Shown in pieces: positions 1 through 64,000 of a DNA stretch of 64,000 nucleotides; position 1 is the first letter of the stretch; the number at the start of each line of letters is the position of its first letter. The position numbers and the translations under genes were made by a program. The stretch comes from a virus (lineage: Duplodnaviria; Heunggongvirae; Uroviricota; Caudoviricetes): the IMG/VR virus record IMGVR_UViG_3300042892_004104; one strand, given 5' to 3'. The notes under the pieces were generated by a model. That model had not been told where the DNA came from and ran no database searches. It saw only the letters and a program-made list of their open reading frames with translations.

Positions 1-39
1 GAGTTAAAGTAAAAATTACAAAGAAACAAAAAGATTATT

Positions 40-126
40 GCGAGTATGGTGAAATAGGTAGACACAAGAGACTTAAAATCTCTCGCTCGCAAGGGCATGC
101 CGGTTCAATTCCGGCTACTCGTACCA
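40..126 (+). tRNA. tRNA-Leu (anticodon TAA), class II with long variable arm, CCA encoded
   Basis: Acceptor gcgagta/tactcgt, anticodon stem agaga/tctct with loop cttaaaa, T-arm gccgg-ttcaatt-ccggc, ends ACCA. Confidence 0.8.
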
Positions 127-142
127 CAACAAAAGGAACATT

Positions 143-388
143 ATGAGCACAATTAAAAAACTGCAAGTGGAATTTGCCCCCGGAGCGTTTGACACCTTTG
201 AAGGCACCCAAGAAGAACTAGACCAGCTGATGGCAGAGATTACTGATACATTTAGCAACATGACAACTGAAGATTTTGAGTCCCAGAATATTATGACCTT
301 GGACGAAAACAACTTGACCGAAGCAGAGTGGGATCTATTAGATGCAGAAGATGCATTGTTTCTCAGCCGCGGCCAATATCTACAATGA
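143..388 (+). CDS. small acidic hypothetical protein (81 aa)
   Basis: ORF in track; D/E-rich; directly after the tRNA. Confidence 0.5.
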   Translation: MSTIKKLQVEFAPGAFDTFEGTQEELDQLMAEITDTFSNMTTEDFESQNIMTLDENNLTEAEWDLLDAEDALFLSRGQYLQ

Positions 389-402
389 TCAGTTAAAAAA
401 AC

Positions 403-1575
403 GTGAAAAATTACTGGCCCGCCTACCAAGACATTGAGCTGGCCAGCACAGCCTTGAAGTGGGGCTACTACATACCCGGACTAATCGGTCAATACAGACC
501 TGACATTGAACTGATTGAAATCAGACTGGATTTTAAAAAAAACACTGATTGTTACGGCAATGTCAAACACCATCATCGGGACGTGGACTACAGTGACTTG
601 TCTGGCCAAATTGAATCGGCGCTTGCGTCAGGCAAAAAAGTTGGACTGTTGGTAGAAGATGAGCATGTGTACTATGAAAAAAATCATCAGTTAACTGCAA
701 TAGTGAATCGCTACCAAGACCATGCGGTGTATTGGCTAACACAATACGATTCAAAAAGAATCAAGTTGATATATCAGGATCAGCACGGACTTGAATGCAA
801 AATACTAGAATTGCCTTGGTTGATCTTGAATGAATGCTTGGTGTACAACTACATCAAACGCGTTCGGATACCTACTATAATTTTGTCACGGCGACATTAT
901 CAAGATCCCACTAGTAATTTTTTCACCGTGACCGGCAAGTACGAACCTTTTAGGAAGCAACTGCTGGAAGCCCTGGTAGATCATGGTCTAGATCAATACG
1001 GACTGCTTACTGTGCCCAAAGATTCGCACGACTGGTATCACTCGGACAAATATCAAATTGGTCAACAGGTGCAGATCGAATCGCATGCCCCGTATGGCAC
1101 ACCGCCCAGGAGAGATCATGACAAAATGGCTGCACAATTTTTTGAGAACAATGTGTGGCTCAGCTGCAATACGCAAAACTTTCTTCACCTGGAAAGAACC
1201 TACATAAACTATCCTCTGGCCATCATACCCGAAACTACTATGACCAATTTTTTTGCCACTGAAAAAAGCGTGTGGCCTGCGCTGCTGGGCAAGATGTTTT
1301 TGATTCTAGGGCCTGCAGGATGCATGAGCTACATTCAGCGATTCTACGATGTTGACCTGTCACAATTTATGAATCTTGATTTTGATCAAATAGATCCATT
1401 GACACATGAACATTTTTCTGAAAAAATAAATTGTATGTTGAGTCAAAATCGAGATTTTGTTGTTAACGCCAAACAGATACATGCACAGTACCGGGATCAA
1501 TTTCAAGCAGCGCAAAACACCATTGGACCAAACATCTACAAGTTTGTGCTGGCACAATTGGATCTGATTCAATAG
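403..1575 (+). CDS. hypothetical protein (390 aa, GTG start)
   Basis: Long uninterrupted ORF; no recognisable motif. Confidence 0.6.
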   Translation: MKNYWPAYQDIELASTALKWGYYIPGLIGQYRPDIELIEIRLDFKKNTDCYGNVKHHHRDVDYSDLSGQIESALASGKKVGLLVEDEHVYYEKNHQLTAIVNRYQDHAVYWLTQYDSKRIKLIYQDQHGLECKILELPWLILNECLVYNYIKRVRIPTIILSRRHYQDPTSNFFTVTGKYEPFRKQLLEALVDHGLDQYGLLTVPKDSHDWYHSDKYQIGQQVQIESHAPYGTPPRRDHDKMAAQFFENNVWLSCNTQNFLHLERTYINYPLAIIPETTMTNFFATEKSVWPALLGKMFLILGPAGCMSYIQRFYDVDLSQFMNLDFDQIDPLTHEHFSEKINCMLSQNRDFVVNAKQIHAQYRDQFQAAQNTIGPNIYKFVLAQLDLIQ

Positions 1576-1684
1576 ACTCAAACCCACTTGACAGCATACG
1601 AGAATAAATATATACTGCAAGTTAAGACTGTATGAAGTAGATAGAAAAGGATTCTGGACGCGGGTCCTTTTAAGCGGCATCGAA

Positions 1685-2482
1685 GTGTCGTCTGACATAA
1701 ATACACTTATGTATTACTATGTCTATCAAATAACAAACTTGTTGAACGACAAAATCTATGTCGGGAAACATAAATCTGCCAAACACCCTTCTGAAAACGA
1801 ATATTACGGCTCTGGGAAACAAATAACAGCCGCTATTAAAAAATACGGTATAGAAAACTTCAAGAAAGAAGTCTTATACTACTGCTCGTCATTGGAAGAA
1901 ATGGCAGACAAAGAAGCAGAAGTGGTCACTGAAGATTTTGTAAAAAGACCCAACACTTACAATATGCACAAAGGTGGTACAGGAGGATGGGATCACTACA
2001 ACGGTAGCAAAGAACACAGTGCTAATTCACGCAAAGGCGGCGTAAAAGGCGCAAAACGATTGAACGATTTTATAGCAGAGCAAAAGTTCAACGACACAGA
2101 GTGGTGGCAAAATTGGCACAGCAAAGTAGTAGAATCCAACAGATCTAAAAATAATAATAGCTGGTTGAACATTTCTGAAGATGAAATGCAAAGAAGAAAA
2201 AAACAACAGAGTGAAAATGCGGTAGGCAATAAGAATAGTCAGTATGGCAAGATTTGGATTTCAAATATATTGACAAAAGAAGTAAAACGCATTACAATAA
2301 ATGATACTATTCCACAAGGATGGGCAAGGGGCAAGAAAGGCCATGCTCCTACCAAACTTTGGGTAAATAATGGTGTTAAGGAGCATTATATCTTACTTGA
2401 AAAACAGCAAGAATATGTCCTTAAAGGTTTTAGTAGTGGCAGACTTAAATCAAGTATGTCGCGAACGAGTATGGTAGTTTAA
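1685..2482 (+). CDS. GIY-YIG homing endonuclease (alternative ATG start at 1709)
   Basis: N-terminal YVYQITNLLNDKIYVGKH...YYGSGK is a GIY-YIG motif; basic C-terminal half resembles NUMOD DNA-binding regions. Confidence 0.8.
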   Translation: MSSDINTLMYYYVYQITNLLNDKIYVGKHKSAKHPSENEYYGSGKQITAAIKKYGIENFKKEVLYYCSSLEEMADKEAEVVTEDFVKRPNTYNMHKGGTGGWDHYNGSKEHSANSRKGGVKGAKRLNDFIAEQKFNDTEWWQNWHSKVVESNRSKNNNSWLNISEDEMQRRKKQQSENAVGNKNSQYGKIWISNILTKEVKRITINDTIPQGWARGKKGHAPTKLWVNNGVKEHYILLEKQQEYVLKGFSSGRLKSSMSRTSMVV

Positions 2483-2803
2483 CGCTTTGATAGAAAGAAG
2501 TTCTGGACCCGGCTAGCATTATGCCGGCAGGTCCACCATAAACATTTTGTAACCATCGAAAGATGAGTCAAATACCATAAGGTTAGAATAAAAACGGCTC
2601 TAACTACAAAATGTTTTTGATGGGCTTGAAAAGATTCGACAGGGCAACAAGTATTGACAAGATCTACTCGGCAATGTAGAAGCCGTTAGGGTTGGAGTAT
2701 TTCGGCCGTAGACACAAAAAAAGTAAAAGCAAACGACTCACAGTTCGCATTGGCTGCTTGAAAAAGCAATCTAGGGTAAGACATACCTCGTAACAGAAAC
2801 TCA

Positions 2804-2829
2804 GAACCCGCTTTGGCGGGTTTCTTTTA
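2804..2829 (+). terminator. rho-independent terminator
   Basis: aacccgc-tttg-gcgggtt followed by tcttttaaa. Confidence 0.6.
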
Positions 2830-2851
2830 AATACAAAAACAGAATGAGATA

Positions 2852-3541
2852 ATGAACAAACCAATTATGTTCTTGGGAAGCGGCCAGCAAATTACAGAAT
2901 TTGCAGAGACTTGCGATCTTAATGGGCAAAGTGTTGCAGGAATCGTCGATAGTGACTACTACGGCAATACCACAGACTATCAGGGCATACCTTATGTTGG
3001 TAGAGAAGATGATTTTGATTTTTCTGATGCTGCTGACAAGTATGATTTTTTCATTGGGTCAACGGCAGTTGCTGGAATGCCTCGCACTATACAACGCCGC
3101 AGACAATTTGTCGATCTAGTTGATCAATTGAATTTGCCATGTGCAAATATTATTGATCCTCAATGCAGAATCAGTCCCGGGGCCAAGTTAGGCAAAGGAG
3201 TATACATTGGATATTCGTCCTGGATTTCTCACCAGGTTGTGATTCACGATCACTGTATAATGCATTCATTGGCAGGATTAGGACACGGTTGTGTGATAGG
3301 AAAAAATACTACGTTCCAAAGAGCTAGTACTGCAGGTAGTAACGTGACATTTGGAGAAAATGTTATTGCTTTAATAGGTTCAAGATTTTTAGGATTTCCA
3401 TCTATGAGCGTAGGAAACAATGCAATTATATATCCCGGAATGGTAGTAATGCGAGATGTTGCCGCCGAAGAAATAGTTAAATTCAGTAGTAGAAAAATTT
3501 ACTCAGGACTTGCGGAACAAGTCCCAACACAAGAGACTTAG
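2852..3541 (+). CDS. hexapeptide-repeat sugar O-acyltransferase (NeuD/PglD-like)
   Basis: N-terminal Rossmann-like MFLGSGQQ, C-terminal left-handed beta-helix repeats (VIHDHCIMHSLAGLGHGCVIGKNTTF...). Confidence 0.5.
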   Translation: MNKPIMFLGSGQQITEFAETCDLNGQSVAGIVDSDYYGNTTDYQGIPYVGREDDFDFSDAADKYDFFIGSTAVAGMPRTIQRRRQFVDLVDQLNLPCANIIDPQCRISPGAKLGKGVYIGYSSWISHQVVIHDHCIMHSLAGLGHGCVIGKNTTFQRASTAGSNVTFGENVIALIGSRFLGFPSMSVGNNAIIYPGMVVMRDVAAEEIVKFSSRKIYSGLAEQVPTQET

Positions 3542-3558
3542 AATCTCTTGCTTGCACC

Positions 3559-4137
3559 ATGAAAGAACATATGATTTCTAGCAGTCCAGATCGTTACACT
3601 TTCCAGAAAGACAAGTACATTGAGCGTCGTCTTGAAGAAGGTCGCGATCTTGATGATCCCAATGTACAGGCCGTGATCCAACTCTATGATGATGCACGGG
3701 CCCAGGCTGATCAACATGCCCAGGATCCCGAGTGGCAAAAACACAACCTGGAGTTTGATCTGCGTACCGCAGACTGGATGGTTGCCAAGGTTCAAGAAAG
3801 CAGAGTGTACGCTCAAAATCTCTATGCTGCCTTGTGCAACAACCAGTTCCAGAAACAAGAAGTATGGCCCATACTGAAAGATCAGGTCTGGTCATGTTCG
3901 TGGCGCTATGCTGGCGGCATTGTGGCTGACATGCGTGGCGAGGGTGACTACATTGACTGGTACTGTAGCGGCATCAAGGGCTATGAAGCCAGCCAGGAAC
4001 AATCTGAGTGGAACATGCTGACTCCAGAGCAGCAGATGGCCCACAAGGAAAGCACAGCGTTTGTGAGCGAAAGCACAGTGACTGATGATGTCCGTGAAGA
4101 CCTGGCTCGTCTGGGTTGGTCTGTGATTCCAGAATAA
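3559..4137 (+). CDS. hypothetical protein (192 aa)
   Basis: ORF with terminator downstream. Confidence 0.6.
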   Translation: MKEHMISSSPDRYTFQKDKYIERRLEEGRDLDDPNVQAVIQLYDDARAQADQHAQDPEWQKHNLEFDLRTADWMVAKVQESRVYAQNLYAALCNNQFQKQEVWPILKDQVWSCSWRYAGGIVADMRGEGDYIDWYCSGIKGYEASQEQSEWNMLTPEQQMAHKESTAFVSESTVTDDVREDLARLGWSVIPE

Positions 4138-4164
4138 AAACTGCCACAAATTTTGCCAAAATAG

Positions 4165-4193
4165 TTGACTTTTGTCGCAAAGGCATATATACT
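4165..4193 (+). promoter_or_regulatory. sigma70-like promoter TTGACT-17-TATACT
   Basis: Spacing and hexamers read directly. Confidence 0.5.
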
Positions 4194-4310
4194 ACACTAT
4201 GATGATGCAAACTGTACTCACACTCAATCTAATACCAACCAGCCCAGAGCTGGCCTATGAGAGCGATTGTCTTCAGGGTCTTTGCCGGTGTAGTTAACAA
4301 AAGTACTGCA

Positions 4311-4335
4311 TTCACAAAGACCCGCTAACTAGGCG
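4311..4335 (+). terminator. rho-independent terminator
   Basis: cccgc-taactag-gcggg followed by ttttttt. Confidence 0.65.
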
Positions 4336-4344
4336 GGTTTTTTT

Positions 4345-4373
4345 ATGGCGCTGGTAGACACAAAATCGCACCA
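4345..4373 (+). promoter_or_regulatory. sigma70-like promoter TAGACA-17-TATAAT
   Basis: Hexamers and 17-nt spacer upstream of the tRNA cluster. Confidence 0.5.
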
Positions 4374-4607
4374 GTGCTATAATACACACATAACAGCAGC
4401 AAACGATCGAGTAGCTGAGTAGAATTCTTTAAAAATTTACTGATATTTTTTCTTGCTACGGCAAGAAATTATATTGAAACACATTTTCAATCTGAATTGA
4501 CAGATACAAACAACCAAGGGGATCCGCTGGACTTGAGCCAGGTGCATTCTGAATTGACAGAAATAAGGTTGTAAGGAGAGCCGAGTGTGTTTCAATATAA
4601 CAAATTT

Positions 4608-4682
4608 GGAGCATTCGTCTATCGGTTAGGACAGTGGGTTTTCAGTCCACTAAGAGCGGTTCGACTCCGCTATGCTCTACCA
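4608..4682 (+). tRNA. tRNA-Glu (TTC)
   Basis: Acceptor ggagcat/atgctct, D stem gtct/ggac, anticodon loop ttttcag, T-arm agcgg-ttcgact-ccgct, CCA. Confidence 0.75.
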
Positions 4683-4684
4683 AA

Positions 4685-4783
4685 GTTTTGCACCTGGCGT
4701 AATGGAAGCGTTACAGGTTAGTATCGAAAGATATACCCGAGAGGCGATGCGGGGGGTGCAGGGTTCGATTCCCTGCGGTGCAA
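4685..4783 (+). tRNA. atypical tRNA-like element (~94 nt); canonical T-arm caggg-ttcgatt-ccctg but no clean cloverleaf; contains a GAAA-tetraloop hairpin
   Basis: T-arm and spacing in a tRNA row; acceptor tgcacct/cggtgca has one mismatch; isotype undetermined. Confidence 0.3.
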
Positions 4784-4792
4784 TCAAGTTTA

Positions 4793-4878
4793 GGACAGTT
4801 GGCCGAGTGGTTGAAGGCGACGGACTGTAAATCCGTTCTGTAAAAAGCGCAGTGGTTCAAATCCATTACTGTCCACCA
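4793..4878 (+). tRNA. tRNA-Tyr (GTA), long variable arm
   Basis: Acceptor ggacagt/actgtcc, anticodon stem acgga/tccgt with loop ctgtaaa, T-arm ttcaaat, ACCA. Confidence 0.8.
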
Positions 4879-4884
4879 AATTTA

Positions 4885-4959
4885 GGTGCGTTCATATAAC
4901 GGTCATTATCCTGGATTGTCTATCCAGAGACGGGAGTTCGACTCTCCCACGCATCGCCA
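4885..4959 (+). tRNA. tRNA-Asp (GTC)
   Basis: Acceptor ggtgcgt/acgcatc, anticodon stem ctgga/tccag with loop ttgtcta, T-arm gggag-ttcgact-ctccc, GCCA. Confidence 0.7.
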
Positions 4960-4966
4960 AGTTTTT

Positions 4967-5043
4967 GCCCCGGTGACGGAATTGGTATACGTGTTGGTCT
5001 TAGAAACCAAATTTTAGGAGTTCGAGTCTCCTCTGGGGCACCA
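4967..5043 (+). tRNA. class I tRNA with anticodon TAG (a Leu CUA-reading anticodon but a short variable arm)
   Basis: Acceptor gccccgg/ctggggc, anticodon stem ttggt/accaa with loop cttagaa, T-arm aggag-ttcgagt-ctcct, ACCA. Confidence 0.6.
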
Positions 5044-5099
5044 AGTTTAAGAGTTCGTCTAGAAACCGGTAAATTGTAGTTTGGTCTACAAGCTCTTGA

Positions 5100-5190
5100 T
5101 TAGTTTATGGCGTTATAGGATGTAACGGGGTGCGGTTTGCCTCAACCTTGAATGATCTTCAAGGTTTTCTTGCGTGGGTTCGAATCCCAC
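5100..5190 (+). tRNA. degenerate or atypical tRNA-like element (T-arm gtggg-ttcgaat-cccac, 3' ...gatgcccca)
   Basis: Perfect T-arm and the CCA-AGTT spacer convention, but I could not pair a 5' acceptor; possibly a pseudo-tRNA. Confidence 0.25.
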
Positions 5191-5273
5191 ATGATGCCCC
5201 AAGTTATGCAGTTTTTGTCTGGAGTAATATTCCTGGACACGGATAAAAACAGAAATGTTCTGCGCCAAGTTAT

Positions 5274-5343
5274 GCCCTGGACTGTGTTGCGAGTCAGATT
5301 TGAAGCTGAACGTAGACAGGTTCAATTCCTGTTAGGGGCGCCA
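5274..5343 (+). tRNA. short tRNA-like element (T-arm acagg-ttcaatt-cctgt, ...taggggcgcca)
   Basis: T-arm plus GCCA end and conserved downstream AGTT spacer; only 70 nt, D and anticodon arms not canonical. Confidence 0.25.
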
Positions 5344-5741
5344 AGTTTTGTTAGAGTGTTAGCAAGAGAAAGTCACGCTGTCTAGGTTTCTTCGAAGAAC
5401 CAAAGCAGTAGAAGGTGATGGGTTCGACACCCACCCTGCGGGGAACTGCAGGGGTCCATTGAGGCGACTAAACTGGACCGGTATCCCAAGTAACTTACCG
5501 ACTCCCGCTCGAGCTTGTTAATTCGGGTGAATGGCAGCAATAACGTGGTGCTGCTACTTTAACAAATTCAATATTTTATTTTTATAGTCAAGCATCAATA
5601 AAGGTATCGTGACGGGACGCTGTCACTATGCGGGCCTAACTGTGCGAGGAACAGGTCCTGATAAAACTGCTATTCGCTTGTCAGAGGAAGCACCTTTGTT
5701 GACAAATTGGCATCTCTTGATGCTTGACTATAAAAATTTTT

Positions 5742-5831
5742 GCCAGCGAGACTTGGAGTCCGAGGGGTCTTATATGCCCTTTCCGCCAGATTAGCGGCTT
5801 TGAGAGAGTTCGATTCTCTCCGCTGGTACCA
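5742..5831 (+). tRNA. class II tRNA-like (long variable arm ccgcc-agatta-gcgg); inferred anticodon TAT with low certainty
   Basis: Acceptor gccagcg/cgctggt perfect 7 bp, T-arm gagag-ttcgatt-ctctc, ACCA; D arm unclear. Confidence 0.4.
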
Positions 5832-5870
5832 GTTAAACTGACACAAACAAATTTAGTGTTAAATACTGCC

Positions 5871-6995
5871 ATGACAAACAAATACTGTGCCTTGCCATTT
5901 AACCATGTAAATGTTAATCCTCGAGGCGACTATCAAATTTGTTGTAAACATCCTGTCCCTGCTGAACATAGAAAAAATATCAAATTTATTTCTCACTTGG
6001 AGTGGCAGAACAATCAATACCTTAAGGAAGTACAAACAAGTTTTGAACAAGGACTAGAACATCCTGGTTGCAACGCATGTTGGAAACTTGAAGATGTAAA
6101 CGTATCAAGCCTTAGGCAAGTTCAGGCACAAGAATACCAAATTTTAGGGGCGAAACCTTTTCAGCAAAAATTGTTAAGCGTAGAACTTGCTGTAGGGAAT
6201 CTTTGTAACTTGTCCTGTATCATGTGTGACGAAGAATCAAGCAGTGCTATTCTGTCAGAGAATCGACGATTGAATGTTTCTACAAGTGATCAACAAGATT
6301 TCACCTGGCCCGACACTGCGTTTGATCATCTTGAACAGATATTAGCAACTGTTCCTAGAGTGGTCAATTTGCGTGGCGGTGAGCCAATGTACAATAAAAA
6401 AATATTGGACATTATAAACAAGTTCTCTGACCAACACCTGAATTTAACAATGTTACATCTTTCAACAAATGCAACACGTTGGTCTCCAGAATGGGAAGCC
6501 GCACTAAAAAAGTTTCAACTGGTGAGAATCATGCTGAGTGTTGATGCAGTTGGATCCTTGTTTGAATACATTCGCTATCCAGCTGACTTTTGCCAGGTTG
6601 AAGAAAATATCAAAAAAATAGTCAGCAACAGCAATATCAACCCAGTTATACATGCAACAGTACAGAATCTAAATATTCTAAGTATAGGCAAATTGGTGCA
6701 ATGGGCACATGACATAAACATTCATTTAATGATGGATTTATTGGTCTATCCCAAGCATTTACGAATTACCAACTTGCCAGATCATTTGAAAAAACAAGCA
6801 ATTGATCATCTAGAACAAACACTTGATCTTGAGCTTGATTTGCATATTCGAAATTCACTAACTCAATACAAGAATGTTTTAAAAAGCGCTCTTGAACGTC
6901 CAATGGACCATGGGATGTGGCAATTTTTTGTAGACTGGACTTCTCTTAGAGATCATGCACGAGCAAACTCTCACAAAGAATTTTTAAAATATTGA
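5871..6995 (+). CDS. radical SAM enzyme, displaced paralog of the 46-55 kb array (start adjusted from the track's 5724 to the ATG at 5871)
   Basis: N-terminal YCALPFNHVNVNPRGDYQICC motif plus CNLSCIMC (CxxxCxxC); upstream track extension overlaps the tRNA-like element. Confidence 0.75.
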   Translation: MTNKYCALPFNHVNVNPRGDYQICCKHPVPAEHRKNIKFISHLEWQNNQYLKEVQTSFEQGLEHPGCNACWKLEDVNVSSLRQVQAQEYQILGAKPFQQKLLSVELAVGNLCNLSCIMCDEESSSAILSENRRLNVSTSDQQDFTWPDTAFDHLEQILATVPRVVNLRGGEPMYNKKILDIINKFSDQHLNLTMLHLSTNATRWSPEWEAALKKFQLVRIMLSVDAVGSLFEYIRYPADFCQVEENIKKIVSNSNINPVIHATVQNLNILSIGKLVQWAHDINIHLMMDLLVYPKHLRITNLPDHLKKQAIDHLEQTLDLELDLHIRNSLTQYKNVLKSALERPMDHGMWQFFVDWTSLRDHARANSHKEFLKY

Positions 6996-7311
6996 TACAA
7001 ATTGTATCACCAAGTTAAGCAGATCATGTGGCGGAAAAACTCATTGACTATGGGCCCGACTGCCAGGGACCACGATTAAATCCTGAACCGCTGACGTTGA
7101 AAAACACGAGACTGCTAGTCACAGTCAACACATGTTCAGGAAGGAAGGGAGTGCAGTCTTGCATTCCGCACCTTTAAACGCAGGACAGTCACATGATCAG
7201 CTTATTCAAATTCAGTTGACAATCATTGTTGTTTGTTGTACATATAAAGGTCGGTTTGATTCCCTCCACTGCAACTAACATATGAATAAATAATTGTGAA
7301 CACCAACACTT

Positions 7312-8088
7312 ATGCTTAAAAAAATACAGGAATTTTACAAAATTTATGGCTATTACCACTGCAAAATGTGGGCGTGGCACTTGTTGATTATTTTATGCTT
7401 AATAGTATTGCCATTTGAATACTTTTTATGGTCCATATTAGTACATCTGATATTGATGCCTATAACGCAAACAATTTCTCATGATTATATCTGTCACGAA
7501 TATATTCAACCCAGAAACAAAGTAATAGAAATTATTTGCTTAATAGTGTTTTACGGATTAGCAGGAAGAAGTATTGATGGCAAAAGAGCATACCACGTAA
7601 GTCATCATAGATTTTGGAAAACACCAGACCTGGACCCTCCACAGCAAAAAATGAAGGAGAGTTCGTTTTGGCAATACGCATTAAATTTTCAAAAGCCAGT
7701 ATCTTACAATTTGCCGTATGTAAAAAGTAACTTGTTCAAAAACAATTCTTTGGTAAAGAAACTAGATAGTCACAGTGAAAAAATATTTTGGATTTTTCAC
7801 GGTTTACTTTTTATTATTTTACCCATTGAATGGTTTGCAGTAATTTCCATATATTACATAGGGTTTGGAACAATTATTGGTGGAATACACGATCAAATAT
7901 TTCATAGATACCACACCGCAACAGACCGATCATGGTATTTGCCAATATTTGGAAATCAGGCGTGGCATATAAAACACCACGAAGAATCTGACAGAATATA
8001 TTATGGACCAGGATTGATCAAATGGGTAAATCCATCGTTGTATATTCATAAAATATTTTTCAAACCCACTGATCATTGTTTAGTTTAA
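7312..8088 (+). CDS. membrane protein of the fatty acid hydroxylase/desaturase (histidine-box) superfamily
   Basis: Three His boxes, HDYICH (HX4H), SHHRFW (HX2HH) and KHHEE (HX2HH), plus hydrophobic segments. Confidence 0.6.
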   Translation: MLKKIQEFYKIYGYYHCKMWAWHLLIILCLIVLPFEYFLWSILVHLILMPITQTISHDYICHEYIQPRNKVIEIICLIVFYGLAGRSIDGKRAYHVSHHRFWKTPDLDPPQQKMKESSFWQYALNFQKPVSYNLPYVKSNLFKNNSLVKKLDSHSEKIFWIFHGLLFIILPIEWFAVISIYYIGFGTIIGGIHDQIFHRYHTATDRSWYLPIFGNQAWHIKHHEESDRIYYGPGLIKWVNPSLYIHKIFFKPTDHCLV

Positions 8089-8248
8089 ACAGCAAACTTG
8101 CAGAGAAATGCAGGTACATTTTGTGTAAGCATGTAATCTCAGTGTTCCACTATTCTAAAACACATTTTGATGCCTTTAAGGTCATAAGGTTGATCGCTTA
8201 TGATACGGTGCGTGATGAGTGTGTTTCACAATAGATAAATAAATTATC

Positions 8249-8323
8249 GCGGGAAGGGTCCGGTCACCGGCAGGGTCTCATAAGCCTTTGCAATCCTTGG
8301 TTCAAATCCAAGTCCCGCAACCA
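8249..8323 (+). tRNA. probable tRNA-Met (CAT); D arm irregular
   Basis: T-arm cttgg-ttcaaat-ccaag, loop ctcataa, AACCA end; acceptor pairing imperfect. Confidence 0.4.
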
Positions 8324-8376
8324 AACACAACATTTTTGCTGTGAGTCATAAATAACTTGCAACAAAAATTCAGTGG

Positions 8377-8405
8377 TTGACAACAATCACTAAATACCTT
8401 ATAAT
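8377..8405 (+). promoter_or_regulatory. consensus sigma70 promoter TTGACA-17-TATAAT
   Basis: Perfect hexamers, 17-nt spacer. Confidence 0.6.
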
Positions 8406-8569
8406 ACAAACATGATGAACAAAAACACTTTCGACCGCATGCATTCCGTACAGACCTTGGCACAGCCCTGGTCACGTGCCTTTGCCTGCGGCAAAAGTAT
8501 TACAGGGAATCACCGGGTCCGAGAAGGAATCAGTTGCGCCTAACAGCAGTAACTCACAAACTTCAAGGA

Positions 8570-8600
8570 CCCTGGAACTAAAAACTCCAGGGTTTTTCTT
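8570..8600 (+). terminator. rho-independent terminator
   Basis: ccctgga-(9 nt)-tccaggg followed by tttttcttt. Confidence 0.55.
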
Positions 8601-8743
8601 TATGTGCAATGAGTAACGAGGACTCAGCCAGCACACTAAACCAGGCAAACGGGCGGACAGGACACATGAACGTGTGGCGATAACACACTAGTAAGACTCC
8701 TGGTCGGGGTATCAACCCCGTCATGTCCAGTAGCAATACTGGG

Positions 8744-8802
8744 CATTCTAAAACGCACTAAGTTGATATGGACTGTGATGTCGCATCTAGTGCGTTTTAG
8801 AA
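8744..8802 (+). repeat. 15-bp perfect inverted repeat hairpin (attctaaaacgcact ... agtgcgttttagaat) immediately 5' of tRNA-Ala
   Basis: Read directly; 29-nt loop. Confidence 0.7.
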
Positions 8803-8807
8803 TGTAT

Positions 8808-8882
8808 GGGCTGTAGGTGTTGTTGGGGGCACACGGGCTTTGCAAGCCTGGAGGAACGGTTCGATCCCGTTACGGTCCACCA
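8808..8882 (+). tRNA. tRNA-Ala (TGC) with G3:U70
   Basis: Acceptor gggctgt/acggtcc with G3-U70, D stem gtgt/gcac, anticodon loop tttgcaa, T-arm aacgg-ttcgatc-ccgtt, ACCA. Confidence 0.75.
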
Positions 8883-8891
8883 TATGTTAAT

Positions 8892-8967
8892 GTATCGCTA
8901 GCTCAATTGGCAGAGTTCTGGTCTCCAAAACCAGCGGTTCGGGGTTCGAATCCCTGGCGGTACGCCA
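8892..8967 (+). tRNA. tRNA-Trp (CCA)
   Basis: Acceptor gtatcgc/gcggtac, anticodon stem ctggt/accag with loop ctccaaa, T-arm ttcgaat, GCCA. Confidence 0.8.
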
Positions 8968-8977
8968 AGTTTTTTGT

Positions 8978-9051
8978 TGGGGGTTAGTGTAGCGGTAACA
9001 CTACAGACTTTGACTCTGTCATCACTGGTTCGATCCCAGTACCCTCTGCCA
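8978..9051 (+). tRNA. tRNA-Gln (TTG), 1-72 mismatch
   Basis: Anticodon stem acaga/tctgt with loop ctttgac, T-arm actgg-ttcgatc-ccagt, GCCA. Confidence 0.65.
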
Positions 9052-9055
9052 ATAT

Positions 9056-9130
9056 TGCCGTGTAGCTCAGAGGAAGAGCAAACGCTTGATAAGCGTTAGG
9101 TCGACATTTCGAAATTGTCCATGGCAACCA
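9056..9130 (+). tRNA. tRNA-Ile (GAT), unusual T-arm
   Basis: Acceptor tgccgtg/catggca, D stem gctc/gagc, anticodon stem aacgc/gcgtt with loop ttgataa, ACCA. Confidence 0.65.
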
Positions 9131-9138
9131 CATATATG

Positions 9139-9167
9139 TTGACACTGTTGGTCAACTGCTATATAAT
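9139..9167 (+). promoter_or_regulatory. consensus sigma70 promoter TTGACA-17-TATAAT inside the tRNA cluster
   Basis: Perfect hexamers and spacing. Confidence 0.6.
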
Positions 9168-9183
9168 AGCAGTGTTAGTTTCA

Positions 9184-9271
9184 GGAATGGTCCCATAATG
9201 GTATTGGAGCGGCTTGCTAAGCCGTCGGTCGGTTAAACGGCTTCTCGGTTCGAGTCCGAGTCATTCCGCCA
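9184..9271 (+). tRNA. tRNA-Ser (GCT), class II
   Basis: Acceptor ggaatgg/tcattcc, anticodon loop ttgctaa, long variable arm, T-arm ctcgg-ttcgagt-ccgag, GCCA. Confidence 0.8.
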
Positions 9272-9279
9272 AGTTTTAT

Positions 9280-9355
9280 TCCTCAGTAGCACAGCGGTAG
9301 TTGCGCGACACTGTTAATGTCGATGTCCGTGGTTCGATCCCACGCTGAGGAGCCA
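9280..9355 (+). tRNA. tRNA-Asn (GTT)
   Basis: Acceptor tcctcag/ctgagga perfect, anticodon stem cgaca/tgtcg with loop ctgttaa, T-arm cgtgg-ttcgatc-ccacg. Confidence 0.8.
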
Positions 9356-9407
9356 AACAAATCCATACTCTCCCTTGAAAAGTTAGGTCCCTGGATTTTT
9401 CTTTTTT

Positions 9408-9481
9408 GCCCTACTAGTACAATGGCAGTACACTGGTTTTGTAATCCTGTGATGGCAGTTCGATTCTGTCGTGGGGCACCA
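9408..9481 (+). tRNA. tRNA-Thr (TGT); anticodon stem has two U-U mismatches
   Basis: Acceptor gccctac/gtggggc, D stem gtac/gtac, loop tttgtaa, T-arm ggcag-ttcgatt-ctgtc, ACCA. Confidence 0.55.
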
Positions 9482-9489
9482 CTTTTTAT

Positions 9490-9561
9490 CCCGGTTGTAG
9501 TGTAATGGCAACACAGGTCCGTATACAACCAATGAAGGTTCGATTCCTTCCTCCGGGGCCA
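9490..9561 (+). tRNA. tRNA-like element with good T-arm (gaagg-ttcgatt-ccttc) and GCCA end but no identifiable anticodon arm (possible pseudo-tRNA)
   Basis: Read directly; acceptor cccggtt/ctccggg has two mismatches. Confidence 0.3.
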
Positions 9562-9567
9562 CTCAAT

Positions 9568-9645
9568 GCGTCTTTAGCTCAGTCGGAATAGAGCACTGGT
9601 TTACGAAGCCGGGGGCCGGGAGTTCGAGTCTCTCAGGACGCACCA
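9568..9645 (+). tRNA. tRNA-Arg (ACG)
   Basis: Acceptor gcgtctt/aggacgc, D arm agctcagtcggaatagagc, loop ttacgaa, T-arm gggag-ttcgagt-ctctc, ACCA. Confidence 0.8.
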
Positions 9646-9652
9646 AACACAG

Positions 9653-9681
9653 TTGACAACATTCTGCGATTGTTGTATAAT
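9653..9681 (+). promoter_or_regulatory. consensus sigma70 promoter TTGACA-17-TATAAT
   Basis: Perfect hexamers; located between tRNA-Arg and tRNA-Lys. Confidence 0.6.
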
Positions 9682-9790
9682 CAAAACTTAAACGAAAGAC
9701 TATATGAAGCGAACAGCTAAAATGTAGTGTCGACCCAGATCCCATGTCGGTCTGGAGTTGGCACTGAAAAGACAATTCACGACTGAGTAT

Positions 9791-9866
9791 GGGATCATAG
9801 TGAAATGGTTATCACAGCAGACTTTTAATCTGCCAATTCCCGGTTCGAGTCCGGGTGGTCCTACCA
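9791..9866 (+). tRNA. tRNA-Lys (TTT)
   Basis: Acceptor gggatca/tggtcct, anticodon stem gcaga/tctgc with loop cttttaa, T-arm cccgg-ttcgagt-ccggg, ACCA. Confidence 0.8.
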
Positions 9867-9968
9867 TATAAAAACACATTATAGCAACGCATGAGCAGGT
9901 TGTTAACTTTCGCTGGCTACGTATAGAATCGTAGGTGAGTAAAGGTAGTGTGTTTCTATATGGTATAA
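9863..9968 (+). repeat. long-stem hairpin element: accatataaaaacaca ... tgtgtttctatatggt (15-bp stem, ~70-nt loop)
   Basis: Complementary arms read directly; member of a recurring family. Confidence 0.6.
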
Positions 9969-10019
9969 CTGTTCAAGTTCAATGGTCACACGCCCTTGCT
10001 TGAATTAGAAGTCGCCATA
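9951..10019 (+). repeat. ~69-bp dispersed direct repeat, copy A (gtgtgtttctatatggta...ttcaatggtcacacgcccttgcttgaattagaag.cgccata)
   Basis: Near-identical to 11202-11270. Confidence 0.7.
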
Positions 10020-10125
10020 TGAAAACATACTGTGAGGCGCTAGTTGCACGGCAAACTTACACAAAGTGCAACCTGTCATGTAATAGTGTACATAAAGATG
10101 ATAAGCAGTGTGTTTCTATATGGTA
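10016..10125 (+). repeat. hairpin element of the same family (ccatatgaaaacatactg ... cagtgtgtttctatatgg)
   Basis: Imperfect complementary arms. Confidence 0.4.
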
Positions 10126-10734
10126 GCTACAGATAAACACATTGGGATTAAATTCTGGTCACCCCAGCGCATAAGAGGTTGCGTACAGTGTGTTTTTCTA
10201 TGGTAAAAACAGAGGTTGACCTAGATCAACTTTGATGTTACAATAAAATTCAAGGGCGGTTTAACGTCCTATAGGCCAGCTTGCTGGTTTATGAAGAATA
10301 ACTGTGGTGACACAGCCAAAGGAGGTATGCCTACATAACTCCGCCAGCAACGGTTCGTTTAAGCAAGCCTGCTCAGGTCCGTGAGGATCCGATCACTGAT
10401 AAGACCGGTGGTTGTAACAATGACGCTGGATGTTGTGGAAAGAACGTCGACTTACAAGCCCGAAAGGGGAACTTGAGTAGATGGAAAGTAACAGGTGGTG
10501 CTGACTTCACAACTAAACCAGTCCAGTTAATTGGCATGAGAAAGGGTAGCGTATTTGTCCGAGGGGTTGCACCCAAGGGCTCGTATGCAGTTTGAGTGGT
10601 TAGTGGATACGTAGCAATACGCAGACATCGATCGCAAAAGACGACTGAGTAGTTCGCAAGACCAAAGGTACGTGGTGTGTTGTATTGTGTAGAGCAAAAC
10701 TTTATGCAGCAACTGAGTCAGCACATCGCAGTAG

Positions 10735-10812
10735 GTTCGTTATAGCTCAATTGGTAGAGCAACTCCCTGTTAAGGAGTAGGCAGAAGGTTCAAATCCCTC
10801 TAACTATTAAAA
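10735..10812 (+). tRNA. pseudo-tRNA-like (D arm gctc/gagc, anticodon arm actcc-ctgttaa-ggagt = GTT, T-arm ttcaaat) lacking a pairable acceptor and CCA
   Basis: Partial cloverleaf read directly. Confidence 0.3.
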
Positions 10813-11142
10813 AGCAAAGACTGACTCGGTCGTGTGTGAAAAGCATCTAATACTTGGCTCGCAAGAGAACCAAGTCTAACCAAGCTCGCAAGGTGAGGTT
10901 AGTTTATGCAGGAAGTTTCGTAACTGTTTAGCGACAGTGAATGGCTCTAAAGGTCAACGGGATAGAAAGCGTAGAATAGCATACGGCGACGTGACTACTG
11001 CCTGTCACTAAAAACGGCGATGTTGGCAACAGACCAGGATACTCTGCAAAGAGACTTGGTGGAAGTCGGAAGAAAGTATACTCGCAAGGTGTACAATAAT
11101 GTCCGAGGTGTTGTTGGAGAGGATGTATTCTCAGTCCTTTCA

Positions 11143-11215
11143 CCATATAAAAACACACTTCCGACAGTAGGCGGAGGTGACAATGTCCATTCGGGTGAGT
11201 GTGTTTCTATATGGT
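11143..11215 (+). repeat. hairpin element ccatataaaaacacac ... gtgtgtttctatatgg (16-bp stem)
   Basis: Arms read directly. Confidence 0.6.
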
Positions 11216-11270
11216 AAAACTATTTGAGTTCAATGGTCACACGCCCTTGCTTGAATTAGAAGTTGCCATA
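11202..11270 (+). repeat. ~69-bp dispersed direct repeat, copy B
   Basis: Matches 9951-10019 with a few substitutions. Confidence 0.7.
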
Positions 11271-11498
11271 GTTGAATACATTCATCATTGGTTGACCCGA
11301 CAGTCTGCTTGGTTAGCAGGGCGGACGCAACGAAGTAGCTTAACTAGCACGATGAAAAAGCCCTTTACGCCGAGAGTGTATTCAACTATGGTTAGTATCA
11401 GAGGATGGGAACGAAACAGGGTTGCTAGTCACAATCAATGTCGTGAACGGGTACTGAGAAGTCGCAAGAGCAGGCTTGACCGCCAGAGGGTAGCGACG

Positions 11499-11611
11499 CC
11501 ATATAAGAACACATTCAACGGTTAGTGGATACCTAGCAACTGGACGCAGGTGCTATCCCAAAGAGCAGGCATGCCGCCGTAAAGCTAGGAAACGAATGTG
11601 TTCTTATATGG
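11499..11611 (+). repeat. hairpin element with 18-bp perfect stem (ccatataagaacacattc ... gaatgtgttcttatatgg), ~78-nt loop
   Basis: Perfect complementarity read directly. Confidence 0.7.
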
Positions 11612-11618
11612 TCAGATC

Positions 11619-11746
11619 ATATACAAACACACTAGCATAGAGTGACGAGCCCGTTTAGCGGCGGGTGTTATGGGTTACTCGAATGTCAATACTTTGGTGA
11701 GTAGCCGGCAAGGCGGTTCGATTCCGTAGTGTGTTTCTATATGGTG
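11619..11746 (+). repeat. hairpin-family element enclosing a tRNA-like fragment (…aaggcgg-ttcgatt-ccgtag), ending in gtgtgtttctatatggtg just before tRNA-His
   Basis: Arms catatacaaacacact / agtgtgtttctatatgg. Confidence 0.4.
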
Positions 11747-11819
11747 TAGTTAGTGTCAGCGGTCAGCACTACGGATTGTGATTCCGTCAGCATGGATTCG
11801 AATTCCATACTATACCCCA
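11743..11819 (+). tRNA. tRNA-His (GTG) with encoded G-1
   Basis: G-1 pairs with discriminator C, acceptor gtgtagt/actatac, anticodon stem acgga/tccgt with loop ttgtgat, T-arm atgga-ttcgaat-tccat, CCCA. Confidence 0.8.
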
Positions 11820-11825
11820 GAATCA

Positions 11826-11900
11826 GGTTGTGTGGCGTAGACGGATGCGCACGGGCTTCATAAGCCCTGGAGGAAGGATCGATACCTTCCACAACCACCA
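11826..11900 (+). tRNA. tRNA-Met (CAT); three G-C pairs in anticodon stem, unusual T-loop atcgata
   Basis: Acceptor ggttgtg/cacaacc perfect, loop ttcataa, ACCA. Confidence 0.65.
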
Positions 11901-12079
11901 GTCAGAGTTTCTGAACAAAAGTCATTGCTGTTTCGACGTTGTTGAAAAACTTCATGGTCAATTTGAAGTTGTCAATATCAAACACAAGAATGTAAAAAGT
12001 GTGTTCTTGACTCATGGACAAGTGTATTAATAATCCAGTCTTGGTGATAGCATTGTAAATATACATGAACGTATTTAAC

Positions 12080-12153
12080 GCGGGGTTCGTATAGTGGTAA
12101 TACCTTAGCCTTCCAAGCTAAAGCGAGGAGTTCGATTCTCCTACCCCGCTCCA
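12080..12153 (+). tRNA. tRNA-Gly (TCC)
   Basis: Acceptor gcggggt/accccgc perfect, anticodon stem ttagc/gctaa with loop cttccaa, T-arm aggag-ttcgatt-ctcct, TCCA. Confidence 0.8.
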
Positions 12154-12159
12154 CATTTT

Positions 12160-12234
12160 GCATCCTTAGCTCAGTGGTAGAGCGTTTCCTTTACACGGAA
12201 AGGGTCCGCGGTTCGAAACCGTGAGGATGTACCA
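12160..12234 (+). tRNA. tRNA-Val (TAC)
   Basis: Acceptor gcatcct/aggatgt, D arm agctcagtggtagagc, anticodon stem tttcc/ggaaa with loop tttacac, T-arm ttcgaaa, ACCA. Confidence 0.8.
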
Positions 12235-12369
12235 AGTTTTGTAGCCATATCCCGGAGATAGGGTAAAGGGTGTTGCGGGAGTCACATGCGCTGCCTGTAT
12301 CATGTGAACCGATAAAGATCGAAGCGCAACTTAATCAGTTTTTGTTCGGCCTGCTACAAATTCAATTTT

Positions 12370-12443
12370 CTCAGTATGGTGAAATGGTATCACTCTTGGT
12401 TTGGGACCAAGGAGCGTAGGTTCGATTCCTGCTACCGAGACCA
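12370..12443 (+). tRNA. tRNA-Pro (TGG)
   Basis: Anticodon stem cttgg/ccaag with loop tttggga, D stem gtga/tcac, T-arm gtagg-ttcgatt-cctgc, ACCA; one A-C mismatch in acceptor. Confidence 0.7.
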
Positions 12444-12449
12444 AGTTAT

Positions 12450-12527
12450 GCACAGGTGGCGGAGCGGCCCAACGCAAGGGATTGCAAATCCCTAAAACCG
12501 TGAGTTCAAATCTCACCCTGTGTTCCA
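12450..12527 (+). tRNA. tRNA-Cys (GCA)
   Basis: Acceptor gcacagg/cctgtgt, anticodon stem aggga/tccct with loop ttgcaaa, T-arm gtgag-ttcaaat-ctcac, TCCA. Confidence 0.7.
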
Positions 12528-12533
12528 CTCAAC

Positions 12534-12625
12534 GGAAAGTAATGCAGCGGGGATGGTCCTGCGACTGGCCTTGAAAACCAGGTTCTCAGAAATGGGATGG
12601 GGTTCGACTCCTCTGCTTTCCACCA
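12534..12625 (+). tRNA. tRNA-Ser (TGA), class II
   Basis: Acceptor ggaaagt/gctttcc, loop cttgaaa, long variable arm, T-arm ttcgact, ACCA. Confidence 0.65.
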
Positions 12626-12649
12626 AATTTTATCACAAAGGAGAATGAT

Positions 12650-13252
12650 ATGCCCAGTGTATTTTTAGTCAGCGACACGCACTTTGGTCACATGGGTGTG
12701 TGCAAGTTTACTCGCAGCGATGGTGTTACAAAACTTCGTCCCTGGGACAGTGCCGAAGAAATGGATGAAGCCATGGTCAAGTCCTGGAACGAAACTGTCA
12801 AGCCCTCTGACAAAGTTTATCATTTGGGTGACGTGGTAATCAACCGCAAGAGCTTGAAGACCCTGGCTCGCTTGAACGGTGATAAAGTTTTGATCCGCGG
12901 TAACCATGACATCTTTAGAGACGACGAGTATCGAGAATACTTTCGAGAACTTCGTGCATACCATGTGATGAACGGCATGATCCTTAGTCATATTCCTGTA
13001 CACAGTGACAGCCTGGGTCGTTTTGGTGTTAACATACACGGACACACTCACGCAAACCGTGTGAAGAAAGCTCGTGGTGTTGACGCCAAGACAGGCACAG
13101 TGTTGTACAGTGATGAAATTGATCCTCGTTATCATTGTGTTTGTGTTGAGCAAACAGACTTTCGACCCATCTTGTTCGAAGACGTGATCAAGCGTATTGA
13201 AGCAGAAGGTGGGTCTGTGGGTTTTCGCAATGGCAACGGACCAACCATGTGA
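12650..13252 (+). CDS. calcineurin-like metallophosphoesterase (phage Ser/Thr protein phosphatase-like)
   Basis: Motifs DTHFGH, GDVV, RGNHD, GHTH in order. Confidence 0.8.
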   Translation: MPSVFLVSDTHFGHMGVCKFTRSDGVTKLRPWDSAEEMDEAMVKSWNETVKPSDKVYHLGDVVINRKSLKTLARLNGDKVLIRGNHDIFRDDEYREYFRELRAYHVMNGMILSHIPVHSDSLGRFGVNIHGHTHANRVKKARGVDAKTGTVLYSDEIDPRYHCVCVEQTDFRPILFEDVIKRIEAEGGSVGFRNGNGPTM

Positions 13253-13294
13253 GTTCAGGAGAGTGTGGGGTATACTTGCACTCTCCGCCATGAC

Positions 13295-13370
13295 GCCGCG
13301 GTAGCTCATCAGGTAGAGCAGCAGATTGAAAATCTGTGTGTGGCTGGTTCGAGTCCAGCTCGTGGCACCA
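13295..13370 (+). tRNA. tRNA-Phe (GAA)
   Basis: Acceptor gccgcgg/tcgtggc, D arm agctcatcaggtagagc, anticodon stem gcaga/tctgt with loop ttgaaaa, T-arm gctgg-ttcgagt-ccagc, ACCA. Confidence 0.8.
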
Positions 13371-13376
13371 AGTCAA

Positions 13377-13451
13377 GTTTCCATAGTTCAAGGGATAGAA
13401 CACATTCCTCCTAAGAATGAAATACAGGTTCGAGTCCTGTTGGAGACACCA
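13377..13451 (+). tRNA. tRNA-Arg (CCT)
   Basis: Acceptor gtttcca/tggagac, anticodon stem cattc/gaatg with loop ctcctaa, T-arm acagg-ttcgagt-cctgt, ACCA. Confidence 0.75.
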
Positions 13452-13497
13452 ACCTCTCCCTGACATACGGAGTACAATGTGATAAGTTGTATGTTTC

Positions 13498-13571
13498 AGG
13501 TCATTAGCTCAAAGGCAGAGCACTAGGTCGACATCCTAGACACAGCGGTTCGATACCGTTATGACCCACCA
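13498..13571 (+). tRNA. tRNA-Val (GAC), low certainty; loop tcgacat has C at position 33
   Basis: D arm gctc/gagc, anticodon stem ctagg/cctag, T-arm agcgg-ttcgata-ccgtt, ACCA; A1-C72 mismatch. Confidence 0.55.
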
Positions 13572-13652
13572 GCCCCAGTAGACAAATTGGCAAAGTCGTC
13601 TCTCTCAAAAGGAGAAATTTAGATGCGGGTTCGACTCCCGCCTGGGGCACCA
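13572..13652 (+). tRNA. tRNA-Leu (CAA), low certainty, 9-nt variable region; directly abuts the previous tRNA
   Basis: Acceptor gccccag/ctggggc perfect, anticodon stem tctct/ggaga with loop ctcaaaa, T-arm gcggg-ttcgact-cccgc, ACCA. Confidence 0.55.
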
Positions 13653-13702
13653 TGTTGTTTCTCTTGACACAAAATTAGTCATTATAAATACACTTAGAGT
13701 TA

Positions 13703-14245
13703 TTGCAAAATCTAATGAAAAAAAATATACTTAAATTTACGCTACGATCAACCAATGTCAACGGATGGCCAATGGTACGTGCTAAATTCAATCAGGACCT
13801 GTTCCGTGATATATGCATTCAACAAGAGCTCACAACCTTTGAAATTTCTGTGCCATTAGAAATTTTACCAAATTGCAAAGTAACCATTGAACGTTACGGA
13901 AAAACGTCAGACAACCAATCTCAAACAGATGATCAAATTGTTGAAATTATTGCTGCAACAATTGATGGATCCCTTGTGCCTGATTTTGTTTTTTCTAAAT
14001 TTTCTAAATTTGAATTTGACAGTCAAAGTCACAACGGCAGTAGATACTTTGGCCCAAATGGTACCTGGATCTTTGAATTTAACACTCCCATAATAACCTG
14101 GTTGTTGGACCAAAAAATAATGCACGAAAGTCAGTACGATCAAAGTTACATTTATCCTTGGAGCTACAAGCTGGGGCCTGACTCAGTAAACACTCTCGGA
14201 TCGCAGCTAGAATCAGTAACTCTCAAAGTAAATAATATTTTATGA
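13703..14245 (+). CDS. hypothetical protein; C-terminal motif shared with 18236-18724
   Basis: FEFNTPIITWLLDQK compared with IPFSTPIYRWLFDNQK. Confidence 0.55.
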   Translation: MQNLMKKNILKFTLRSTNVNGWPMVRAKFNQDLFRDICIQQELTTFEISVPLEILPNCKVTIERYGKTSDNQSQTDDQIVEIIAATIDGSLVPDFVFSKFSKFEFDSQSHNGSRYFGPNGTWIFEFNTPIITWLLDQKIMHESQYDQSYIYPWSYKLGPDSVNTLGSQLESVTLKVNNIL

Positions 14246-15729
14246 GCAAAAAAATAACTTGCATCAGCATTGATTTAATCAATGCCGACAAGCCTCCGGC
14301 TGCATTAGCATTTATGGCAGGAGCCTGTGAAAAGGTCAACGCAGATTATCAATGTATTAGCTTGAACTCAGTGTTTTATCATAAACTATCACAAAAAAAA
14401 TATAATGATATATATTCAAGCGTCAAAATTGGAAATATAGAAAATTTTTTACCTACTGTTGGTCCTGTTGTTCAGAAGATCATAGAACATGTAAAAAATT
14501 TCAACAGCGATTTGATCATGATAAGTGTGTTTAGCTACATGCAATATCAATTGGCAGAATTTTTCTTGCAACTTCTAAAAGAACAAATTCCCAATGTGGA
14601 AATAATTGCCGGGGGGCCAGGAATTGGGCACGAGATACACAGCATGACCAATGGCCGACGGCTACTAGAAAAAAATTTAATAGATTTTTATTGCCTAGGC
14701 GAAGGCGACGAAGTGCTGGTTAATTTTTTAAAAGGTAGTCGCTCTGAACTAGGAATAAACTCAAAAAGCAACTTTTATGAATCCTGGACCCCGCAAATCA
14801 ATGATTTAGATAAACACTATGTATTTCCTAGCTATAAAAAAATTGAGTCAGGCAACTATAAAAATTTAGAAAATAAAAATTCTACAGTGTTTAGCCTAAG
14901 CACAAGTCGAGGATGTGTAAGATCTTGCACTTTTTGTGATGTTGGTAAAACTTGGAAAAAATTTAAATTTAGAAGCGGGTCAAATGTTGTAGATGAAGTA
15001 ATAAAACATCATCAGGATATTGGTGCAGTGCATTTTACCATTGTAGATAGTTTGATCAATGGTAGTTTAAAAAGTTTTCAAGACTTTAATCTTAGAATGA
15101 TCAAAGTCAAACAACAATATCCTGGACTTAAAGATTTTAGTTATAATGGAATGTTTATTGTAAGAGATCGACACTCACACAAAGAAGATCTGTTTAAAAT
15201 TATGAAGCAGGCCGGATGCGACAGCTTGTCCATTGGGGTTGAGACGGGCAGTGATCACCTTCGAGCACAGATGAACAAAAAATTTACCAATAAAGATTTA
15301 GACTATCATTTGGAAATGTGCGACAAGTATGGTATCAGAAATAGCTTGTTTATGTTTGTTGGGTATCCAACAGAGACTGCCAAAGATTTTGAAGAGTCAG
15401 TGGCTATGTTATACAAATATCAACGGTATTTGATCAATGACACTATTATTGGTATCAACCATTCGGGCATCTTTAGTATGTTGCCTGACACCCCGTCATA
15501 CGATCACCGGCAGGAGTTGGGCATTGAAATTGTTGAAGACACCAGCAACACTGGTATTTTAAATTGGATCAATCACAATAACTTAGAATTGACTGTCAAA
15601 GAGAGAATACTAAGAGACCTAGAGTTTAGACAGCATGCACTAGATCTAAGATACCCTGTTCCGTATGCTGCTCGATACCTAGAGTATTTGAGCAAGGTAC
15701 ATCCAGAATTTGTACCTCAAAGTGATTGA
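14242..15729 (+). CDS. B12-binding-domain radical SAM enzyme (class B radical SAM)
   Basis: N-terminal cobalamin-binding-like region, SRGCVRSCTFC (CxxxCxxC), FVGYPTETAKDFEES motif. Confidence 0.75.
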   Translation: MSKKITCISIDLINADKPPAALAFMAGACEKVNADYQCISLNSVFYHKLSQKKYNDIYSSVKIGNIENFLPTVGPVVQKIIEHVKNFNSDLIMISVFSYMQYQLAEFFLQLLKEQIPNVEIIAGGPGIGHEIHSMTNGRRLLEKNLIDFYCLGEGDEVLVNFLKGSRSELGINSKSNFYESWTPQINDLDKHYVFPSYKKIESGNYKNLENKNSTVFSLSTSRGCVRSCTFCDVGKTWKKFKFRSGSNVVDEVIKHHQDIGAVHFTIVDSLINGSLKSFQDFNLRMIKVKQQYPGLKDFSYNGMFIVRDRHSHKEDLFKIMKQAGCDSLSIGVETGSDHLRAQMNKKFTNKDLDYHLEMCDKYGIRNSLFMFVGYPTETAKDFEESVAMLYKYQRYLINDTIIGINHSGIFSMLPDTPSYDHRQELGIEIVEDTSNTGILNWINHNNLELTVKERILRDLEFRQHALDLRYPVPYAARYLEYLSKVHPEFVPQSD

Positions 15730-15792
15730 TCTTGACTATTAGCAATGTAGTCATTGACTAATTGTTAGTCTAACTACAAAAGAAAGAACCAT

Positions 15793-16263
15793 ATGAAAAA
15801 AATTGATCTAGAAAAAGTCTGCGCATTTATTGAAGCTCAGTCGCCGGAAACCAAGATTTATCTGGGTTGCGATAGTGAACGTGTAAAAATAGATGGCGTA
15901 TGGCATGCTGACTATGTGTTGGCCATTGTGGTTCACATCAACGGCAACAACGGCTGCAAACTGTTTGGTGAAGTACATCGAGAACGCGACTATGACTCCA
16001 AGCCCGGCAAACCTGCCATGAGACTCATGACAGAAGTATACAAGGTCAGCGAGTTGTATCTAAAACTGGCCGAAGTACTGGATGGTCGTGATGTTGAAGT
16101 ACACCTGGATATCAATCCTGACGAAATGCATGGCTCAAGTTGTGTGATTTCACAAGCCATAGGCTACATCAAGGGCACATGCAATGTGGTTCCTTTTGTC
16201 AAGCCCGAAGCCTTTGCTGCCAGCTATGCTGCTGACCGTTTTAGGTCACTCCGCGTAGCTTGA
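15793..16263 (+). CDS. hypothetical protein (156 aa)
   Basis: ORF with AAAGAA SD-like sequence upstream. Confidence 0.6.
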   Translation: MKKIDLEKVCAFIEAQSPETKIYLGCDSERVKIDGVWHADYVLAIVVHINGNNGCKLFGEVHRERDYDSKPGKPAMRLMTEVYKVSELYLKLAEVLDGRDVEVHLDINPDEMHGSSCVISQAIGYIKGTCNVVPFVKPEAFAASYAADRFRSLRVA

Positions 16264-16270
16264 CGATTTT

Positions 16271-16344
16271 GCGTGGTTAGTTTAATGGTAAAACTTCTCG
16301 TTGCCAACGAGAGGTCAAGGGTTCGATTCCCTTACCCCGCACCA
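16271..16344 (+). tRNA. tRNA-Gly (GCC)
   Basis: Anticodon stem tctcg/cgaga with loop ttgccaa, T-arm aaggg-ttcgatt-ccctt, ACCA. Confidence 0.75.
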
Positions 16345-16352
16345 AATTATGG

Positions 16353-16408
16353 CCCAGTCCTCTGGCACATGACCTCTTTTAATGTTGTGTGTTACGACTG
16401 GGTTTTTC
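16353..16408 (+). terminator. hairpin (cccagtc ... gactggg, 7-bp stem, large loop) followed by TTTTTCT; possible terminator or processing site between tRNAs
   Basis: Read directly. Confidence 0.3.
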
Positions 16409-16413
16409 TACAA

Positions 16414-16487
16414 GCTCTTGTAGTTAAGTGGTATAACAAATCCATGGTAAGGATTAATCGACAGTTCGATTCTGTACTAGAGCACCA
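16414..16487 (+). tRNA. tRNA-Thr (GGT)
   Basis: Acceptor gctcttg/ctagagc, anticodon stem atcc/ggat with loop atggtaa, T-arm gacag-ttcgatt-ctgtc, ACCA. Confidence 0.75.
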
Positions 16488-16562
16488 GGGCCTTTGGTGA
16501 AATGGATATCATGCTGGTCTTCGAAACCAGCGGTGGGAGTTCGATCCTCTCAGGGCCCGCCA
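16488..16562 (+). tRNA. tRNA-Arg (TCG); abuts previous CCA
   Basis: Acceptor gggcctt/agggccc, anticodon stem ctggt/accag with loop cttcgaa, T-arm gggag-ttcgatc-ctctc, GCCA. Confidence 0.75.
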
Positions 16563-16573
16563 ATAAATACCGT

Positions 16574-16726
16574 ATGAAACTTTTTGAAGCAACCATACGC
16601 ACAGCCGACGGCAAAGAATTCAAAGACCGTGTTGGCGCAGATACAGCTCAAGCAGCTCGATTTCTTCTGCAACAAAAATATGGGCCCAGGGCGGTACCAT
16701 ACATTCCCAAACTTATACCCGGCTAG
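16574..16726 (+). CDS. small hypothetical protein (~50 aa)
   Basis: ATG after the tRNA; the track ORF 16502-16726 overlaps the tRNA, so it is trimmed here. Confidence 0.25.
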   Translation: MKLFEATIRTADGKEFKDRVGADTAQAARFLLQQKYGPRAVPYIPKLIPG

Positions 16727-16753
16727 CAGTTACCCAATAAATAAAGACAGACC

Positions 16754-17032
16754 ATGAATGTTATTAATCACAACTTTTACAAAATTCTACTGCTGAATTC
16801 TGTAGAAAAAAAAGTTGCCGACGAAAGACAAAAATTAATCAACGAATTAATTGATGCCGGTAATGATCCGGTTGTGTGGAAACGAAGATTTAGAATGTTG
16901 TCGCAGTTGAGTCAATGGCACAGCAACATTGTGAAAAAAATTTATCAATTCGAAACAGACTCAATAGAAGAGTATCAACAACTTGACATGGTGTGTCAAG
17001 AACTAGCGACTATAGTATCAAGAAATGCATAA
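16754..17032 (+). CDS. hypothetical protein (92 aa)
   Basis: ORF; stop overlaps the next start. Confidence 0.5.
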   Translation: MNVINHNFYKILLLNSVEKKVADERQKLINELIDAGNDPVVWKRRFRMLSQLSQWHSNIVKKIYQFETDSIEEYQQLDMVCQELATIVSRNA

Positions 17033-18188
17033 TTGTTCTCCTACTGTGATGTGTACTAGTCCAATGTACATAGAAAAGTTGTTAAAATATTTAGACGTTG
17101 AATATACCATGCACGGACGATTGTTTTCACAATCTGGTTTTGATCAACACAACCATCTAGTTAATATTAATTCGTTGTTTTCTTTAAACCCAAATTTTGA
17201 TCTTGTGGACCGAACATCAACAGTTCTACACCCATTAAAATACTATGTAGATCGCCCTTGGCGTATCCCTGACCAAGAAATTTCATTAGAACAAGCCATG
17301 CAGTCTCGTGTTGAAAATATATCAACTGAACCTGGACCAATTAACATTTTTTGGAGTGGCGGGATTGATTCTACCGCAGTGGTTACTGCATTTTTAAAAT
17401 ATTGTAATGACTTGTCACGCATAAGAATTCTGTACAGTCCTTGGTCAACCTATGAACATCCTGAATTTTTAAATTTTATCAAGCAATGGCCAGAAATTGA
17501 CCTTGTTGATATCAGCGGTGATGTGTACATGAATCATGAGTTTGACGGAGTATTTGTCACAGGCGACGGAGGTGACGAGACTAATGCCAGCTTAGATCAG
17601 AGTTTTTTTTCAGCACATGGTGCAGACACATTGTCTAAATCCTGGAAAGATTTTTTTTATAAACAAAATCACAATATAAAATTCATTGAGTTTTGCGAAC
17701 AGTATTTTACTCTGTCTGGAAGGCCTATTAGCACTGTACTTGAAGCCAAGTGGTGGTTCTATATCAGTTGCAAGATGACCAGTATTATGTATAATCTAAA
17801 ACTTCCGTACTTTGTAAGCTCGTATCAAAATTTTGATCATCAAAAATTAATATCTTTTTTTAATTGCGACGAATACGAAAGTTTCATTTACTTTAACATA
17901 GATAAAATACTGCCCACCAACGAGTACATTTCGTGGAAACAGTATCTTAAAGATTTTTGTTACCAACACAACAAACTAGAAACATGGTATCAACAACATC
18001 GAAAAGTCAGCAGTAGTCAGATAATTGACTATGCTTTTAAAAAAATAGCTCTGGGTGACAGCCAATTTTTAATGATACTTAGTGACGGTTCATTGATACG
18101 AACACCCAACTTACCGTTATTCAGTGCCAAAGAACTAAAACAACATTGCCATTACCAACTTCGGAGTGTAATCAATGATCCCAATTAA
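17025..18188 (+). CDS. PP-loop ATP pyrophosphatase (asparagine-synthase-like or QueC-like amidoligase family)
   Basis: INIFWSGGIDSTAV is the SGGxDS PP-loop motif. Confidence 0.6.
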   Translation: MHNCSPTVMCTSPMYIEKLLKYLDVEYTMHGRLFSQSGFDQHNHLVNINSLFSLNPNFDLVDRTSTVLHPLKYYVDRPWRIPDQEISLEQAMQSRVENISTEPGPINIFWSGGIDSTAVVTAFLKYCNDLSRIRILYSPWSTYEHPEFLNFIKQWPEIDLVDISGDVYMNHEFDGVFVTGDGGDETNASLDQSFFSAHGADTLSKSWKDFFYKQNHNIKFIEFCEQYFTLSGRPISTVLEAKWWFYISCKMTSIMYNLKLPYFVSSYQNFDHQKLISFFNCDEYESFIYFNIDKILPTNEYISWKQYLKDFCYQHNKLETWYQQHRKVSSSQIIDYAFKKIALGDSQFLMILSDGSLIRTPNLPLFSAKELKQHCHYQLRSVINDPN

Positions 18189-18235
18189 GTATCATGCACC
18201 ATGGCATCCGTTAAAACAAGGAGTCAAAGAACAAT

Positions 18236-18724
18236 ATGTTAACTGACTGGGATTTTATAAAACAAAACAAGCCATTGGTAACCAAAACTGGTGAATTAAG
18301 CATGCGGATGTCAATGGGCAAACTAACCGGGCAAATATGGGACACTACTTTCTGTGATCGTTGGACAACAGTGATCACCACAGTGCGACTCAATCAGCAA
18401 GAGATTTTTTCTGGAGTTATTAGGGAACCGTTGAAGTTGACCTGGCTGTTTGAAGATACTGAAGATCTGCAGGCTCACCAACTGACTGTGACAGTGCAGG
18501 GCCTGGATCAACTGGCAGAAAAAAATGTTATGATATCAATGACTGACTTTACGATTGAACATCTGCCTTTGAGCAAAGTCATAGAGTGCACTGGCACGTA
18601 TCAGGACAGCACTCAACACATGAACATTGCTGGAGAATTCATGGGCAAAGACGGTCAAACTACAATACCGTTTTCAACACCAATTTATCGCTGGCTTTTT
18701 GACAATCAAAAATATTTCATTTGA
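18236..18724 (+). CDS. hypothetical protein, paralog of 13703-14245
   Basis: Shared C-terminal motif. Confidence 0.5.
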   Translation: MLTDWDFIKQNKPLVTKTGELSMRMSMGKLTGQIWDTTFCDRWTTVITTVRLNQQEIFSGVIREPLKLTWLFEDTEDLQAHQLTVTVQGLDQLAEKNVMISMTDFTIEHLPLSKVIECTGTYQDSTQHMNIAGEFMGKDGQTTIPFSTPIYRWLFDNQKYFI

Positions 18725-18840
18725 TAATCTTGTATTAATGGAGTCCAAAAGTTTTAAAAACTTTTGGACACAGATAACAAGTGTGAAAATCTGACTGATC
18801 AGAACCCAACGGTCCTGGAGAATCTTCACACTCGTAATCA

Positions 18841-19032
18841 TTACTTCTTAGCTGAATCAGCAGGCTTGGCTTCTTCTTTTTTAGCTGCTGGCTTTTTGGC
18901 TTCTTCTTTCTTGGCAGCAGGAGCAGCAGCAGGAGCGGCAGCAGGTTTTGCAGCAGCAGGAGCAGCAGCAGGTGCTTGAGCAAATGCAGTAGCAACGGTC
19001 AGGGTAGCGATAATAGCGATAAGTTGTTTCAT
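18841..19032 (-). CDS. small secreted Ala/Pro/Lys-rich low-complexity protein (63 aa)
   Basis: Signal-peptide-like MKQLIAIIATLTVATAFA followed by (PAAA)n and KKEEAKKPAA repeats; AAGGAAAA before the ATG. Confidence 0.55.
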   Translation of the reverse strand: MKQLIAIIATLTVATAFAQAPAAAPAAAKPAAAPAAAPAAKKEEAKKPAAKKEEAKPADSAKK

Positions 19033-19152
19033 GGTATTTTCCTTAAGGTTAGAAACTTGTGTACAAAACTATTCTGTACACATGTATTTAATACACCAGC
19101 AGTAGACCTGGTTTAATTTGACCGGTGGCTTTGGGACAGTTTGCCAAAGCAG

Positions 19153-19181
19153 TTGACGTCTTGTGCTGAGTGTGTTATAGT
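19153..19181 (+). promoter_or_regulatory. sigma70-like promoter TTGACG-17-TATAGT
   Basis: Hexamers and spacing; 30 nt upstream of the 19212 gene. Confidence 0.5.
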
Positions 19182-19211
19182 GCAGCATAGTGTAGATTCA
19201 CAAGGAACTCA

Positions 19212-19499
19212 ATGAGCACTGAACAAGACCGATTCAAAAACTCAAGGCGCCGCCTCAGTGATGAGTCAGCCGTAAAAAAGCAGACCAGGATTGCAAAACA
19301 GTATGGAAGCAATGTTGAGGAACCTCATAGGTTTGCCAAACATCATGCCATGAACTGCGGTGATCCCCGATGCATGATGTGCGGTAACCCACGCAAGGTG
19401 TTCAACGAACCTACTACACAAGAGAAGCGACTGTTTCAGGACACTGATGCAGTACGCAAACGTCATTCAAACGGAAAAACATCAGAAAGTACACCATGA
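19212..19499 (+). CDS. hypothetical basic protein with CxxC...CxxC (CGDPRCMMCGNPRK) zinc-ribbon-like motif
   Basis: ORF and motif. Confidence 0.5.
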   Translation: MSTEQDRFKNSRRRLSDESAVKKQTRIAKQYGSNVEEPHRFAKHHAMNCGDPRCMMCGNPRKVFNEPTTQEKRLFQDTDAVRKRHSNGKTSESTP

Positions 19500-19747
19500 G
19501 AGATTTTGAAAGAACTGCTGGGCTCACTAGCCAGGCTGCTGTAGAAGCTGTTGGCAATCGTTACGATTTGGTCTTGATTGCGTCTTTACGCATGCGAGAA
19601 CTAGCTCGAGGCCACCTGGCTCGAGTCCCAAGCAAACACGGGCACGGCGTCACTGCCTTGTTGGAAATTGAGCAAGGAAAAGTAGGCCGCGAATACCTCA
19701 TGCGTGACGCTGCTGCTGCACCCCGTAAAAGATCTTATCCTGATTAA
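19496..19747 (+). CDS. hypothetical protein (83 aa)
   Basis: ORF overlapping ATGA junction. Confidence 0.4.
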   Translation: MRDFERTAGLTSQAAVEAVGNRYDLVLIASLRMRELARGHLARVPSKHGHGVTALLEIEQGKVGREYLMRDAAAAPRKRSYPD

Positions 19748-20240
19748 TAGCAACGACAATCAGGTGTCAACTGTATACATATTGGTAGGAGTGCCAGGCT
19801 CCGGCAAGAGTACCTGGTACCGCAATCAAGATTGGTTGGGCAAAGATAAAAAAGATCACAAGTATGTTTCTACAGATCAGCATGTAGAAGCATACGCTCA
19901 AGATCAGGATAAAACATACAGTGAAGTGTTTGAGGAATACATGCCCACTGCTGTCAAGCAGATGATGGTAAATGTTAATATGGCAGCAGCTTTTGGGCTG
20001 GACATTGTGTGGGACCAGACCAGCACCACAGTTAAAAGCCGCAGGAAAAAGTTTGTTGAGTTGCCCAACTACAAGCACATTGCAGTGGTGTTTCGAACTC
20101 CCGAGCCAGACGAATTGACTCGGCGGTTAGCAAGTCGTCCGGGCAAGGTAATCCCGGACGAAGTTGTTCAGAACATGATTAATAATTTTGAAATGCCAAC
20201 GTTAGAAGAGGGCTTTGATGAGGTCTGGTACGCAGGCTAG
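19704..20240 (+). CDS. P-loop nucleoside/polynucleotide kinase-like protein (start uncertain, GTG 19704 or GTG 19764)
   Basis: Walker A ILVGVPGSGKST. Confidence 0.6.
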   Translation: MTLLLHPVKDLILINSNDNQVSTVYILVGVPGSGKSTWYRNQDWLGKDKKDHKYVSTDQHVEAYAQDQDKTYSEVFEEYMPTAVKQMMVNVNMAAAFGLDIVWDQTSTTVKSRRKKFVELPNYKHIAVVFRTPEPDELTRRLASRPGKVIPDEVVQNMINNFEMPTLEEGFDEVWYAG

Positions 20241-20642
20241 CTATTGCAGAAATCAAAGGTCATCATGTTTGACAACAAGTTTAGTAATAGTGGCGACGGT
20301 CCAAGCGGCGGTATTCATAAAGAACATCACCAATTGCGCACAAGTAATCAAATACCGAATTAAATAATTTTTTCATCATAGCCATCTTTTGTGTTGACGT
20401 ATTTCAAACTGGCGTTGCCAGTAATCTGCTTCTCCAGCAGTTTGTATATTCTTGCTGATCAAGTACTGTTCCATGCAAGAATGGGCATCAGTTCCCGGGA
20501 ATATCTTTTTTAGTAGATTCACTAGAGTTTTCAACATTGCTGTTCCTTCTCAGTATTTACCATGAGACTCTCATGGTTTCTACTAATACATTACCCTGAT
20601 TTAACCGGCAATTTTTGTTGTTTTTTAGCAACATTATTTCGG

Positions 20643-20671
20643 TTGACCCAAAATGCCCATTCTGCTATAAT
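20643..20671 (+). promoter_or_regulatory. sigma70-like promoter TTGACC-17-TATAAT
   Basis: Read directly. Confidence 0.55.
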
Positions 20672-20700
20672 TAATACTTAAACAGCAAACAGGAGTCAGA

Positions 20701-20976
20701 ATGTTTTATATCGTTGCTAAAGGTACTGGTTTAATCGTAACAGACGGTCCTAACAAGACTCGTGCATACAAAACTTTCCCTGCGGCTCACGCCACCCGGA
20801 CTCGTTTGTGCCGCAAAGCAGGTTGGAGCGTGGACCAACTGAACATTGTGAGCCGTGACACTTACCGGGCTCCCAAGATGACTGTGAAGAACCTGATGAG
20901 CGGCGCTCCGGTGGAAATTGATGCAGACACGCCTTGGTGTTGCAACCCTGCGTCAGAAACTTACTGGTCAATGTAA
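20701..20976 (+). CDS. hypothetical protein (91 aa)
   Basis: ORF with AGGAG SD. Confidence 0.55.
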   Translation: MFYIVAKGTGLIVTDGPNKTRAYKTFPAAHATRTRLCRKAGWSVDQLNIVSRDTYRAPKMTVKNLMSGAPVEIDADTPWCCNPASETYWSM

Positions 20977-20981
20977 AACGG

Positions 20982-21010
20982 TTGACGATAAATCACCAAA
21001 ATGCTATAAT
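20982..21010 (+). promoter_or_regulatory. sigma70-like promoter TTGACG-17-TATAAT
   Basis: Read directly. Confidence 0.55.
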
Positions 21011-21035
21011 ATACACATCGCAACAAGGAGTCACT

Positions 21036-21293
21036 ATGTCAGCACTGAACACTTATTTGGATCGTAAAAATTCTTTTGCCAAACTGTTTGGACAAAAGGC
21101 TCTGAGCCTGCAGGTGGCTGCGGATCGTCAGAGTATTGCCAACAGCATTGATGCAGATCTCAGTCCTGAGAATTTGACCTGCGATGGTGAACTGAGCCGT
21201 AGTCAGGTGCAGACCCGCTACCGGGCCTTGACTGCCGCAGCCAAAGAGCTCAAGCAGTTGGATCCTGGTGTTAAATTTTACGAATTTGCCTAA
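21036..21293 (+). CDS. hypothetical protein (85 aa)
   Basis: AAGGAG SD 8 nt upstream of the ATG. Confidence 0.55.
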   Translation: MSALNTYLDRKNSFAKLFGQKALSLQVAADRQSIANSIDADLSPENLTCDGELSRSQVQTRYRALTAAAKELKQLDPGVKFYEFA

Positions 21294-21303
21294 GGAGAGC
21301 AAT

Positions 21304-21516
21304 ATGAACATGAGCTACTGCATGTTTCAAAACACCGCAAACGATCTGCGTCAGTGCCTGGAGGCCATGGATGCAGCCGAGACCATGGCTGAACTGGAAC
21401 TGAGCCGTGACGAAAAGCGCAGTTACGATCTCATGCGAGAATACTGCGAAAACTTCCTGAACATTGCTGAACGACTGGATGATGCTGACGCTGACGCTTT
21501 TGGAGTTGCAAAATGA
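21304..21516 (+). CDS. hypothetical protein (70 aa)
   Basis: AAGGAGAG SD. Confidence 0.55.
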   Translation: MNMSYCMFQNTANDLRQCLEAMDAAETMAELELSRDEKRSYDLMREYCENFLNIAERLDDADADAFGVAK

Positions 21517-21731
21517 ACGAACGAATTCGAGAACTACTGAAACAGGCAACTAAAGCAGTTGATCCCGAAAACCGTGTATGGGTGTTTTCTAAGGTTGACC
21601 AAGCAAAGTTCGCCGAGTTGATTGTGCGGGAATGTGCTAATATTGATTTTAGACGCGAGGTCGGGTTAACTGCTGATGATGATTACGAAATCGGCAAGGT
21701 TATAAAAGAACACTTTGGAGTCGAATCGTGA
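21513..21731 (+). CDS. small paralog family member (MNERIREL...KFAELIVREC...EHFGVES)
   Basis: Conserved termini; ATGA-overlapped start. Confidence 0.6.
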   Translation: MNERIRELLKQATKAVDPENRVWVFSKVDQAKFAELIVRECANIDFRREVGLTADDDYEIGKVIKEHFGVES

Positions 21732-21928
21732 AAGTGACCCATCCCTACACCTTGATAAAGCGGCGTATTGATGTTGTGGTCCGAGTGCCAGCCTGGGCGG
21801 TTGGAGAGATAAACAAAGGCGATCTGGTCATACGCCTGGATGCTCAAACTGTTTTGCGAGACAATGGCAGATACAAGGTGGGCGAATCCTACACCAAGTT
21901 CTGGGGCTACACAGGAGAAAATGCATGA
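21728..21928 (+). CDS. hypothetical protein (66 aa, GTG start)
   Basis: ORF between two family members. Confidence 0.45.
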   Translation: MKVTHPYTLIKRRIDVVVRVPAWAVGEINKGDLVIRLDAQTVLRDNGRYKVGESYTKFWGYTGENA

Positions 21929-22152
21929 ACAAACGAATTCAACAACTTGCCGAACAGGCTACATCTTACAATAACAGTGATGGTTGGCTTTTTGATAAAG
22001 AAAAGTTCGCCCAGTTGATTGTTCAGAAATGTATATCAGTTATTAATACTGAGGCTGCCGAAGTTCCTGCTGAAGATGAATATGAAAGAATGTGGAAGAT
22101 GGGAACGGAATTTGCTGTATATCAGATTGAAAAACATTTCGGAGTTGAATGA
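21925..22152 (+). CDS. small paralog family member
   Basis: MNKRIQQLAEQA...KFAQLIVQKC...EKHFGVE. Confidence 0.6.
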   Translation: MNKRIQQLAEQATSYNNSDGWLFDKEKFAQLIVQKCISVINTEAAEVPAEDEYERMWKMGTEFAVYQIEKHFGVE

Positions 22153-22529
22153 TGAACACACGAATTCGAGAACTTGTCGTTGAGGCTAGGAACTATGCCC
22201 TAGATGAAAAGCGAATTTATGAACGAGTGCATAACACCGAACAATGTATGGAAGAATATCGTGATGTGTATAACAAAAAGTTCGCTGAACTGATTGTGGC
22301 TGAATGTTTGGCCCAGGTTGCCCGGGTGGATGACATGTTGGAAGATGAGCCTGCACAACATGCGGCAGTGGCCTGGGTGGCCCGGTCAATTGCAGACCAT
22401 TTTGACGTTGCAAAACCACAGTCAGACTGGGATCAAGAAGCAGCTGAATTTATTGCCGCAGAGAATAAAAAGGTTGCCAGCAGATACGGATATATCCCAA
22501 AACTTCATCCATCAGAATGGCAAGACTAA
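22149..22529 (+). CDS. small paralog family member (extended)
   Basis: MMNTRIRELVVEA...KFAELIVAEC...DHFDVAKP. Confidence 0.6.
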   Translation: MMNTRIRELVVEARNYALDEKRIYERVHNTEQCMEEYRDVYNKKFAELIVAECLAQVARVDDMLEDEPAQHAAVAWVARSIADHFDVAKPQSDWDQEAAEFIAAENKKVASRYGYIPKLHPSEWQD

Positions 22530-22735
22530 TGAACACACGAATTAAAGAGTTGGCTGAACAATGCTGGGACAAGCGTCCAGAAGGCCAACTACATTTTGAC
22601 AATGAAAAGTTCGCCGAGTTGATTGTTAAGAAATGTATGGATATTGCCAAGTATCACACGCCCGACACAGAAGAATGTGAATATACATGGTTGATCCATG
22701 CCAAGATTCAAGAACATTTCGGAGTTGCGGAATGA
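22529..22735 (+). CDS. small paralog family member
   Basis: MNTRIKELAEQ...KFAELIVKKC...EHFGVAE. Confidence 0.55.
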   Translation: MNTRIKELAEQCWDKRPEGQLHFDNEKFAELIVKKCMDIAKYHTPDTEECEYTWLIHAKIQEHFGVAE

Positions 22736-22962
22736 ACCAACGAATTCGACAACTTGCTGAAAAAGCAAACATTGAGTTTACCTATGACCCAACAGAAAAA
22801 CCTGTTAGAGCATTTGCCGAGTGTTGGGAAGATGAACTTGAAAAGTTCGCTGACATGATTGTGCAGGAATGCGGTGTAGCATTGAGTCCTATGTTGCGTG
22901 ATATGATCAGCCGTGGGCAGGCTGTGGAGTTGATTAAGAAACATTTTGGAGTTGAACTATGA
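22732..22962 (+). CDS. small paralog family member
   Basis: MNQRIRQLAEKA...KFADMIVQEC...KHFGVEL. Confidence 0.55.
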   Translation: MNQRIRQLAEKANIEFTYDPTEKPVRAFAECWEDELEKFADMIVQECGVALSPMLRDMISRGQAVELIKKHFGVEL

Positions 22963-23078
22963 CACAGAACGATTGGGTATTACTAATGTGTCTAGCAATT
23001 GGATGGCTACAGGGTCTGTATATTGGATGGTTACTGTGGCGTAGACCACAATTGAAATATCACGGAGTTGCAGAATGA
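22959..23078 (+). CDS. 39-aa hydrophobic peptide ending ...YHGVAE
   Basis: ATGA-coupled at both ends; transmembrane-like core. Confidence 0.35.
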   Translation: MTQNDWVLLMCLAIGWLQGLYIGWLLWRRPQLKYHGVAE

Positions 23079-23314
23079 ACCCACGAATTCAAGAACTTTT
23101 AAAACAAGCTGGGGTCACTGACAACTGGAACAAGGCAGACTGGTACAGTATGAGTCCAGAGATGATTGAAAAATTCGCCCAGTTGATTGTGCAGGAATGT
23201 GTGGAACTGGTATCTGTTAACAGAGACCTGGCTATCGAAGATGAATGGAATGTGGATGAAGCAATGTCCACAGCAATCAATGATATTGAAGAACATTTCG
23301 GAGTTGAATCGTGA
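23075..23314 (+). CDS. small paralog family member
   Basis: MNPRIQELLKQA...KFAQLIVQEC...EHFGVES. Confidence 0.6.
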   Translation: MNPRIQELLKQAGVTDNWNKADWYSMSPEMIEKFAQLIVQECVELVSVNRDLAIEDEWNVDEAMSTAINDIEEHFGVES

Positions 23315-23478
23315 TCACACTGTTTATCTGGACTGTGGTCGGCTACGCTGGTATGAACAATAGCATCAGTACTAAAATGGACTGGCGGGCTTTGGCTCAG
23401 TTTGAGACAGTCGCGCTCTGTGAGGAGGCTGTGCGATCCATGAACCTACAGGACAGGCACCGTTGCCTGAAGACCAAA
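23311..23478 (+). CDS. 55-aa hypothetical protein (GTG start)
   Basis: Coupled GTGA and ATGA junctions. Confidence 0.35.
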
Positions 23479-23741
23479 TGAACAAACAAATTCAACAACT
23501 TGCCGAACAGGCTCATTGCTATGCTTGTGAATATGCTCGACAACCAGATTACAATCCACACAACCCTTACAATCAAGGAATGTATAAACAGCGATACGAT
23601 TCAAAGTTCGCCCAGTTGATTGTGCAGGAATGTATGGATGCAGTGGGTGATGGACCAATGCAAAGACCAGAAATTCAACGGATCAAAGCCAGGTTTGGGG
23701 TTGAGTATTACGAGCCAATTGAAAAAGCATTTGGGAGTTGA
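23478..23741 (+). CDS. small paralog family member
   Basis: MNKQIQQLAEQA...KFAQLIVQEC...ARFGVEY. Confidence 0.55.
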   Translation: MNKQIQQLAEQAHCYACEYARQPDYNPHNPYNQGMYKQRYDSKFAQLIVQECMDAVGDGPMQRPEIQRIKARFGVEYYEPIEKAFGS

Positions 23742-23744
23742 ATC

Positions 23745-24140
23745 GTGAACATAACTGTATACAGCTGGAATCTACTAAAAGAATCCTGTGAGCGTTGGTC
23801 GGTGCCCAGAGACTTTGCCGACCCCATGCTGAACTATCTGGTGTATGGATATAGTCCGGGTAGTTGTTTCTATGCGGTGCTGGCCAATGACTGGCGTGGG
23901 GCAATAGGATCCAGCCATTCCATGAACAGTGTAGAAGCCTTCAAGGCCTTGACCGGCTGGATACACAACGACTTTCCTGCCGAAGCACGTGGCAGTTACC
24001 AAGCTGTCGACCAGTGGTGTCAGCTTGATGCTGTGGTTCGACGAGCAATCCTTGAACGACAGGGACTGATCTATACCCAGCACGAAGAAGTGTTTAAAAT
24101 TCTACGGAATGAGCACACCGTGGAACCTGTGTTGTATTAA
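23745..24140 (+). CDS. hypothetical protein (131 aa, GTG start)
   Basis: ORF. Confidence 0.5.
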   Translation: MNITVYSWNLLKESCERWSVPRDFADPMLNYLVYGYSPGSCFYAVLANDWRGAIGSSHSMNSVEAFKALTGWIHNDFPAEARGSYQAVDQWCQLDAVVRRAILERQGLIYTQHEEVFKILRNEHTVEPVLY

Positions 24141-24156
24141 GCATGAGAGTTGAACC

Positions 24157-24447
24157 ATGATGCAAGATTTCGTGTATGAGCAAACTCGAGCCACTGTGAC
24201 CGACACATGGGATGACGAGATATCACAGTCTGTGATTGCAGCCGCAGTCAATGCGCCTCGAGCCAGCTACCGGATTTATTATTCCCAGGACAACCTGACC
24301 CGTAGGATTTTTGTTCATCGCGGCTGGCCCAACTGCACACCCACAGAGATTGACGCATTGTTGGGCTTGGGCTTTGTGGTGGCACAGCCTGGTGATGCAG
24401 ACAACATTCCTGATCATGCACCTGTGTTTGAAAGGCTTTTGAAATGA
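24157..24447 (+). CDS. hypothetical protein (96 aa)
   Basis: ORF. Confidence 0.5.
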   Translation: MMQDFVYEQTRATVTDTWDDEISQSVIAAAVNAPRASYRIYYSQDNLTRRIFVHRGWPNCTPTEIDALLGLGFVVAQPGDADNIPDHAPVFERLLK

Positions 24448-24659
24448 ACCAACGAATTCGAGAACTTGCTGAACAGGCTACATCAATTGTAGAAATGGTT
24501 GGTCCACAAGGTTATACAAGTTCATATGCTAACTTTGATAGAGAAAAGTTCGCCGAATTGATTGTGCGGGAATGTGCTGGCCGAGTTGATTGGATACTTG
24601 CCGAAGGTGGCCGGACACAGGGTGATTTGATTAGAGAACATTTTGGAGTTGAAGAATGA
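24444..24659 (+). CDS. small paralog family member
   Basis: MNQRIRELAEQA...KFAELIVREC...EHFGVEE. Confidence 0.6.
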   Translation: MNQRIRELAEQATSIVEMVGPQGYTSSYANFDREKFAELIVRECAGRVDWILAEGGRTQGDLIREHFGVEE

Positions 24660-24874
24660 ATACGCCCATCGTTCCTGATAATAAATTCAAGTTCTGGGCT
24701 GATCCTAGATTTGAAATTCTGGCAGAAATGGACAAACTATTGAACGGTAGCAAGATCTGGGGTGGCCAGGAATGGGTCTACCATCCCATCCATCCTGTGA
24801 AATATCAGCCTGTGGCCGAAAAGATTCGTCTAGCAATGGATGCGTTAAAAGCAGAATACGGAGTTGAAGAATGA
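24656..24874 (+). CDS. small protein ending ...EYGVEE (family-related C-terminus)
   Basis: ORF with junction motif. Confidence 0.5.
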   Translation: MNTPIVPDNKFKFWADPRFEILAEMDKLLNGSKIWGGQEWVYHPIHPVKYQPVAEKIRLAMDALKAEYGVEE

Positions 24875-25101
24875 GTGACTCCATCATGCCCGTAACTCAA
24901 TTTGCCAACAGCTTCACTGGCGTGTTGCCCATTGCCACTGTGGGCAAAGGTGTTGTCAAACAGGAAAGTTGGCAACAGACCACTTATCCCAATGGTGCCA
25001 CGGTCACCAGGGTTTATCACGCCAGTATTGAAGTGTATGACAACCGTGCAGTGGTGACCCGGCACAATGAACCAAACATCATTGACATTTTGATCAAGTA
25101 A
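24871..25101 (+). CDS. hypothetical protein (76 aa)
   Basis: ORF. Confidence 0.5.
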   Translation: MSDSIMPVTQFANSFTGVLPIATVGKGVVKQESWQQTTYPNGATVTRVYHASIEVYDNRAVVTRHNEPNIIDILIK

Positions 25102-25128
25102 TATTACAATAACTCACCGGGAGAAATC

Positions 25129-25575
25129 ATGTTTGCAGTGCTGAAATTTATCTACATCTTGTTCAAGGCGTTCAGAGACGGGCTCAATCCCAATGTCAAC
25201 AGTCTAAGACATGCACCAACTTATTTGAAATACTTTGCCAGCATTGTGTTGGCCTGTTTCTGGTGCCTGGCCTTTGGTCTTTACATTGGTGAACTCATGA
25301 CCATTGGCTACAACATGATTGGTCACATTGCCCTAATCACCATGGCATTCAGCACTGGCTATGTCATGCAAGTGTTCAGGAAAACATATAACCCTGGCCA
25401 AGTCACTGTGAGACAAGGCACTGTGGAATATCTACGCATGCCTGATCGAAGCAGTCGCTGTGATGAACTTACTGAAGAACAACGCCTGGCCAAAATTCAA
25501 GAATGGAATCAGCGCAATGTTTGGAATGATCCCAAACTGGCCAAAAAAGACAAAGAAACCTACTACGGAGCATGA
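25129..25575 (+). CDS. membrane protein (148 aa), 3 predicted transmembrane helices
   Basis: Hydrophobic segments. Confidence 0.55.
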   Translation: MFAVLKFIYILFKAFRDGLNPNVNSLRHAPTYLKYFASIVLACFWCLAFGLYIGELMTIGYNMIGHIALITMAFSTGYVMQVFRKTYNPGQVTVRQGTVEYLRMPDRSSRCDELTEEQRLAKIQEWNQRNVWNDPKLAKKDKETYYGA

Positions 25576-25679
25576 CCATGACCGTTGATGAAATTATTTC
25601 TACCATAATTATTGTAACCGTAGTGGGAGCAGTACTATGGGACATGTACAAGAAAGAAGAACATGAACCCGGAGAATAA
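25572..25679 (+). CDS. 35-aa single-TM peptide
   Basis: ATGA-coupled; hydrophobic core IISTIIIVTVVGAVLW. Confidence 0.3.
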   Translation: MTMTVDEIISTIIIVTVVGAVLWDMYKKEEHEPGE

Positions 25680-25794
25680 AGAACCAGAAAAAGATCCAGT
25701 GGACGATGTGGTTGAACACATACACATTGTGTTGCCCATTGTGGGAGCCGTCTTGGTGTTCATGCTGGCTTTTATTGCTGTTACAATGGCCTAA
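25663..25794 (+). CDS. 43-aa single-TM peptide
   Basis: Hydrophobic core VLPIVGAVLVFMLAFIAV. Confidence 0.3.
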   Translation: MNPENKEPEKDPVDDVVEHIHIVLPIVGAVLVFMLAFIAVTMA

Positions 25795-25807
25795 CACTAG
25801 GCAATAT

Positions 25808-25836
25808 TTGACTTAAAATACCTCTTCTGCTATAAT
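25808..25836 (+). promoter_or_regulatory. sigma70-like promoter TTGACT-17-TATAAT
   Basis: Read directly. Confidence 0.55.
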
Positions 25837-25867
25837 ACATGTATAGCAAAACAAAACAGGAGAGAAC

Positions 25868-26143
25868 ATGAGCATTCAAAGCATCAACACTGAGATCATC
25901 GCAGGTAATTTTACCAACGATCAACTCACCAGCATCATTGATGCTGTGAAATATGCTCGGGCTCAACTAGCCCAGAAAAACAAACGGGCCTTGACATTGC
26001 AGAGCAACGTGGAATTCACCAGTGCTAAAACTGGTCGAGTCATGCGTGGTTTTGTGCAAAAGATTGCCATCAAATATGTGACTGTAGACACAGGCGGGGG
26101 CCTGTGGCGGGTTCCTGCCAACATGCTGAAGGTAGTAGCATGA
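25868..26143 (+). CDS. hypothetical protein (91 aa)
   Basis: AGGAGAG SD. Confidence 0.55.
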   Translation: MSIQSINTEIIAGNFTNDQLTSIIDAVKYARAQLAQKNKRALTLQSNVEFTSAKTGRVMRGFVQKIAIKYVTVDTGGGLWRVPANMLKVVA

Positions 26144-26310
26144 GTCGCATTAAAGATTATTTTGCCCCTATAGAGGAACCGGACAACATGCCTTATGCCC
26201 CAGAACCAGAACCAGAACCAGACCAGGCAGAAGATCAGGGTCAACAAGTGTTTGCTCACATGATTCGCGAGCTTACACAACGTTTTCGGCCAGAACTTGA
26301 TTTTGACTAA
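26140..26310 (+). CDS. hypothetical acidic protein (56 aa)
   Basis: ATGA-coupled. Confidence 0.4.
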   Translation: MSRIKDYFAPIEEPDNMPYAPEPEPEPDQAEDQGQQVFAHMIRELTQRFRPELDFD

Positions 26311-26331
26311 AAATCACAGATCACGTATAAT
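26303..26331 (+). promoter_or_regulatory. sigma70-like promoter TTGACT-17-TATAAT
   Basis: Upstream of the MoxR-like gene. Confidence 0.55.
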
Positions 26332-26364
26332 ACAATTTTCAACCACTCCACCAAGGAAATTTCC

Positions 26365-27450
26365 ATGTCAGATACCCGCACTGTTACTTCTGCACAAGCC
26401 CGCAAGAGCCTGCTCAAAGCATTCCGCGTCCAGCGTCCGTTGTTCCTGTGGGGTCCTCCGGGTATTGGCAAAAGCGAACTGGTGGAAAATATCACCAAAG
26501 AGCTAGGTGGCCTAATGATTGATCTGCGCCTGGGCCAGATGGAACCCACCGACATTCGTGGCATTCCGTTCTACAACAAGGACATTGGCAAGATGGATTG
26601 GGCACCTCCTGTGGAATTGCCCGACGAAGAAATGGCCAAGGACTATCCCATTGTGGTCCTGTTCCTGGACGAGTTGAATTCAGCCGCACCCAGCGTTCAA
26701 AGTGCCGCATATCAGTTGATTCTGAATCGACGCATTGGCAAATATCGCCTGCCTAAAAATGTTGTTATGGTTGCCGCAGGCAACAGGGAAAGCGACAAGG
26801 GCGTTACTTACCGCATGCCTACTCCGCTGGCAAACCGTTTCTTGCACCAAGAGATGAAGGTGGATTTTGCTAGTTGGCAAGAGTGGGCTGTAACCAACAA
26901 AGTTCACAAGGACGTGGTTGGCTACTTGAGCTTTGCTAAACAGGACCTGTACGACTTTGATTCTAAGTCCAGCTCACGTGCGTTTGCTACACCGCGTACC
27001 TGGAGTTTTGTAAGCGAGCTCCTGCAAGAAGATGACAGCGACGACAACACCATGACCAACCTGATTGCAGGCACTGTGGGCGAAGGTCTTGCTGTGAAGT
27101 TCATGGCACATCGCAAGATTGCCGGACGCATGCCCAACCCTGCAGATATCTTGAGTGGCAAGGTTACCACTCTTGACGTCAAAGAAGTCAGTGCCATGTA
27201 CAGCCTGGTGATCTCCATGTGCTACGAGCTCAAGGCCGCTGTGGAGAACAAGGTGGAGGACAAAAAGTTTCAGGACATGGCCGACCACTTCCTGGGCTAC
27301 ATGATGAAAAACTTTGAAACAGAGTTGACTGTGATGGGTGCTAGAATTGCCCTTACTACTTATAACTTGCCCATGATGCCTACCAAGCTGAAAAACTTTG
27401 ACGAGTTCCATCAACGCTTTGGCAAGTACATTTTGGCTGCTAGTACCTAA
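26365..27450 (+). CDS. MoxR-family AAA+ ATPase (CobS-like)
   Basis: Walker A LWGPPGIGKSE, Walker B VVLFLDELN, sensor regions; ~360 aa as in phage CobS homologs. Confidence 0.85.
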   Translation: MSDTRTVTSAQARKSLLKAFRVQRPLFLWGPPGIGKSELVENITKELGGLMIDLRLGQMEPTDIRGIPFYNKDIGKMDWAPPVELPDEEMAKDYPIVVLFLDELNSAAPSVQSAAYQLILNRRIGKYRLPKNVVMVAAGNRESDKGVTYRMPTPLANRFLHQEMKVDFASWQEWAVTNKVHKDVVGYLSFAKQDLYDFDSKSSSRAFATPRTWSFVSELLQEDDSDDNTMTNLIAGTVGEGLAVKFMAHRKIAGRMPNPADILSGKVTTLDVKEVSAMYSLVISMCYELKAAVENKVEDKKFQDMADHFLGYMMKNFETELTVMGARIALTTYNLPMMPTKLKNFDEFHQRFGKYILAAST

Positions 27451-27456
27451 ATTGAT

Positions 27457-27489
27457 CGGGGCTGTTTAATCACAGCCCCGGTGTTTCTT
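27457..27489 (+). terminator. rho-independent terminator
   Basis: cggggctgt-ttaatc-acagccccg followed by gtgtttctt. Confidence 0.6.
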
Positions 27490-27506
27490 ATCACAAGGAC
27501 CAGAGT

Positions 27507-27749
27507 ATGGGATGGATAGTGTATACTAAAAAATCTGGCGAGATTTTGAGATATTACGATACTGAATCCAAGGCACGGTCGCAGGTGACTGGACACAATA
27601 AAAAACTATTTTGGTCAAGATTACAGTCAACCCGAATCGACTATAAAGAAGAATGGGCACATTGTGACTGGCAAGACTACGAAAATATTTTTAAGAAATA
27701 CTACGAAGTTCATAAACCCTACATGTTGCAGAGCAGCAGTTACAAATGA
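27507..27749 (+). CDS. hypothetical protein (80 aa)
   Basis: ORF. Confidence 0.5.
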   Translation: MGWIVYTKKSGEILRYYDTESKARSQVTGHNKKLFWSRLQSTRIDYKEEWAHCDWQDYENIFKKYYEVHKPYMLQSSSYK

Positions 27750-28084
27750 AATATCAAGTAACCGATATGGACCGCCGCTTCAGCCATAGCGCGAGCTTCA
27801 ACTATATGCTAGAGTTTTCCAAAAATACCTGGGGACATAGCACTGGTGTGTTGGATTTTGACCGAGCTCGTCGCTGGATGAATCGCACCTGGGGCTGGGG
27901 GCAGGATGTGGAAACTCGTACCGCTATCAAGCGTTGTAAAATGCTTAATCCTGCTGTTGCGGTACAGGATGAAGATATCAATCAGCACTGGGCATATTCG
28001 GTTGCATACAAAGACTATCGTATCTATCTTGCTAGTGAAAAAGAACTGGCATTTTTTCAACTGGCACATTCAGGCACTGAATAG
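27746..28084 (+). CDS. hypothetical protein (112 aa)
   Basis: ORF. Confidence 0.55.
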   Translation: MKYQVTDMDRRFSHSASFNYMLEFSKNTWGHSTGVLDFDRARRWMNRTWGWGQDVETRTAIKRCKMLNPAVAVQDEDINQHWAYSVAYKDYRIYLASEKELAFFQLAHSGTE

Positions 28085-28416
28085 TGGGACAGGTAACTGT
28101 AAAAAAGAATCTTGTGGTATTTCATGATCCTGCTGACTGGACAAAGATTCTAGATCAATTGACTCAGACTTATGGCAACACAATTCGCATGCGGCACATA
28201 ATGCGGCGTGAGCTAGGTTTTACTGCCCGTGACCATCAAGGACTAGAACCCTACTATGCACCAATTTCAACCGCCGCAGTAATATATCCTGGGCTAGTCT
28301 CTGTGGAAAAACGGCATCACTACAGTCCGCAGGTACACTTGGATTTTTTTACAGAGGCTGCGCACTCTTGGTTCCAGTTAAAGTACCTAAACCGTGAACG
28401 TCAGAACAATAGCTGA
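28084..28416 (+). CDS. hypothetical protein (110 aa)
   Basis: ORF; its 3' end lies in the tandem duplication. Confidence 0.55.
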   Translation: MGQVTVKKNLVVFHDPADWTKILDQLTQTYGNTIRMRHIMRRELGFTARDHQGLEPYYAPISTAAVIYPGLVSVEKRHHYSPQVHLDFFTEAAHSWFQLKYLNRERQNNS

Positions 28417-28481
28417 TTTGACCATTAATCGCTACCTAAACCGTGAACGTCAGAACAATAGCTGATTTGACCATTAATCGC
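28384..28481 (+). repeat. 49-bp perfect tandem direct repeat (2 copies) spanning the stop of 28084-28416
   Basis: tacctaaaccgtgaacgtcagaacaatagctgatttgaccattaatcgc x2 read directly. Confidence 0.9.
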
Positions 28482-28495
28482 TATTGTGCTATAAT
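28467..28495 (+). promoter_or_regulatory. sigma70-like promoter TTGACC-17-TATAAT; the -35 lies in repeat copy 2 and the -10 just beyond it
   Basis: Read directly; drives the VWA gene. Confidence 0.55.
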
Positions 28496-28520
28496 TACAC
28501 ATAAGCAACAAAGGACTCGC

Positions 28521-29798
28521 ATGACATCTACTACTGCTACAAAAGAAGACCACAAGAAGTTTGCCAACTTGCTGGGCAAAACTGATCCCAAAATTGATCG
28601 AGAAGTACGTGAGCTTTTGATCACTGCCCGTGTGGGCTTGCTGTTGAAAGCCAGTTTCTTTGGCAACTTGGCCACTAGATTGAAACTGGTCAATGCCGAC
28701 GAATGGTGCAGTACCGCCGCAACAGACGGCAGAAACTTCTATTACAACAGCCGTTTCATCAAACTGTTGCGTCCCAAAGAAATTGAATTCTTGTTTGGCC
28801 ACGAAGTCTTGCATTGTGTATATGATCACTTTGGCCGTAGGGGTGATAGAGATCCTCAACTGTTTAACATTGCCAATGACTTTTGCGTTAATGCAGACCT
28901 AATCAAACACAAAGTAGGTGAAAAGATCACGTCAGTGCCTTGTTTGTATGATCCCAAGTATGATGGCATGAGCTCCGAAGAAATCTACGATATCTTGTAT
29001 GAAAAAGCAGACAAGATTGACATTGGCAAATTGCTGGATCAAATGATCGACGAGCACCTGGATGGTGAAGGCGACAGCGACAGTGACGACGATCAAGATG
29101 GCAAAGGCAAAGGTCGTCCCAAACTCACTGCCGAAGAACGTCAAGCCATCAAGGATGAGATCAAGGAAGCCATGCTGGCAGCGGCTGCCACAGTGGACGG
29201 AGCAGGCAACTTGCCCGCAGGTGTCAAGCGACTGATCCAGGAGCTCACCGAGCCACAAATGAACTGGCGTGAACTGTTGCGTATGCAATTGGAGAGCACT
29301 ATCAAAAGTGACTACACCTGGATGCGAGCAAGCCGTAAAGGCTGGCACATGGATGCAGTCATGCCTGGCATGAAACTGGATCCCATGATTGATATTGCTG
29401 TGGCTCTGGATGCATCTGGCAGTATTAGCGAAACCATGCTGAAAGACTTCTTGGGTGAGATTCAAGGCATCATGGAATCGTTCCCAGCATACCGTATTCA
29501 TGTGGTCACATTTGATACCGAAGCATACAACCCTGTGCAGTATGACAGTGAAAACTTAGATGACATCTGCGATTACGAAATCAAGGGTGGTGGTGGCACA
29601 GACTTTGAATGTATCTTCAACTACCTGAAAGAGAACGAGATTGAACCCAAGCGCCTGGTAGTGTTCACAGACGGCTACCCGTTTGGTTCATGGGGTGATG
29701 AGAACTACGCAGACACTGTGTGGATCTTGCATGGCACTACAACCATTGTGCCACCTTGGGGACAGCATGCCTACTACGATGAGGAGAAAAACAAATGA
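28521..29798 (+). CDS. VWA-domain protein with N-terminal HExxH metallopeptidase-like domain (CobT-like or MoxR-associated)
   Basis: HEVLH; MIDAS motif DASGS; C-terminal FTDGYP. Confidence 0.8.
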   Translation: MTSTTATKEDHKKFANLLGKTDPKIDREVRELLITARVGLLLKASFFGNLATRLKLVNADEWCSTAATDGRNFYYNSRFIKLLRPKEIEFLFGHEVLHCVYDHFGRRGDRDPQLFNIANDFCVNADLIKHKVGEKITSVPCLYDPKYDGMSSEEIYDILYEKADKIDIGKLLDQMIDEHLDGEGDSDSDDDQDGKGKGRPKLTAEERQAIKDEIKEAMLAAAATVDGAGNLPAGVKRLIQELTEPQMNWRELLRMQLESTIKSDYTWMRASRKGWHMDAVMPGMKLDPMIDIAVALDASGSISETMLKDFLGEIQGIMESFPAYRIHVVTFDTEAYNPVQYDSENLDDICDYEIKGGGGTDFECIFNYLKENEIEPKRLVVFTDGYPFGSWGDENYADTVWILHGTTTIVPPWGQHAYYDEEKNK

Positions 29799-30223
29799 TT
29801 GTTAGACTAGAGCAAGATGCCAACGGCGATTTGATTCTGCCACTCAGCGACGAACTGTTGCAGTCAGTTGGTTGGCAAATTGGTGACACTGTTGTGTGGA
29901 CTGATAACAAAGATGGTTCCTGGACCATGAGCAAGAAGCCCAAGACCAGGATTGTGCTGGTTGATGCACTGGTATCATATCGCATGCGTTATGCTGTGGA
30001 ACTGGCAGAAGATTCACCGGAAGAGTGGGCCAGAGACACTGTGACCATGGAACAGGCTGTAGAGTTTAGCCAGGAGTGCCTGGGCGAGCAGATTGTGTCA
30101 CACAGAGTGATTACTGAGGATGAATTTTTACAACAGTTTGACAAGGACAACGGTTATCTTGCAGACTGGCCCGCAGACAAAAAGTTTGACTCAGCACTGA
30201 CCCGGCTGGAGATCACAAAGTGA
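29795..30223 (+). CDS. hypothetical protein (142 aa)
   Basis: ORF. Confidence 0.55.
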   Translation: MIVRLEQDANGDLILPLSDELLQSVGWQIGDTVVWTDNKDGSWTMSKKPKTRIVLVDALVSYRMRYAVELAEDSPEEWARDTVTMEQAVEFSQECLGEQIVSHRVITEDEFLQQFDKDNGYLADWPADKKFDSALTRLEITK

Positions 30224-30495
30224 ACGAACGAATTCAACTACTGATTGAGCAGGCCACTACCCGCATTGATCCCACGGCTCATGACGGAGCGTGTTGGGAC
30301 TTTGATAAAGAAAAGTTCGCCGAGTTGATTGTAGCAGAATGTATTGCACAATGCGAGCAAGTTGCTACAGATGCTGATGCTATGACTAATAGTAAATTTG
30401 TAACTGATGCAGGTCGTATGCTTCACGAAGGTATGTGGGGTGGCGCCAAGAATTGTACCGCCCAGATTCAAACACATTTTGGAGTAGAAGAATGA
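30220..30495 (+). CDS. small paralog family member (GTG start)
   Basis: MNERIQLLIEQA...KFAELIVAEC...THFGVEE. Confidence 0.55.
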   Translation: MNERIQLLIEQATTRIDPTAHDGACWDFDKEKFAELIVAECIAQCEQVATDADAMTNSKFVTDAGRMLHEGMWGGAKNCTAQIQTHFGVEE

Positions 30496-30644
30496 CTCCG
30501 GCTGAGATTATTTTATTAGTAATTCTTTCTCCGTTGTATTTGGGGATAACAGTAGCAGGAGTAGGAGTTGTAATAGTCTCGTGGATATGTGTATTCGCCC
30601 TGCTGGGTAATCAGAAAGCACGAGACTTTATACGGAGATTTTAA
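30492..30644 (+). CDS. 50-aa transmembrane protein
   Basis: ATGA-coupled; two hydrophobic segments. Confidence 0.4.
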   Translation: MTPAEIILLVILSPLYLGITVAGVGVVIVSWICVFALLGNQKARDFIRRF

Positions 30645-30646
30645 GA

Positions 30647-30862
30647 ATGAACGAACGAATTCTAAAACTTGGTGCAGAGGCCGGACTGTATGTGGATCTC
30701 GACGGTGCGCCGTGGCCGCGAGCCATGTCAGCCGAAGAATCTGAAGCAGCCTATAAAAAGTTCGCCGAGTTGATTGTTCAGGATGTGTTAAACGAAGTGC
30801 TACAGGCAATAGATGATGGTATGGACGTCTACTACACAGTGGCAGATAAATTTCGGAGTTGA
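30647..30862 (+). CDS. small paralog family member
   Basis: MNERILKLGAEA...KFAELIVQD. Confidence 0.55.
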   Translation: MNERILKLGAEAGLYVDLDGAPWPRAMSAEESEAAYKKFAELIVQDVLNEVLQAIDDGMDVYYTVADKFRS

Positions 30863-30865
30863 AGA

Positions 30866-31033
30866 ATGAAGGAAATCATAGCATTGATCACTGCGTATTT
30901 TACAGCATTCATAGTTACTTACGGGCATGCCTATCAGCAGGTAGATTCTACCTTTGCCGGAGAGAATGCTGTTGGAGCATTCGTTTCATCACTCTTCTGG
31001 CCACTCTATTGGTCTGTGCAGGTGTGGAAATAG
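30866..31033 (+). CDS. 55-aa membrane protein (ATG-initiated; preferred over the track's TTG-initiated 30859-31176 ORF)
   Basis: ATG lies 9 nt after GGAG of the junction motif; hydrophobic. Confidence 0.4.
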   Translation: MKEIIALITAYFTAFIVTYGHAYQQVDSTFAGENAVGAFVSSLFWPLYWSVQVWK

Positions 31034-31052
31034 TTGTTAATGGAGTTGAACT

Positions 31053-31286
31053 ATGTCGACTGATTGTAACTCACACGAATTTCTATGGAAGGCAGATCGC
31101 GCCATTCCTATGTGGAGTGGAGAATGGACTCCGCCAGAAGGTTCAAGTATGGCTAGAGGATATGCTCATGAGATAACCAATGAATGGAGACAGTATTGGA
31201 TTGCTCAGAATGCTAAAGATGGTTGGAAACAGGTAGCAAGACAGATACAAGATAGCGTTAATAGACATTTTGGAGTTGAATCATGA
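31053..31286 (+). CDS. small protein ending ...RHFGVES
   Basis: ORF with family-like C-terminus. Confidence 0.5.
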   Translation: MSTDCNSHEFLWKADRAIPMWSGEWTPPEGSSMARGYAHEITNEWRQYWIAQNAKDGWKQVARQIQDSVNRHFGVES

Positions 31287-31368
31287 TTGAACTATTGGTC
31301 CTTGTGTGTGTAATTGGTCCCACTGTGGTTGTTCACTACTTGGGCAAGTAATATTTTGGAGTTGAAGA

Positions 31369-31545
31369 ATGATTAGACTTTGGTTGGTATTTTTTGTTTC
31401 GGTTGCTGTGATACATTTTGCCATTGCGGCCTGGCGAAAGATAGACGGAAAAGAACGCTGGTCCTTGACAAAATCTCTAGGATACAGTATAATTGTTTCA
31501 CTGCTAACAGTAATGCTGATGACAGCAATTGTGGTAATTTTTTAA
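31369..31545 (+). CDS. 58-aa two-TM membrane protein
   Basis: Preceded by an intergenic copy of the TTTTGGAGTTGAAGAATGA motif. Confidence 0.4.
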   Translation: MIRLWLVFFVSVAVIHFAIAAWRKIDGKERWSLTKSLGYSIIVSLLTVMLMTAIVVIF

Positions 31546-31553
31546 GGAACTGT

Positions 31554-31643
31554 ATGTTTTCTGAAGTGGTTGGACGCCTGGCGTATGTTGCGCTGGGTAT
31601 TGTGATTGGTATCAATCTTTTTCTTTTTTTTGGAGTTATCTAA
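31554..31643 (+). CDS. 29-aa hydrophobic peptide ending ...FFGVI
   Basis: Coupled to the 31643 start. Confidence 0.3.
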   Translation: MFSEVVGRLAYVALGIVIGINLFLFFGVI

Positions 31644-32440
31644 TGAATCGTGTTATTAAACTTTCTATCGTAGCCGCGGCTGTGGCTCTTACTAGTGCTT
31701 GCACTCGCATTGAAACCGGCGAGGTCGGTGTGCGTGTGGGCTTTGACAAACAGGTAAAATCTGGCGAACTGTTGCCAGGCTCGTTCAATCAAACCTTGAT
31801 TGGTGAAGTGCTCACATTCCCTATCAAGGATGTCAATGTAGTTCTGGACAACATGACTCCTGTGGCCAAAGACAACAGCACCATGAAAGAGGTGGATGCC
31901 GTGGTTGTTTATAACATCAACCCACAAAGTGTTGCAGAGTTGTACAGTACCAAGAACAAGAGCTTTCATGCTGAGTTCAAGGGCGATACCTATGTGATGT
32001 ACAACTACATTGTACAGAATGCTCGTAACGCCATCTACAAGGCTGCTCGCAAGTACGAGGCCCTGGACATGGCAGATGCTCGTGGTGACATGGAAACCTT
32101 TATCAAGGAAGAAATTGTTCGTAATCTTACCGAAGAAAAACTAGACAGTAGCATCACTATCAGTCAGGTGTTGATTCGTAATATTGTGCCAGCCGACACT
32201 GTGGTTGAAAGCGCCAATGCATTGGTTCGCAGTAAAAACGAACTCAAGCAGAAGGAAGTTGAAGTCAAGACCGCTGAAGCTGAAAGCCGTCGTATGGCAG
32301 CATTGGCCAACAACTCAGGTGCAAGCATTGCGTTCATGCAGGCACAGGCCATGTTGAACATTTCGGAAGGTATCAAGAACGGTCAAGTGCAGACCATTGT
32401 TGTTCCCTCAAACTTCAACGCACTCATGATGAACAAGTAA
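31643..32440 (+). CDS. SPFH/band-7 (prohibitin/HflKC-like) domain lipoprotein
   Basis: Lipobox-type signal (…ALTSAC), SPFH-like core, coiled-coil C-terminus (KQKEVEVKTAEAESRRMAAL). Confidence 0.7.
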   Translation: MNRVIKLSIVAAAVALTSACTRIETGEVGVRVGFDKQVKSGELLPGSFNQTLIGEVLTFPIKDVNVVLDNMTPVAKDNSTMKEVDAVVVYNINPQSVAELYSTKNKSFHAEFKGDTYVMYNYIVQNARNAIYKAARKYEALDMADARGDMETFIKEEIVRNLTEEKLDSSITISQVLIRNIVPADTVVESANALVRSKNELKQKEVEVKTAEAESRRMAALANNSGASIAFMQAQAMLNISEGIKNGQVQTIVVPSNFNALMMNK

Positions 32441-32441
32441 T

Positions 32442-32627
32442 ATGCTCTGGACTCTAATACTATTTGCACATGTTGGTATGATGAGTGATAAGGATTCCAT
32501 GGCGCTGACTTCAGTGCCTGGTTTCCGAACTCAACAAGAATGTGCAGCAGCTGGTAAAACTGCTGAAAAGATGGCTGCTGGAACAACTAAGGTAATGAAA
32601 TTTACCTGTGTTGAGGTTACTAAATGA
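32442..32627 (+). CDS. small protein (61 aa)
   Basis: ORF. Confidence 0.4.
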   Translation: MLWTLILFAHVGMMSDKDSMALTSVPGFRTQQECAAAGKTAEKMAAGTTKVMKFTCVEVTK

Positions 32628-32644
32628 ACAAGTAAGGCATACTC

Positions 32645-32872
32645 ATGTACAAAACAGTTTACAAAGAAGTTGAAGTTGATGTTGACTTGCACGACTTTGA
32701 CACCGATGATCTGATTGAAGAACTAGAAGAACGCGGAGAACTACCTTCCAGCACCGGGCCATACGACAGTAACGAATTGGTGCAACAAATCTGGATGCTT
32801 CGACGCAACGGAAAAGACTACCAACGTGTGTTGGATGATTTGATCTATGCTGTGACCGGACGGATTGTGTGA
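32645..32872 (+). CDS. acidic small protein (75 aa)
   Basis: ORF. Confidence 0.45.
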   Translation: MYKTVYKEVEVDVDLHDFDTDDLIEELEERGELPSSTGPYDSNELVQQIWMLRRNGKDYQRVLDDLIYAVTGRIV

Positions 32873-33042
32873 TATGACTGAGTTTGTCAATGCACTTGTG
32901 CCCTTTGTGTATGGCTTTGCTATTGGTTTTTTCTACAACCCGTTGTGGAAACTGTTCAAGAGGATAGTTGAAGAGGCCAAGGCGGCCAAAAAAGAGTGGT
33001 AATGGACTGATTTGAGTCTATGATTAAAAAAGGAAAAATATT

Positions 33043-33222
33043 ATGATGAGCAAATTTAGAGCATGGTATGTTGAATACCAAGATGAGATCTCTTGGTTTT
33101 TGATTGGTTGGTTGAGTCTGGCCACTATTGAACATTTTGTAGAGCAAAAGTACATCTGGGCCGCATTCGATGCAGTGATGGTATATGCCAACTACAAGAT
33201 GTCCAAGTTTCAGATGAAGTGA
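33043..33222 (+). CDS. 59-aa hypothetical protein
   Basis: ORF just below the track cutoff. Confidence 0.3.
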   Translation: MMSKFRAWYVEYQDEISWFLIGWLSLATIEHFVEQKYIWAAFDAVMVYANYKMSKFQMK

Positions 33223-33225
33223 TGT

Positions 33226-33468
33226 GTGGCCAGTCTAGCTGAGTATTTTGCTGCCAATCGTCCGGTTGCAAAATACAACATTGGCGATCGGGTTATAGGC
33301 AAATATCATGGAGTGCCGTTTGTGGGCACATGCGGCGCTGATATCATGGTCAACGAAAGCGTAGGACCGCTGGTAACTGTGTTCCTGGATTTGCCTCTAA
33401 AGCACAATGATCAATGGCATGAGCTGTTTGTCAAGGTCAAATACAAAGACATCAAGCTGTATTGTTAA
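33226..33468 (+). CDS. hypothetical protein (80 aa)
   Basis: ORF. Confidence 0.45.
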   Translation: MASLAEYFAANRPVAKYNIGDRVIGKYHGVPFVGTCGADIMVNESVGPLVTVFLDLPLKHNDQWHELFVKVKYKDIKLYC

Positions 33469-33526
33469 ATGTCAGTATATTGATTTAAAAATATTGCCGT
33501 TGTATTTTTATAGATTAAATATCTAT

Positions 33527-33721
33527 ATGGAAAACGCACAACTTACCATTGCTGACATGGCTTCACTCAAAAGTCTATTAGAAGCTGCTGCCAATCGCGG
33601 TGCCTTCAAAGCACAAGAAATGAGCACTGTAGGTGCCATTTATGACAAACTCTCAAAGTTTGTAGAAGTAACAACAGCTCAACTGGCTGAACAACAAGCA
33701 CAAGGAGAACAAAATGCTTAA
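33527..33721 (+). CDS. hypothetical protein (64 aa)
   Basis: Internal ATG of the track ORF. Confidence 0.45.
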   Translation: MENAQLTIADMASLKSLLEAAANRGAFKAQEMSTVGAIYDKLSKFVEVTTAQLAEQQAQGEQNA

Positions 33722-34442
33722 ACATATTGGACGTCATGGTGATCGCAAGGTCGCAATTTTATTTAGAGAAGTACCTGGTGAAGATCACATGTGCTTGGTT
33801 GTGTATCCAGAAACACTGCCCACACACATTCACAACTCAATCATGAGCACTTTGGAAAGTCTACCTGGGCAAGCAGCACCCAATCTAGCAGATGTGCTGG
33901 GACGAAATTTATTGCCCGACGGTAGACCACAACTAGAGGCTTTGCATCGTGAAGGAATGATCAAGAAAATTCCCGCAAGCCAAGTGATTGTAACACCCAC
34001 AGCACAAAGCAGTGTCAAGCTGGATGAAATGAATCAGATCATTCGCGAGATGGAAACAGGTGAGTCGGCCCACAAGCGACTGCAAGAACTAGATGCCAGC
34101 GCTGGCTTTGTTGATCCTGCACAGAAACGCAAGGCCGAAGCTGAATACAAACGCAGCCGCGAACGTCAAGCCCAACCAGCTGCCGCGCCCTTGACCAGTG
34201 ATGCCAACAGTGCATTGGACGACAAAACCTTGGCCACCAACATGCTAGCACAGGCCAAACGTATGGAACTGGAAGCTCGTAGCCTGGTTGCTGAAGCTGC
34301 CCGAATGAAAAAAGATGCACAACGCATGTTCCCAGGTGTGCAAAACACCGGTGAAGTTGTTGCAGCAGCAACACCAACAGAAGCAGTCCCTGCCAAAATT
34401 CGCAGTCGCAAAAAGGTAGTGACTGCCGATGCCGTTCAGTGA
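33714..34442 (+). CDS. hypothetical protein (242 aa), charged coiled-coil C-terminus
   Basis: ORF. Confidence 0.6.
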   Translation: MLKHIGRHGDRKVAILFREVPGEDHMCLVVYPETLPTHIHNSIMSTLESLPGQAAPNLADVLGRNLLPDGRPQLEALHREGMIKKIPASQVIVTPTAQSSVKLDEMNQIIREMETGESAHKRLQELDASAGFVDPAQKRKAEAEYKRSRERQAQPAAAPLTSDANSALDDKTLATNMLAQAKRMELEARSLVAEAARMKKDAQRMFPGVQNTGEVVAAATPTEAVPAKIRSRKKVVTADAVQ

Positions 34443-34734
34443 TGAATTCCTTGCTATGTGGGAGCATATAATTGAGGAGGTACACAAGACCGAGGTACCT
34501 CTCGAGTGTATCAAAAAAGTAGTAATCAAGCTACATAGCAAGCGACAAAAAACAATAAATCTACAAACTCTACGACGCCAGGGCTTGGACAGCAATGAAC
34601 TTGAAACCATACTAACTCGCACACTGCTGGAGTTGGATGATCAGGTTCGTGACGTTGAATTCGTGGTAGATATCGGTGCTGTGGCCGAACTAGTACAACC
34701 TGAAACCGATAAACTCTTGACCAATTTAAAATAG
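34429..34734 (+). CDS. hypothetical protein (101 aa)
   Basis: ORF. Confidence 0.5.
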   Translation: MPFSDEFLAMWEHIIEEVHKTEVPLECIKKVVIKLHSKRQKTINLQTLRRQGLDSNELETILTRTLLELDDQVRDVEFVVDIGAVAELVQPETDKLLTNLK

Positions 34735-34735
34735 C

Positions 34736-35422
34736 ATGAATGTTAGACTTATCTCCTCTTCAGAACCCACTGCAGAATTTACCAACCAGGGCATCAGCGA
34801 TGCCCAAGAGCTCATTGCGTATTGTGCCCGTGTCAGCAATCCTGCCAATCAGTTCAACACAGACACATCAGAAAAACTCATCCGATACTTGGTCAAACAC
34901 CAGCACTGGAGTCCACTCGAGATGGTCAGTGCCTGCATGGAAATTGTCACCACCAGAGACATTGCCCGACAGATTCTACGTCACAGAAGTTTCAGCTTCC
35001 AGGAGTTCAGTCAGAGATATGCTGATCCTACAGCTGAACTTGATGAAGCGTTTGTGCTACGTGAGGCAAGATTCCAGGACACAAAGAATCGACAGAACAG
35101 TGTAGAGCTAGACATGAGTGACGAAGCACAAAAGCTCCTGGCCATTGAATGGGAACGTGCTCAGAAGCGTGTGCTGTTCAGCGTCAAACAAGAATACTCC
35201 TGGGCCATTGCCAATGGCATTGCCAAAGAACAGGCTCGGGCTGTGCTGCCAGAAGGACTAACTGTGAGTCGCATGTACATGAACGGTACCTTGCGCAGCT
35301 GGATTCATTACATTGAGCTTCGTGCCAGCAACGGTACTCAAAAAGAACACATGGACATTGCTCGTGCTTGCGCCCAGGCCATTGCAGCAATTTTTCCAAT
35401 GACCTCGACACTGATAAAATAA
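34736..35422 (+). CDS. thyX: flavin-dependent thymidylate synthase
   Basis: ThyX signature RHRSFSFQEFSQRYAD (RHRxxSxxxxSxRY). Confidence 0.85.
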   Translation: MNVRLISSSEPTAEFTNQGISDAQELIAYCARVSNPANQFNTDTSEKLIRYLVKHQHWSPLEMVSACMEIVTTRDIARQILRHRSFSFQEFSQRYADPTAELDEAFVLREARFQDTKNRQNSVELDMSDEAQKLLAIEWERAQKRVLFSVKQEYSWAIANGIAKEQARAVLPEGLTVSRMYMNGTLRSWIHYIELRASNGTQKEHMDIARACAQAIAAIFPMTSTLIK

Positions 35423-35433
35423 TCTGCTATAAT
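35405..35433 (+). promoter_or_regulatory. sigma70-like promoter TCGACA-17-TATAAT within the thyX 3' end
   Basis: Read directly. Confidence 0.45.
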
Positions 35434-35438
35434 GTGTT

Positions 35439-35774
35439 ATGGCAATGGTACATAACAAACAAGACGAATACAAGCACTGGCGTGCTGCCGAAACAAAAAT
35501 TTTGGACAACAAGCCAGTGCGTTTTCGTGACGTGTGTGTGCATGAAATTAGAATGGGTGATGTAGAGGATCCGGACATATATGTTGCTGCACCAATCTGG
35601 GAATGGCAACAAACAGACGCAGGCAAGTTTGTGATGGAGCATGCTGTATCAAAACCTTACTGGACTCATCATATGGATCACACAGGCTACCATCAGGTGT
35701 ATCGTATCGTGGCACGACTCAGCGAATCCAACGAAACTTTTTGGAGGCTCAAATATGTGGACACAAAAAATTGA
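35439..35774 (+). CDS. hypothetical protein (111 aa)
   Basis: ORF. Confidence 0.55.
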   Translation: MAMVHNKQDEYKHWRAAETKILDNKPVRFRDVCVHEIRMGDVEDPDIYVAAPIWEWQQTDAGKFVMEHAVSKPYWTHHMDHTGYHQVYRIVARLSESNETFWRLKYVDTKN

Positions 35775-36030
35775 ATATGTAGATGCTGAAGTCACACTGC
35801 CGCCGCCTGTGAAGAAACAAGTGTGGGATGGTGAACAGTTTGTGCCAATCACACTGTACAAGATAAAAGGGTGGCCAGGTATGGCTGCAGAAAACTGGCT
35901 GCTCACGAGTTTTGGACACGCAGGAACATATCGAGACGGAAGATACTGGGAATACAGCAGAGCCGGAGACTTTACTGTGATGGATGAAAAAGTGTATACA
36001 TGGTATCAAATGAAATGGGGCAACCAATGA
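35755..36030 (+). CDS. hypothetical protein (91 aa)
   Basis: GGAGG SD 8 nt upstream of the ATG. Confidence 0.5.
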   Translation: MWTQKIEYVDAEVTLPPPVKKQVWDGEQFVPITLYKIKGWPGMAAENWLLTSFGHAGTYRDGRYWEYSRAGDFTVMDEKVYTWYQMKWGNQ

Positions 36031-36995
36031 AAGTATTGATAACCGGCGGACTAGGGCTGATTGGGCACAATGTGGCGGCTCGTTTGCAGCAGCGCAATGA
36101 CACAGTGAGCATTGTGGATAGCCAAACCACCTACGGTATTATTCCGCGTGAAGAAGTTGACTATTTGATTGGTGAACGTCTTAAAAAACTAGCACCATGT
36201 AGTCACTATCACGACTACATTGAAAATGCAGATCGTATGGATGCCATTATTGGTAAAGAGACACCAGAGGTAATCATACACTGTGCCAGCTTTCCCAGAC
36301 AAAAAGTAGTCAATGCCAACCCTGCATTGGCTGCTGATGTCATGATGCGTGGTCTAATCAATCTTCTTGAGAGTGCCAAAAAACACCAGGTCCGCCGCTT
36401 TGTGTACATGTCCAGCAGCATGGTCTACGGCGACTTTGAAGATCAAGTGTTAGAGGACGACGAGTGCAGGCCGCAAGGACAGTATGGTATCATGAAGCTG
36501 GCCGGTGAATGGTTGGTCAAAGATTATGCTCGCAGAACCGGCATGGAGTATGTGATACTTCGTCCCAGTGCTGTGTACGGACCGCTCGATGTGGAGGATC
36601 GTGTGGTGGCCAAGTTCATGCTGACCGCCATGCGTGGCGGTGTGCTGAAAGTCAATGGTGCAGGCGAAACACTGGACTTTACCTATGTGGATGATGCTGC
36701 CGATGGTGTGGTTGCTGCTGCAACTAGAATCATGAGTGCCAACCGAACATACAACATTACCAAATCACATTCAGTGAGTTTGTTACAAGCAGCCGAAATG
36801 ATTGTGAAGATCGTGGGTTCTGGTACCATTGAATGTCGAGATCGAGATGCAGACTTTCCCAGTCGTGGCGCATTAAACATCGATCGTGCAAGAACCATAC
36901 TGGGCTTTGATCCCCGAGTAGACGTTGAACAAGGATTCCAAAATTACTATGAGTGGCTTTCAAATAGCGTTTACTGGTCTACAAAGACAGTATAA
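36027..36995 (+). CDS. NAD-dependent epimerase/dehydratase (extended SDR family)
   Basis: MKVLITGGLGLIGHN Rossmann motif, catalytic YGIMK (YxxxK). Confidence 0.8.
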   Translation: MKVLITGGLGLIGHNVAARLQQRNDTVSIVDSQTTYGIIPREEVDYLIGERLKKLAPCSHYHDYIENADRMDAIIGKETPEVIIHCASFPRQKVVNANPALAADVMMRGLINLLESAKKHQVRRFVYMSSSMVYGDFEDQVLEDDECRPQGQYGIMKLAGEWLVKDYARRTGMEYVILRPSAVYGPLDVEDRVVAKFMLTAMRGGVLKVNGAGETLDFTYVDDAADGVVAAATRIMSANRTYNITKSHSVSLLQAAEMIVKIVGSGTIECRDRDADFPSRGALNIDRARTILGFDPRVDVEQGFQNYYEWLSNSVYWSTKTV

Positions 36996-38034
36996 TAATC
37001 TCAGAGAGGAGATACTGGATGCAACGGACCAGGTTCTAGCATCTGGCAATCTCATGAACGGCCAGTTCACTCAACAGTTTGAGGAATGGTTGGCTCAAAA
37101 AAATCATTCGAATTATGCAGTACTGTGCCATTCGGGTACACAGGCTCTGGAGATACTGGCTGGCTATTACCGCACAGAGCATAGCCTGCATCCCCAGCCA
37201 ACACCACCTACAGTGTTAATTCCTGCCATGACATTTCCTGCCAGTGCAAATGCATTTGTACGAGCAGGATGGAACATACACTTGGTTGACACCGATGCCA
37301 ATGGCAACATGCAATTTAGAGATAAACCACCACACCTGAGTTACGAAGCCATACTTGGCATTGGATTGTATGGCGCAGCATTGTCTGATAGTCTACGCCG
37401 TGTTAGCCACCTGATAATTGAAGATGCAGCACAACACTGGTTGTCTGACCGTTGCCATCGTGTGGGCGAAGCCAGTGCTATCAGTTTTGATCCCATGAAA
37501 AATCTAAACAACTACGGCAACGGTGGTGCCGTAGTCACCAACGACCGCAATCTAAGTGACTATGCTCGTAACTGGAGTGACAACGGTAAACGATCTGGTC
37601 ATACACAAACAGGCACTAACTCACGCATGAGCGAAGTAGACTGTGCGCAAATGATGGTCAAGACTGTGTATCTAGATGCGTGGCAAGCTCGCAGGGAAAA
37701 AATTGCACTGCGCTACATAGACGCATTTGGTAAAGCACCGTTTCGTTGTTTGATCGACGATTCAAATGTGTCTACTCACTGTTTTCACAAATTTGTTATT
37801 GATACCAGCAATCGGGATCAACTGCAAGCAGATCTGAAGTCTGCGGGCATAGAGACTCGAGTACATTACCAACATCCATTGCACGAACTGGCGGCATATC
37901 AACAGTATGCTGGACCTAGTATTCTTAGTGCTGCAAGTTCATTGAGTAGACGAGCACTGAGTCTGCCTATCTATCCTGAGCTCACAGACTCAGAAGTAGA
38001 ATACATTATTAGTTCGGTACTAGACTGCGTTTGA
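36949..38034 (+). CDS. DegT/DnrJ/EryC1-type PLP-dependent sugar aminotransferase
   Basis: N-terminal FTGLQRQY...EIL...VL.SG, active-site Lys in ISFDPMKNL. Confidence 0.8.
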   Translation: MSGFQIAFTGLQRQYNNLREEILDATDQVLASGNLMNGQFTQQFEEWLAQKNHSNYAVLCHSGTQALEILAGYYRTEHSLHPQPTPPTVLIPAMTFPASANAFVRAGWNIHLVDTDANGNMQFRDKPPHLSYEAILGIGLYGAALSDSLRRVSHLIIEDAAQHWLSDRCHRVGEASAISFDPMKNLNNYGNGGAVVTNDRNLSDYARNWSDNGKRSGHTQTGTNSRMSEVDCAQMMVKTVYLDAWQARREKIALRYIDAFGKAPFRCLIDDSNVSTHCFHKFVIDTSNRDQLQADLKSAGIETRVHYQHPLHELAAYQQYAGPSILSAASSLSRRALSLPIYPELTDSEVEYIISSVLDCV

Positions 38035-40207
38035 TAAAAGCATAACTAGCTAGCCACTCCCACTCGTAGCTTTTCTTCAGCGCATCAAAGTTGCCGTTGA
38101 CTGCATCGTAGTAATTCACAGCATCCTCTGCACCCCATCGGCTCCACTGAGGATCTGCTTCGTCGCTGTTGACATCAAGCCATTTGCCTAACCGATATTC
38201 ACTTTCCACATCAGGCAAGCTGGCTTTCAATTTGATACATTCACGAAACGCTGTGCGCCAGCTTGACCACGGTGAAGTGTTATAGTGTGCCACGCCACTC
38301 AAGATAGGCACCACTTCATGCGGTGAGTCCAGTGTGAAGTCCAGGCCTATACCCGGGTTATCCAATACTAATTGCCGGTTGTATGCAATCATGGCCTGGT
38401 GTCCGTATACTAGGCCATTAACAGGATTCTGGGCATGGAAGATGTAGTGCTTGGCCTGTTGCATGCGATCAGGTTGCCAAGTAAAGTCAAAGTCAATGTC
38501 CACTTCCAGCTTGGCAAACACAGCAAAGAACCAGGGTGTGGTGCTGGCCTCAGCTGCTGCATGATATGCTGCTGCACGACCATTGATGTTGCTCACACGC
38601 ACCAGGCGATTAGCCTTGGGCAACAAACTCAATCTTTTGTAATGTTGCTCAGCATTGGGTTCACCGTTGGAGATGAACACAATATCCTGTAGCTGATCCT
38701 TTAGCATGCAGTGCGTCTTGTCTACATAGGGATAATCATATAGCTGCGTCTTGATGTAGGGTATGGCCGTTCGAGGTACAACCACACTGCTGGCACCAGG
38801 ATTCAACGGAACTATGGTCTTGGTTTGTTCTCTCCATAGTGGCACAGTGACCAAGTTTGTGCTCATGTAGTCGGACTGTGTGAACACTGCCAGTGGACCG
38901 GCAAAGTTTCGGGTACGAACCACATCCACATGACTGTCTTGATCGTGTTGTACTACGGGCATGGGTCTGCGAGGTACACCAACACTGACAAAATTGCAAT
39001 CATACCATTCCAGCAATTCCTTGCGTTCTGCATACTCAGCAAAGGTAGGCACATGCATGAAGAATGTGTCTCCAAACTTTTCTGTATCACTTGCAAACAC
39101 ATGCAGCATTGTGGCTTGCCATTGTTCGGGATGCCACGAGAAGTCAAAGTCAGTGTAATCACAGATGCTGCTGCATACCCAGACATATTCATGTTCTGTG
39201 CCTATGCTCTTGGCCAAGCGTATCAAGGTATCTCTATAGTTGTCAAAGTATCGCACTCGACGAGTGATGTTGGGTATCTGTCCAGCGGCGCCATCCATGT
39301 GATCAATTTCGTATATGGCTGTGGCTTTGCCCACTGTGCGAATTTTTAGTTCAGCAAGGTACTTGACTTCTACCGCACCGGGCACACGATAAACAGGTCC
39401 GCCAGTCTTTTGATGTTGTGTAGCAAACTGATACACATAGGGCGGTTCTCCAGGATCAGGTACCCAGCTAAAGTCTACACCAGCAGGATCAACTGAATCA
39501 GGCACAGTCCATCTAGCAGAGTTTGCTAGCAAACTAGCACGTGGCCATGCAACATACTTGCGTTCAGTTGCGCCTGGCACACGATACTCCACAGTGGGCA
39601 TGATCTCTGCTGGCCACCACTGGTTGCCAAACACATAGATGTAAGGAACATCTCCAGGATCAGGTACCCATGAATAGTCCATGTCGCTGTTGACCACGTT
39701 GTACCAGGGTCGATTGGGATTTTGTGTCAGCTCAGCTCTTGGTGTTGTCATGTACTTGCGTTCAGTTGCACCCGGCACATGATATTCTACTGTGGGCATG
39801 ATCTCTGCTGGCCACCACTGGTTGCCAAACACATAGATGTAAGGAGGATCATGCGGATGTGGTGCCCAGGAGTAATCAAACTCTGCGTTTGACATTGCAG
39901 TATAGAAATGCATAGTCGAACTTTTGTTTGGAATAATTCGATCATGAAAGTGATATTTGATCTCGCCGCCCCTGGGCACAAGGTATGTGCCCGAATACTC
40001 ATGATGTTGACTGGGCCATGTGTGAGTGTACTCGCTTTGCCAAGGCACAGGTTGAAAATCCCAATCATGTGTGCTATAATCAGCTAAGTATGTGATCCAC
40101 CAGAAATACCTAGTACGACTCAGAGTCTGCGCATGCTCAATGCTGTCAGCTTCCTGCTCATGCACAAACAAGTTGGGTTTCTTTCCAGAATAAAATACGT
40201 CAAACAT
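38009..40207 (-). CDS. large repeat-containing hypothetical protein (732 aa) with 4-5 copies of a D(F/Y)SW.P.P motif and two near-identical ~55-aa repeats
   Basis: YIYVFGNQWWPAEIMPTVEY.VPGATERKY occurs twice; DNA-level repeat at 39.4-39.9 kb. Confidence 0.7.
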   Translation of the reverse strand: MFDVFYSGKKPNLFVHEQEADSIEHAQTLSRTRYFWWITYLADYSTHDWDFQPVPWQSEYTHTWPSQHHEYSGTYLVPRGGEIKYHFHDRIIPNKSSTMHFYTAMSNAEFDYSWAPHPHDPPYIYVFGNQWWPAEIMPTVEYHVPGATERKYMTTPRAELTQNPNRPWYNVVNSDMDYSWVPDPGDVPYIYVFGNQWWPAEIMPTVEYRVPGATERKYVAWPRASLLANSARWTVPDSVDPAGVDFSWVPDPGEPPYVYQFATQHQKTGGPVYRVPGAVEVKYLAELKIRTVGKATAIYEIDHMDGAAGQIPNITRRVRYFDNYRDTLIRLAKSIGTEHEYVWVCSSICDYTDFDFSWHPEQWQATMLHVFASDTEKFGDTFFMHVPTFAEYAERKELLEWYDCNFVSVGVPRRPMPVVQHDQDSHVDVVRTRNFAGPLAVFTQSDYMSTNLVTVPLWREQTKTIVPLNPGASSVVVPRTAIPYIKTQLYDYPYVDKTHCMLKDQLQDIVFISNGEPNAEQHYKRLSLLPKANRLVRVSNINGRAAAYHAAAEASTTPWFFAVFAKLEVDIDFDFTWQPDRMQQAKHYIFHAQNPVNGLVYGHQAMIAYNRQLVLDNPGIGLDFTLDSPHEVVPILSGVAHYNTSPWSSWRTAFRECIKLKASLPDVESEYRLGKWLDVNSDEADPQWSRWGAEDAVNYYDAVNGNFDALKKSYEWEWLASYAFIKRSLVPN

Positions 40208-40209
40208 TA

Positions 40210-41337
40210 ATGATTAGAATAGATGAAATTTACAACAACACATTCTGGCCCTGGCTGAAGGCTAACCGTCCTGGTTTTAGAGCATTCTTTTGCGAACCGT
40301 TTGGACGCAGTGATCCTGCCAGTGTGATGAATTATGGCAGAGATGACATACATGAACACAATTATATATTCTTTTTTGACCAAGAGCCAATAAATTTGGA
40401 CATACACATGCCTACTTTTGCAAGAGTAGTTGTTTGTAATGTAGATATATTAAAAAATACAAGCATACAACAGCTAGTGATGTTACATAATCTCGGATAT
40501 CTTGTAACCAGCGAAAAAAACAGCGACAATGTTGCTGCTTTGTGCAAACAGCATTGGTGGACGCCTTTGTATTATTTCTTTCACGGTTGGGCAGCACTAG
40601 ATTGGTATCGAGGTTACGATAAAACTTTCTTGATCCAGCCGGCGTCTGAGCGTGTTATTACAAAGACATTCATTGCACCTAATCGAATTATAGCAGGAGA
40701 GCGACAACACCGGCTGGAGATGCTGTACCACATCTTTAAGAACGGAATGGCACACAATCATATCAGCTGCCCTTCTGTGTGTCCTTCAGAAAATATCAGC
40801 ATACTAGATGCTGTAAAACCATTGTCAAACAAGTATCCTGATATAGAATCAGTGTTTGCCGCACAAACTTTGCCTATAAATTTTGCCAACGAAACTGATC
40901 ATCCCATGCACTCGTGTTGGCTCAGCTTGTTTGATGAGTCAGCTGAAAGCCTGTTGTACTTGGTTACAGAAACTGTGGCCACAGGCCAACGACTTCACTT
41001 GACTGAAAAAACATTCAAACCCATTGCCCTGGGCATGCCGTTTGTAATTGTGGGCACCAAGGGCAGTCTGGAGTATTTGCGCAGTTACGGATTTCAAACA
41101 TTTGGAGATATCTGGGACGAGAGCTATGATTCTGCAGACGATGATGTACGTATAGAACGCATTACTAGCCTGTTACGTAGTCTCGACGAGTTGCCTGCTG
41201 AAGCCAAACAAGACCTGTTTGAGCAGTGTCACCAAGTCATAGAACACAACTGGAATCACTTTTATAGGGGTGGATTTGAAGCTGTGTTATGGCAAGAACT
41301 AAATGAGATGCTAAATGGAATTAAATCTAATAGCTGA
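40210..41337 (+). CDS. GT10-like glycosyltransferase (alpha-1,3-fucosyltransferase-like C-terminal motif), paralog 1
   Basis: HLTEKTFKPIALGMPFVIVG resembles the GT10 YxTEKxW...VPVVLG motif. Confidence 0.6.
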   Translation: MIRIDEIYNNTFWPWLKANRPGFRAFFCEPFGRSDPASVMNYGRDDIHEHNYIFFFDQEPINLDIHMPTFARVVVCNVDILKNTSIQQLVMLHNLGYLVTSEKNSDNVAALCKQHWWTPLYYFFHGWAALDWYRGYDKTFLIQPASERVITKTFIAPNRIIAGERQHRLEMLYHIFKNGMAHNHISCPSVCPSENISILDAVKPLSNKYPDIESVFAAQTLPINFANETDHPMHSCWLSLFDESAESLLYLVTETVATGQRLHLTEKTFKPIALGMPFVIVGTKGSLEYLRSYGFQTFGDIWDESYDSADDDVRIERITSLLRSLDELPAEAKQDLFEQCHQVIEHNWNHFYRGGFEAVLWQELNEMLNGIKSNS

Positions 41338-42496
41338 TCGCGTTGATAAAGGACGCATCTATCCTGCACTTGCTACTCACCAAGCAAGGCCTTACACACA
41401 GAGCTGGCGTGAGTTTGATCTGCATTTTCCCTACACCATTCCCTTACGACTGCAAGAATACTGTGACCATCATGAAGTCAAAATCAACATTCATTACATT
41501 CACAACAACTTGCCAGCCAATACGTTTTACCCAATAGGTCTGAGCTTTTTCAATTTTAGCATTGATTATTTTACTTTGTTGCCTGCTGAAATTTTTACTG
41601 CTGTGTGCCAGAAGAAAATTCGTGTGTTGTTTTACTATCACGAAGGGGACAATCCTGCCAGGATCAAACAAAGATTGGACAAATTAGCTGTACAAGTACG
41701 ACTACCAGCCAACTGTTATATTTTTGTTAGTGCTAACTCTGCTGCACGAGATATTCCAGGCTTTGTGTACTTCAATGACTTTGAACTTTGGTACTATCAG
41801 CGCAACCGTGAACAAGCACCTCTGGCCATACATTCTAAACCAAGAGAACGTGAATTCACTGTGTTAAATCGACTACACAAAAGCTGGAGAGCCACTGCAA
41901 TGGCAGATTTGTCACGAACAGGTGTGCTGGACCGCAGTTACTGGAGCTACTGCGAAACTGGTGAGTTAGATAACGACAACCCCATTGAGATAGACGCTGT
42001 ACCCGGACTGCGTGAAGCCACTGTGAAGTTTCTTGGCCAGGCACCTTATGTCAGCGACGAACTTGATCAGGACAGCCGCAACAATCATTCTGAAACTGAA
42101 TCCAAATATCACGTCAACAGTTATTGCAACATTGTGATGGAAACACACTGGGACGCAGATCAGTCCGGTGGCGCATTCTTAACTGAAAAAACTTTCAAGC
42201 CAATCAAGCACGGACAACTGTTCTTTGTTGCCGGTCCTGCGGGCAGTTTACAAGCTCTGCGTGATCTAGGCTACAAGACCTTTGACACAGTGTTGGACAC
42301 CATGTATGATCGCATTGAGGATAACACCCAACGCTGGATACGCCTATGTGATGCAGTTGCTCAGGCACGGCATAGATTGGCAGATCGGTTTGAAACTGCA
42401 CGAGCAGACATAGAACACAACCAACAGTTATTTGCCGAACTCAAGACGCAGCGTTTAAATAGCTTGATCAAGGACATTCATGAGCAATACAATTAA
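41315..42496 (+). CDS. GT10-like glycosyltransferase, paralog 2
   Basis: FLTEKTFKPIKHGQLFFVAG; alignable with paralog 1. Confidence 0.6.
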   Translation: MELNLIADRVDKGRIYPALATHQARPYTQSWREFDLHFPYTIPLRLQEYCDHHEVKINIHYIHNNLPANTFYPIGLSFFNFSIDYFTLLPAEIFTAVCQKKIRVLFYYHEGDNPARIKQRLDKLAVQVRLPANCYIFVSANSAARDIPGFVYFNDFELWYYQRNREQAPLAIHSKPREREFTVLNRLHKSWRATAMADLSRTGVLDRSYWSYCETGELDNDNPIEIDAVPGLREATVKFLGQAPYVSDELDQDSRNNHSETESKYHVNSYCNIVMETHWDADQSGGAFLTEKTFKPIKHGQLFFVAGPAGSLQALRDLGYKTFDTVLDTMYDRIEDNTQRWIRLCDAVAQARHRLADRFETARADIEHNQQLFAELKTQRLNSLIKDIHEQYN

Positions 42497-43523
42497 TTCA
42501 TACACCAGCTGGCAACCACTTGAAGAAGTGATTGTGGGGCAAGCATACACACCTGACTATTTTGATTTTATCGAAAACCCACAGGTGCGCAATCAACTGC
42601 AACAGATCTTGTCGGAAACAGCCGAAGATCTAGACAACTTGCAAAAAACCATTGAGAAGTTTGGTGCTCGAGTGCGGCGTCCTGATCTGCCCAACAAACA
42701 CAATTTCCAACAACAACAAATCACAGGGGACGGCGCGCCGCTGCCGCCGCTGACGCCACGTGACTGGCAGATCACTCTAGGCAACAAACTGTTACGTGTG
42801 TTGCCCATGCAAGAGCTTGACGCAGTTTGTGCCGAGTACGAAGCAGCTGATCCTGGCAGTGTGATTAATCCTCATGGACCGTCAGGCTGGGATGAAAACT
42901 GTATTCTAAATGGTGCCAGTGCCAGTTGTATTGTGCGAGTGGGTCGCGATGTGTTCTTTGACAACTCAGACTTCCTAAAACCTGAACAATCACGCTGGAT
43001 TGTGGACAATGTACTGGGTCCTGAGTACCGCATACACGAAGCTATCACCGACGGGCATGGCGATGCTGTGTTTGCTATACTCAAGCCTGGTGTGTTGTTG
43101 AGCAGCAAGCACGATGTGAATCTAAATCTTGCAGCAGATTTTCCTGGCTGGGACGTTTGCAAGATTTGGGATAGCTCAATCTGGGCTGCTATGGAAGTGG
43201 GCAAGTTCAAATACGAACAAAGCCCTGGTGCATGGTATGTGCAAGGACAAACACCCACAGCAGAGTTTACAGACTTTGTAAACACCTATCTAACCAAGTG
43301 GACAGGTTTTGTTGCTGAGACTGTGTTTGATGTCAACTGTCTTGTGCTAGACGAAAGTCACGTTATCTTTAGTGCCTATAACCGAGAAGTGTTTGACTAC
43401 TGTCGTAAGCACAAGATTGAACCTATCATTAGTGAACTGCGTCACAGCTACTTCTGGGATGGCGGCATCAGTTGCTGTACTCAAGACATTCGCCGACGTG
43501 GCGGGCTAGAAACTTACTTTTAA
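42480..43523 (+). CDS. amidinotransferase/deiminase-superfamily protein (pentein fold)
   Basis: C-terminal FWDGGGISCCTQ resembles the catalytic-Cys motif of amidinotransferases and arginine deiminases. Confidence 0.5.
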   Translation: MSNTINSYTSWQPLEEVIVGQAYTPDYFDFIENPQVRNQLQQILSETAEDLDNLQKTIEKFGARVRRPDLPNKHNFQQQQITGDGAPLPPLTPRDWQITLGNKLLRVLPMQELDAVCAEYEAADPGSVINPHGPSGWDENCILNGASASCIVRVGRDVFFDNSDFLKPEQSRWIVDNVLGPEYRIHEAITDGHGDAVFAILKPGVLLSSKHDVNLNLAADFPGWDVCKIWDSSIWAAMEVGKFKYEQSPGAWYVQGQTPTAEFTDFVNTYLTKWTGFVAETVFDVNCLVLDESHVIFSAYNREVFDYCRKHKIEPIISELRHSYFWDGGISCCTQDIRRRGGLETYF

Positions 43524-45001
43524 CTACAAACTCGAACGCCGTACTCACGTTCAAAGCGGTCCGCATCTGCTCGATCATTGACCATGGGCTCTCCGCGTAT
43601 GTTCAATGACGTGTTGAGCAGCATAGGACAATCAGTCATCACGTACCATTTTTCCAAGAGTTCTCTAATGCCTGAACCATCCGCAGGAACTGTCTGCACT
43701 CTACTAGTGCCGTCATGATGCACAATAGCAGGAAAAAGATCAGGATACCAGCAGTTGGCGACTGCTTGCATATACCTACTAGTGCTGAAACCCCTAGGCA
43801 TATCAAAATACTGATCAGCGTATTCTTCAAGGATAACTGGTGCAAATGGTCTGAATTGTTGTCTACGTTTGATCTCATTTACTTGATCCTTTATTTCCGA
43901 GCCACGAGGGTCTGCTAACAAACTTCTATTGCCCAGGGCCCTGGGTCCAAATTCTGCTCGACCACTAGCCACTCCCACAATTTTTCTAGTGACCAACTCA
44001 TCCAGGATGGCATTGACAGGATAAGCACCGAGGATATTGTGGCCAAGATAAGCATTGGTCCAGTTGATTCGACCACCATGTGCCAAGGCAGCAGCGCCAA
44101 GACTACTGCCTGCGTCACCAGGACAAGGCATGATCCAGATGTTGTCAAAATAATTTCCAATCCGTTGGTTGGCACTACAGTTAAGAGCAACACCGCCCAT
44201 GTAAACTAGGTTCCGGCTCCAGTTCAGTTTCTTAGCACGAACCATCACATTCAAAATAAGGTCTTCTGCTAGAGCCTGTGCCCCGGCGGCAATATCAAAC
44301 TCTGAATAATCATTTAGATATTCAGCTTCAAGACCTGTATGTAGATTCTCTTTGAATCGAATTTCATATTCATTGTCGATAAGATCGTAGCGCAGTCGAT
44401 TGCTGATATTGTTTTGTCCGTATGCAGCCATGCCCATTAGAATGTATTCTTCGTCCAGGGGTCTAAGACCCACACGAGCAGTGACTGCACTGTAGAACAA
44501 TCCTATGCTGTGCGGATACCCGCGGGACCAAAGTTTTCGATAAGTTGCTCGGCCCTGAGAATTGTATTCAGCGCCCCAGATGGTTATGGTGTCCCACTCA
44601 CCCACAGCGTCTATTACCACAACTGTGGCTCGATCAAATGGGCTGGTCTGAAATCCGCCTGCGGCATGACTTAGATGATGATTGTAACTGGACACATGCT
44701 CAGGCTTGATCTGATTGCCCAGTTGTGCCTTCAAGATCTGTCCTACAGTGAGTTTGTTCCACTCGATACCTTGTCCTGAATACCATTGTCGCAGTTGTTT
44801 ACGCCAAGGACGCTCATAGTAAGCAACTTGTTCAGGCTGACCATAATACAGTACGTCGGCAATCAGTCCTAAACTGATATCAGCGTCATTTTTCTTTTTG
44901 CTGTAGCGTTCTGAATGGCCGGCAAAAAGAATGTTGCCGTCATGATCCAGTACCGTGGCAGCAGCATCATGGAATCCTGCCGATATTCCCAGTATGTTCA
45001 T
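43520..45001 (-). CDS. carbamoyltransferase (NodU/CmcH family)
   Basis: N-terminal MNILGISAGFHDAAATVL...GHSERY and overall length. Confidence 0.8.
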   Translation of the reverse strand: MNILGISAGFHDAAATVLDHDGNILFAGHSERYSKKKNDADISLGLIADVLYYGQPEQVAYYERPWRKQLRQWYSGQGIEWNKLTVGQILKAQLGNQIKPEHVSSYNHHLSHAAGGFQTSPFDRATVVVIDAVGEWDTITIWGAEYNSQGRATYRKLWSRGYPHSIGLFYSAVTARVGLRPLDEEYILMGMAAYGQNNISNRLRYDLIDNEYEIRFKENLHTGLEAEYLNDYSEFDIAAGAQALAEDLILNVMVRAKKLNWSRNLVYMGGVALNCSANQRIGNYFDNIWIMPCPGDAGSSLGAAALAHGGRINWTNAYLGHNILGAYPVNAILDELVTRKIVGVASGRAEFGPRALGNRSLLADPRGSEIKDQVNEIKRRQQFRPFAPVILEEYADQYFDMPRGFSTSRYMQAVANCWYPDLFPAIVHHDGTSRVQTVPADGSGIRELLEKWYVMTDCPMLLNTSLNIRGEPMVNDRADADRFEREYGVRVCS

Positions 45002-45095
45002 TTATAAATGAAAGGGTCTCTTTTGCGTAGCTCTTTGAGTTTCTTGCGGTAACGATATTCCAGGGAGATTCTTGCCCATAATTTTTTTAGCCAGT

Positions 45096-46133
45096 TCATG
45101 TTAATTTCCTTATCTGCTGTAGATCATAGTCAGGATCACTCCAGCGATACTGGTATGTGGTCTGTGCCATGCTAGTACTTATTCTATAAACGTCTTGATG
45201 CTGCGACAACTGTGCCCATATTTCTCGGTAATCTACTGTGCCAAAACTGCGAACTAGATCCACTTGTGCCACTCTAGGATGCCCAATTGTTAGAGATTTA
45301 TCTTCAGGATCAAAGTTGTTGTCTATTAGCCAGGCACGAAAGTCTTTGAGTGATGCAATCTGCCACAGGAATGATCCAGGATTGTTGGCCCATTCTATAT
45401 CAAAATCTCCAGCTGCTTGAGTTTGGGATTTCAGTGTACTGGTCACAAGTTCGCTTACACGACTGTCTCTGCCTTCGTCTGTGAACACTTCCCAATGATG
45501 TTTGCCCACAGCTTTGTTCACTCCTACATATACGCCGCCCAGGGATCTATTGATAGTTTCTATTCCAAACAGTTCATAATCTTCATCTGACAGTTCAAAG
45601 CGTGGTGCTGCCAACCAGCACATCAACTGTGACGGACGTTGCCATTCAGGCGCTATTTTCAACATACGATTGCTTAATACCAAACTTTCTAGTTCGTGAC
45701 ACAGCAAATTTAATTGACGTATGTGCCAACGAGTTGTGTCATTGGCTGCTGTGTAATACGGGCTCATGGCACCCGACACACCTTGTAGGTCTTCAAAATA
45801 TTTGTGCAACTGATTTAGGTGGGTATGATTGATCCCAAGACTCGCATCAATTGTGTTGGCAGGTGTAAAAAAGTCTTGTATGACATATCCTAGATTGGCT
45901 GAATTAACAGCATGTATACTGCGATTGAGTTGTGTGCAGATGTATTCGTGGTTGCGATCACTCTCTGCCCAGCCCAACCAGCAATAGTTCTTTTCCAGAT
46001 GATTTTGATTCTGAATTAGCTGATTCAATGCTGCCAGCCATTTGCGTGAGAGACTGTTGTCTTCTACGTCAATATACACTGACAGCTCTTGATTGTCCGT
46101 GCTTCTTAGGTCCATCTGGATAGTATCAAGCAT
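45096..46133 (-). CDS. hypothetical protein (345 aa)
   Basis: ORF; ATGA-coupled to the downstream radical SAM gene. Confidence 0.6.
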   Translation of the reverse strand: MLDTIQMDLRSTDNQELSVYIDVEDNSLSRKWLAALNQLIQNQNHLEKNYCWLGWAESDRNHEYICTQLNRSIHAVNSANLGYVIQDFFTPANTIDASLGINHTHLNQLHKYFEDLQGVSGAMSPYYTAANDTTRWHIRQLNLLCHELESLVLSNRMLKIAPEWQRPSQLMCWLAAPRFELSDEDYELFGIETINRSLGGVYVGVNKAVGKHHWEVFTDEGRDSRVSELVTSTLKSQTQAAGDFDIEWANNPGSFLWQIASLKDFRAWLIDNNFDPEDKSLTIGHPRVAQVDLVRSFGTVDYREIWAQLSQHQDVYRISTSMAQTTYQYRWSDPDYDLQQIRKLT

Positions 46134-47424
46134 GTTGGTTCCACCATTCTAGCACCGCGGGCCTTGCTGACAAAATATCAGCCATGGACGTTGATGATTT
46201 GCGTATGCTTTCTAATTGTAACACTCTAGCCCGACCTTTAGCAACTCCTTGAGCATGGGTATCTGGCCATTGTTGTTCAAACGTGGGGCGTGATTTCAAT
46301 TGCATCAGCACATCACGCATGGCGCCTGAACTGGCTTCAATCAGTTCATCCAGCCAGGGATGCAGCAGATTTTTGGGCAGGGCCAATGGGCTCATCACAA
46401 TATCTGGGCCAAAACTAAACACCACTTTGGCCAGCAATTGCACACCCAGTTCTTGAGCCAGTTGCTGTATGGCCAGGACCTGTGTCATGCCCGGCAGGGT
46501 CAGTGTAAAGTCTATGCGCATCTGTCGCGGATTTGAACTGTGTTTTAATCCTTGACGGAAGTTTGCAAGCCAGGTGTTGTAGTCAAGCCCTGTTCGGATG
46601 TATTCTCCTGTGGCACCTGTACCGTCCAGACTTGCGCATATTTGCCAATCACGAATATGAGCCAGTATATCACCAAATAGATTGCGCCCACCATAGTCAA
46701 CTCTGCTAAGATTGGTATTATACCTTGCATATACTCGACCTCCGTCATTTAATTCAACAATACGAGCCATGTAACGCCAGTGCTGTTCGTACATCAGCGG
46801 TTCACCGCCGACCCAGTACACTTCTTCCACACGATGTTGTTCCACAGCGTCCGAGAATTCTTTTTCAATCTGACTGTCCTGGAATGCAGAAATCTCTTGA
46901 CGAATCTCAGGCTGCATCCATGCATTTTTGGGATTAGTCCAGTCAATCATGTGGTGTTGTCGTTGTTCACTTTCCCATGCACTAGATAACATGTCACCAC
47001 ATGTTCTACACTTGAAGTTGCACAGGTTGCTGAAACGATAGTCCCAGCTTACGGGTTGCATTGTGGTGCTGCCGTCTGGGGCAGTACTGCTGATTACTTC
47101 GGGCAACTTGTGACTGAACAGGTGTTCAAAATAGGTACGATACACATCAGTGTTCAACAACTGATCGTTGCACACTTCACACTCGGACAGGGTTTCTCCA
47201 GCCAACATGCGTCTACGCACACCGCGCATGTGTTCACCATTCCAGTGCTGTTCAAGTGTGATAGGAATATACCGGCCTGTACCTGCGGCCGTGTCTATGT
47301 ACTGAGCAAAGTTCTGCGCAGGTTCTCGACTGGCACAGCACATTCTACGTTCAGTTTGCGGGCTAAGATAGGTGTGTGTCCACGGAGCAAGACACAAGGA
47401 ACTAGCCATTGAACTTGTACTCAA
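46126..47424 (-). CDS. radical SAM paralog A
   Basis: LCLAPWTHTYLSP...MCC N-terminal motif; CNFKCRTCGDMLSSAW. Confidence 0.8.
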   Translation of the reverse strand: MSTSSMASSLCLAPWTHTYLSPQTERRMCCASREPAQNFAQYIDTAAGTGRYIPITLEQHWNGEHMRGVRRRMLAGETLSECEVCNDQLLNTDVYRTYFEHLFSHKLPEVISSTAPDGSTTMQPVSWDYRFSNLCNFKCRTCGDMLSSAWESEQRQHHMIDWTNPKNAWMQPEIRQEISAFQDSQIEKEFSDAVEQHRVEEVYWVGGEPLMYEQHWRYMARIVELNDGGRVYARYNTNLSRVDYGGRNLFGDILAHIRDWQICASLDGTGATGEYIRTGLDYNTWLANFRQGLKHSSNPRQMRIDFTLTLPGMTQVLAIQQLAQELGVQLLAKVVFSFGPDIVMSPLALPKNLLHPWLDELIEASSGAMRDVLMQLKSRPTFEQQWPDTHAQGVAKGRARVLQLESIRKSSTSMADILSARPAVLEWWNQHA

Positions 47425-48616
47425 TCAACTGTGCCATTTCGGGCGCCACCGCGGCAAAGTCTTGATTTCTTTTGCGGTCTAGGTCTGCTATTTTCATTCG
47501 GGTCATAAAGCCGTCGGTGCTGGCGCCACCATTCATGAAGTCTACTATTCGTGCAAACTCTTCACGATACAGGGGCGGCACATCTGCTGTGCGTAAGTGT
47601 TCAGTAATGCCGGCCTTGACAGTGTCAGGCAGTGTGGCAATACTAAAGTACCAGGCGTCATGCATCATGTTCCAGTACACAAAGTCAAACTTCTGCCGTG
47701 CTATCCAATGTGCCAACTCATTGATGTAGCGCACGTTGAATATGTTCACAGTCGAACAACACTGCAACTGAATGTTGGGCATTTGATCTTTGAGATATTG
47801 AAAACTTGTGATTGTGTCCAGGACCACTGCCCAGTCAGCATTGGTGCGCTGGTATTCAAATCTTTCTCCAATGTCATCTATACTAAAAGCAATTTCCACA
47901 GTCTTAAAATGTTTCCAAATGTCTGGACCTCGCTCGGGCCATTGTGTGCCATTGGTGTTGTAGTGTATTTCAACTTGATGTGCAATACCACGATCAATGA
48001 TGCCTTGTAACATGTCAAAGTGTTCGTTGATCATAAACGGCTCGCCGCCAGTGAATTCAATATAGCGTATGTCTGTCAGCACCGTGTCAATTTGGCTCCA
48101 GAATTGCTCATTTTCTCGGGGCCAGGCGCCGGCGCGCAGCATTTGATATGCATGAGAGCTTTTTTGTTCTTCGCGTGGCATGAAGTTCAATTCTTCTGTG
48201 GCAAACTGGCTTGAACTCCAAGGGCCACATATACGACATTTTAGATTGCAGATGTTGCCCAGTTTAAGATCCAGGAACATCAAGGGCTTGGCGTTAGTGG
48301 TCCAGTCCTGATCAGGCAGCATGTGTTTGAGTCTGTTCAAGGTGTGTATGCGTTTGCTGTCACGTCCTGCACGTTCTTCATTCCAGCACTTGCGGCATGT
48401 CTGCGGCTTTTCCTCTGCAAGAAACTGTGCTCTAAGATTGCGCATGTGATTTGAGTTCTGAATGTCTTGGAAATTGGCCGTGCTCAATTTGAACTTTTGT
48501 CCAGAATTGTCTACTATTTCATCATCGGCCAGGCAGCAGGGTCGTACAGTACCAATGGGACTGGCTTCCAGACTAACCCAGGGTAATACACAGAATTTAT
48601 CGTGTGGCAAATTCAT
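47402..48616 (-). CDS. radical SAM paralog B
   Basis: FCVLPWVSLEASPIGTVRPCC; CNLKCRICGPWSSSQF. Confidence 0.8.
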   Translation of the reverse strand: MNLPHDKFCVLPWVSLEASPIGTVRPCCLADDEIVDNSGQKFKLSTANFQDIQNSNHMRNLRAQFLAEEKPQTCRKCWNEERAGRDSKRIHTLNRLKHMLPDQDWTTNAKPLMFLDLKLGNICNLKCRICGPWSSSQFATEELNFMPREEQKSSHAYQMLRAGAWPRENEQFWSQIDTVLTDIRYIEFTGGEPFMINEHFDMLQGIIDRGIAHQVEIHYNTNGTQWPERGPDIWKHFKTVEIAFSIDDIGERFEYQRTNADWAVVLDTITSFQYLKDQMPNIQLQCCSTVNIFNVRYINELAHWIARQKFDFVYWNMMHDAWYFSIATLPDTVKAGITEHLRTADVPPLYREEFARIVDFMNGGASTDGFMTRMKIADLDRKRNQDFAAVAPEMAQLIEYKFNG

Positions 48617-49872
48617 TTCAGCGCCCTTAATTCAGGAATTACGTCTAGGATATTTTCTTTTCTAATAGCGTCTAGCTCGTGTGTTTTGCGCCAGAATGTG
48701 TCTATTAGTTGTGTGTTGTCTGTGGCTGTCATAAAGGTGATAGCACTTTCAAAACCTTGTGTGGCTCGCTGTAATGGATCTTGGCCGCGAAGCCATTCAA
48801 TGTGTTCGCGATACCGAGCCATCAATGACCCTTTGTACGCAGCAGGCGCAATGTCTATTCTATAGTGCAGGGGATCTTGCAAGATATTTACATTTAAATC
48901 CTGCGCTCGAATAAGTCCTTTCGCAACCCAGTCACGATGAAAGTCCGGCAAGTGCCATGCATTCATAATGCTAAGAGTAGGGCTGACATAAAAGTCCACC
49001 TCGGGACAGATTGACAGCATGTCTCTACGATTTTGTTCTACCACAGTCCAGTCTGTGCCTTTGCGTATGTATTCAGCACGTGGCCCTTGTCCGTCCAGGC
49101 TGGCGCCCACTGCAACTGAATCAAACTGTTTCCAGTATTCAAATACACTACGGCCTTTTAGGTCAGTGTGCGTAAAGTTGGTGTTGTAGATCAAGCGTAC
49201 ATCAAAGCGTTTTCTCCTGACCAGCTCGTCTAGGATTCGATAGTGTTCTTCCATCAGCAAGGGTTCGCCGCCTGCAAAGTAGATTTGCTCAACATAGTCT
49301 AGATGCGGTTCCAACTGAGTCCACATGTCTGTTTCTGTGCGGCCAGCATAGTTGAGAACTGTGTTATTGAGCTTCCAGGCAGGTCCTGCTAGTTTAGCTT
49401 GATCTTGATACCACTGACTACTGAATATGTGGCCGCAGCTACGACATTTTAGGTTGCAAAGATTGCTGAAACGAATATCCCAGTAGGTCATTTCAAAAGG
49501 ATTAGCTTCTAGCTTTTTGATCTGATGTCCGTGATGTTTGTTGGCACTTCGACGTCCCGAAAAGAATCCTGATTCTTCTTGTTCATAACAGCGTGTGCAA
49601 GCTGCATTGGGTGTTTCACTCAGCATGTCAGCTCGTAGGCGTTGCATAGGAACATCAGTCCATATTTCTTCCAGGGTATTCTCACGACAATTGCCCACTT
49701 GCCCCACACCCATTTCAGCATGACAGCAAGGATATGCTTCCCCTGTGGGGTATGCATGTAAATGAATCCAAGGATAGATACAAAATGTCTTGGAATCTTT
49801 TAAAAGAAATCGCTCACGCTCGGACAATTCCGTAGCACGTACCAGATCTGTGCTGTTGTAATTATAGGTCAT
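48613..49872 (-). CDS. radical SAM paralog C
   Basis: FCIYPWIHLHAYPTGEAYPCC; CNLKCRSCGHIFSSQW. Confidence 0.8.
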   Translation of the reverse strand: MTYNYNSTDLVRATELSERERFLLKDSKTFCIYPWIHLHAYPTGEAYPCCHAEMGVGQVGNCRENTLEEIWTDVPMQRLRADMLSETPNAACTRCYEQEESGFFSGRRSANKHHGHQIKKLEANPFEMTYWDIRFSNLCNLKCRSCGHIFSSQWYQDQAKLAGPAWKLNNTVLNYAGRTETDMWTQLEPHLDYVEQIYFAGGEPLLMEEHYRILDELVRRKRFDVRLIYNTNFTHTDLKGRSVFEYWKQFDSVAVGASLDGQGPRAEYIRKGTDWTVVEQNRRDMLSICPEVDFYVSPTLSIMNAWHLPDFHRDWVAKGLIRAQDLNVNILQDPLHYRIDIAPAAYKGSLMARYREHIEWLRGQDPLQRATQGFESAITFMTATDNTQLIDTFWRKTHELDAIRKENILDVIPELRALK

Positions 49873-51199
49873 TGTACCATTCTTTTAGTTCAGGAAATGC
49901 TGTGACAAAATCTTTTCCACGACGTTGATCATACTGCTGATAAAACTGTTTGAAGTCATTCAGTAACTTGGGCTGTTCAAATGCATCCGAATGCGGCGTT
50001 TTGACCACGTCCAGGTAATCTATTAGACGCTGGGTATGATTTATTTCATGCTCATGCAGACACGGGTTGTCACGATTTCGATACAGCCATTCTTCAAGTA
50101 CTACTCTGTAGCCAGTTCGAATGTGTTCGGGCAACACCAGGGCCGACTGAAAGCTGGGAAAGCGTAGAATGTTCAATGTAAAATTAACTCTTTCGCGACC
50201 ATAAACTTGTTTTAATTTAAGTAACTGGTACAATAAATCAGGAAGTTGTTCCAAACAAAGAGCATTGATTGTACACATACAATGCACAGCTTTTATATGA
50301 TCATGTTCTAGTAGCTCTTGTACATTGTGCATCCAGAGATCGTAGTCAAGCCCATCACGAATATACTCAGCTTGTTGATCCACACTCTCCATGCTGGTGT
50401 ATATCTCTAGGTGTGGGATATCTCGGACTCGTTCAATAAACTCCTGCAGCTTGATGCGATCCATACCCAGATTTGAGTTGATCGCCAGGCGGGTAGAGCT
50501 TTTGTTTTTGTTTGTTTTGAACCAATCGATCAGCTTCCAGGTCTCTCCTGACATTAGCGGTTCACCGCCGGTGATTCTTAGCTCTTGAAGAGTCCGGTGA
50601 AGATCTGTTTCCCACCACTTAAAGAACGCTTCAACGTAGGGATTAGTTTCGCCAAACTTGTATAGTTGAGCACTATCGTGAGTGTGAGTAAAGTGGTTAC
50701 GCCCATCAGACACCAGGTGCTCATAGGCACCATGCTTTCGGATATCATTAACCCATGTGCTACTGAAAGCAGGGTTACAATAGCTACAAGCAAATTGGCA
50801 AGTGCGGTCGAATGCAATTTCAAGTGTGCGTAAATTGATGTCTTGATCAGGTGGAGTTTCATATGCTTCTTTCAGTGTGTTAATGGGATAAATCTTGCTC
50901 TTGTACACGCGGTCGCTCACAGCGTCTCGACCCATGTCTTCAATCTTCCAGCAGTATTCGCAACCTGCAGGACGCTCGCCTGCAATCATCTTGCGACGGT
51001 CTTCTTTCTTCTGAACAGTATTGTGCAGCAGCCTAGGGTTGATACTGACTTTATCTTTGTCGACCAAATGAGCTGGCGGGTGATGACAACTTGTGGTCTG
51101 TCCACTTCCTAACCAAATGGTAGCATTGTACCATTTCGCTGCACAAAAACTGTCACTCAGTGGGTCTAGCACTGTGCGTTTAAATTCTAGATCATTCAT
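49862..51199 (-). CDS. radical SAM paralog D
   Basis: FCAAKWYNATIWLGSGQTTSCHHPP; CQFACSYCNPAFSSTW. Confidence 0.8.
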   Translation of the reverse strand: MNDLEFKRTVLDPLSDSFCAAKWYNATIWLGSGQTTSCHHPPAHLVDKDKVSINPRLLHNTVQKKEDRRKMIAGERPAGCEYCWKIEDMGRDAVSDRVYKSKIYPINTLKEAYETPPDQDINLRTLEIAFDRTCQFACSYCNPAFSSTWVNDIRKHGAYEHLVSDGRNHFTHTHDSAQLYKFGETNPYVEAFFKWWETDLHRTLQELRITGGEPLMSGETWKLIDWFKTNKNKSSTRLAINSNLGMDRIKLQEFIERVRDIPHLEIYTSMESVDQQAEYIRDGLDYDLWMHNVQELLEHDHIKAVHCMCTINALCLEQLPDLLYQLLKLKQVYGRERVNFTLNILRFPSFQSALVLPEHIRTGYRVVLEEWLYRNRDNPCLHEHEINHTQRLIDYLDVVKTPHSDAFEQPKLLNDFKQFYQQYDQRRGKDFVTAFPELKEWYNDL

Positions 51200-52301
51200 T
51201 TAGATATGTTATTAAATTCTGTGGGAGACGGTTTCGTTCACGAGCATTGTGTTCGCGCAGGTGTTGATAATTGTATTTACACACCTCTCGAGCAGCAGTC
51301 AAGAAACTGCTAGCACCATTATAGCATATATCTTTGACTGTTGCAACCACGGCGTCAGCCCGATCCTGTGCGTTGTCTATCATGTCAAATGATTCATCAA
51401 TCAGATGGCCAAAGGTTTGAAATCCTGCATTCCGTAGATCTCGATAGTAGCCTGTGTTAGCAGCCACTACAAATGGATGACACATGATCATGGGCTTCCA
51501 GATTTTTTCTGTTCTGAATGAGTGGGGGTAATCAAAAATGGTTTCTGTTACTAGGCTAAAACATGTGTCCATGTATGCCTGCGGATTGACAATGGCGTCA
51601 CCCCAGGTATTGCCAAACAATTCATGCTTGACAAATCCTGAATTCAAACTGGCCTTGAGATTGGGCCTGGCACGAGGTATTTCATATTCCGGGGGCAGCA
51701 GTCTAACGTGTTCTAGTTTGGCTGTTTGCAGCACAGACGTAAACTCCATTTCAACCTGACTGCCCAAATTGGTCCACAGTGCATCTCTCAACAGATCCTG
51801 ACTGCGTAGTGCATCTATTAGATACTTGCGATGTGGTCTGAGGCGTCCATTTAGAAACAAAAATTCATAGCGTTTGACTGGATCAGCAAACACATCTGAC
51901 TCGGCTGCCGCTAGATTTTCAGTGTATTCTACTATGTTACTAAAGTAACAGTCTGTGCTGAGTTCATGAAACCCTGCTTCTAGATTGCCACTGGCGATCA
52001 TGCGTATGTTGCGATTCTGCACCAGCTCAGTGATTCTCAGTCTTGAGAGCTGTAGTTTGATTGTTTCAGATCCTTCGGCAGGATTACAAAACACAATGCG
52101 TCCCGGGTGTTGGCGTGCTAGGTCAGTGATTGACTGCCAGTTTTCTTTCAATACCACACGCCCTACAATATAAAACTTGTTGGGATCAAAGGTTACTGAT
52201 TTCCAGTCCCAGAAGCTTTCCACAGCATAGGGCTTTAATAAATCCCATACTTCAGCCCATTCGTCCACTACTATGTTATGCGGCCCTAGCATGATACTCA
52301 C
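51192..52301 (-). CDS. GT10-like glycosyltransferase, paralog 3
   Basis: FRTEKIWKPMIMCHPFVVAA...GFQTFG. Confidence 0.6.
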   Translation of the reverse strand: MSIMLGPHNIVVDEWAEVWDLLKPYAVESFWDWKSVTFDPNKFYIVGRVVLKENWQSITDLARQHPGRIVFCNPAEGSETIKLQLSRLRITELVQNRNIRMIASGNLEAGFHELSTDCYFSNIVEYTENLAAAESDVFADPVKRYEFLFLNGRLRPHRKYLIDALRSQDLLRDALWTNLGSQVEMEFTSVLQTAKLEHVRLLPPEYEIPRARPNLKASLNSGFVKHELFGNTWGDAIVNPQAYMDTCFSLVTETIFDYPHSFRTEKIWKPMIMCHPFVVAANTGYYRDLRNAGFQTFGHLIDESFDMIDNAQDRADAVVATVKDICYNGASSFLTAAREVCKYNYQHLREHNARERNRLPQNLITYLNE

Positions 52302-53676
52302 ATTCTGCCCACCATGACTTCATTTCAGGAAAGGTCTTCAAGAAGTTGGTGCCACGCCGACGATCATGTTCACTAAAGAAACGCCAAAAGTCTGCTTTGG
52401 CAACACTATGATCTTTGTCCTGTCCCGCTCGCATCCAGGCTATGTCTCGGTCCAGTCGACTGAGTTCGTAGTCTTTGAATCCTTGAAACGGTGTTTCGGC
52501 CGTTTCAATTTGACGTACCATCCAGGCCCACAAATGCTCCAGTTTGTCAGCATAGGGTTCAGGAAGAATCTGCAGACTCTGCCAGGCTGGCTCACGCAGC
52601 ACAGGAGTATCAAACCACACACGCTGATAGGTCTTGCTGTAGGTTTTTCTCAGACCCAGAATGCCAGCAAACAAGTTTTCCAGACTTGGTACACTGAGAT
52701 TGTTCATTGTGACAATAAATGTCAGACTTGAGTAATTGGGAACTTCAGTTAAGAATTGATTTACTCGGTCCCACAGCAGATCAAAGTCCAGGCCATGCCG
52801 TATGTATTCTGCTTGAGCTCCCCAGGTGTCTAGACTCACGTACTGCATGAAATGTTCTATGCGTCCATCGCATAGCTGTTTCACATAGGACAGATACTTT
52901 TGCCAGGACTTTTCATCCACACTAAAGTTTGACGTGACATTTAGGTGCAGTTTAGCACTGGGGTTGGCCAGCACATAGTCAAATACTCGGTAAGTGTTCT
53001 TGTCAAGAAGTGGCTCGCCGCCAGTCATACGGAAGTGTTCCAGTTCGGGGTATAACGTGGGCCACCAAGACCAGAAGGCATCTACATAGGGATTGTGATC
53101 ACGGGCAGGAATAGGACGATTACGGCCGGTAAAGTGACCAGGATCGTTATGCACAGTGCTAGTAGGATATCCGCCATGTCGATCGACTTCTTGTTGCCAG
53201 CTTGAACTAAACTGCGGGCTGCAATAGCTGCAAGACAAGTTACAAGCATTATTAAAATTAACTTCCACATAACTAGGTATGGCATCCTCATCTCCTGTTG
53301 ATTGGGTAATTACTGAATAATCTTTGGCTGCCCAGGGTTCACCTGATCTATAGTGTCTATCACTCAGCTTGTCATGTGCTTCCATGTTCCAGCAATAGCT
53401 GCACTCTGCAGGTTTGGTGCCTGCTAGCATGAGTTTGCGCTGCGATTTTTTAAACGGTGTATTGTGCAATGCACTTGGATTGCGGCCAATATCTTCTATG
53501 GGTATTTGGTGTAAAGGTGGATGATAGCATGAGTTGTTGAGCCCTGTGGGCAGGTGTAGGCTAACTTGTTTCCATTTAGCCAAGCACAAGGCAGGTCCCA
53601 GATCAGCCTGCATTTTTTCTGCGGCTGTTAGGAAATGACTTTTGTTGTCAGTAGTTTCATCGCCTTTGTTACTCAT
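52276..53676 (-). CDS. radical SAM paralog E
   Basis: LCLAKWKQVSLHLPTGLNNSCYHPP; CNLSCSYCSPQFSSSW. Confidence 0.8.
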   Translation of the reverse strand: MSNKGDETTDNKSHFLTAAEKMQADLGPALCLAKWKQVSLHLPTGLNNSCYHPPLHQIPIEDIGRNPSALHNTPFKKSQRKLMLAGTKPAECSYCWNMEAHDKLSDRHYRSGEPWAAKDYSVITQSTGDEDAIPSYVEVNFNNACNLSCSYCSPQFSSSWQQEVDRHGGYPTSTVHNDPGHFTGRNRPIPARDHNPYVDAFWSWWPTLYPELEHFRMTGGEPLLDKNTYRVFDYVLANPSAKLHLNVTSNFSVDEKSWQKYLSYVKQLCDGRIEHFMQYVSLDTWGAQAEYIRHGLDFDLLWDRVNQFLTEVPNYSSLTFIVTMNNLSVPSLENLFAGILGLRKTYSKTYQRVWFDTPVLREPAWQSLQILPEPYADKLEHLWAWMVRQIETAETPFQGFKDYELSRLDRDIAWMRAGQDKDHSVAKADFWRFFSEHDRRRGTNFLKTFPEMKSWWAECEYHARAA

Positions 53677-54826
53677 ATTCGTAATTTCGTAAAATGTTAT
53701 CTACTGCAATTGATTTAAACGGTAATAGTTCAAATAATTTTTCTCCGCGCAAGTTGTCTAATAGCAATACGTGCGAAATAGTTTGCTGAAATAAAAATTG
53801 ATTGCGATTGTTATTAATCAAATTTTTAATATGTTGTACAATTTTTTTGTCTATAGGGTAACTGGATTCAATGTTGGTGATTTTTTCCAGGGCTAGAGAT
53901 TTTAATTCGTCTGGAATTACGTCTATTGCTAGATAGTCAGGACCTGTCAGTATAATTGGTTCAACAGTAATGTTGTTTGACCAAGCATATTTGTATAATT
54001 CATCAACAAACCACATGTTTAAAATACTCACCACAGGTGCCAACACGACTGTGATATTTGATTTTTGTGACACTAATATCAAATGTGTTAAATTAAATTT
54101 TATTTTTTCCCAGCTTGTACCAGATCTAATATATTCTAATGGGGCGCCTACTGCGTCAATGCTACATCGTACTCTGACATTTTTAAATTGTTTCCAAATG
54201 TCAATAACATTTTTATCTTTGTATTTTATTGTAGTCAAATTGGTATTATAAACCAACGATATGCTATTAGATTTCCCACTATCAATCAATTCCTCAAGCA
54301 GGTCCCAGTGTTCTCTGTTAATCAGTGGTTCTCCACCTGTAAAATACATCCAATGCAATGAATCAGTGATTAGTATATCTTTGTAATCAGTTATGTCTTG
54401 CTGTTGTATTGACGGAAATTTGTCAAGTTCTTCCGCCCATTGACTGCTAAAATGTGGGCCGCAGTATCTACATTTTAAATTACAAAGATTAGTATTTCTG
54501 ATATCAACAAACTGCAACCCAGGAGCCGATGTCACTGTACTATCAAATGATTTTCTATAGCTTGGTAGTCCATGATATTCTGCCACCGAACATGTATTAC
54601 ACGGGTGGTCCGGCGGGCAGTCTTGAGTCTTTAAATCTGCAAATCTGTCAGGATTTGATAATTCTGATATGGGTTTTAGATAATCTGCGGCAATTTGACA
54701 GCAAGGTCCAATTTTCCCATTGGGGAAAACAGTAACTCCATGATCAATAGCGGCACAATTCCAGGTCATATTACCAACCTTCTTGAGCTCGAATAACATC
54801 CATTTCTCGGACCATGATACCTTCAT
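53669..54826 (-). CDS. radical SAM paralog F
   Basis: NCAAIDHGVTVFPNGKIGPCC; CNLKCRYCGPHFSSQW. Confidence 0.8.
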   Translation of the reverse strand: MKVSWSEKWMLFELKKVGNMTWNCAAIDHGVTVFPNGKIGPCCQIAADYLKPISELSNPDRFADLKTQDCPPDHPCNTCSVAEYHGLPSYRKSFDSTVTSAPGLQFVDIRNTNLCNLKCRYCGPHFSSQWAEELDKFPSIQQQDITDYKDILITDSLHWMYFTGGEPLINREHWDLLEELIDSGKSNSISLVYNTNLTTIKYKDKNVIDIWKQFKNVRVRCSIDAVGAPLEYIRSGTSWEKIKFNLTHLILVSQKSNITVVLAPVVSILNMWFVDELYKYAWSNNITVEPIILTGPDYLAIDVIPDELKSLALEKITNIESSYPIDKKIVQHIKNLINNNRNQFLFQQTISHVLLLDNLRGEKLFELLPFKSIAVDNILRNYEYE

Positions 54827-55736
54827 TGTGCCAGTTGCTTCGGTAGTGGTGCTTGAAAAACTTGCTTTGTTCTGCTTCCAGCATGGCCATTGGCAGATCC
54901 AGTTGTTGATCTAGATCTTCTGCCACACGGCCTGCTAGCAATCTTGGATCACTGGATTCCACAGTCTTCCACAGTTCAGCCAGTGCATCAAAGTTCTGCA
55001 CTTGAGTATGATCCCAGTTTGTGAGCATGGTCATGTAGGTGCCTTGTCTTGCGCCGGCCATGCTCCAGTAGCCGTGGTCAACATCTGCACCTATGTTGTG
55101 CCAGATGGTGAGATGGTCCAGATTGCGTTGATGCACACGATCCTTAAATTCTTCCAGTGTGGGCTTGGCTCCGCGATTCAGGCACATCTTTACACCTTCG
55201 CGGAATCCTGCACGCCAGGCATGAAAAGCAGATCCATTGGGATAGGTTGTTGAGTAGCAGTCATGCATGGCCCAGTACAAGGGATCAAAACAAAACTCCA
55301 CCTGTGTTTCTGTGCGGCCGTCTGTGGCTTCGTGTGTGCGCATGCTGTTCACAAAGGTTTTTGTCCAAGAGCTCAGTCCACCATTGCCATACATGAGTCC
55401 GTTGACGGCATTTCTCGCTCTCCAACGGAACACAGCAGATTCATAATCTGCCGTAGCAAATGCCAAGGTCTGATTGAAGAATTTGGCGTCAGGCATGTTG
55501 TCCCCGTCGATCAGGATGAATCGTTCTGTAGTGCTAGCAGCCGCAGCGGCCTTGTGTGCTGCGTCGGACCCGCGAACGCCGTCCACACGCTGCGCCCAGG
55601 GCACCATGTTGCGTATGATTGCCCAGTATTCTTCTTTCTTGGGTTCATCAAATGTCAAAAATATCACGTCTAGGTCTGCTATGTCAATTTGTTTCATAAG
55701 TTTTCTTGGTCCATTTTTGATGGGGTCGGTGCTCAC
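54771..55736 (-). CDS. putative GT-A-fold glycosyltransferase (DxD: [10 protein letters not shown])
   Basis: DxD motif and context only. Confidence 0.4.
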
Positions 55737-56058
55737 TGACGATTACAGCGACATTGCGAAGATCGCAAGGGGATCCAGAGTCAGCAGGCACAAGTTTTGT
55801 GATTGTTTTCCACACACGTTGCGTTAGTTTTCCATCACGCACATGTACATGCATGGGGCTACGAGCATACGTTGCAGCATCTATTTCAATGTATGTACCT
55901 GGCACATCATCCATGCTGTAAAATAATGGTCGGCCATCGGAGTCATGATACAATCTATAACTCACAGGGTATGTTTCAGGCACTGCATGCAGTATGCTCC
56001 AGAATTCATCTGGTGTCATGGCTGCCACTCCTTGATGTGATAATGGAATGCACCCCAT
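55684..56058 (-). CDS. hypothetical protein (124 aa)
   Basis: ORF. Confidence 0.45.
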
Positions 56059-56777
56059 TGTGCCACTGTGTTTATCCGTAACGGATCATGTTCCCAGATC
56101 AGTTCGTGTGTCCACTGATCGGTTGTGCCTGCATGATGCGGTTTCATGTGAACAATTTGTGGATATGTGGCAAAGGGCATGGTAACTCTGTGTTCACCCA
56201 TGATCTGTGCAGCCATGGCATACACCAGATCAGTGTCTGCTACTGCTGGCGCAAACTTTATTAGTGTGCGAACGTGTTCCCAGTTGGCAAAGATATCTTG
56301 TGTCAGGTCAAAGAATTCTTTTGCAGTTTCACTCAGGCGCCAGTAGGTAATAGCGTTGTACACATCAGGCAAGTGATTTTGATCAAATACTCGGCGATAA
56401 TGCCGAGCAGTGCTGACATCGCCGCACCAGTTTCTACAGCCTGTGCTGATCACAACATCACGGTGTCTGAACAGGTCCCACCAGTGTGAGATAGGACTGG
56501 CTATCAGCATGTCTGCTTCCAGCTTGATTGTTTCACGAAACGGCGTTAACTGAAATACTGCTGCGTCATTGGCATAGGCATTGTCTGACACAACCGGCAG
56601 CACATGCACATAATCAAACACAGAATCTTCTACTGGTTGATCTGTGATCAGGCATACTCTTGCAGTAGGATGCTGTGTCTTTAGACTTTGCACCAACATA
56701 GCAGCGCAACGAACATAGTCAACTGTGGCAGTGTTGACTGCTAGCACAACATAACCTTGTTCTTCAATGGGTCGCAA
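56016..56777 (-). CDS. nucleotide-diphospho-sugar transferase-like protein (GT-A, GT8-like)
   Basis: N-terminal [25 protein letters not shown]...VCLITDQ resembles GT8/glycogenin-type starts. Confidence 0.45.
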
Positions 56778-57576
56778 TTATGTTCTCCAGGTGCTGTTTG
56801 CCCATGGCATGAAAATCTGTAGTATGCCATTGAATGTATTTTGATTGGTTGTCTGGGTCGCGATATGTGATGCGGTATGTATCAGTTTGGTGTGCAATTT
56901 TGGTCAGCACTGTGTCTGGCATTACAGTCAGTAAGGGCCAGGGCATTTCATCTACCCGGCCTGTGTGGCCGCTCACAATTCCCAGAGCAATACTCAAGGC
57001 AAAATCATTACGATAGGTCTTGTTGTCAATGCCATACAGTGCGCGGTAATGTTCCCAGTTGTTTCGAATCATCTGCATGCAGTCAAATATATATTGTGCA
57101 GTGTTTGACCGACGAAATAACATTACTGTGGCCCACCACATGGGCATGCTATGCCGTCCAAAAACATTGAGTCCTTTCAAAGGATGCCCAGTGCTGAAGT
57201 TGACGGCCGATCGATGACACATAAAGTCTGTGTTGTATTCTAAAATTCTTTTGAGATCTGAACTGGCTACTACATAGTCTGCATCCAAGACCAGAGTCTG
57301 ATCCCAGGGCGTTAGATCATATGCGTTGACCCTACCGGCGTTGTGCCAGGTCACTGTGCTGGCATAGTCTTCAAACCATCGTGTGCCACCGGCGTCTGGT
57401 TTTGCATGTACCACTTGATCAAATGCGTTGAGTCTGGGATCTGCAGGATCCGCGTTAGTGACCACTGCAACAGGAATGTTTAAGTGCCGACGAATGTTTT
57501 CAGCACTCCAGGCGGCCAAGCGCACATAATCAGTGGCTTCGTTGTTGAAGGCAAATATCAGTGCGCCTGTGGTCAT
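56764..57576 (-). CDS. nucleotide-diphospho-sugar transferase-like protein, paralog of 56016-56777
   Basis: GALIFAFNNEATDYVRLAAWSAENIRRHLNIPVAVVTN parallels the neighbouring gene's N-terminus. Confidence 0.45.
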   Translation of the reverse strand: MTTGALIFAFNNEATDYVRLAAWSAENIRRHLNIPVAVVTNADPADPRLNAFDQVVHAKPDAGGTRWFEDYASTVTWHNAGRVNAYDLTPWDQTLVLDADYVVASSDLKRILEYNTDFMCHRSAVNFSTGHPLKGLNVFGRHSMPMWWATVMLFRRSNTAQYIFDCMQMIRNNWEHYRALYGIDNKTYRNDFALSIALGIVSGHTGRVDEMPWPLLTVMPDTVLTKIAHQTDTYRITYRDPDNQSKYIQWHTTDFHAMGKQHLENIIATH

Positions 57577-57881
57577 CGCTGTTGACGTTGTTGGTCAAAT
57601 TCCACAAGCCATGCATTCATTTGTTCTTGCCAACGATCAAATGCCAGGTGTTGTAATTCTAACGGACTTATCTTTACAGGAGTATCATAAAGATCCAGTA
57701 ACACTACATGGTCCTCAACAGGAACAGACTGCAGCACTGCCAGCAGTTCAGGGCCAGCACGCCACATTCCGCCGCTGTGGGCAAACAGCATACGGGCCTG
57801 GTATTTTTCTTTGAGCACACGGCGTGCAGTTGCATGATCAAAACGTGTTCGTGCGTGGGCAATTAAAGCATCAGTATCCAT
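57573..57881 (-). CDS. hypothetical protein (102 aa)
   Basis: ORF. Confidence 0.45.
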   Translation of the reverse strand: MDTDALIAHARTRFDHATARRVLKEKYQARMLFAHSGGMWRAGPELLAVLQSVPVEDHVVLLDLYDTPVKISPLELQHLAFDRWQEQMNAWLVEFDQQRQQR

Positions 57882-57936
57882 GCTGTATTATATTACAAAT
57901 CTAGATAAAAGTAAAGGGGCAGCAGCCCCTTTTTGG

Positions 57937-58905
57937 TTAAGTTGTTGTGGCAGCCACAGTTGGCGTGCCCCAAGAAGCTGTGGTCAGATAAGTTGATGAT
58001 GGCGGGAAATAAGTCACAATTGTGGTGGGTGCTGTGCCTGGAGTTGCGCCCGAACTAGCTGTGCCGCCTGTAATTGCATCGCCGTCCGATGCTGACCAAA
58101 GTGTTGTGATAACCAATGTGTCCGAACCAGCACCTTTGGCAATTGAGTGTTGAATAAAGTTTGCGGTGTAGGGAGCAGTGTCGGCAAATTGCTTGTACAC
58201 AATGGTAGCAGCCGCGCCTGCCGTCAAGTCATACCAACCAGTTGTGGTCAGCAGTATAGTAGGAGTTCCTGTGCCGCCGGTTTTGGTGGTGCCTGTGTAG
58301 TTGGCACCAGAAATGGTTTGTGTGGCTGTACCGCCTGTGATAAAAATATCACCGCACAAGGTGTTGGCCAGGTCGTTCCATTCTGGGTCGCCCACGTCGC
58401 CTGTGGCAGTTTTGCTCACGTCGATCTTGATTCGGCCACCGGCGTTGAAGAAATAACGGGCAGCGTCAGCTGATGCAAATGTCACTGTGTTCACAAATGA
58501 GATAGTCCAGGTTGCGCCCGAAGTGGCTGCTGTTTTTGAATTGGTGCCGGTGTAGCCGGTGAACTGTGTGCCATTGGCCACAGCGTTTTGGCGGTTGGTA
58601 GTAATATTGGTCAGGTCAGTGTTGAGTGCAGCCAGAATGTCAATGGTGTTGCCAGTTACTGGGGCAGTTCTAGCAGTGATAGTTGTACCTGTTTGGCTGC
58701 CCATGCTGCTAATGGTGTTTACCAGGCTGGCCCATTGGGTAGCACTAATTGATCCTGCTGCTGCCACCGTAGCCAGTGCTGATTGTCCCCACCCTGAATC
58801 AGTTGAGCCAGTGCTCCATACGTTGTTGATGTTGGCTCCTGCTGTGGTGCTTACAAACCCGTTGTAGTCTGTGGCTTCAATTAATTGACCCGCTGAATAT
58901 GTCAT
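57937..58905 (-). CDS. tail-fibre-like structural protein (Thr/Gly/Ala-rich, 322 aa)
   Basis: Composition and position next to the tail fibre gene. Confidence 0.5.
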   Translation of the reverse strand: MTYSAGQLIEATDYNGFVSTTAGANINNVWSTGSTDSGWGQSALATVAAAGSISATQWASLVNTISSMGSQTGTTITARTAPVTGNTIDILAALNTDLTNITTNRQNAVANGTQFTGYTGTNSKTAATSGATWTISFVNTVTFASADAARYFFNAGGRIKIDVSKTATGDVGDPEWNDLANTLCGDIFITGGTATQTISGANYTGTTKTGGTGTPTILLTTTGWYDLTAGAAATIVYKQFADTAPYTANFIQHSIAKGAGSDTLVITTLWSASDGDAITGGTASSGATPGTAPTTIVTYFPPSSTYLTTASWGTPTVAATTT

Positions 58906-58919
58906 TTTGGTATCCTATA

Positions 58920-60707
58920 TTAGTTCTTGATTGTAACAATTGCTTCAATTGTACCTGATTCAGGGGTTAGTTTGTCAACCAGACTTCGTCCAATCACGTT
59001 GAATGCTGTGGCTTCGCCAGGTTGTGCTGCTCGAGCAACACCGTCACCGGCACTGACCAAGCGATCACCTTTGCGTACCCGCCCCACTATCTTGACTGGC
59101 ACACGACCAGTCATGGCCACTGCAGGGTGAGTATCATCTTCGCCTGCACCACCGTTCATCATGAAAGCAGGATTGGTTGAAATAACTCCAAACACCTGCT
59201 CGCTTAGATCATTGGTAGCACGAGTAATTTCTTTGGTGCCGCCAAGTTCGACCACTGTGCCTGGCTCCATGACTTCGTCAGCTGCAAAACGTTCTGCAAC
59301 GTCAGCGTATAGGGCAGTGGTTGCTGTGGCAAACACACGGTTAAAGTAATTAACGGAACTGCCAATGTTGCCCACAGCGTTAGTTCCTGATTTGGCAATA
59401 CTAGCTGTTGTGAGTCCTAAAAACACGCCGCCTGTGGTTGTGAACACAGCCACGTTTGATGTTCCGGCTACGTTGAAGTTGATGTTACCACCTGATTCGC
59501 CAACGTTGCCTTCTGATGTTCCATTCACAAACTTAGTGACACTAACGCCCAGGCTCAGTCCAGTCAGTTGTGAACCGTTACCAATAAAAAATGTGCCAGC
59601 AACATTGGCTGCACTGGTGATATTGCCTGCAGCACTGACCAGGCCTGCTGTGCGCAAGTTGCCGCCTGTGACGTTGGCAGTACTGGTAATTGCACCTGTT
59701 GCAGTGATCAAACCTGCAGTCACAATGTTGCCGCCAGTGACGTTGCCTGTGGCCACAACTTGTGCACCTGTGTTCAAGTTTGCACCAGTAATATTGCCAG
59801 TCACGCTGAGTGTTGTGCCTACTGTGGCAGCATTGCTGACTGCAAATGTGCCACTGGCTCCCAGTGCACGAGCAACGTCAAACAATGTTCCGCCCACGTT
59901 GGATTGAATTACCAAGTTACCGCCTGAAATTCCGCTGCGTACAACACCATCGTTGCCAGTTTCAGAAATAATAGCAGCGTTGCCAGTTCCCACAAACAAA
60001 CCTAGATCATTGTTGATTCGCACTGTGCCGCTGGTGGCGGTGTTGGCAGTGGCTCGCATGAAGTCGGTTGAGTCCAGGCTGTCCAGCAGCTGGGCATTGG
60101 TTGCACTTCCGCCAAACACAGGAGATCCTGAATTCCACAGTGTGATACCGTTGAAGATCGACGGGAAATCTGTGTTGATAGGAGCAGCAGGAGTAAAAGT
60201 AGCGTCTTTGCTCACAATAGCCACTCGTGTGTTGTTCACATACAAGCTGGTTATAAAGTGAGGACTTGCGCTGGAGTCATTGATGGTTTCAGGAATAGCA
60301 CCTGTGGTACCCTGAGTGCTGGAGAAAGCAGGACCTACCACAATAAATGCAGCACCTGTCCAAACTTTCAGTTGCTGGTTTACTGTGTCATACCATAGAT
60401 CGCCTTGCACATTGGAAGTGGGAGCAGTGGCACTGGATGTGGCTGCTGAAATTGTTTTGAAAATGGTACCGTTGTAGACCTTGAGCAAGAAATTGGTCTT
60501 GTCCCACCACAGTTGCCCTGTCAGCGGAGCAGCAGGAGCAGTGGTGTTTGAACCGCATTCCAGCAAGTGAATAAAGTTTTCGTCCAAAAACTCACCGTAT
60601 CCAGCGTAGTTTTTGCCCACCAAGATCATGCTAGAGCTGGTGTTTACTGTACCGTCTGCAATTGTTGCAAAAACGTTACCGTCGGTAAGATTGATTATGT
60701 ATGCCAT
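58920..60707 (-). CDS. tail fibre protein with G-N-(I/V)-T-G-(A/G)-N repeat beta-structure
   Basis: N-terminal GQLWWDKTN...LKVYNG and GDLWYDTVNQQLKVWTG motifs typical of phage fibre N-termini; ~10 tandem 7-11-aa repeats (GNITGANLNTGAQVVATGNVTGGNIVTAG...). Confidence 0.7.
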   Translation of the reverse strand: MAYIINLTDGNVFATIADGTVNTSSSMILVGKNYAGYGEFLDENFIHLLECGSNTTAPAAPLTGQLWWDKTNFLLKVYNGTIFKTISAATSSATAPTSNVQGDLWYDTVNQQLKVWTGAAFIVVGPAFSSTQGTTGAIPETINDSSASPHFITSLYVNNTRVAIVSKDATFTPAAPINTDFPSIFNGITLWNSGSPVFGGSATNAQLLDSLDSTDFMRATANTATSGTVRINNDLGLFVGTGNAAIISETGNDGVVRSGISGGNLVIQSNVGGTLFDVARALGASGTFAVSNAATVGTTLSVTGNITGANLNTGAQVVATGNVTGGNIVTAGLITATGAITSTANVTGGNLRTAGLVSAAGNITSAANVAGTFFIGNGSQLTGLSLGVSVTKFVNGTSEGNVGESGGNINFNVAGTSNVAVFTTTGGVFLGLTTASIAKSGTNAVGNIGSSVNYFNRVFATATTALYADVAERFAADEVMEPGTVVELGGTKEITRATNDLSEQVFGVISTNPAFMMNGGAGEDDTHPAVAMTGRVPVKIVGRVRKGDRLVSAGDGVARAAQPGEATAFNVIGRSLVDKLTPESGTIEAIVTIKN

Positions 60708-60735
60708 GTTGGTCGCCTATTCCTGTTGTCAATAT

Positions 60736-61344
60736 TTATACAGCATTGATGTTACTCAATGTCTGGATTCGTACGGTGTAGTCAATTTGAATTTGTCGGT
60801 TCAAACTCTTTTGCACCGGGTGAAAAATCACATGTGTGATCAAGCGTAAATCGTCTGCTGCACCGTTCCAGACTTTGAGTCCCAGTTCGTCAAACACAAA
60901 TTCGCCGTTGAAGTCGGTTGAGTTGTCAAATGCCTGCTGTGTTGGCGGCTCGCCGTAGTCCAGCAAACATGTGACCAAGATATCAGTGTACACGTTGCCT
61001 GAAGTATGCAACACAGTCATGCGGTTGTTTACAGGATCTTGGTTGGCTGCACTTTGATCATCCACTACTTTTTGATAGGTTTGATTGTACAAGTCAGCGT
61101 TTTGTCCGATGGTATTAGGGGGCAAATAGGTAATAACACCTGTGGGGTCAACTGAACTGCCGCCGTTACCAAAAGCCATTTCGTAGACGTAACCCAAATT
61201 TCTGTTGCTCAGAGTCTGTGCCATTGCAATTGAGATGTTTTCGTAGTGAATAGCATTCTTTTTGTCCACCAACACTTCACCTGTTACAGGGTCGTGGATT
61301 TTGATAAATCCTTCAATTTTTGCAAGACCAGGAGTGATAATCAT
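60736..61344 (-). CDS. structural or hypothetical protein (202 aa)
   Basis: ORF within the structural block. Confidence 0.5.
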   Translation of the reverse strand: MIITPGLAKIEGFIKIHDPVTGEVLVDKKNAIHYENISIAMAQTLSNRNLGYVYEMAFGNGGSSVDPTGVITYLPPNTIGQNADLYNQTYQKVVDDQSAANQDPVNNRMTVLHTSGNVYTDILVTCLLDYGEPPTQQAFDNSTDFNGEFVFDELGLKVWNGAADDLRLITHVIFHPVQKSLNRQIQIDYTVRIQTLSNINAV

Positions 61345-61493
61345 GCTCGACCCTCCACGTAGGTTTTTTGGGTAGCAGGATCAAAAATTCGCATGTGTGC
61401 CTGTACTGAAATAGACCCTTTTTCGTTGGGTCTTGCAGGACGCTGCTGAACAGCAGGTACTGTGGGTTTTGTCGACTGTGTGTTTGTCATGAT
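61344..61493 (-). CDS. 49-aa small protein
   Basis: ATGA-coupled to the downstream gene. Confidence 0.3.
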
Positions 61494-61512
61494 CTTTTAT
61501 TTACCTTGTTTA

Positions 61513-63975
61513 TTACCCACGCAAGAACCTTGCTGCACGAGTATTGGTATCTTGTAAGGCAACGCCGTTGCTGGCAGTGCCCACACCTGGTTCGTACCAA
61601 CTTACACCACGGCGAATCAAGATTGTAACTTCAATTCCTTCTGGTGGTAATGCTTCCAGAAATTCCACAGCCACAGGGTCAAAATTGGTCACAACCCAAG
61701 GGTACGGCGATTCTGTAATAAAAGCAGGATACTGACGTTGGCCGCCCACATACACTTCAATAGCATCAACAAACACACTACTAGAATCTCCAAAATCAAC
61801 ATCAGTTATACTTGGTGCGTAATACACCACAGTTGACCCATCGCCTAGTGCAGTGTCACTGACCACACGATCTTGATATTCTGGATCCAACAAGTTGCCA
61901 CGACCAAGATCAGTTACACTTGCTCCCACTGCATGGTCAGCAGCGGCTGTGCCTGCAGTGCCCCGCAACAAACTACTGATGGTTTTGGCAGCAAGATCAC
62001 GTGTGCGATACATGATACGTTCGCCATCAATAATTACCACACCAAAAATGCCCAACTCTAAATTAGGCTCGCTTAGTGCTGCAGCGTCTACCACCTGGAT
62101 AGAATCCGCAGCAGCAGACACGGCTGCCGCCAGTTCTGTGGTTGTGGTACGAGTAATTCTGTAAACTGCTTGTACTCCACGCATGTCCTGGAATATACGG
62201 AAATCCAGTTCTTCAGGAGTCACACTGTTGGTAAATTGAGTCACAGCCATTATCTGTGTTGACCCAATTGCACCAGAACTCAAGATCACAAATCCATTAT
62301 CCACGGTGTAGTCTGCACCTTCAAACAGTCTATAGCCATCCAGTGTGACCCAAAGTCTGCTGGCCACAATGTCTGTACGTCCTAGATTAAACTGATTGTT
62401 GGCCACTGACGTACCAGCGGTGTAATCATAAGATCCAGGAGTGTTGTTGACAACTGCAGGATCGTAATCAGTGCTGTCATAGGGCTCGTTGATGGTGATG
62501 CCTGATGTCACTGGACCTACAAATACCTGTGTCAAGATATCTTGTTGGGCAGTGTCGTTCCAGGTAGTAATTTCAAATACATCTCCAGAATTCACTGTGC
62601 CCACAATCTGAACTTGACTGGCTCCTATTATATAATCAGCTACAGTGTTGACTGATATCAAGATCTTGGCTCCTGCTGCAGGCGGAGTTGCAAATATCAC
62701 TTGGCGGCCTGGAGTGTTTGAGCCGTCCCAGTTGGACACACTAAAATTTCCCACAAACGATCCAAGACTTTGTGTCTGGACTGCACCGTCTACCCATACT
62801 AGAACATCAGTGGCAGGGTCAATGATGTTTTGTTGATAACCACCTCGCTGTGGCAATCCAAAACTCACGCTGCTGTCGTCACCAATCCATTCAATGCCTT
62901 CTGCAGGACGAAGTCTCAAGCCGTTGCGTGTCACAATCATGTTGGCAGGGTTGGTGCCTCGGAGACTGTTGGTGGTTGTGATAGTTTTGGTGATGGCCAA
63001 TGCTGCACCCGCGACTACTGTTTGTATTTGCGGGGTGCTCCAGGAGTATTGAATTGGACTCGTTGTGCCCAGGGCCACCAACGAAACACCATCGTTGACA
63101 CCCAGGGTTGTACCAAAATTTACCTGAGACTCCAGAGTTGGTGCAAATTCAAACCAGTACAATACGTTGTCGATAGCAACGCCGTCCGGAACTGGTTGCA
63201 ATGCACGATAATATGTGTTGTCATCAATGACCACTGCTGATTGTTCATACGAATCAAGAATTGACCAGACTGCAGCGTCAAAGTACGGTTCCCAGGTCAC
63301 GTTGTCAATCAGTTGACCATTTACAAACACAGCCACATCAAAAATTTCAGCTTCGTTGACTGGAATAATCACTGAACTGCCAACATCTGCTCCGATGTAG
63401 TTGGCACGATACAATTGACTTCCGCCGCCAGCTTCGTAGACAGAAATATTCACAATGTCGTTGTTGGCAACGCCTGACACAAAAGACACAGTCTGGTTCA
63501 CCCAGTTCACTGTGTAGTTGACGTCTCGAGCTAGGTCACGACCTGTGGTCAAATTGCTGACCAACACTTGCACAGGATTTTCAACCACATTGGCCCAGCT
63601 GTATGTTCCGGTCACAGCAGGTTCGTAGGTGTATCGTACAGTGCCAATTTCAAAACCGTGTCCGTCAAGGCTCCAGTCGCTGCCAGGGCGTGTGAACACT
63701 CGGAAATCTAGTGTGTCAAATTCTGAACCGTTGACTAGTTCTTCAGGAGCATGTCCTTCGTAGGGTCCAATGAATTCTCCGCCGTTGACATTGATGTCAG
63801 AAAAACGATTGCCTAGCGTAGTGTCAGTAAATTCACTTTGATACACTGCATCTAATGCATTTGGATCGCCTAGAAAATATTCTCCGTATACCTGTACTCC
63901 TGGATAGTCTATGCCGTCGATCAACAACGGCAGTTCTAGACCAGGTGAGTTAACTCCTGCAACATACAAACCCAT
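61513..63975 (-). CDS. large virion structural protein (820 aa; baseplate or fibre-associated)
   Basis: Size, composition and position; no catalytic motif. Confidence 0.6.
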   Translation of the reverse strand: MGLYVAGVNSPGLELPLLIDGIDYPGVQVYGEYFLGDPNALDAVYQSEFTDTTLGNRFSDINVNGGEFIGPYEGHAPEELVNGSEFDTLDFRVFTRPGSDWSLDGHGFEIGTVRYTYEPAVTGTYSWANVVENPVQVLVSNLTTGRDLARDVNYTVNWVNQTVSFVSGVANNDIVNISVYEAGGGSQLYRANYIGADVGSSVIIPVNEAEIFDVAVFVNGQLIDNVTWEPYFDAAVWSILDSYEQSAVVIDDNTYYRALQPVPDGVAIDNVLYWFEFAPTLESQVNFGTTLGVNDGVSLVALGTTSPIQYSWSTPQIQTVVAGAALAITKTITTTNSLRGTNPANMIVTRNGLRLRPAEGIEWIGDDSSVSFGLPQRGGYQQNIIDPATDVLVWVDGAVQTQSLGSFVGNFSVSNWDGSNTPGRQVIFATPPAAGAKILISVNTVADYIIGASQVQIVGTVNSGDVFEITTWNDTAQQDILTQVFVGPVTSGITINEPYDSTDYDPAVVNNTPGSYDYTAGTSVANNQFNLGRTDIVASRLWVTLDGYRLFEGADYTVDNGFVILSSGAIGSTQIMAVTQFTNSVTPEELDFRIFQDMRGVQAVYRITRTTTTELAAAVSAAADSIQVVDAAALSEPNLELGIFGVVIIDGERIMYRTRDLAAKTISSLLRGTAGTAAADHAVGASVTDLGRGNLLDPEYQDRVVSDTALGDGSTVVYYAPSITDVDFGDSSSVFVDAIEVYVGGQRQYPAFITESPYPWVVTNFDPVAVEFLEALPPEGIEVTILIRRGVSWYEPGVGTASNGVALQDTNTRAARFLRG

Positions 63976-64000
63976 GGTACGGTCAACGCCGCTGAGCCCT

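Follow-up and report, generated by a model that had tools for sequence, protein, structure and literature searches.

What would a bacteriophage do with seven radical SAM enzymes, and on what would they act? The window considered here, a stretch of 64,000 nucleotides, comes from an abundant lineage of uncultured jumbo phages with contigs of ~350 kb, and its radical SAM genes lie among glycosyltransferase-like and sugar-tailoring genes. An earlier note had read this island as the source of a novel carbamoylated or rearranged glycan, or of a DNA modification; the sugar context is strongly supported, and the enzyme classes named are present, save that no match to the GT10 profile was obtained. We favour, at a probability of roughly 40%, a soluble cytoplasmic operon that builds and tailors a glycan, probably for the virion fibres, with radical SAM enzymes that would act on sugars.

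Seven members of one radical SAM family

The paralogs are listed below; bit scores refer to the NCBIfam model NF033640 (N_Twi_rSAM).

46126-47424, minus: rS1, N-terminal-twitch radical SAM enzyme, 283 bits; core gene among relatives
47402-48616, minus: rS2, N-terminal-twitch radical SAM enzyme, 342 bits
48613-49872, minus: rS3, N-terminal-twitch radical SAM enzyme; best conserved of the copies
49862-51199, minus: rS4, N-terminal-twitch radical SAM enzyme, 300 bits
52276-53676, minus: rS5, N-terminal-twitch radical SAM enzyme, 321 bits; copy common to RsoM2USA
53669-54826, minus: rS6, accessory N-terminal-twitch radical SAM copy, 248 bits
5871-6995, plus: rS7, displaced N-terminal-twitch radical SAM copy within a tRNA gene region, 252 bits

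The coordinates given earlier are confirmed, as is the count of six genes at 46126-54826 and one at 5871-6995, and all seven proteins match NF033640 over their full length (248-384 bits; cut-off 170). The mechanical open reading frame of rS7 begins at 5724; the start at 5871 is preferred because the former overlaps a tRNA-Ile gene (5742-5831). Pairwise identity among the paralogs is 20-33%, with rS4 and rS5 sharing 33% (BLASTP, 2e-76). As in the NF033640 family in general, the auxiliary-cluster domain precedes the radical SAM core in all seven; in rS2, for example, Pfam detects SPASM (residues 9-78) ahead of Radical_SAM (residues 119-270). Seven cysteines are invariant in the seven-way alignment: C11, C30, C82 and C85 in the N-terminal region, and C135, C139 and C142 of the CxxxCxxC motif. 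The same residues are 91-100% conserved in 609 family members (432 phage and 177 bacterial). The predicted conservation of an N-terminal Cys motif and of CxxxCxxC thus holds on alignment, but the motifs had been worded too strictly, in that rS4 has CQFAC in place of CN(L/F)(K/S)C and rS6 lacks the W following the first Cys. By NCBIfam search the paralogs also fall, as anticipated, outside characterised single-function families such as QueE and anSME. An eighth radical SAM gene, of a different, B12-binding class, is located at 14242-15729.

The structural model of rS3 is nearest to the SPASM/twitch subclass. Its top match is the sugar decarboxylase BlsE, and the next structural neighbours, SkfB, anSME and SuiB, all act on peptides. 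A literature search found no paper on the chemistry of NF033640 and no member with a known substrate, and the assignment of sugars as substrates therefore rests on gene context and subclass. The bacterial neighbourhoods of the family are mixed, containing PhyH and WelO5 oxygenases, GDSL proteins, other radical SAM enzymes, MFS proteins and patatin, and are not plain polysaccharide loci.

Glycosyltransferases and sugar-tailoring enzymes

The genes related to sugar chemistry are as follows.

2852-3541, plus: NeuD/PglB/VioB-type sugar N-acetyltransferase-like protein; Hexapep 1.8e-10 (Pfam), NeuD_NnaD 6e-28, under cut-off (NCBIfam)
36000-36995, plus: NDP-sugar 4,6-dehydratase/epimerase-like short-chain dehydrogenase; phrog_540 nucleotide-sugar epimerase, 1.2e-58
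36925-38034, plus: DegT/PseC/WecE-type NDP-4-keto-sugar aminotransferase; phrog_3139 aminotransferase
38009-40207, minus: p732, with N-terminal D(F/Y)SW.P.P...PY.Y.F repeats and a p321-homologous C-terminal half
40210-41337, plus: TEK1, GT-B fold glycosyltransferase-like protein
41315-42496, plus: TEK2, paralog of TEK1
42480-43523, plus: amidinotransferase of the StrB1/AGAT/HsvA/SxtG type
43520-45001, minus: carbamoyltransferase of the NodU/CmcH family
51192-52301, minus: TEK3, GT-B paralog that separates rS4 from rS5 in the radical SAM array
54771-55736, minus: p321, conserved DGD-motif protein with invariant DEP, DGDN and NGLMYGNGG
56016-56777, minus: p253, weakly GT8/glycogenin-like GT-A paralog
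56764-57576, minus: p270, weakly GT8/glycogenin-like GT-A paralog; homologs RsoM2USA_353/352, order kept

The three TEK proteins had been described as GT10-like. Their GT-B fold and their paralogy are upheld (BLASTP to TEK1, 5e-13 for TEK2 and 2e-12 for TEK3; TEK2 carries the invariant E..TEK..KP...G..TF common to the paralogs), but GT10 membership is not, as PF00852 gives no Pfam match to them even at E<=10. In one case, a TEK-family protein and a UDP-glucose/GDP-mannose dehydrogenase form a single fused protein. The two proposed GT-A paralogs, p253 and p270, match each other at E 1e-14 (BLASTP), and a profile search of the PDB (profile A7) weakly suggests a GT8/glycogenin-like fold for both (for p253, glycogenin-1 at 1.6e-4 over residues 8-115). 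The sole family hint for p321 is a weak one, Glycos_transf_2 at E 0.09, and the protein is possibly GT-A-like; its homologs are found in RsoM2USA (39%) and at the C terminus of p732, residues 508-712 of which match it at E 2e-7 (BLASTP). No Pfam or PDB match was obtained for p732.

The amidinotransferase is a true member of the StrB1/AGAT type, matching PDB entries end to end (profile A6: 1bwd, StrB1, 6.1e-36; 2jdx, 8e-35; 5wpi, 1e-32; 6u1r, 4e-32) with the G-H-x-D motif and C-terminal Cys invariant; the motif given for it earlier as GGGISCCT reads DGGISCCT. Both Pfam domains of the carbamoyltransferase exceed their cut-offs (Carbam_trans_C 1.7e-46, Carbam_trans_N 9.9e-40), in agreement with the first reading. 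The nearby amino-sugar genes were likewise found, a dehydratase-like enzyme and a 4-aminotransferase spanning 36000-38034. The former has dTDP-glucose 4,6-dehydratase as its top NCBIfam match (3.7e-33, under the equivalog cut-off), and the latter matches PseC (3.6e-42) and dTDP-4-amino-4,6-dideoxygalactose transaminase (1.2e-30), both under cut-off. The product of 2852-3541 is possibly a remote member of this module, judging by its family matches. A ThyX gene precedes the sugar-nucleotide genes by ~0.6 kb.

TobZ, of tobramycin biosynthesis, is a member of the NodU/CmcH Pfam family, and the combination of a StrB1-type amidinotransferase, a NodU/CmcH carbamoyltransferase, a DegT-type aminotransferase, GT-B enzymes and twitch-class radical SAM enzymes close to BlsE mirrors aminoglycoside and related pathways. 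The product could thus be a free small molecule, a cationic guanidinylated, carbamoylated pseudo-oligosaccharide of the aminoglycoside or nucleoside-antibiotic type directed at the host or at competing phages. A similar trio in a cyanophage genome was called "antibiotic synthesis genes" by its authors (PMC12801897), and Trp halogenase and AMP-binding enzymes occur among the accessory cassettes of the relatives described below. However, a cyclitol synthase, an exporter and a self-resistance gene were not detected in the island, strain-level hypervariability and fibre adjacency are atypical for such clusters, and the GT8/glycogenin-like enzymes suggest a macromolecular acceptor. We regard this explanation as improbable.

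The gene run, its fibre neighbours and its relatives

The remaining features flank or close the radical SAM array.

45096-46133, minus: p345, conserved partner that closes the overlapping gene run; adjoins rS1 in 72 loci
55684-56058, minus: p124, small conserved protein; position kept in 58 loci
57573-57881, minus: p102, first in the overlapping gene run; conserved in 47 loci
57887-57932, minus: terminator-like hairpin and promoter-like site, by consensus scan, directly after the fibre gene and before p102
57937-60707, minus: tf322 and tf595, two virion fibre/baseplate-type proteins directly upstream of the island

On the minus strand, 14 genes from p102 to p345 (57881 to 45096) overlap their neighbours by 4-56 nt; they include the two glycogenin-like GT-A genes, p321, six radical SAM genes, one GT-B gene and p345. 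The carbamoyltransferase gene follows across a 94-nt gap. A divergent arm contains the two further GT-B proteins, TEK1 and TEK2, and the amidinotransferase, with the dehydratase-like enzyme and the aminotransferase beyond it. The run is preceded by a hairpin at 57932-57913 with a T-run, overlapped by TTTACT-17-TATAAT at 57915-57887, both being consensus matches only. Purifying selection acts on every gene (dN/dS <= ~0.2). No convincing transmembrane segment is seen in any island protein, the top 19-residue hydropathy values, 1.70 and 1.61, belonging to radical SAM enzymes.

The island occupies the distal end of a tail-fibre/baseplate gene module. Its reported adjacency to tail fibres is borne out; the identity of the fibres comes from weak PHROG virion structural/tail fibre matches for tf322 (30% Ser+Thr) and tf595 and from the homology of tf595 (58920-60707) to gp359 of PA5oct, an MS-verified virion protein whose gene adjoins a T4 gp10-like/long-tail-fibre gene. 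PA5oct has the fibre gene in common with this phage, and the island is absent there.

The p345 family comprises 379 clusters. Searches of Pfam and the PDB gave no match for p345, and p124 has no family match. In P0499, p345 is naturally fused, N-terminally, to an N-twitch radical SAM enzyme, an arrangement that resembles the recognition domains of peptide maturases. The radical SAM enzymes could accordingly act on the fibre proteins or the small p102/p124 products themselves, epimerising residues, cross-linking them or introducing formylglycine-type oxidations; p345 would then recognise the substrate, and the sugar enzymes would be a separate matter. The co-occurrence of bacterial arrays with Asp/Asn hydroxylases and further SPASM radical SAM enzymes is consistent with this. 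Yet p345 matches no known recognition domain, the intergenic space is too small for a precursor gene, and p102, tf322 and tf595 contain zero, one and one Cys, respectively. In nearly every relative, moreover, GT-B and sugar-nucleotide genes are interspersed with the radical SAM genes. Such protein maturation seems to us the least probable of the alternatives.

Across 80 relatives, a fixed scaffold of rS1-rS5, p345, the carbamoyltransferase and the GT-A block is observed. There are four to seven radical SAM genes and zero to four GT-B genes per relative; TEK3 is kept or replaced, and rS6 has orthologs in L037 and L052 only. The genes rS1-rS5 form distinct orthologous subfamilies whose order is kept in nearly all relatives, and ~50%-identical orthologs of rS1, rS4 and rS5 are found, with a 33%-identical carbamoyltransferase, on a contig of 20 kb assigned to a Bdellovibrionales MAG. 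Together, these sets point to several different fixed steps. The suggested iterative chemistry is not borne out, the copies not being recent duplicates, and combinatorial chemistry applies not to the array itself but to extra cassettes inserted from strain to strain. More than 100 accessory families lie between scaffold genes, mostly sugar-nucleotide tailoring enzymes (GDP_Man_Dehyd/Epimerase x4, Hexapep x2, FkbM x2, DegT, UDPG dehydrogenase, PfkB). The distant, cultured Ralstonia phage RsoM2USA has a reduced version of the island, also beside virion genes, MS-verified in that phage (PMC8504454). Its gene order is fibre-like gene, p102, GT-A, GT-A, x, p321, rS5; the p102 counterpart is 23% identical over 101 aa (BLASTP), and rS5 is 35% identical to RsoM2USA_349, likewise positioned after p321.

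The accessory genes are reminiscent of sets for O-antigen tailoring, and one relative (L003) has a CTP_transf_like gene beside PfkB, an HldE-like kinase/nucleotidyltransferase pair. Pelagimyophage tail-fibre clusters, for which O-chain modification is favoured, also hold GT8, LPS-type sugar and radical SAM genes (PMC7029224). The island might therefore serve to alter the LPS, capsule or S-layer glycan of the infected host, for instance as a block to superinfection. Against this stand the lack of an initiating phosphoglycosyl transferase, flippase, polymerase, ligase and ABC exporter in the island and of convincing membrane segments in its proteins. A lytic lifestyle is described for RsoM2USA, the carrier of the reduced module (PMC8504454), which leaves no lysogenic phase there for surface conversion to pay off, and the conserved fibre-gene linkage in that phage better fits a virion target. 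We consider host-surface remodelling unlikely.

Glycosyltransferases could instead act on hydroxymethylated bases, the amidino-, carbamoyl- and radical SAM enzymes tailoring the DNA-bound sugar against restriction or CRISPR. Diverse phage DNA glycans are made by GT and epimerase clusters, and those described adjoin a C5-methyltransferase/5mYOX or a ThyA-type hydroxymethylase (bioRxiv 10.1101/2023.12.21.572611). The solubility of every island enzyme and the nearby ThyX gene would fit, but neither kind of partner turned up in the island or in the 25 accessory families that are most common. ThyX is not known to be a hydroxymethylase. In addition, the lead over non-DNA GT-B enzymes (FucT 10.3, OGT 9.9) is narrow, no T4 glucosyltransferase appears by name in the top 50 BFVD matches, a few of which are nameless, the neighbours are fibre rather than replication genes, and the accessory families far outnumber those of known DNA-modification clusters. 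DNA hypermodification is the least unlikely of the alternatives.

Proposed pathway and comparison with known systems

For a glycan destined for the fibres, the p345-radical SAM fusion, the cassette content, the synteny and the fibre adjacency count in favour; the peptide-acting neighbours of the rS3 model, the mixed bacterial neighbourhoods and the weak GT8 and p321 assignments count against. The dehydratase-like enzyme and aminotransferase would supply an NDP-4-amino-4,6-dideoxyhexose-type sugar, which the GT-A and GT-B enzymes may move onto a cytoplasmic acceptor, the adjacent Ser/Thr-rich fibre proteins being the likeliest candidate. The amidinotransferase would convert a free sugar amine to a guanidino group with arginine as donor, and the carbamoyltransferase would O-carbamoylate a hydroxyl. 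The five conserved radical SAM enzymes are predicted to differ in the sugar position from which they take a hydrogen atom. If the fully Cys-ligated N-terminal auxiliary cluster serves as electron sink or relay, each enzyme would oxidise, epimerise, dehydrate or decarboxylate the sugar (cf. BtrN, BlsE, AprD4). Strain-specific cassettes (extra radical SAM enzymes, GDP-mannose dehydratases, methyl-/acyl-transferases, the kinase/nucleotidyltransferase pair) may vary the final structure. In short, this strain-variable, tightly packed operon, with its six to seven radical SAM copies, most likely builds an unusual decorated sugar coat.

Among characterised enzymes, BtrN, BlsE and AprD4 have a C-terminal auxiliary domain, whereas that of the phage paralogs is N-terminal, and identity is 10-19%. 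Compared with aminoglycoside pathways containing StrB1 and TobZ, the island has no cyclitol synthase and reaches no NCBIfam equivalog cut-off. The GT10 alpha-1,3-fucosyltransferases are counted among the closest systems, but the TEK proteins fall outside their Pfam profile. The chlorovirus capsid, mimivirus fibril and mycobacteriophage capsid/tail glycans are examples of virus-encoded cytoplasmic virion glycosylation, a putative role in the case of the island. We know of no use of radical SAM enzymes, amidinotransferases or carbamoyltransferases in those systems.

The earlier statement that neither pathway was recognisable overstates the novelty, since an NCBIfam model exists and comparable phage modules were published in 2010 (PMC2853527) and 2020 (PMC7029224). 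The interchangeable module of Campylobacter phages CP220/CPt10, which are large myoviruses, combines five radical SAM genes with a single amidinotransferase gene and two neighbouring nucleotide-diphospho-sugar (GT-A) transferase genes, and it varies between close relatives (Timms et al. 2010, PMC2853527). CPT_0086 is a homolog of the island's amidinotransferase (E 5e-9), but CPT_0080, 81, 83, 84 and 87 have no full-length similarity to the radical SAM family, those inspected having the motif at the N terminus and a Cys-rich C terminus, and the module lacks the carbamoyltransferase, the TEK GT-B family and p345. The hypervariable host-recognition clusters of pelagimyophages and cyanomyophages similarly combine tail fibres, GT8-type and LPS-type sugar genes with radical SAM cassettes, which vary even among near-identical genomes. 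However, they belong to a T4-like rather than a Rak2/PA5oct-like jumbo lineage, and a conserved five-gene radical SAM scaffold, an amidinotransferase and a carbamoyltransferase are not described there (PMC7029224). NF033640 itself is defined bioinformatically only; in this phage, five distinct subfamilies of it stand in a fixed array, with accessory copies besides. Similar multi-radical-SAM phage modules are thus already known, of which this island would be a further form.

Gene layout of the island and its conservation

The island consists of a minus-strand gene run and a plus-strand block that converge, with fibre-type genes upstream of the run.

57937-60707, minus strand: two fibre-type proteins (tf322 and tf595), directly upstream of p102 and on the same strand
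57881 to 45096, minus strand: overlapping run of 14 genes (13 of them named in the order below), every junction overlapping by 4-56 nt; includes six N-terminal-twitch (N-twitch) radical SAM paralogs (rS1-rS6, 46126-54826)
43520-45001: carbamoyltransferase
40210-43523, plus strand: TEK1 and TEK2 (GT-B-fold paralogs with a TEK..KP motif) and the amidinotransferase, convergent with the minus-strand run
5871-6995, plus strand: rS7, a displaced seventh radical SAM paralog

The order within the run is p102, the GT-A paralogs p270 and p253, p124, p321, rS6, rS5, TEK3 (the third TEK..KP paralog), rS4, rS3, rS2, rS1 and p345, after which a 94-nt gap precedes the carbamoyltransferase gene. To the left of TEK1 lie p732 (minus) and then an SDR and aminotransferase pair (36000-38034, plus). 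The ORF map thereby confirms the gene arrangement described in an earlier note, in which seven radical SAM paralogs are interleaved with glycosyltransferases, a carbamoyltransferase and an amidinotransferase-fold protein. Proteins of 202 and 820 aa are encoded upstream of p102 as well, next to the two fibre-type proteins and on their strand. A T-run hairpin begins 5 nt past the stop codon of a fibre gene and overlaps a promoter-like site, as judged from consensus matches.

The remainder of the window carries 29 tRNA genes (40-16562, plus), among which lie protein-coding genes such as rS7 and an eighth radical SAM gene. The latter (14242-15729, plus) differs in class from the seven paralogs: it lies between tRNA genes and combines a B12-binding domain with a radical SAM domain; its best NCBIfam matches, PhpK-type P-methyltransferase and BchE, are both below cut-off. 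A fatty-acid-desaturase-like di-iron membrane protein is encoded directly downstream of rS7 (7312-8088, plus), and a SegE-like GIY-YIG homing endonuclease at 1685-2482 (plus). A MoxR/CobS-like ATPase (26365-27450, plus) is 51% identical to that of PA5oct-group phages, and the protein at 28443-29798 (plus) matches phrog_1314; a DUF2201 metallopeptidase/VWA signature found in the same ORF batch probably belongs to the latter. The flavin-dependent thymidylate synthase ThyX is encoded at 34736-35422 (plus), with ~0.6 kb separating it from the downstream sugar-nucleotide genes. This gene is relevant to a possible DNA modification, but ThyX is not known as a hydroxymethylase.

The window belongs to an abundant uncultured jumbo-phage lineage. 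A megablast search of GenBank phages with the island and with a 16-kb flank gave no match, nor did tblastn with the 820-aa protein; tf595 is homologous to PA5oct gp359, which has been verified by mass spectrometry. The genome scan used an alignment of three paralogs. Related loci in IMG/VR number 254, and several of these lie on contigs of 342-353 kb; rS3 has 7609 database relatives, the best 120 of which are 84-94% identical and include proteins on 352- and 356-kb contigs. Two contigs of a Haliscomenobacter MAG (NZ_JBBAKG010000001.1, 183 kb, and NZ_JBBAKG010000003.1, 148 kb) also carry this island, at 87% and 82% identity respectively, and are either mis-binned phage or a hint of a Saprospiraceae host.

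Comparison of 80 related loci reveals a fixed order: fibre genes, p102, p270, p253, p124, p321, variable segment, rS5, TEK3 (not always present), rS4, rS3, variable segment, rS2, variable segment, rS1, p345, carbamoyltransferase, variable segment, amidinotransferase, TEK2, TEK1, p732, aminotransferase and epimerase. Between p321 and p345, radical SAM genes number five in 44 loci, six in 11, four in 4 and seven in 3, and TEK genes number from 0 to 4. rS6 is accessory, with an ortholog in only two of the 80 loci (L037 and L052). Purifying selection acts on every core gene (dS saturated). The variable inserts comprise 106 families. Those assigned most often in Pfam searches are DUF6071, additional copies of radical SAM enzymes, GDP-mannose dehydratase/epimerases, GDSL, AMP-binding, methyltransferases (FkbM and others), hexapeptide acyltransferases, PfkB kinase, UDP-glucose dehydrogenase, DegT and a single Trp halogenase. 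In a 356-kb relative (L003:3501-4958), three genes separate the GT-A genes from p124/p321. They encode a cytidylyltransferase-like protein and a PfkB kinase, which are similar to the two halves of HldE, the heptose-activating enzyme, and a cupin. Inserts unexpected for a sugar island also occur in loci L003-L087, namely a Trp halogenase, AMP-binding proteins, a D-Ala-D-Ala carboxypeptidase and a TctC-like binding protein; the tryptophan-halogenase-family protein (4.5e-91) lies in an accessory cassette at L025:17013-18500.

The N-terminal-twitch radical SAM paralogs

All seven paralogs match the NCBIfam model NF033640 (N_Twi_rSAM, "twitch domain-containing radical SAM protein") over their full length at 248-384 bits, above the curated cut-off of 170 bits. 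A SPASM domain precedes the Radical_SAM domain in Pfam searches, spanning residues 9-78 of rS2 and 31-96 of rS3. The Radical_SAM profile PF04055 itself scores 31-46 bits in rS2, rS6 and rS7 and 20-24 bits in rS1, rS3, rS4 and rS5, against a gathering threshold of 29.5 bits; the CxxxCxxC and GGEP motifs are invariant in the seven-way alignment (A1), including in the paralogs below this threshold. Seven cysteines are invariant in this alignment (C11, C30, C82, C85, C135, C139 and C142), four of them within the first ~90 residues (C-x18-C...C-x2-C), ahead of the radical SAM motif. The motif proposed in the earlier note is real, because the seven cysteines are kept at 91-100% in 432 phage and 177 bacterial members (609 sequences, family-HMM alignment), a conservation far beyond chance. 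The equivalog HMMs for QueE, MoaA, anSME-type enzymes, BlsE and viperin reach at best 15-45 bits against cut-offs of 180-650, so that the paralogs match none of the single-function families, such as QueE or anSME, that the note had named as the counter-case; QueE and 7-deazaguanine synthesis were set aside on these scores.

Pairwise identity among the seven paralogs is 20-33%. Closer relatives are found outside the window: proteins on Saprospiraceae and Flavobacteriales MAG contigs are 41% identical to rS3, and RsoM2USA_349 is 35% identical to rS5. Recent tandem duplication was set aside, since the paralogs are so diverged and each has closer orthologs elsewhere; the array thus represents old, distinct subfamilies rather than recent duplicates.

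Phages and bacteria together contain thousands of N-twitch proteins, and a published function for the family was not found in the literature. Its bacterial neighbourhoods are heterogeneous and did not fix a substrate. Three Bdellovibrionales MAG contigs (L131, L132 and L141) carry from seven to ~nine N-twitch genes within 17 kb, some of these arrays together with an amidinotransferase homolog, and carbamoyltransferase homologs adjoin family members in seven loci (L092, L114, L116, L120, L145, L152 and L154). One of the latter, L152 (JAYQON010000055.1, a 20-kb contig in a Bdellovibrionales MAG bin), encodes proteins 46-51% identical to rS1, rS4 and rS5, a 33%-identical carbamoyltransferase and a pair of epimerase-like products; the contig may represent a bacterial version of the cassette or a further piece of phage DNA. 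Marine virus AG-345-D19 (MH319727.1, 7955 bp) contains an amidinotransferase homolog (2630-3904) and an N-twitch fragment (7267-7905) on one short contig, which indicates that this pairing recurs in marine viruses.

Partner enzymes and a candidate glycan pathway

The carbamoyltransferase contains both Carbam_trans_N (137 bits) and Carbam_trans_C (158 bits), far above the Pfam cut-offs of 24 and 27, the N-domain match being partial (profile positions 121-345); it scores 132 bits against the NodU equivalog cut-off of 1000. The amidinotransferase as a single sequence has no Pfam or NCBIfam match, and only a profile search of PDB identified relatives. An eight-sequence profile aligns end to end, over residues 4-352 in two stretches, with StrB1 (1bwd, 6e-36), AGAT (2jdx, 8e-35), HsvA (5wpi, 1e-32) and SxtG (6u1r, 4e-32). 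C332, H193 and D195, which we take to be the catalytic residues, are invariant in the profile (A6) as a G-H-x-D motif and a C-terminal cysteine, and C332 aligns with the GG(F)HC cysteine of StrB1 and AGAT. Both assignments in the earlier note, a NodU/CmcH-type carbamoyltransferase and an amidinotransferase-fold protein, are thus upheld, the second by full-length homology to solved members of the StrB1/AGAT branch. The SDR dehydratase/epimerase-like and DegT/PseC-type aminotransferase genes at 36000-38034 (plus) resemble a 4,6-dehydratase and a C4-aminotransferase, with both products below NCBIfam equivalog cut-offs, and a NeuD/VioB-like acetyltransferase is encoded at 2852-3541. These enzyme classes would also fit a free aminoglycoside-like product. 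That reading is very unlikely, since no cyclitol synthase, exporter or resistance genes were found in the island. Pfam searches of the island proteins gave no match to 2-deoxy-scyllo-inosose synthase or inositol-phosphate synthase, although p345, p321, p124 and p102, which matched no family, may still include a cyclitol-forming enzyme.

The TEK proteins adopt a GT-B fold, and the TEK..KP motif that the earlier note had described is invariant in them. The GT10 membership suggested in the note is not supported by the family model, as none of the three matches PF00852 at E<=10. In the fold comparison, T4 BGT and AGT score above FucT. This likeness, together with recent evidence for diverse phage DNA glycans (bioRxiv 10.1101/2023.12.21.572611), would suit glycosylation of DNA by the island enzymes. 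However, a ThyA-type hydroxymethylase, a C5-methyltransferase and a 5mYOX dioxygenase are absent among the island genes and the 25 commonest accessory families, with only ThyX nearby, and DNA glycosylation is considered unlikely.

The paralogs p253 and p270 have no Pfam match; their profile (A7) retains a D-A-D motif and weakly matches glycogenin (GT8) at 1.6e-4, over residues 8-115 only. p321 shares a domain with the C terminus of p732 and contains a DGD motif, its sole family signal being a weak GT2 hint (0.09). Apart from that hint, Pfam searches even at E<=10 returned only noise for TEK1-3, p345, p321, p253/p270, p124, p102 and p732. In PDB, profiles of the TEK family, p321 and p345 (for p345 also one built from 39 sequences) gave no match, and neither did p732 and tf595 as single sequences. 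p732 itself (38009-40207, minus) has no Pfam or PDB match; its N-terminal part contains three or more copies of a module of ~50 residues, D(F/Y)SW.P.P...PY.Y.FGNQWWPAEIMPTVEY.VPGA.

Relatives of known function were not detected for p345. In a 754-aa database protein (P0499), a p345-family domain (~24-275) is naturally fused to an N-twitch radical SAM enzyme (~336-746) that scores 292 bits on the family HMM built here; in two others (P0455 and P0473), the p345 domain follows a 400-residue N-terminal part. The fusion and the radical SAM subclass would fit direct maturation of a protein by the radical SAM enzymes, but the gene context does not, and direct protein maturation is considered highly improbable. 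The gene overlaps leave no space for a small RiPP-type precursor ORF, and p345 has no detectable similarity to known domains.

The highest 19-residue hydropathy among the island proteins is <=1.7, and the two top values occur in radical SAM enzymes. Remodelling of the host surface by the island is decidedly unlikely, as Pfam and hydropathy analyses of the island proteins identified no membrane initiating transferase, flippase/polymerase or ABC exporter. Because the enzymes are all soluble, lipid-carrier machinery is absent and sugar-nucleotide enzymes are abundant, the data suggest a cytoplasmic pathway for assembling and tailoring a glycan, with a soluble protein or other molecule as acceptor. 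Virion proteins are the most likely acceptor, because the linkage to fibre/baseplate genes is conserved in two very distant jumbo phages and because glycogenin-like GT-A enzymes occur with a fibre protein of 30% Ser/Thr. The earlier interpretation, a glycan on virion proteins or a DNA modification, is supported in part, in that the enzyme classes (GT10 membership excepted) and the sugar context stand.

In such a glycan pathway, the amidinotransferase could plausibly guanidinylate a 4-amino sugar and the carbamoyltransferase could plausibly modify a sugar hydroxyl. By analogy with BtrN, BlsE and AprD4, the radical SAM enzymes would most plausibly carry out position-specific oxidation, epimerisation, dehydration or decarboxylation of sugars. 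We tentatively propose, at a probability of roughly one in four, that the five conserved N-twitch enzymes form a cascade of new carbohydrate radical chemistry that yields, with the arginine-dependent amidinotransferase and the carbamoyltransferase, a guanidino- and carbamoyl-bearing rare sugar, either placed on fibres or released as an aminoglycoside-like compound. If so, this sugar would represent a glycan type hitherto undescribed in viruses, and the enzymes making it would belong to a family that lacks a known function in bacteria too. Decoration of virion fibres would extend virion glycosylation to jumbo phages, adding radical, guanidino and carbamoyl chemistry, and would matter for host recognition and for the diversity of phages at strain level in natural waters. 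A product on DNA or a free metabolite would represent a new class of phage counter-defence or a phage-made bioactive compound.

Islands in cultured phages and published genomes

The phage operon in which the N-twitch family is observed here is compact, strongly conserved and very abundant. Its recognisable partner enzymes, and a reduced version in the cultured Ralstonia phage RsoM2USA (344 kb), make the chemistry of the N-twitch family directly testable in an unusually tractable setting. The order in RsoM2USA is a fibre-like gene, p102, p270, p253, a further gene, p321, an rS5-like gene and a p321-like gene, and virion genes verified by mass spectrometry and baseplate genes directly adjoin this island-like block (PMC8504454). 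PA5oct has the fibre gene and lacks the island, and Vibrio phage K566 carries four N-twitch family members among unknown genes.

Related assemblies have been reported in other phages. In 2010, Campylobacter phages CP220 and CPt10 were described as carrying five radical SAM genes and an amidinotransferase gene in an interchangeable module (PMC2853527). In the CP220 record, two GT-A genes adjoin the module, and its amidinotransferase is homologous to that of the window; membership of its radical SAM proteins in the N-twitch family was rejected, as 0 of the 5 cluster proteins show full-length similarity. In pelagimyophages, hypervariable clusters at the tail fibres combine GT8 enzymes with LPS-type genes and with radical SAM cassettes (PMC7029224), and a marine T4-like genome has 12 radical SAM genes (PMC5332604). 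A cyanophage combines an aminotransferase, a radical SAM enzyme and an amidinotransferase, with a second amidinotransferase in its virion proteome (PMC12801897). Phage islands of this sort have thus already been described and never explained, and the island of the window is a variant not described before.
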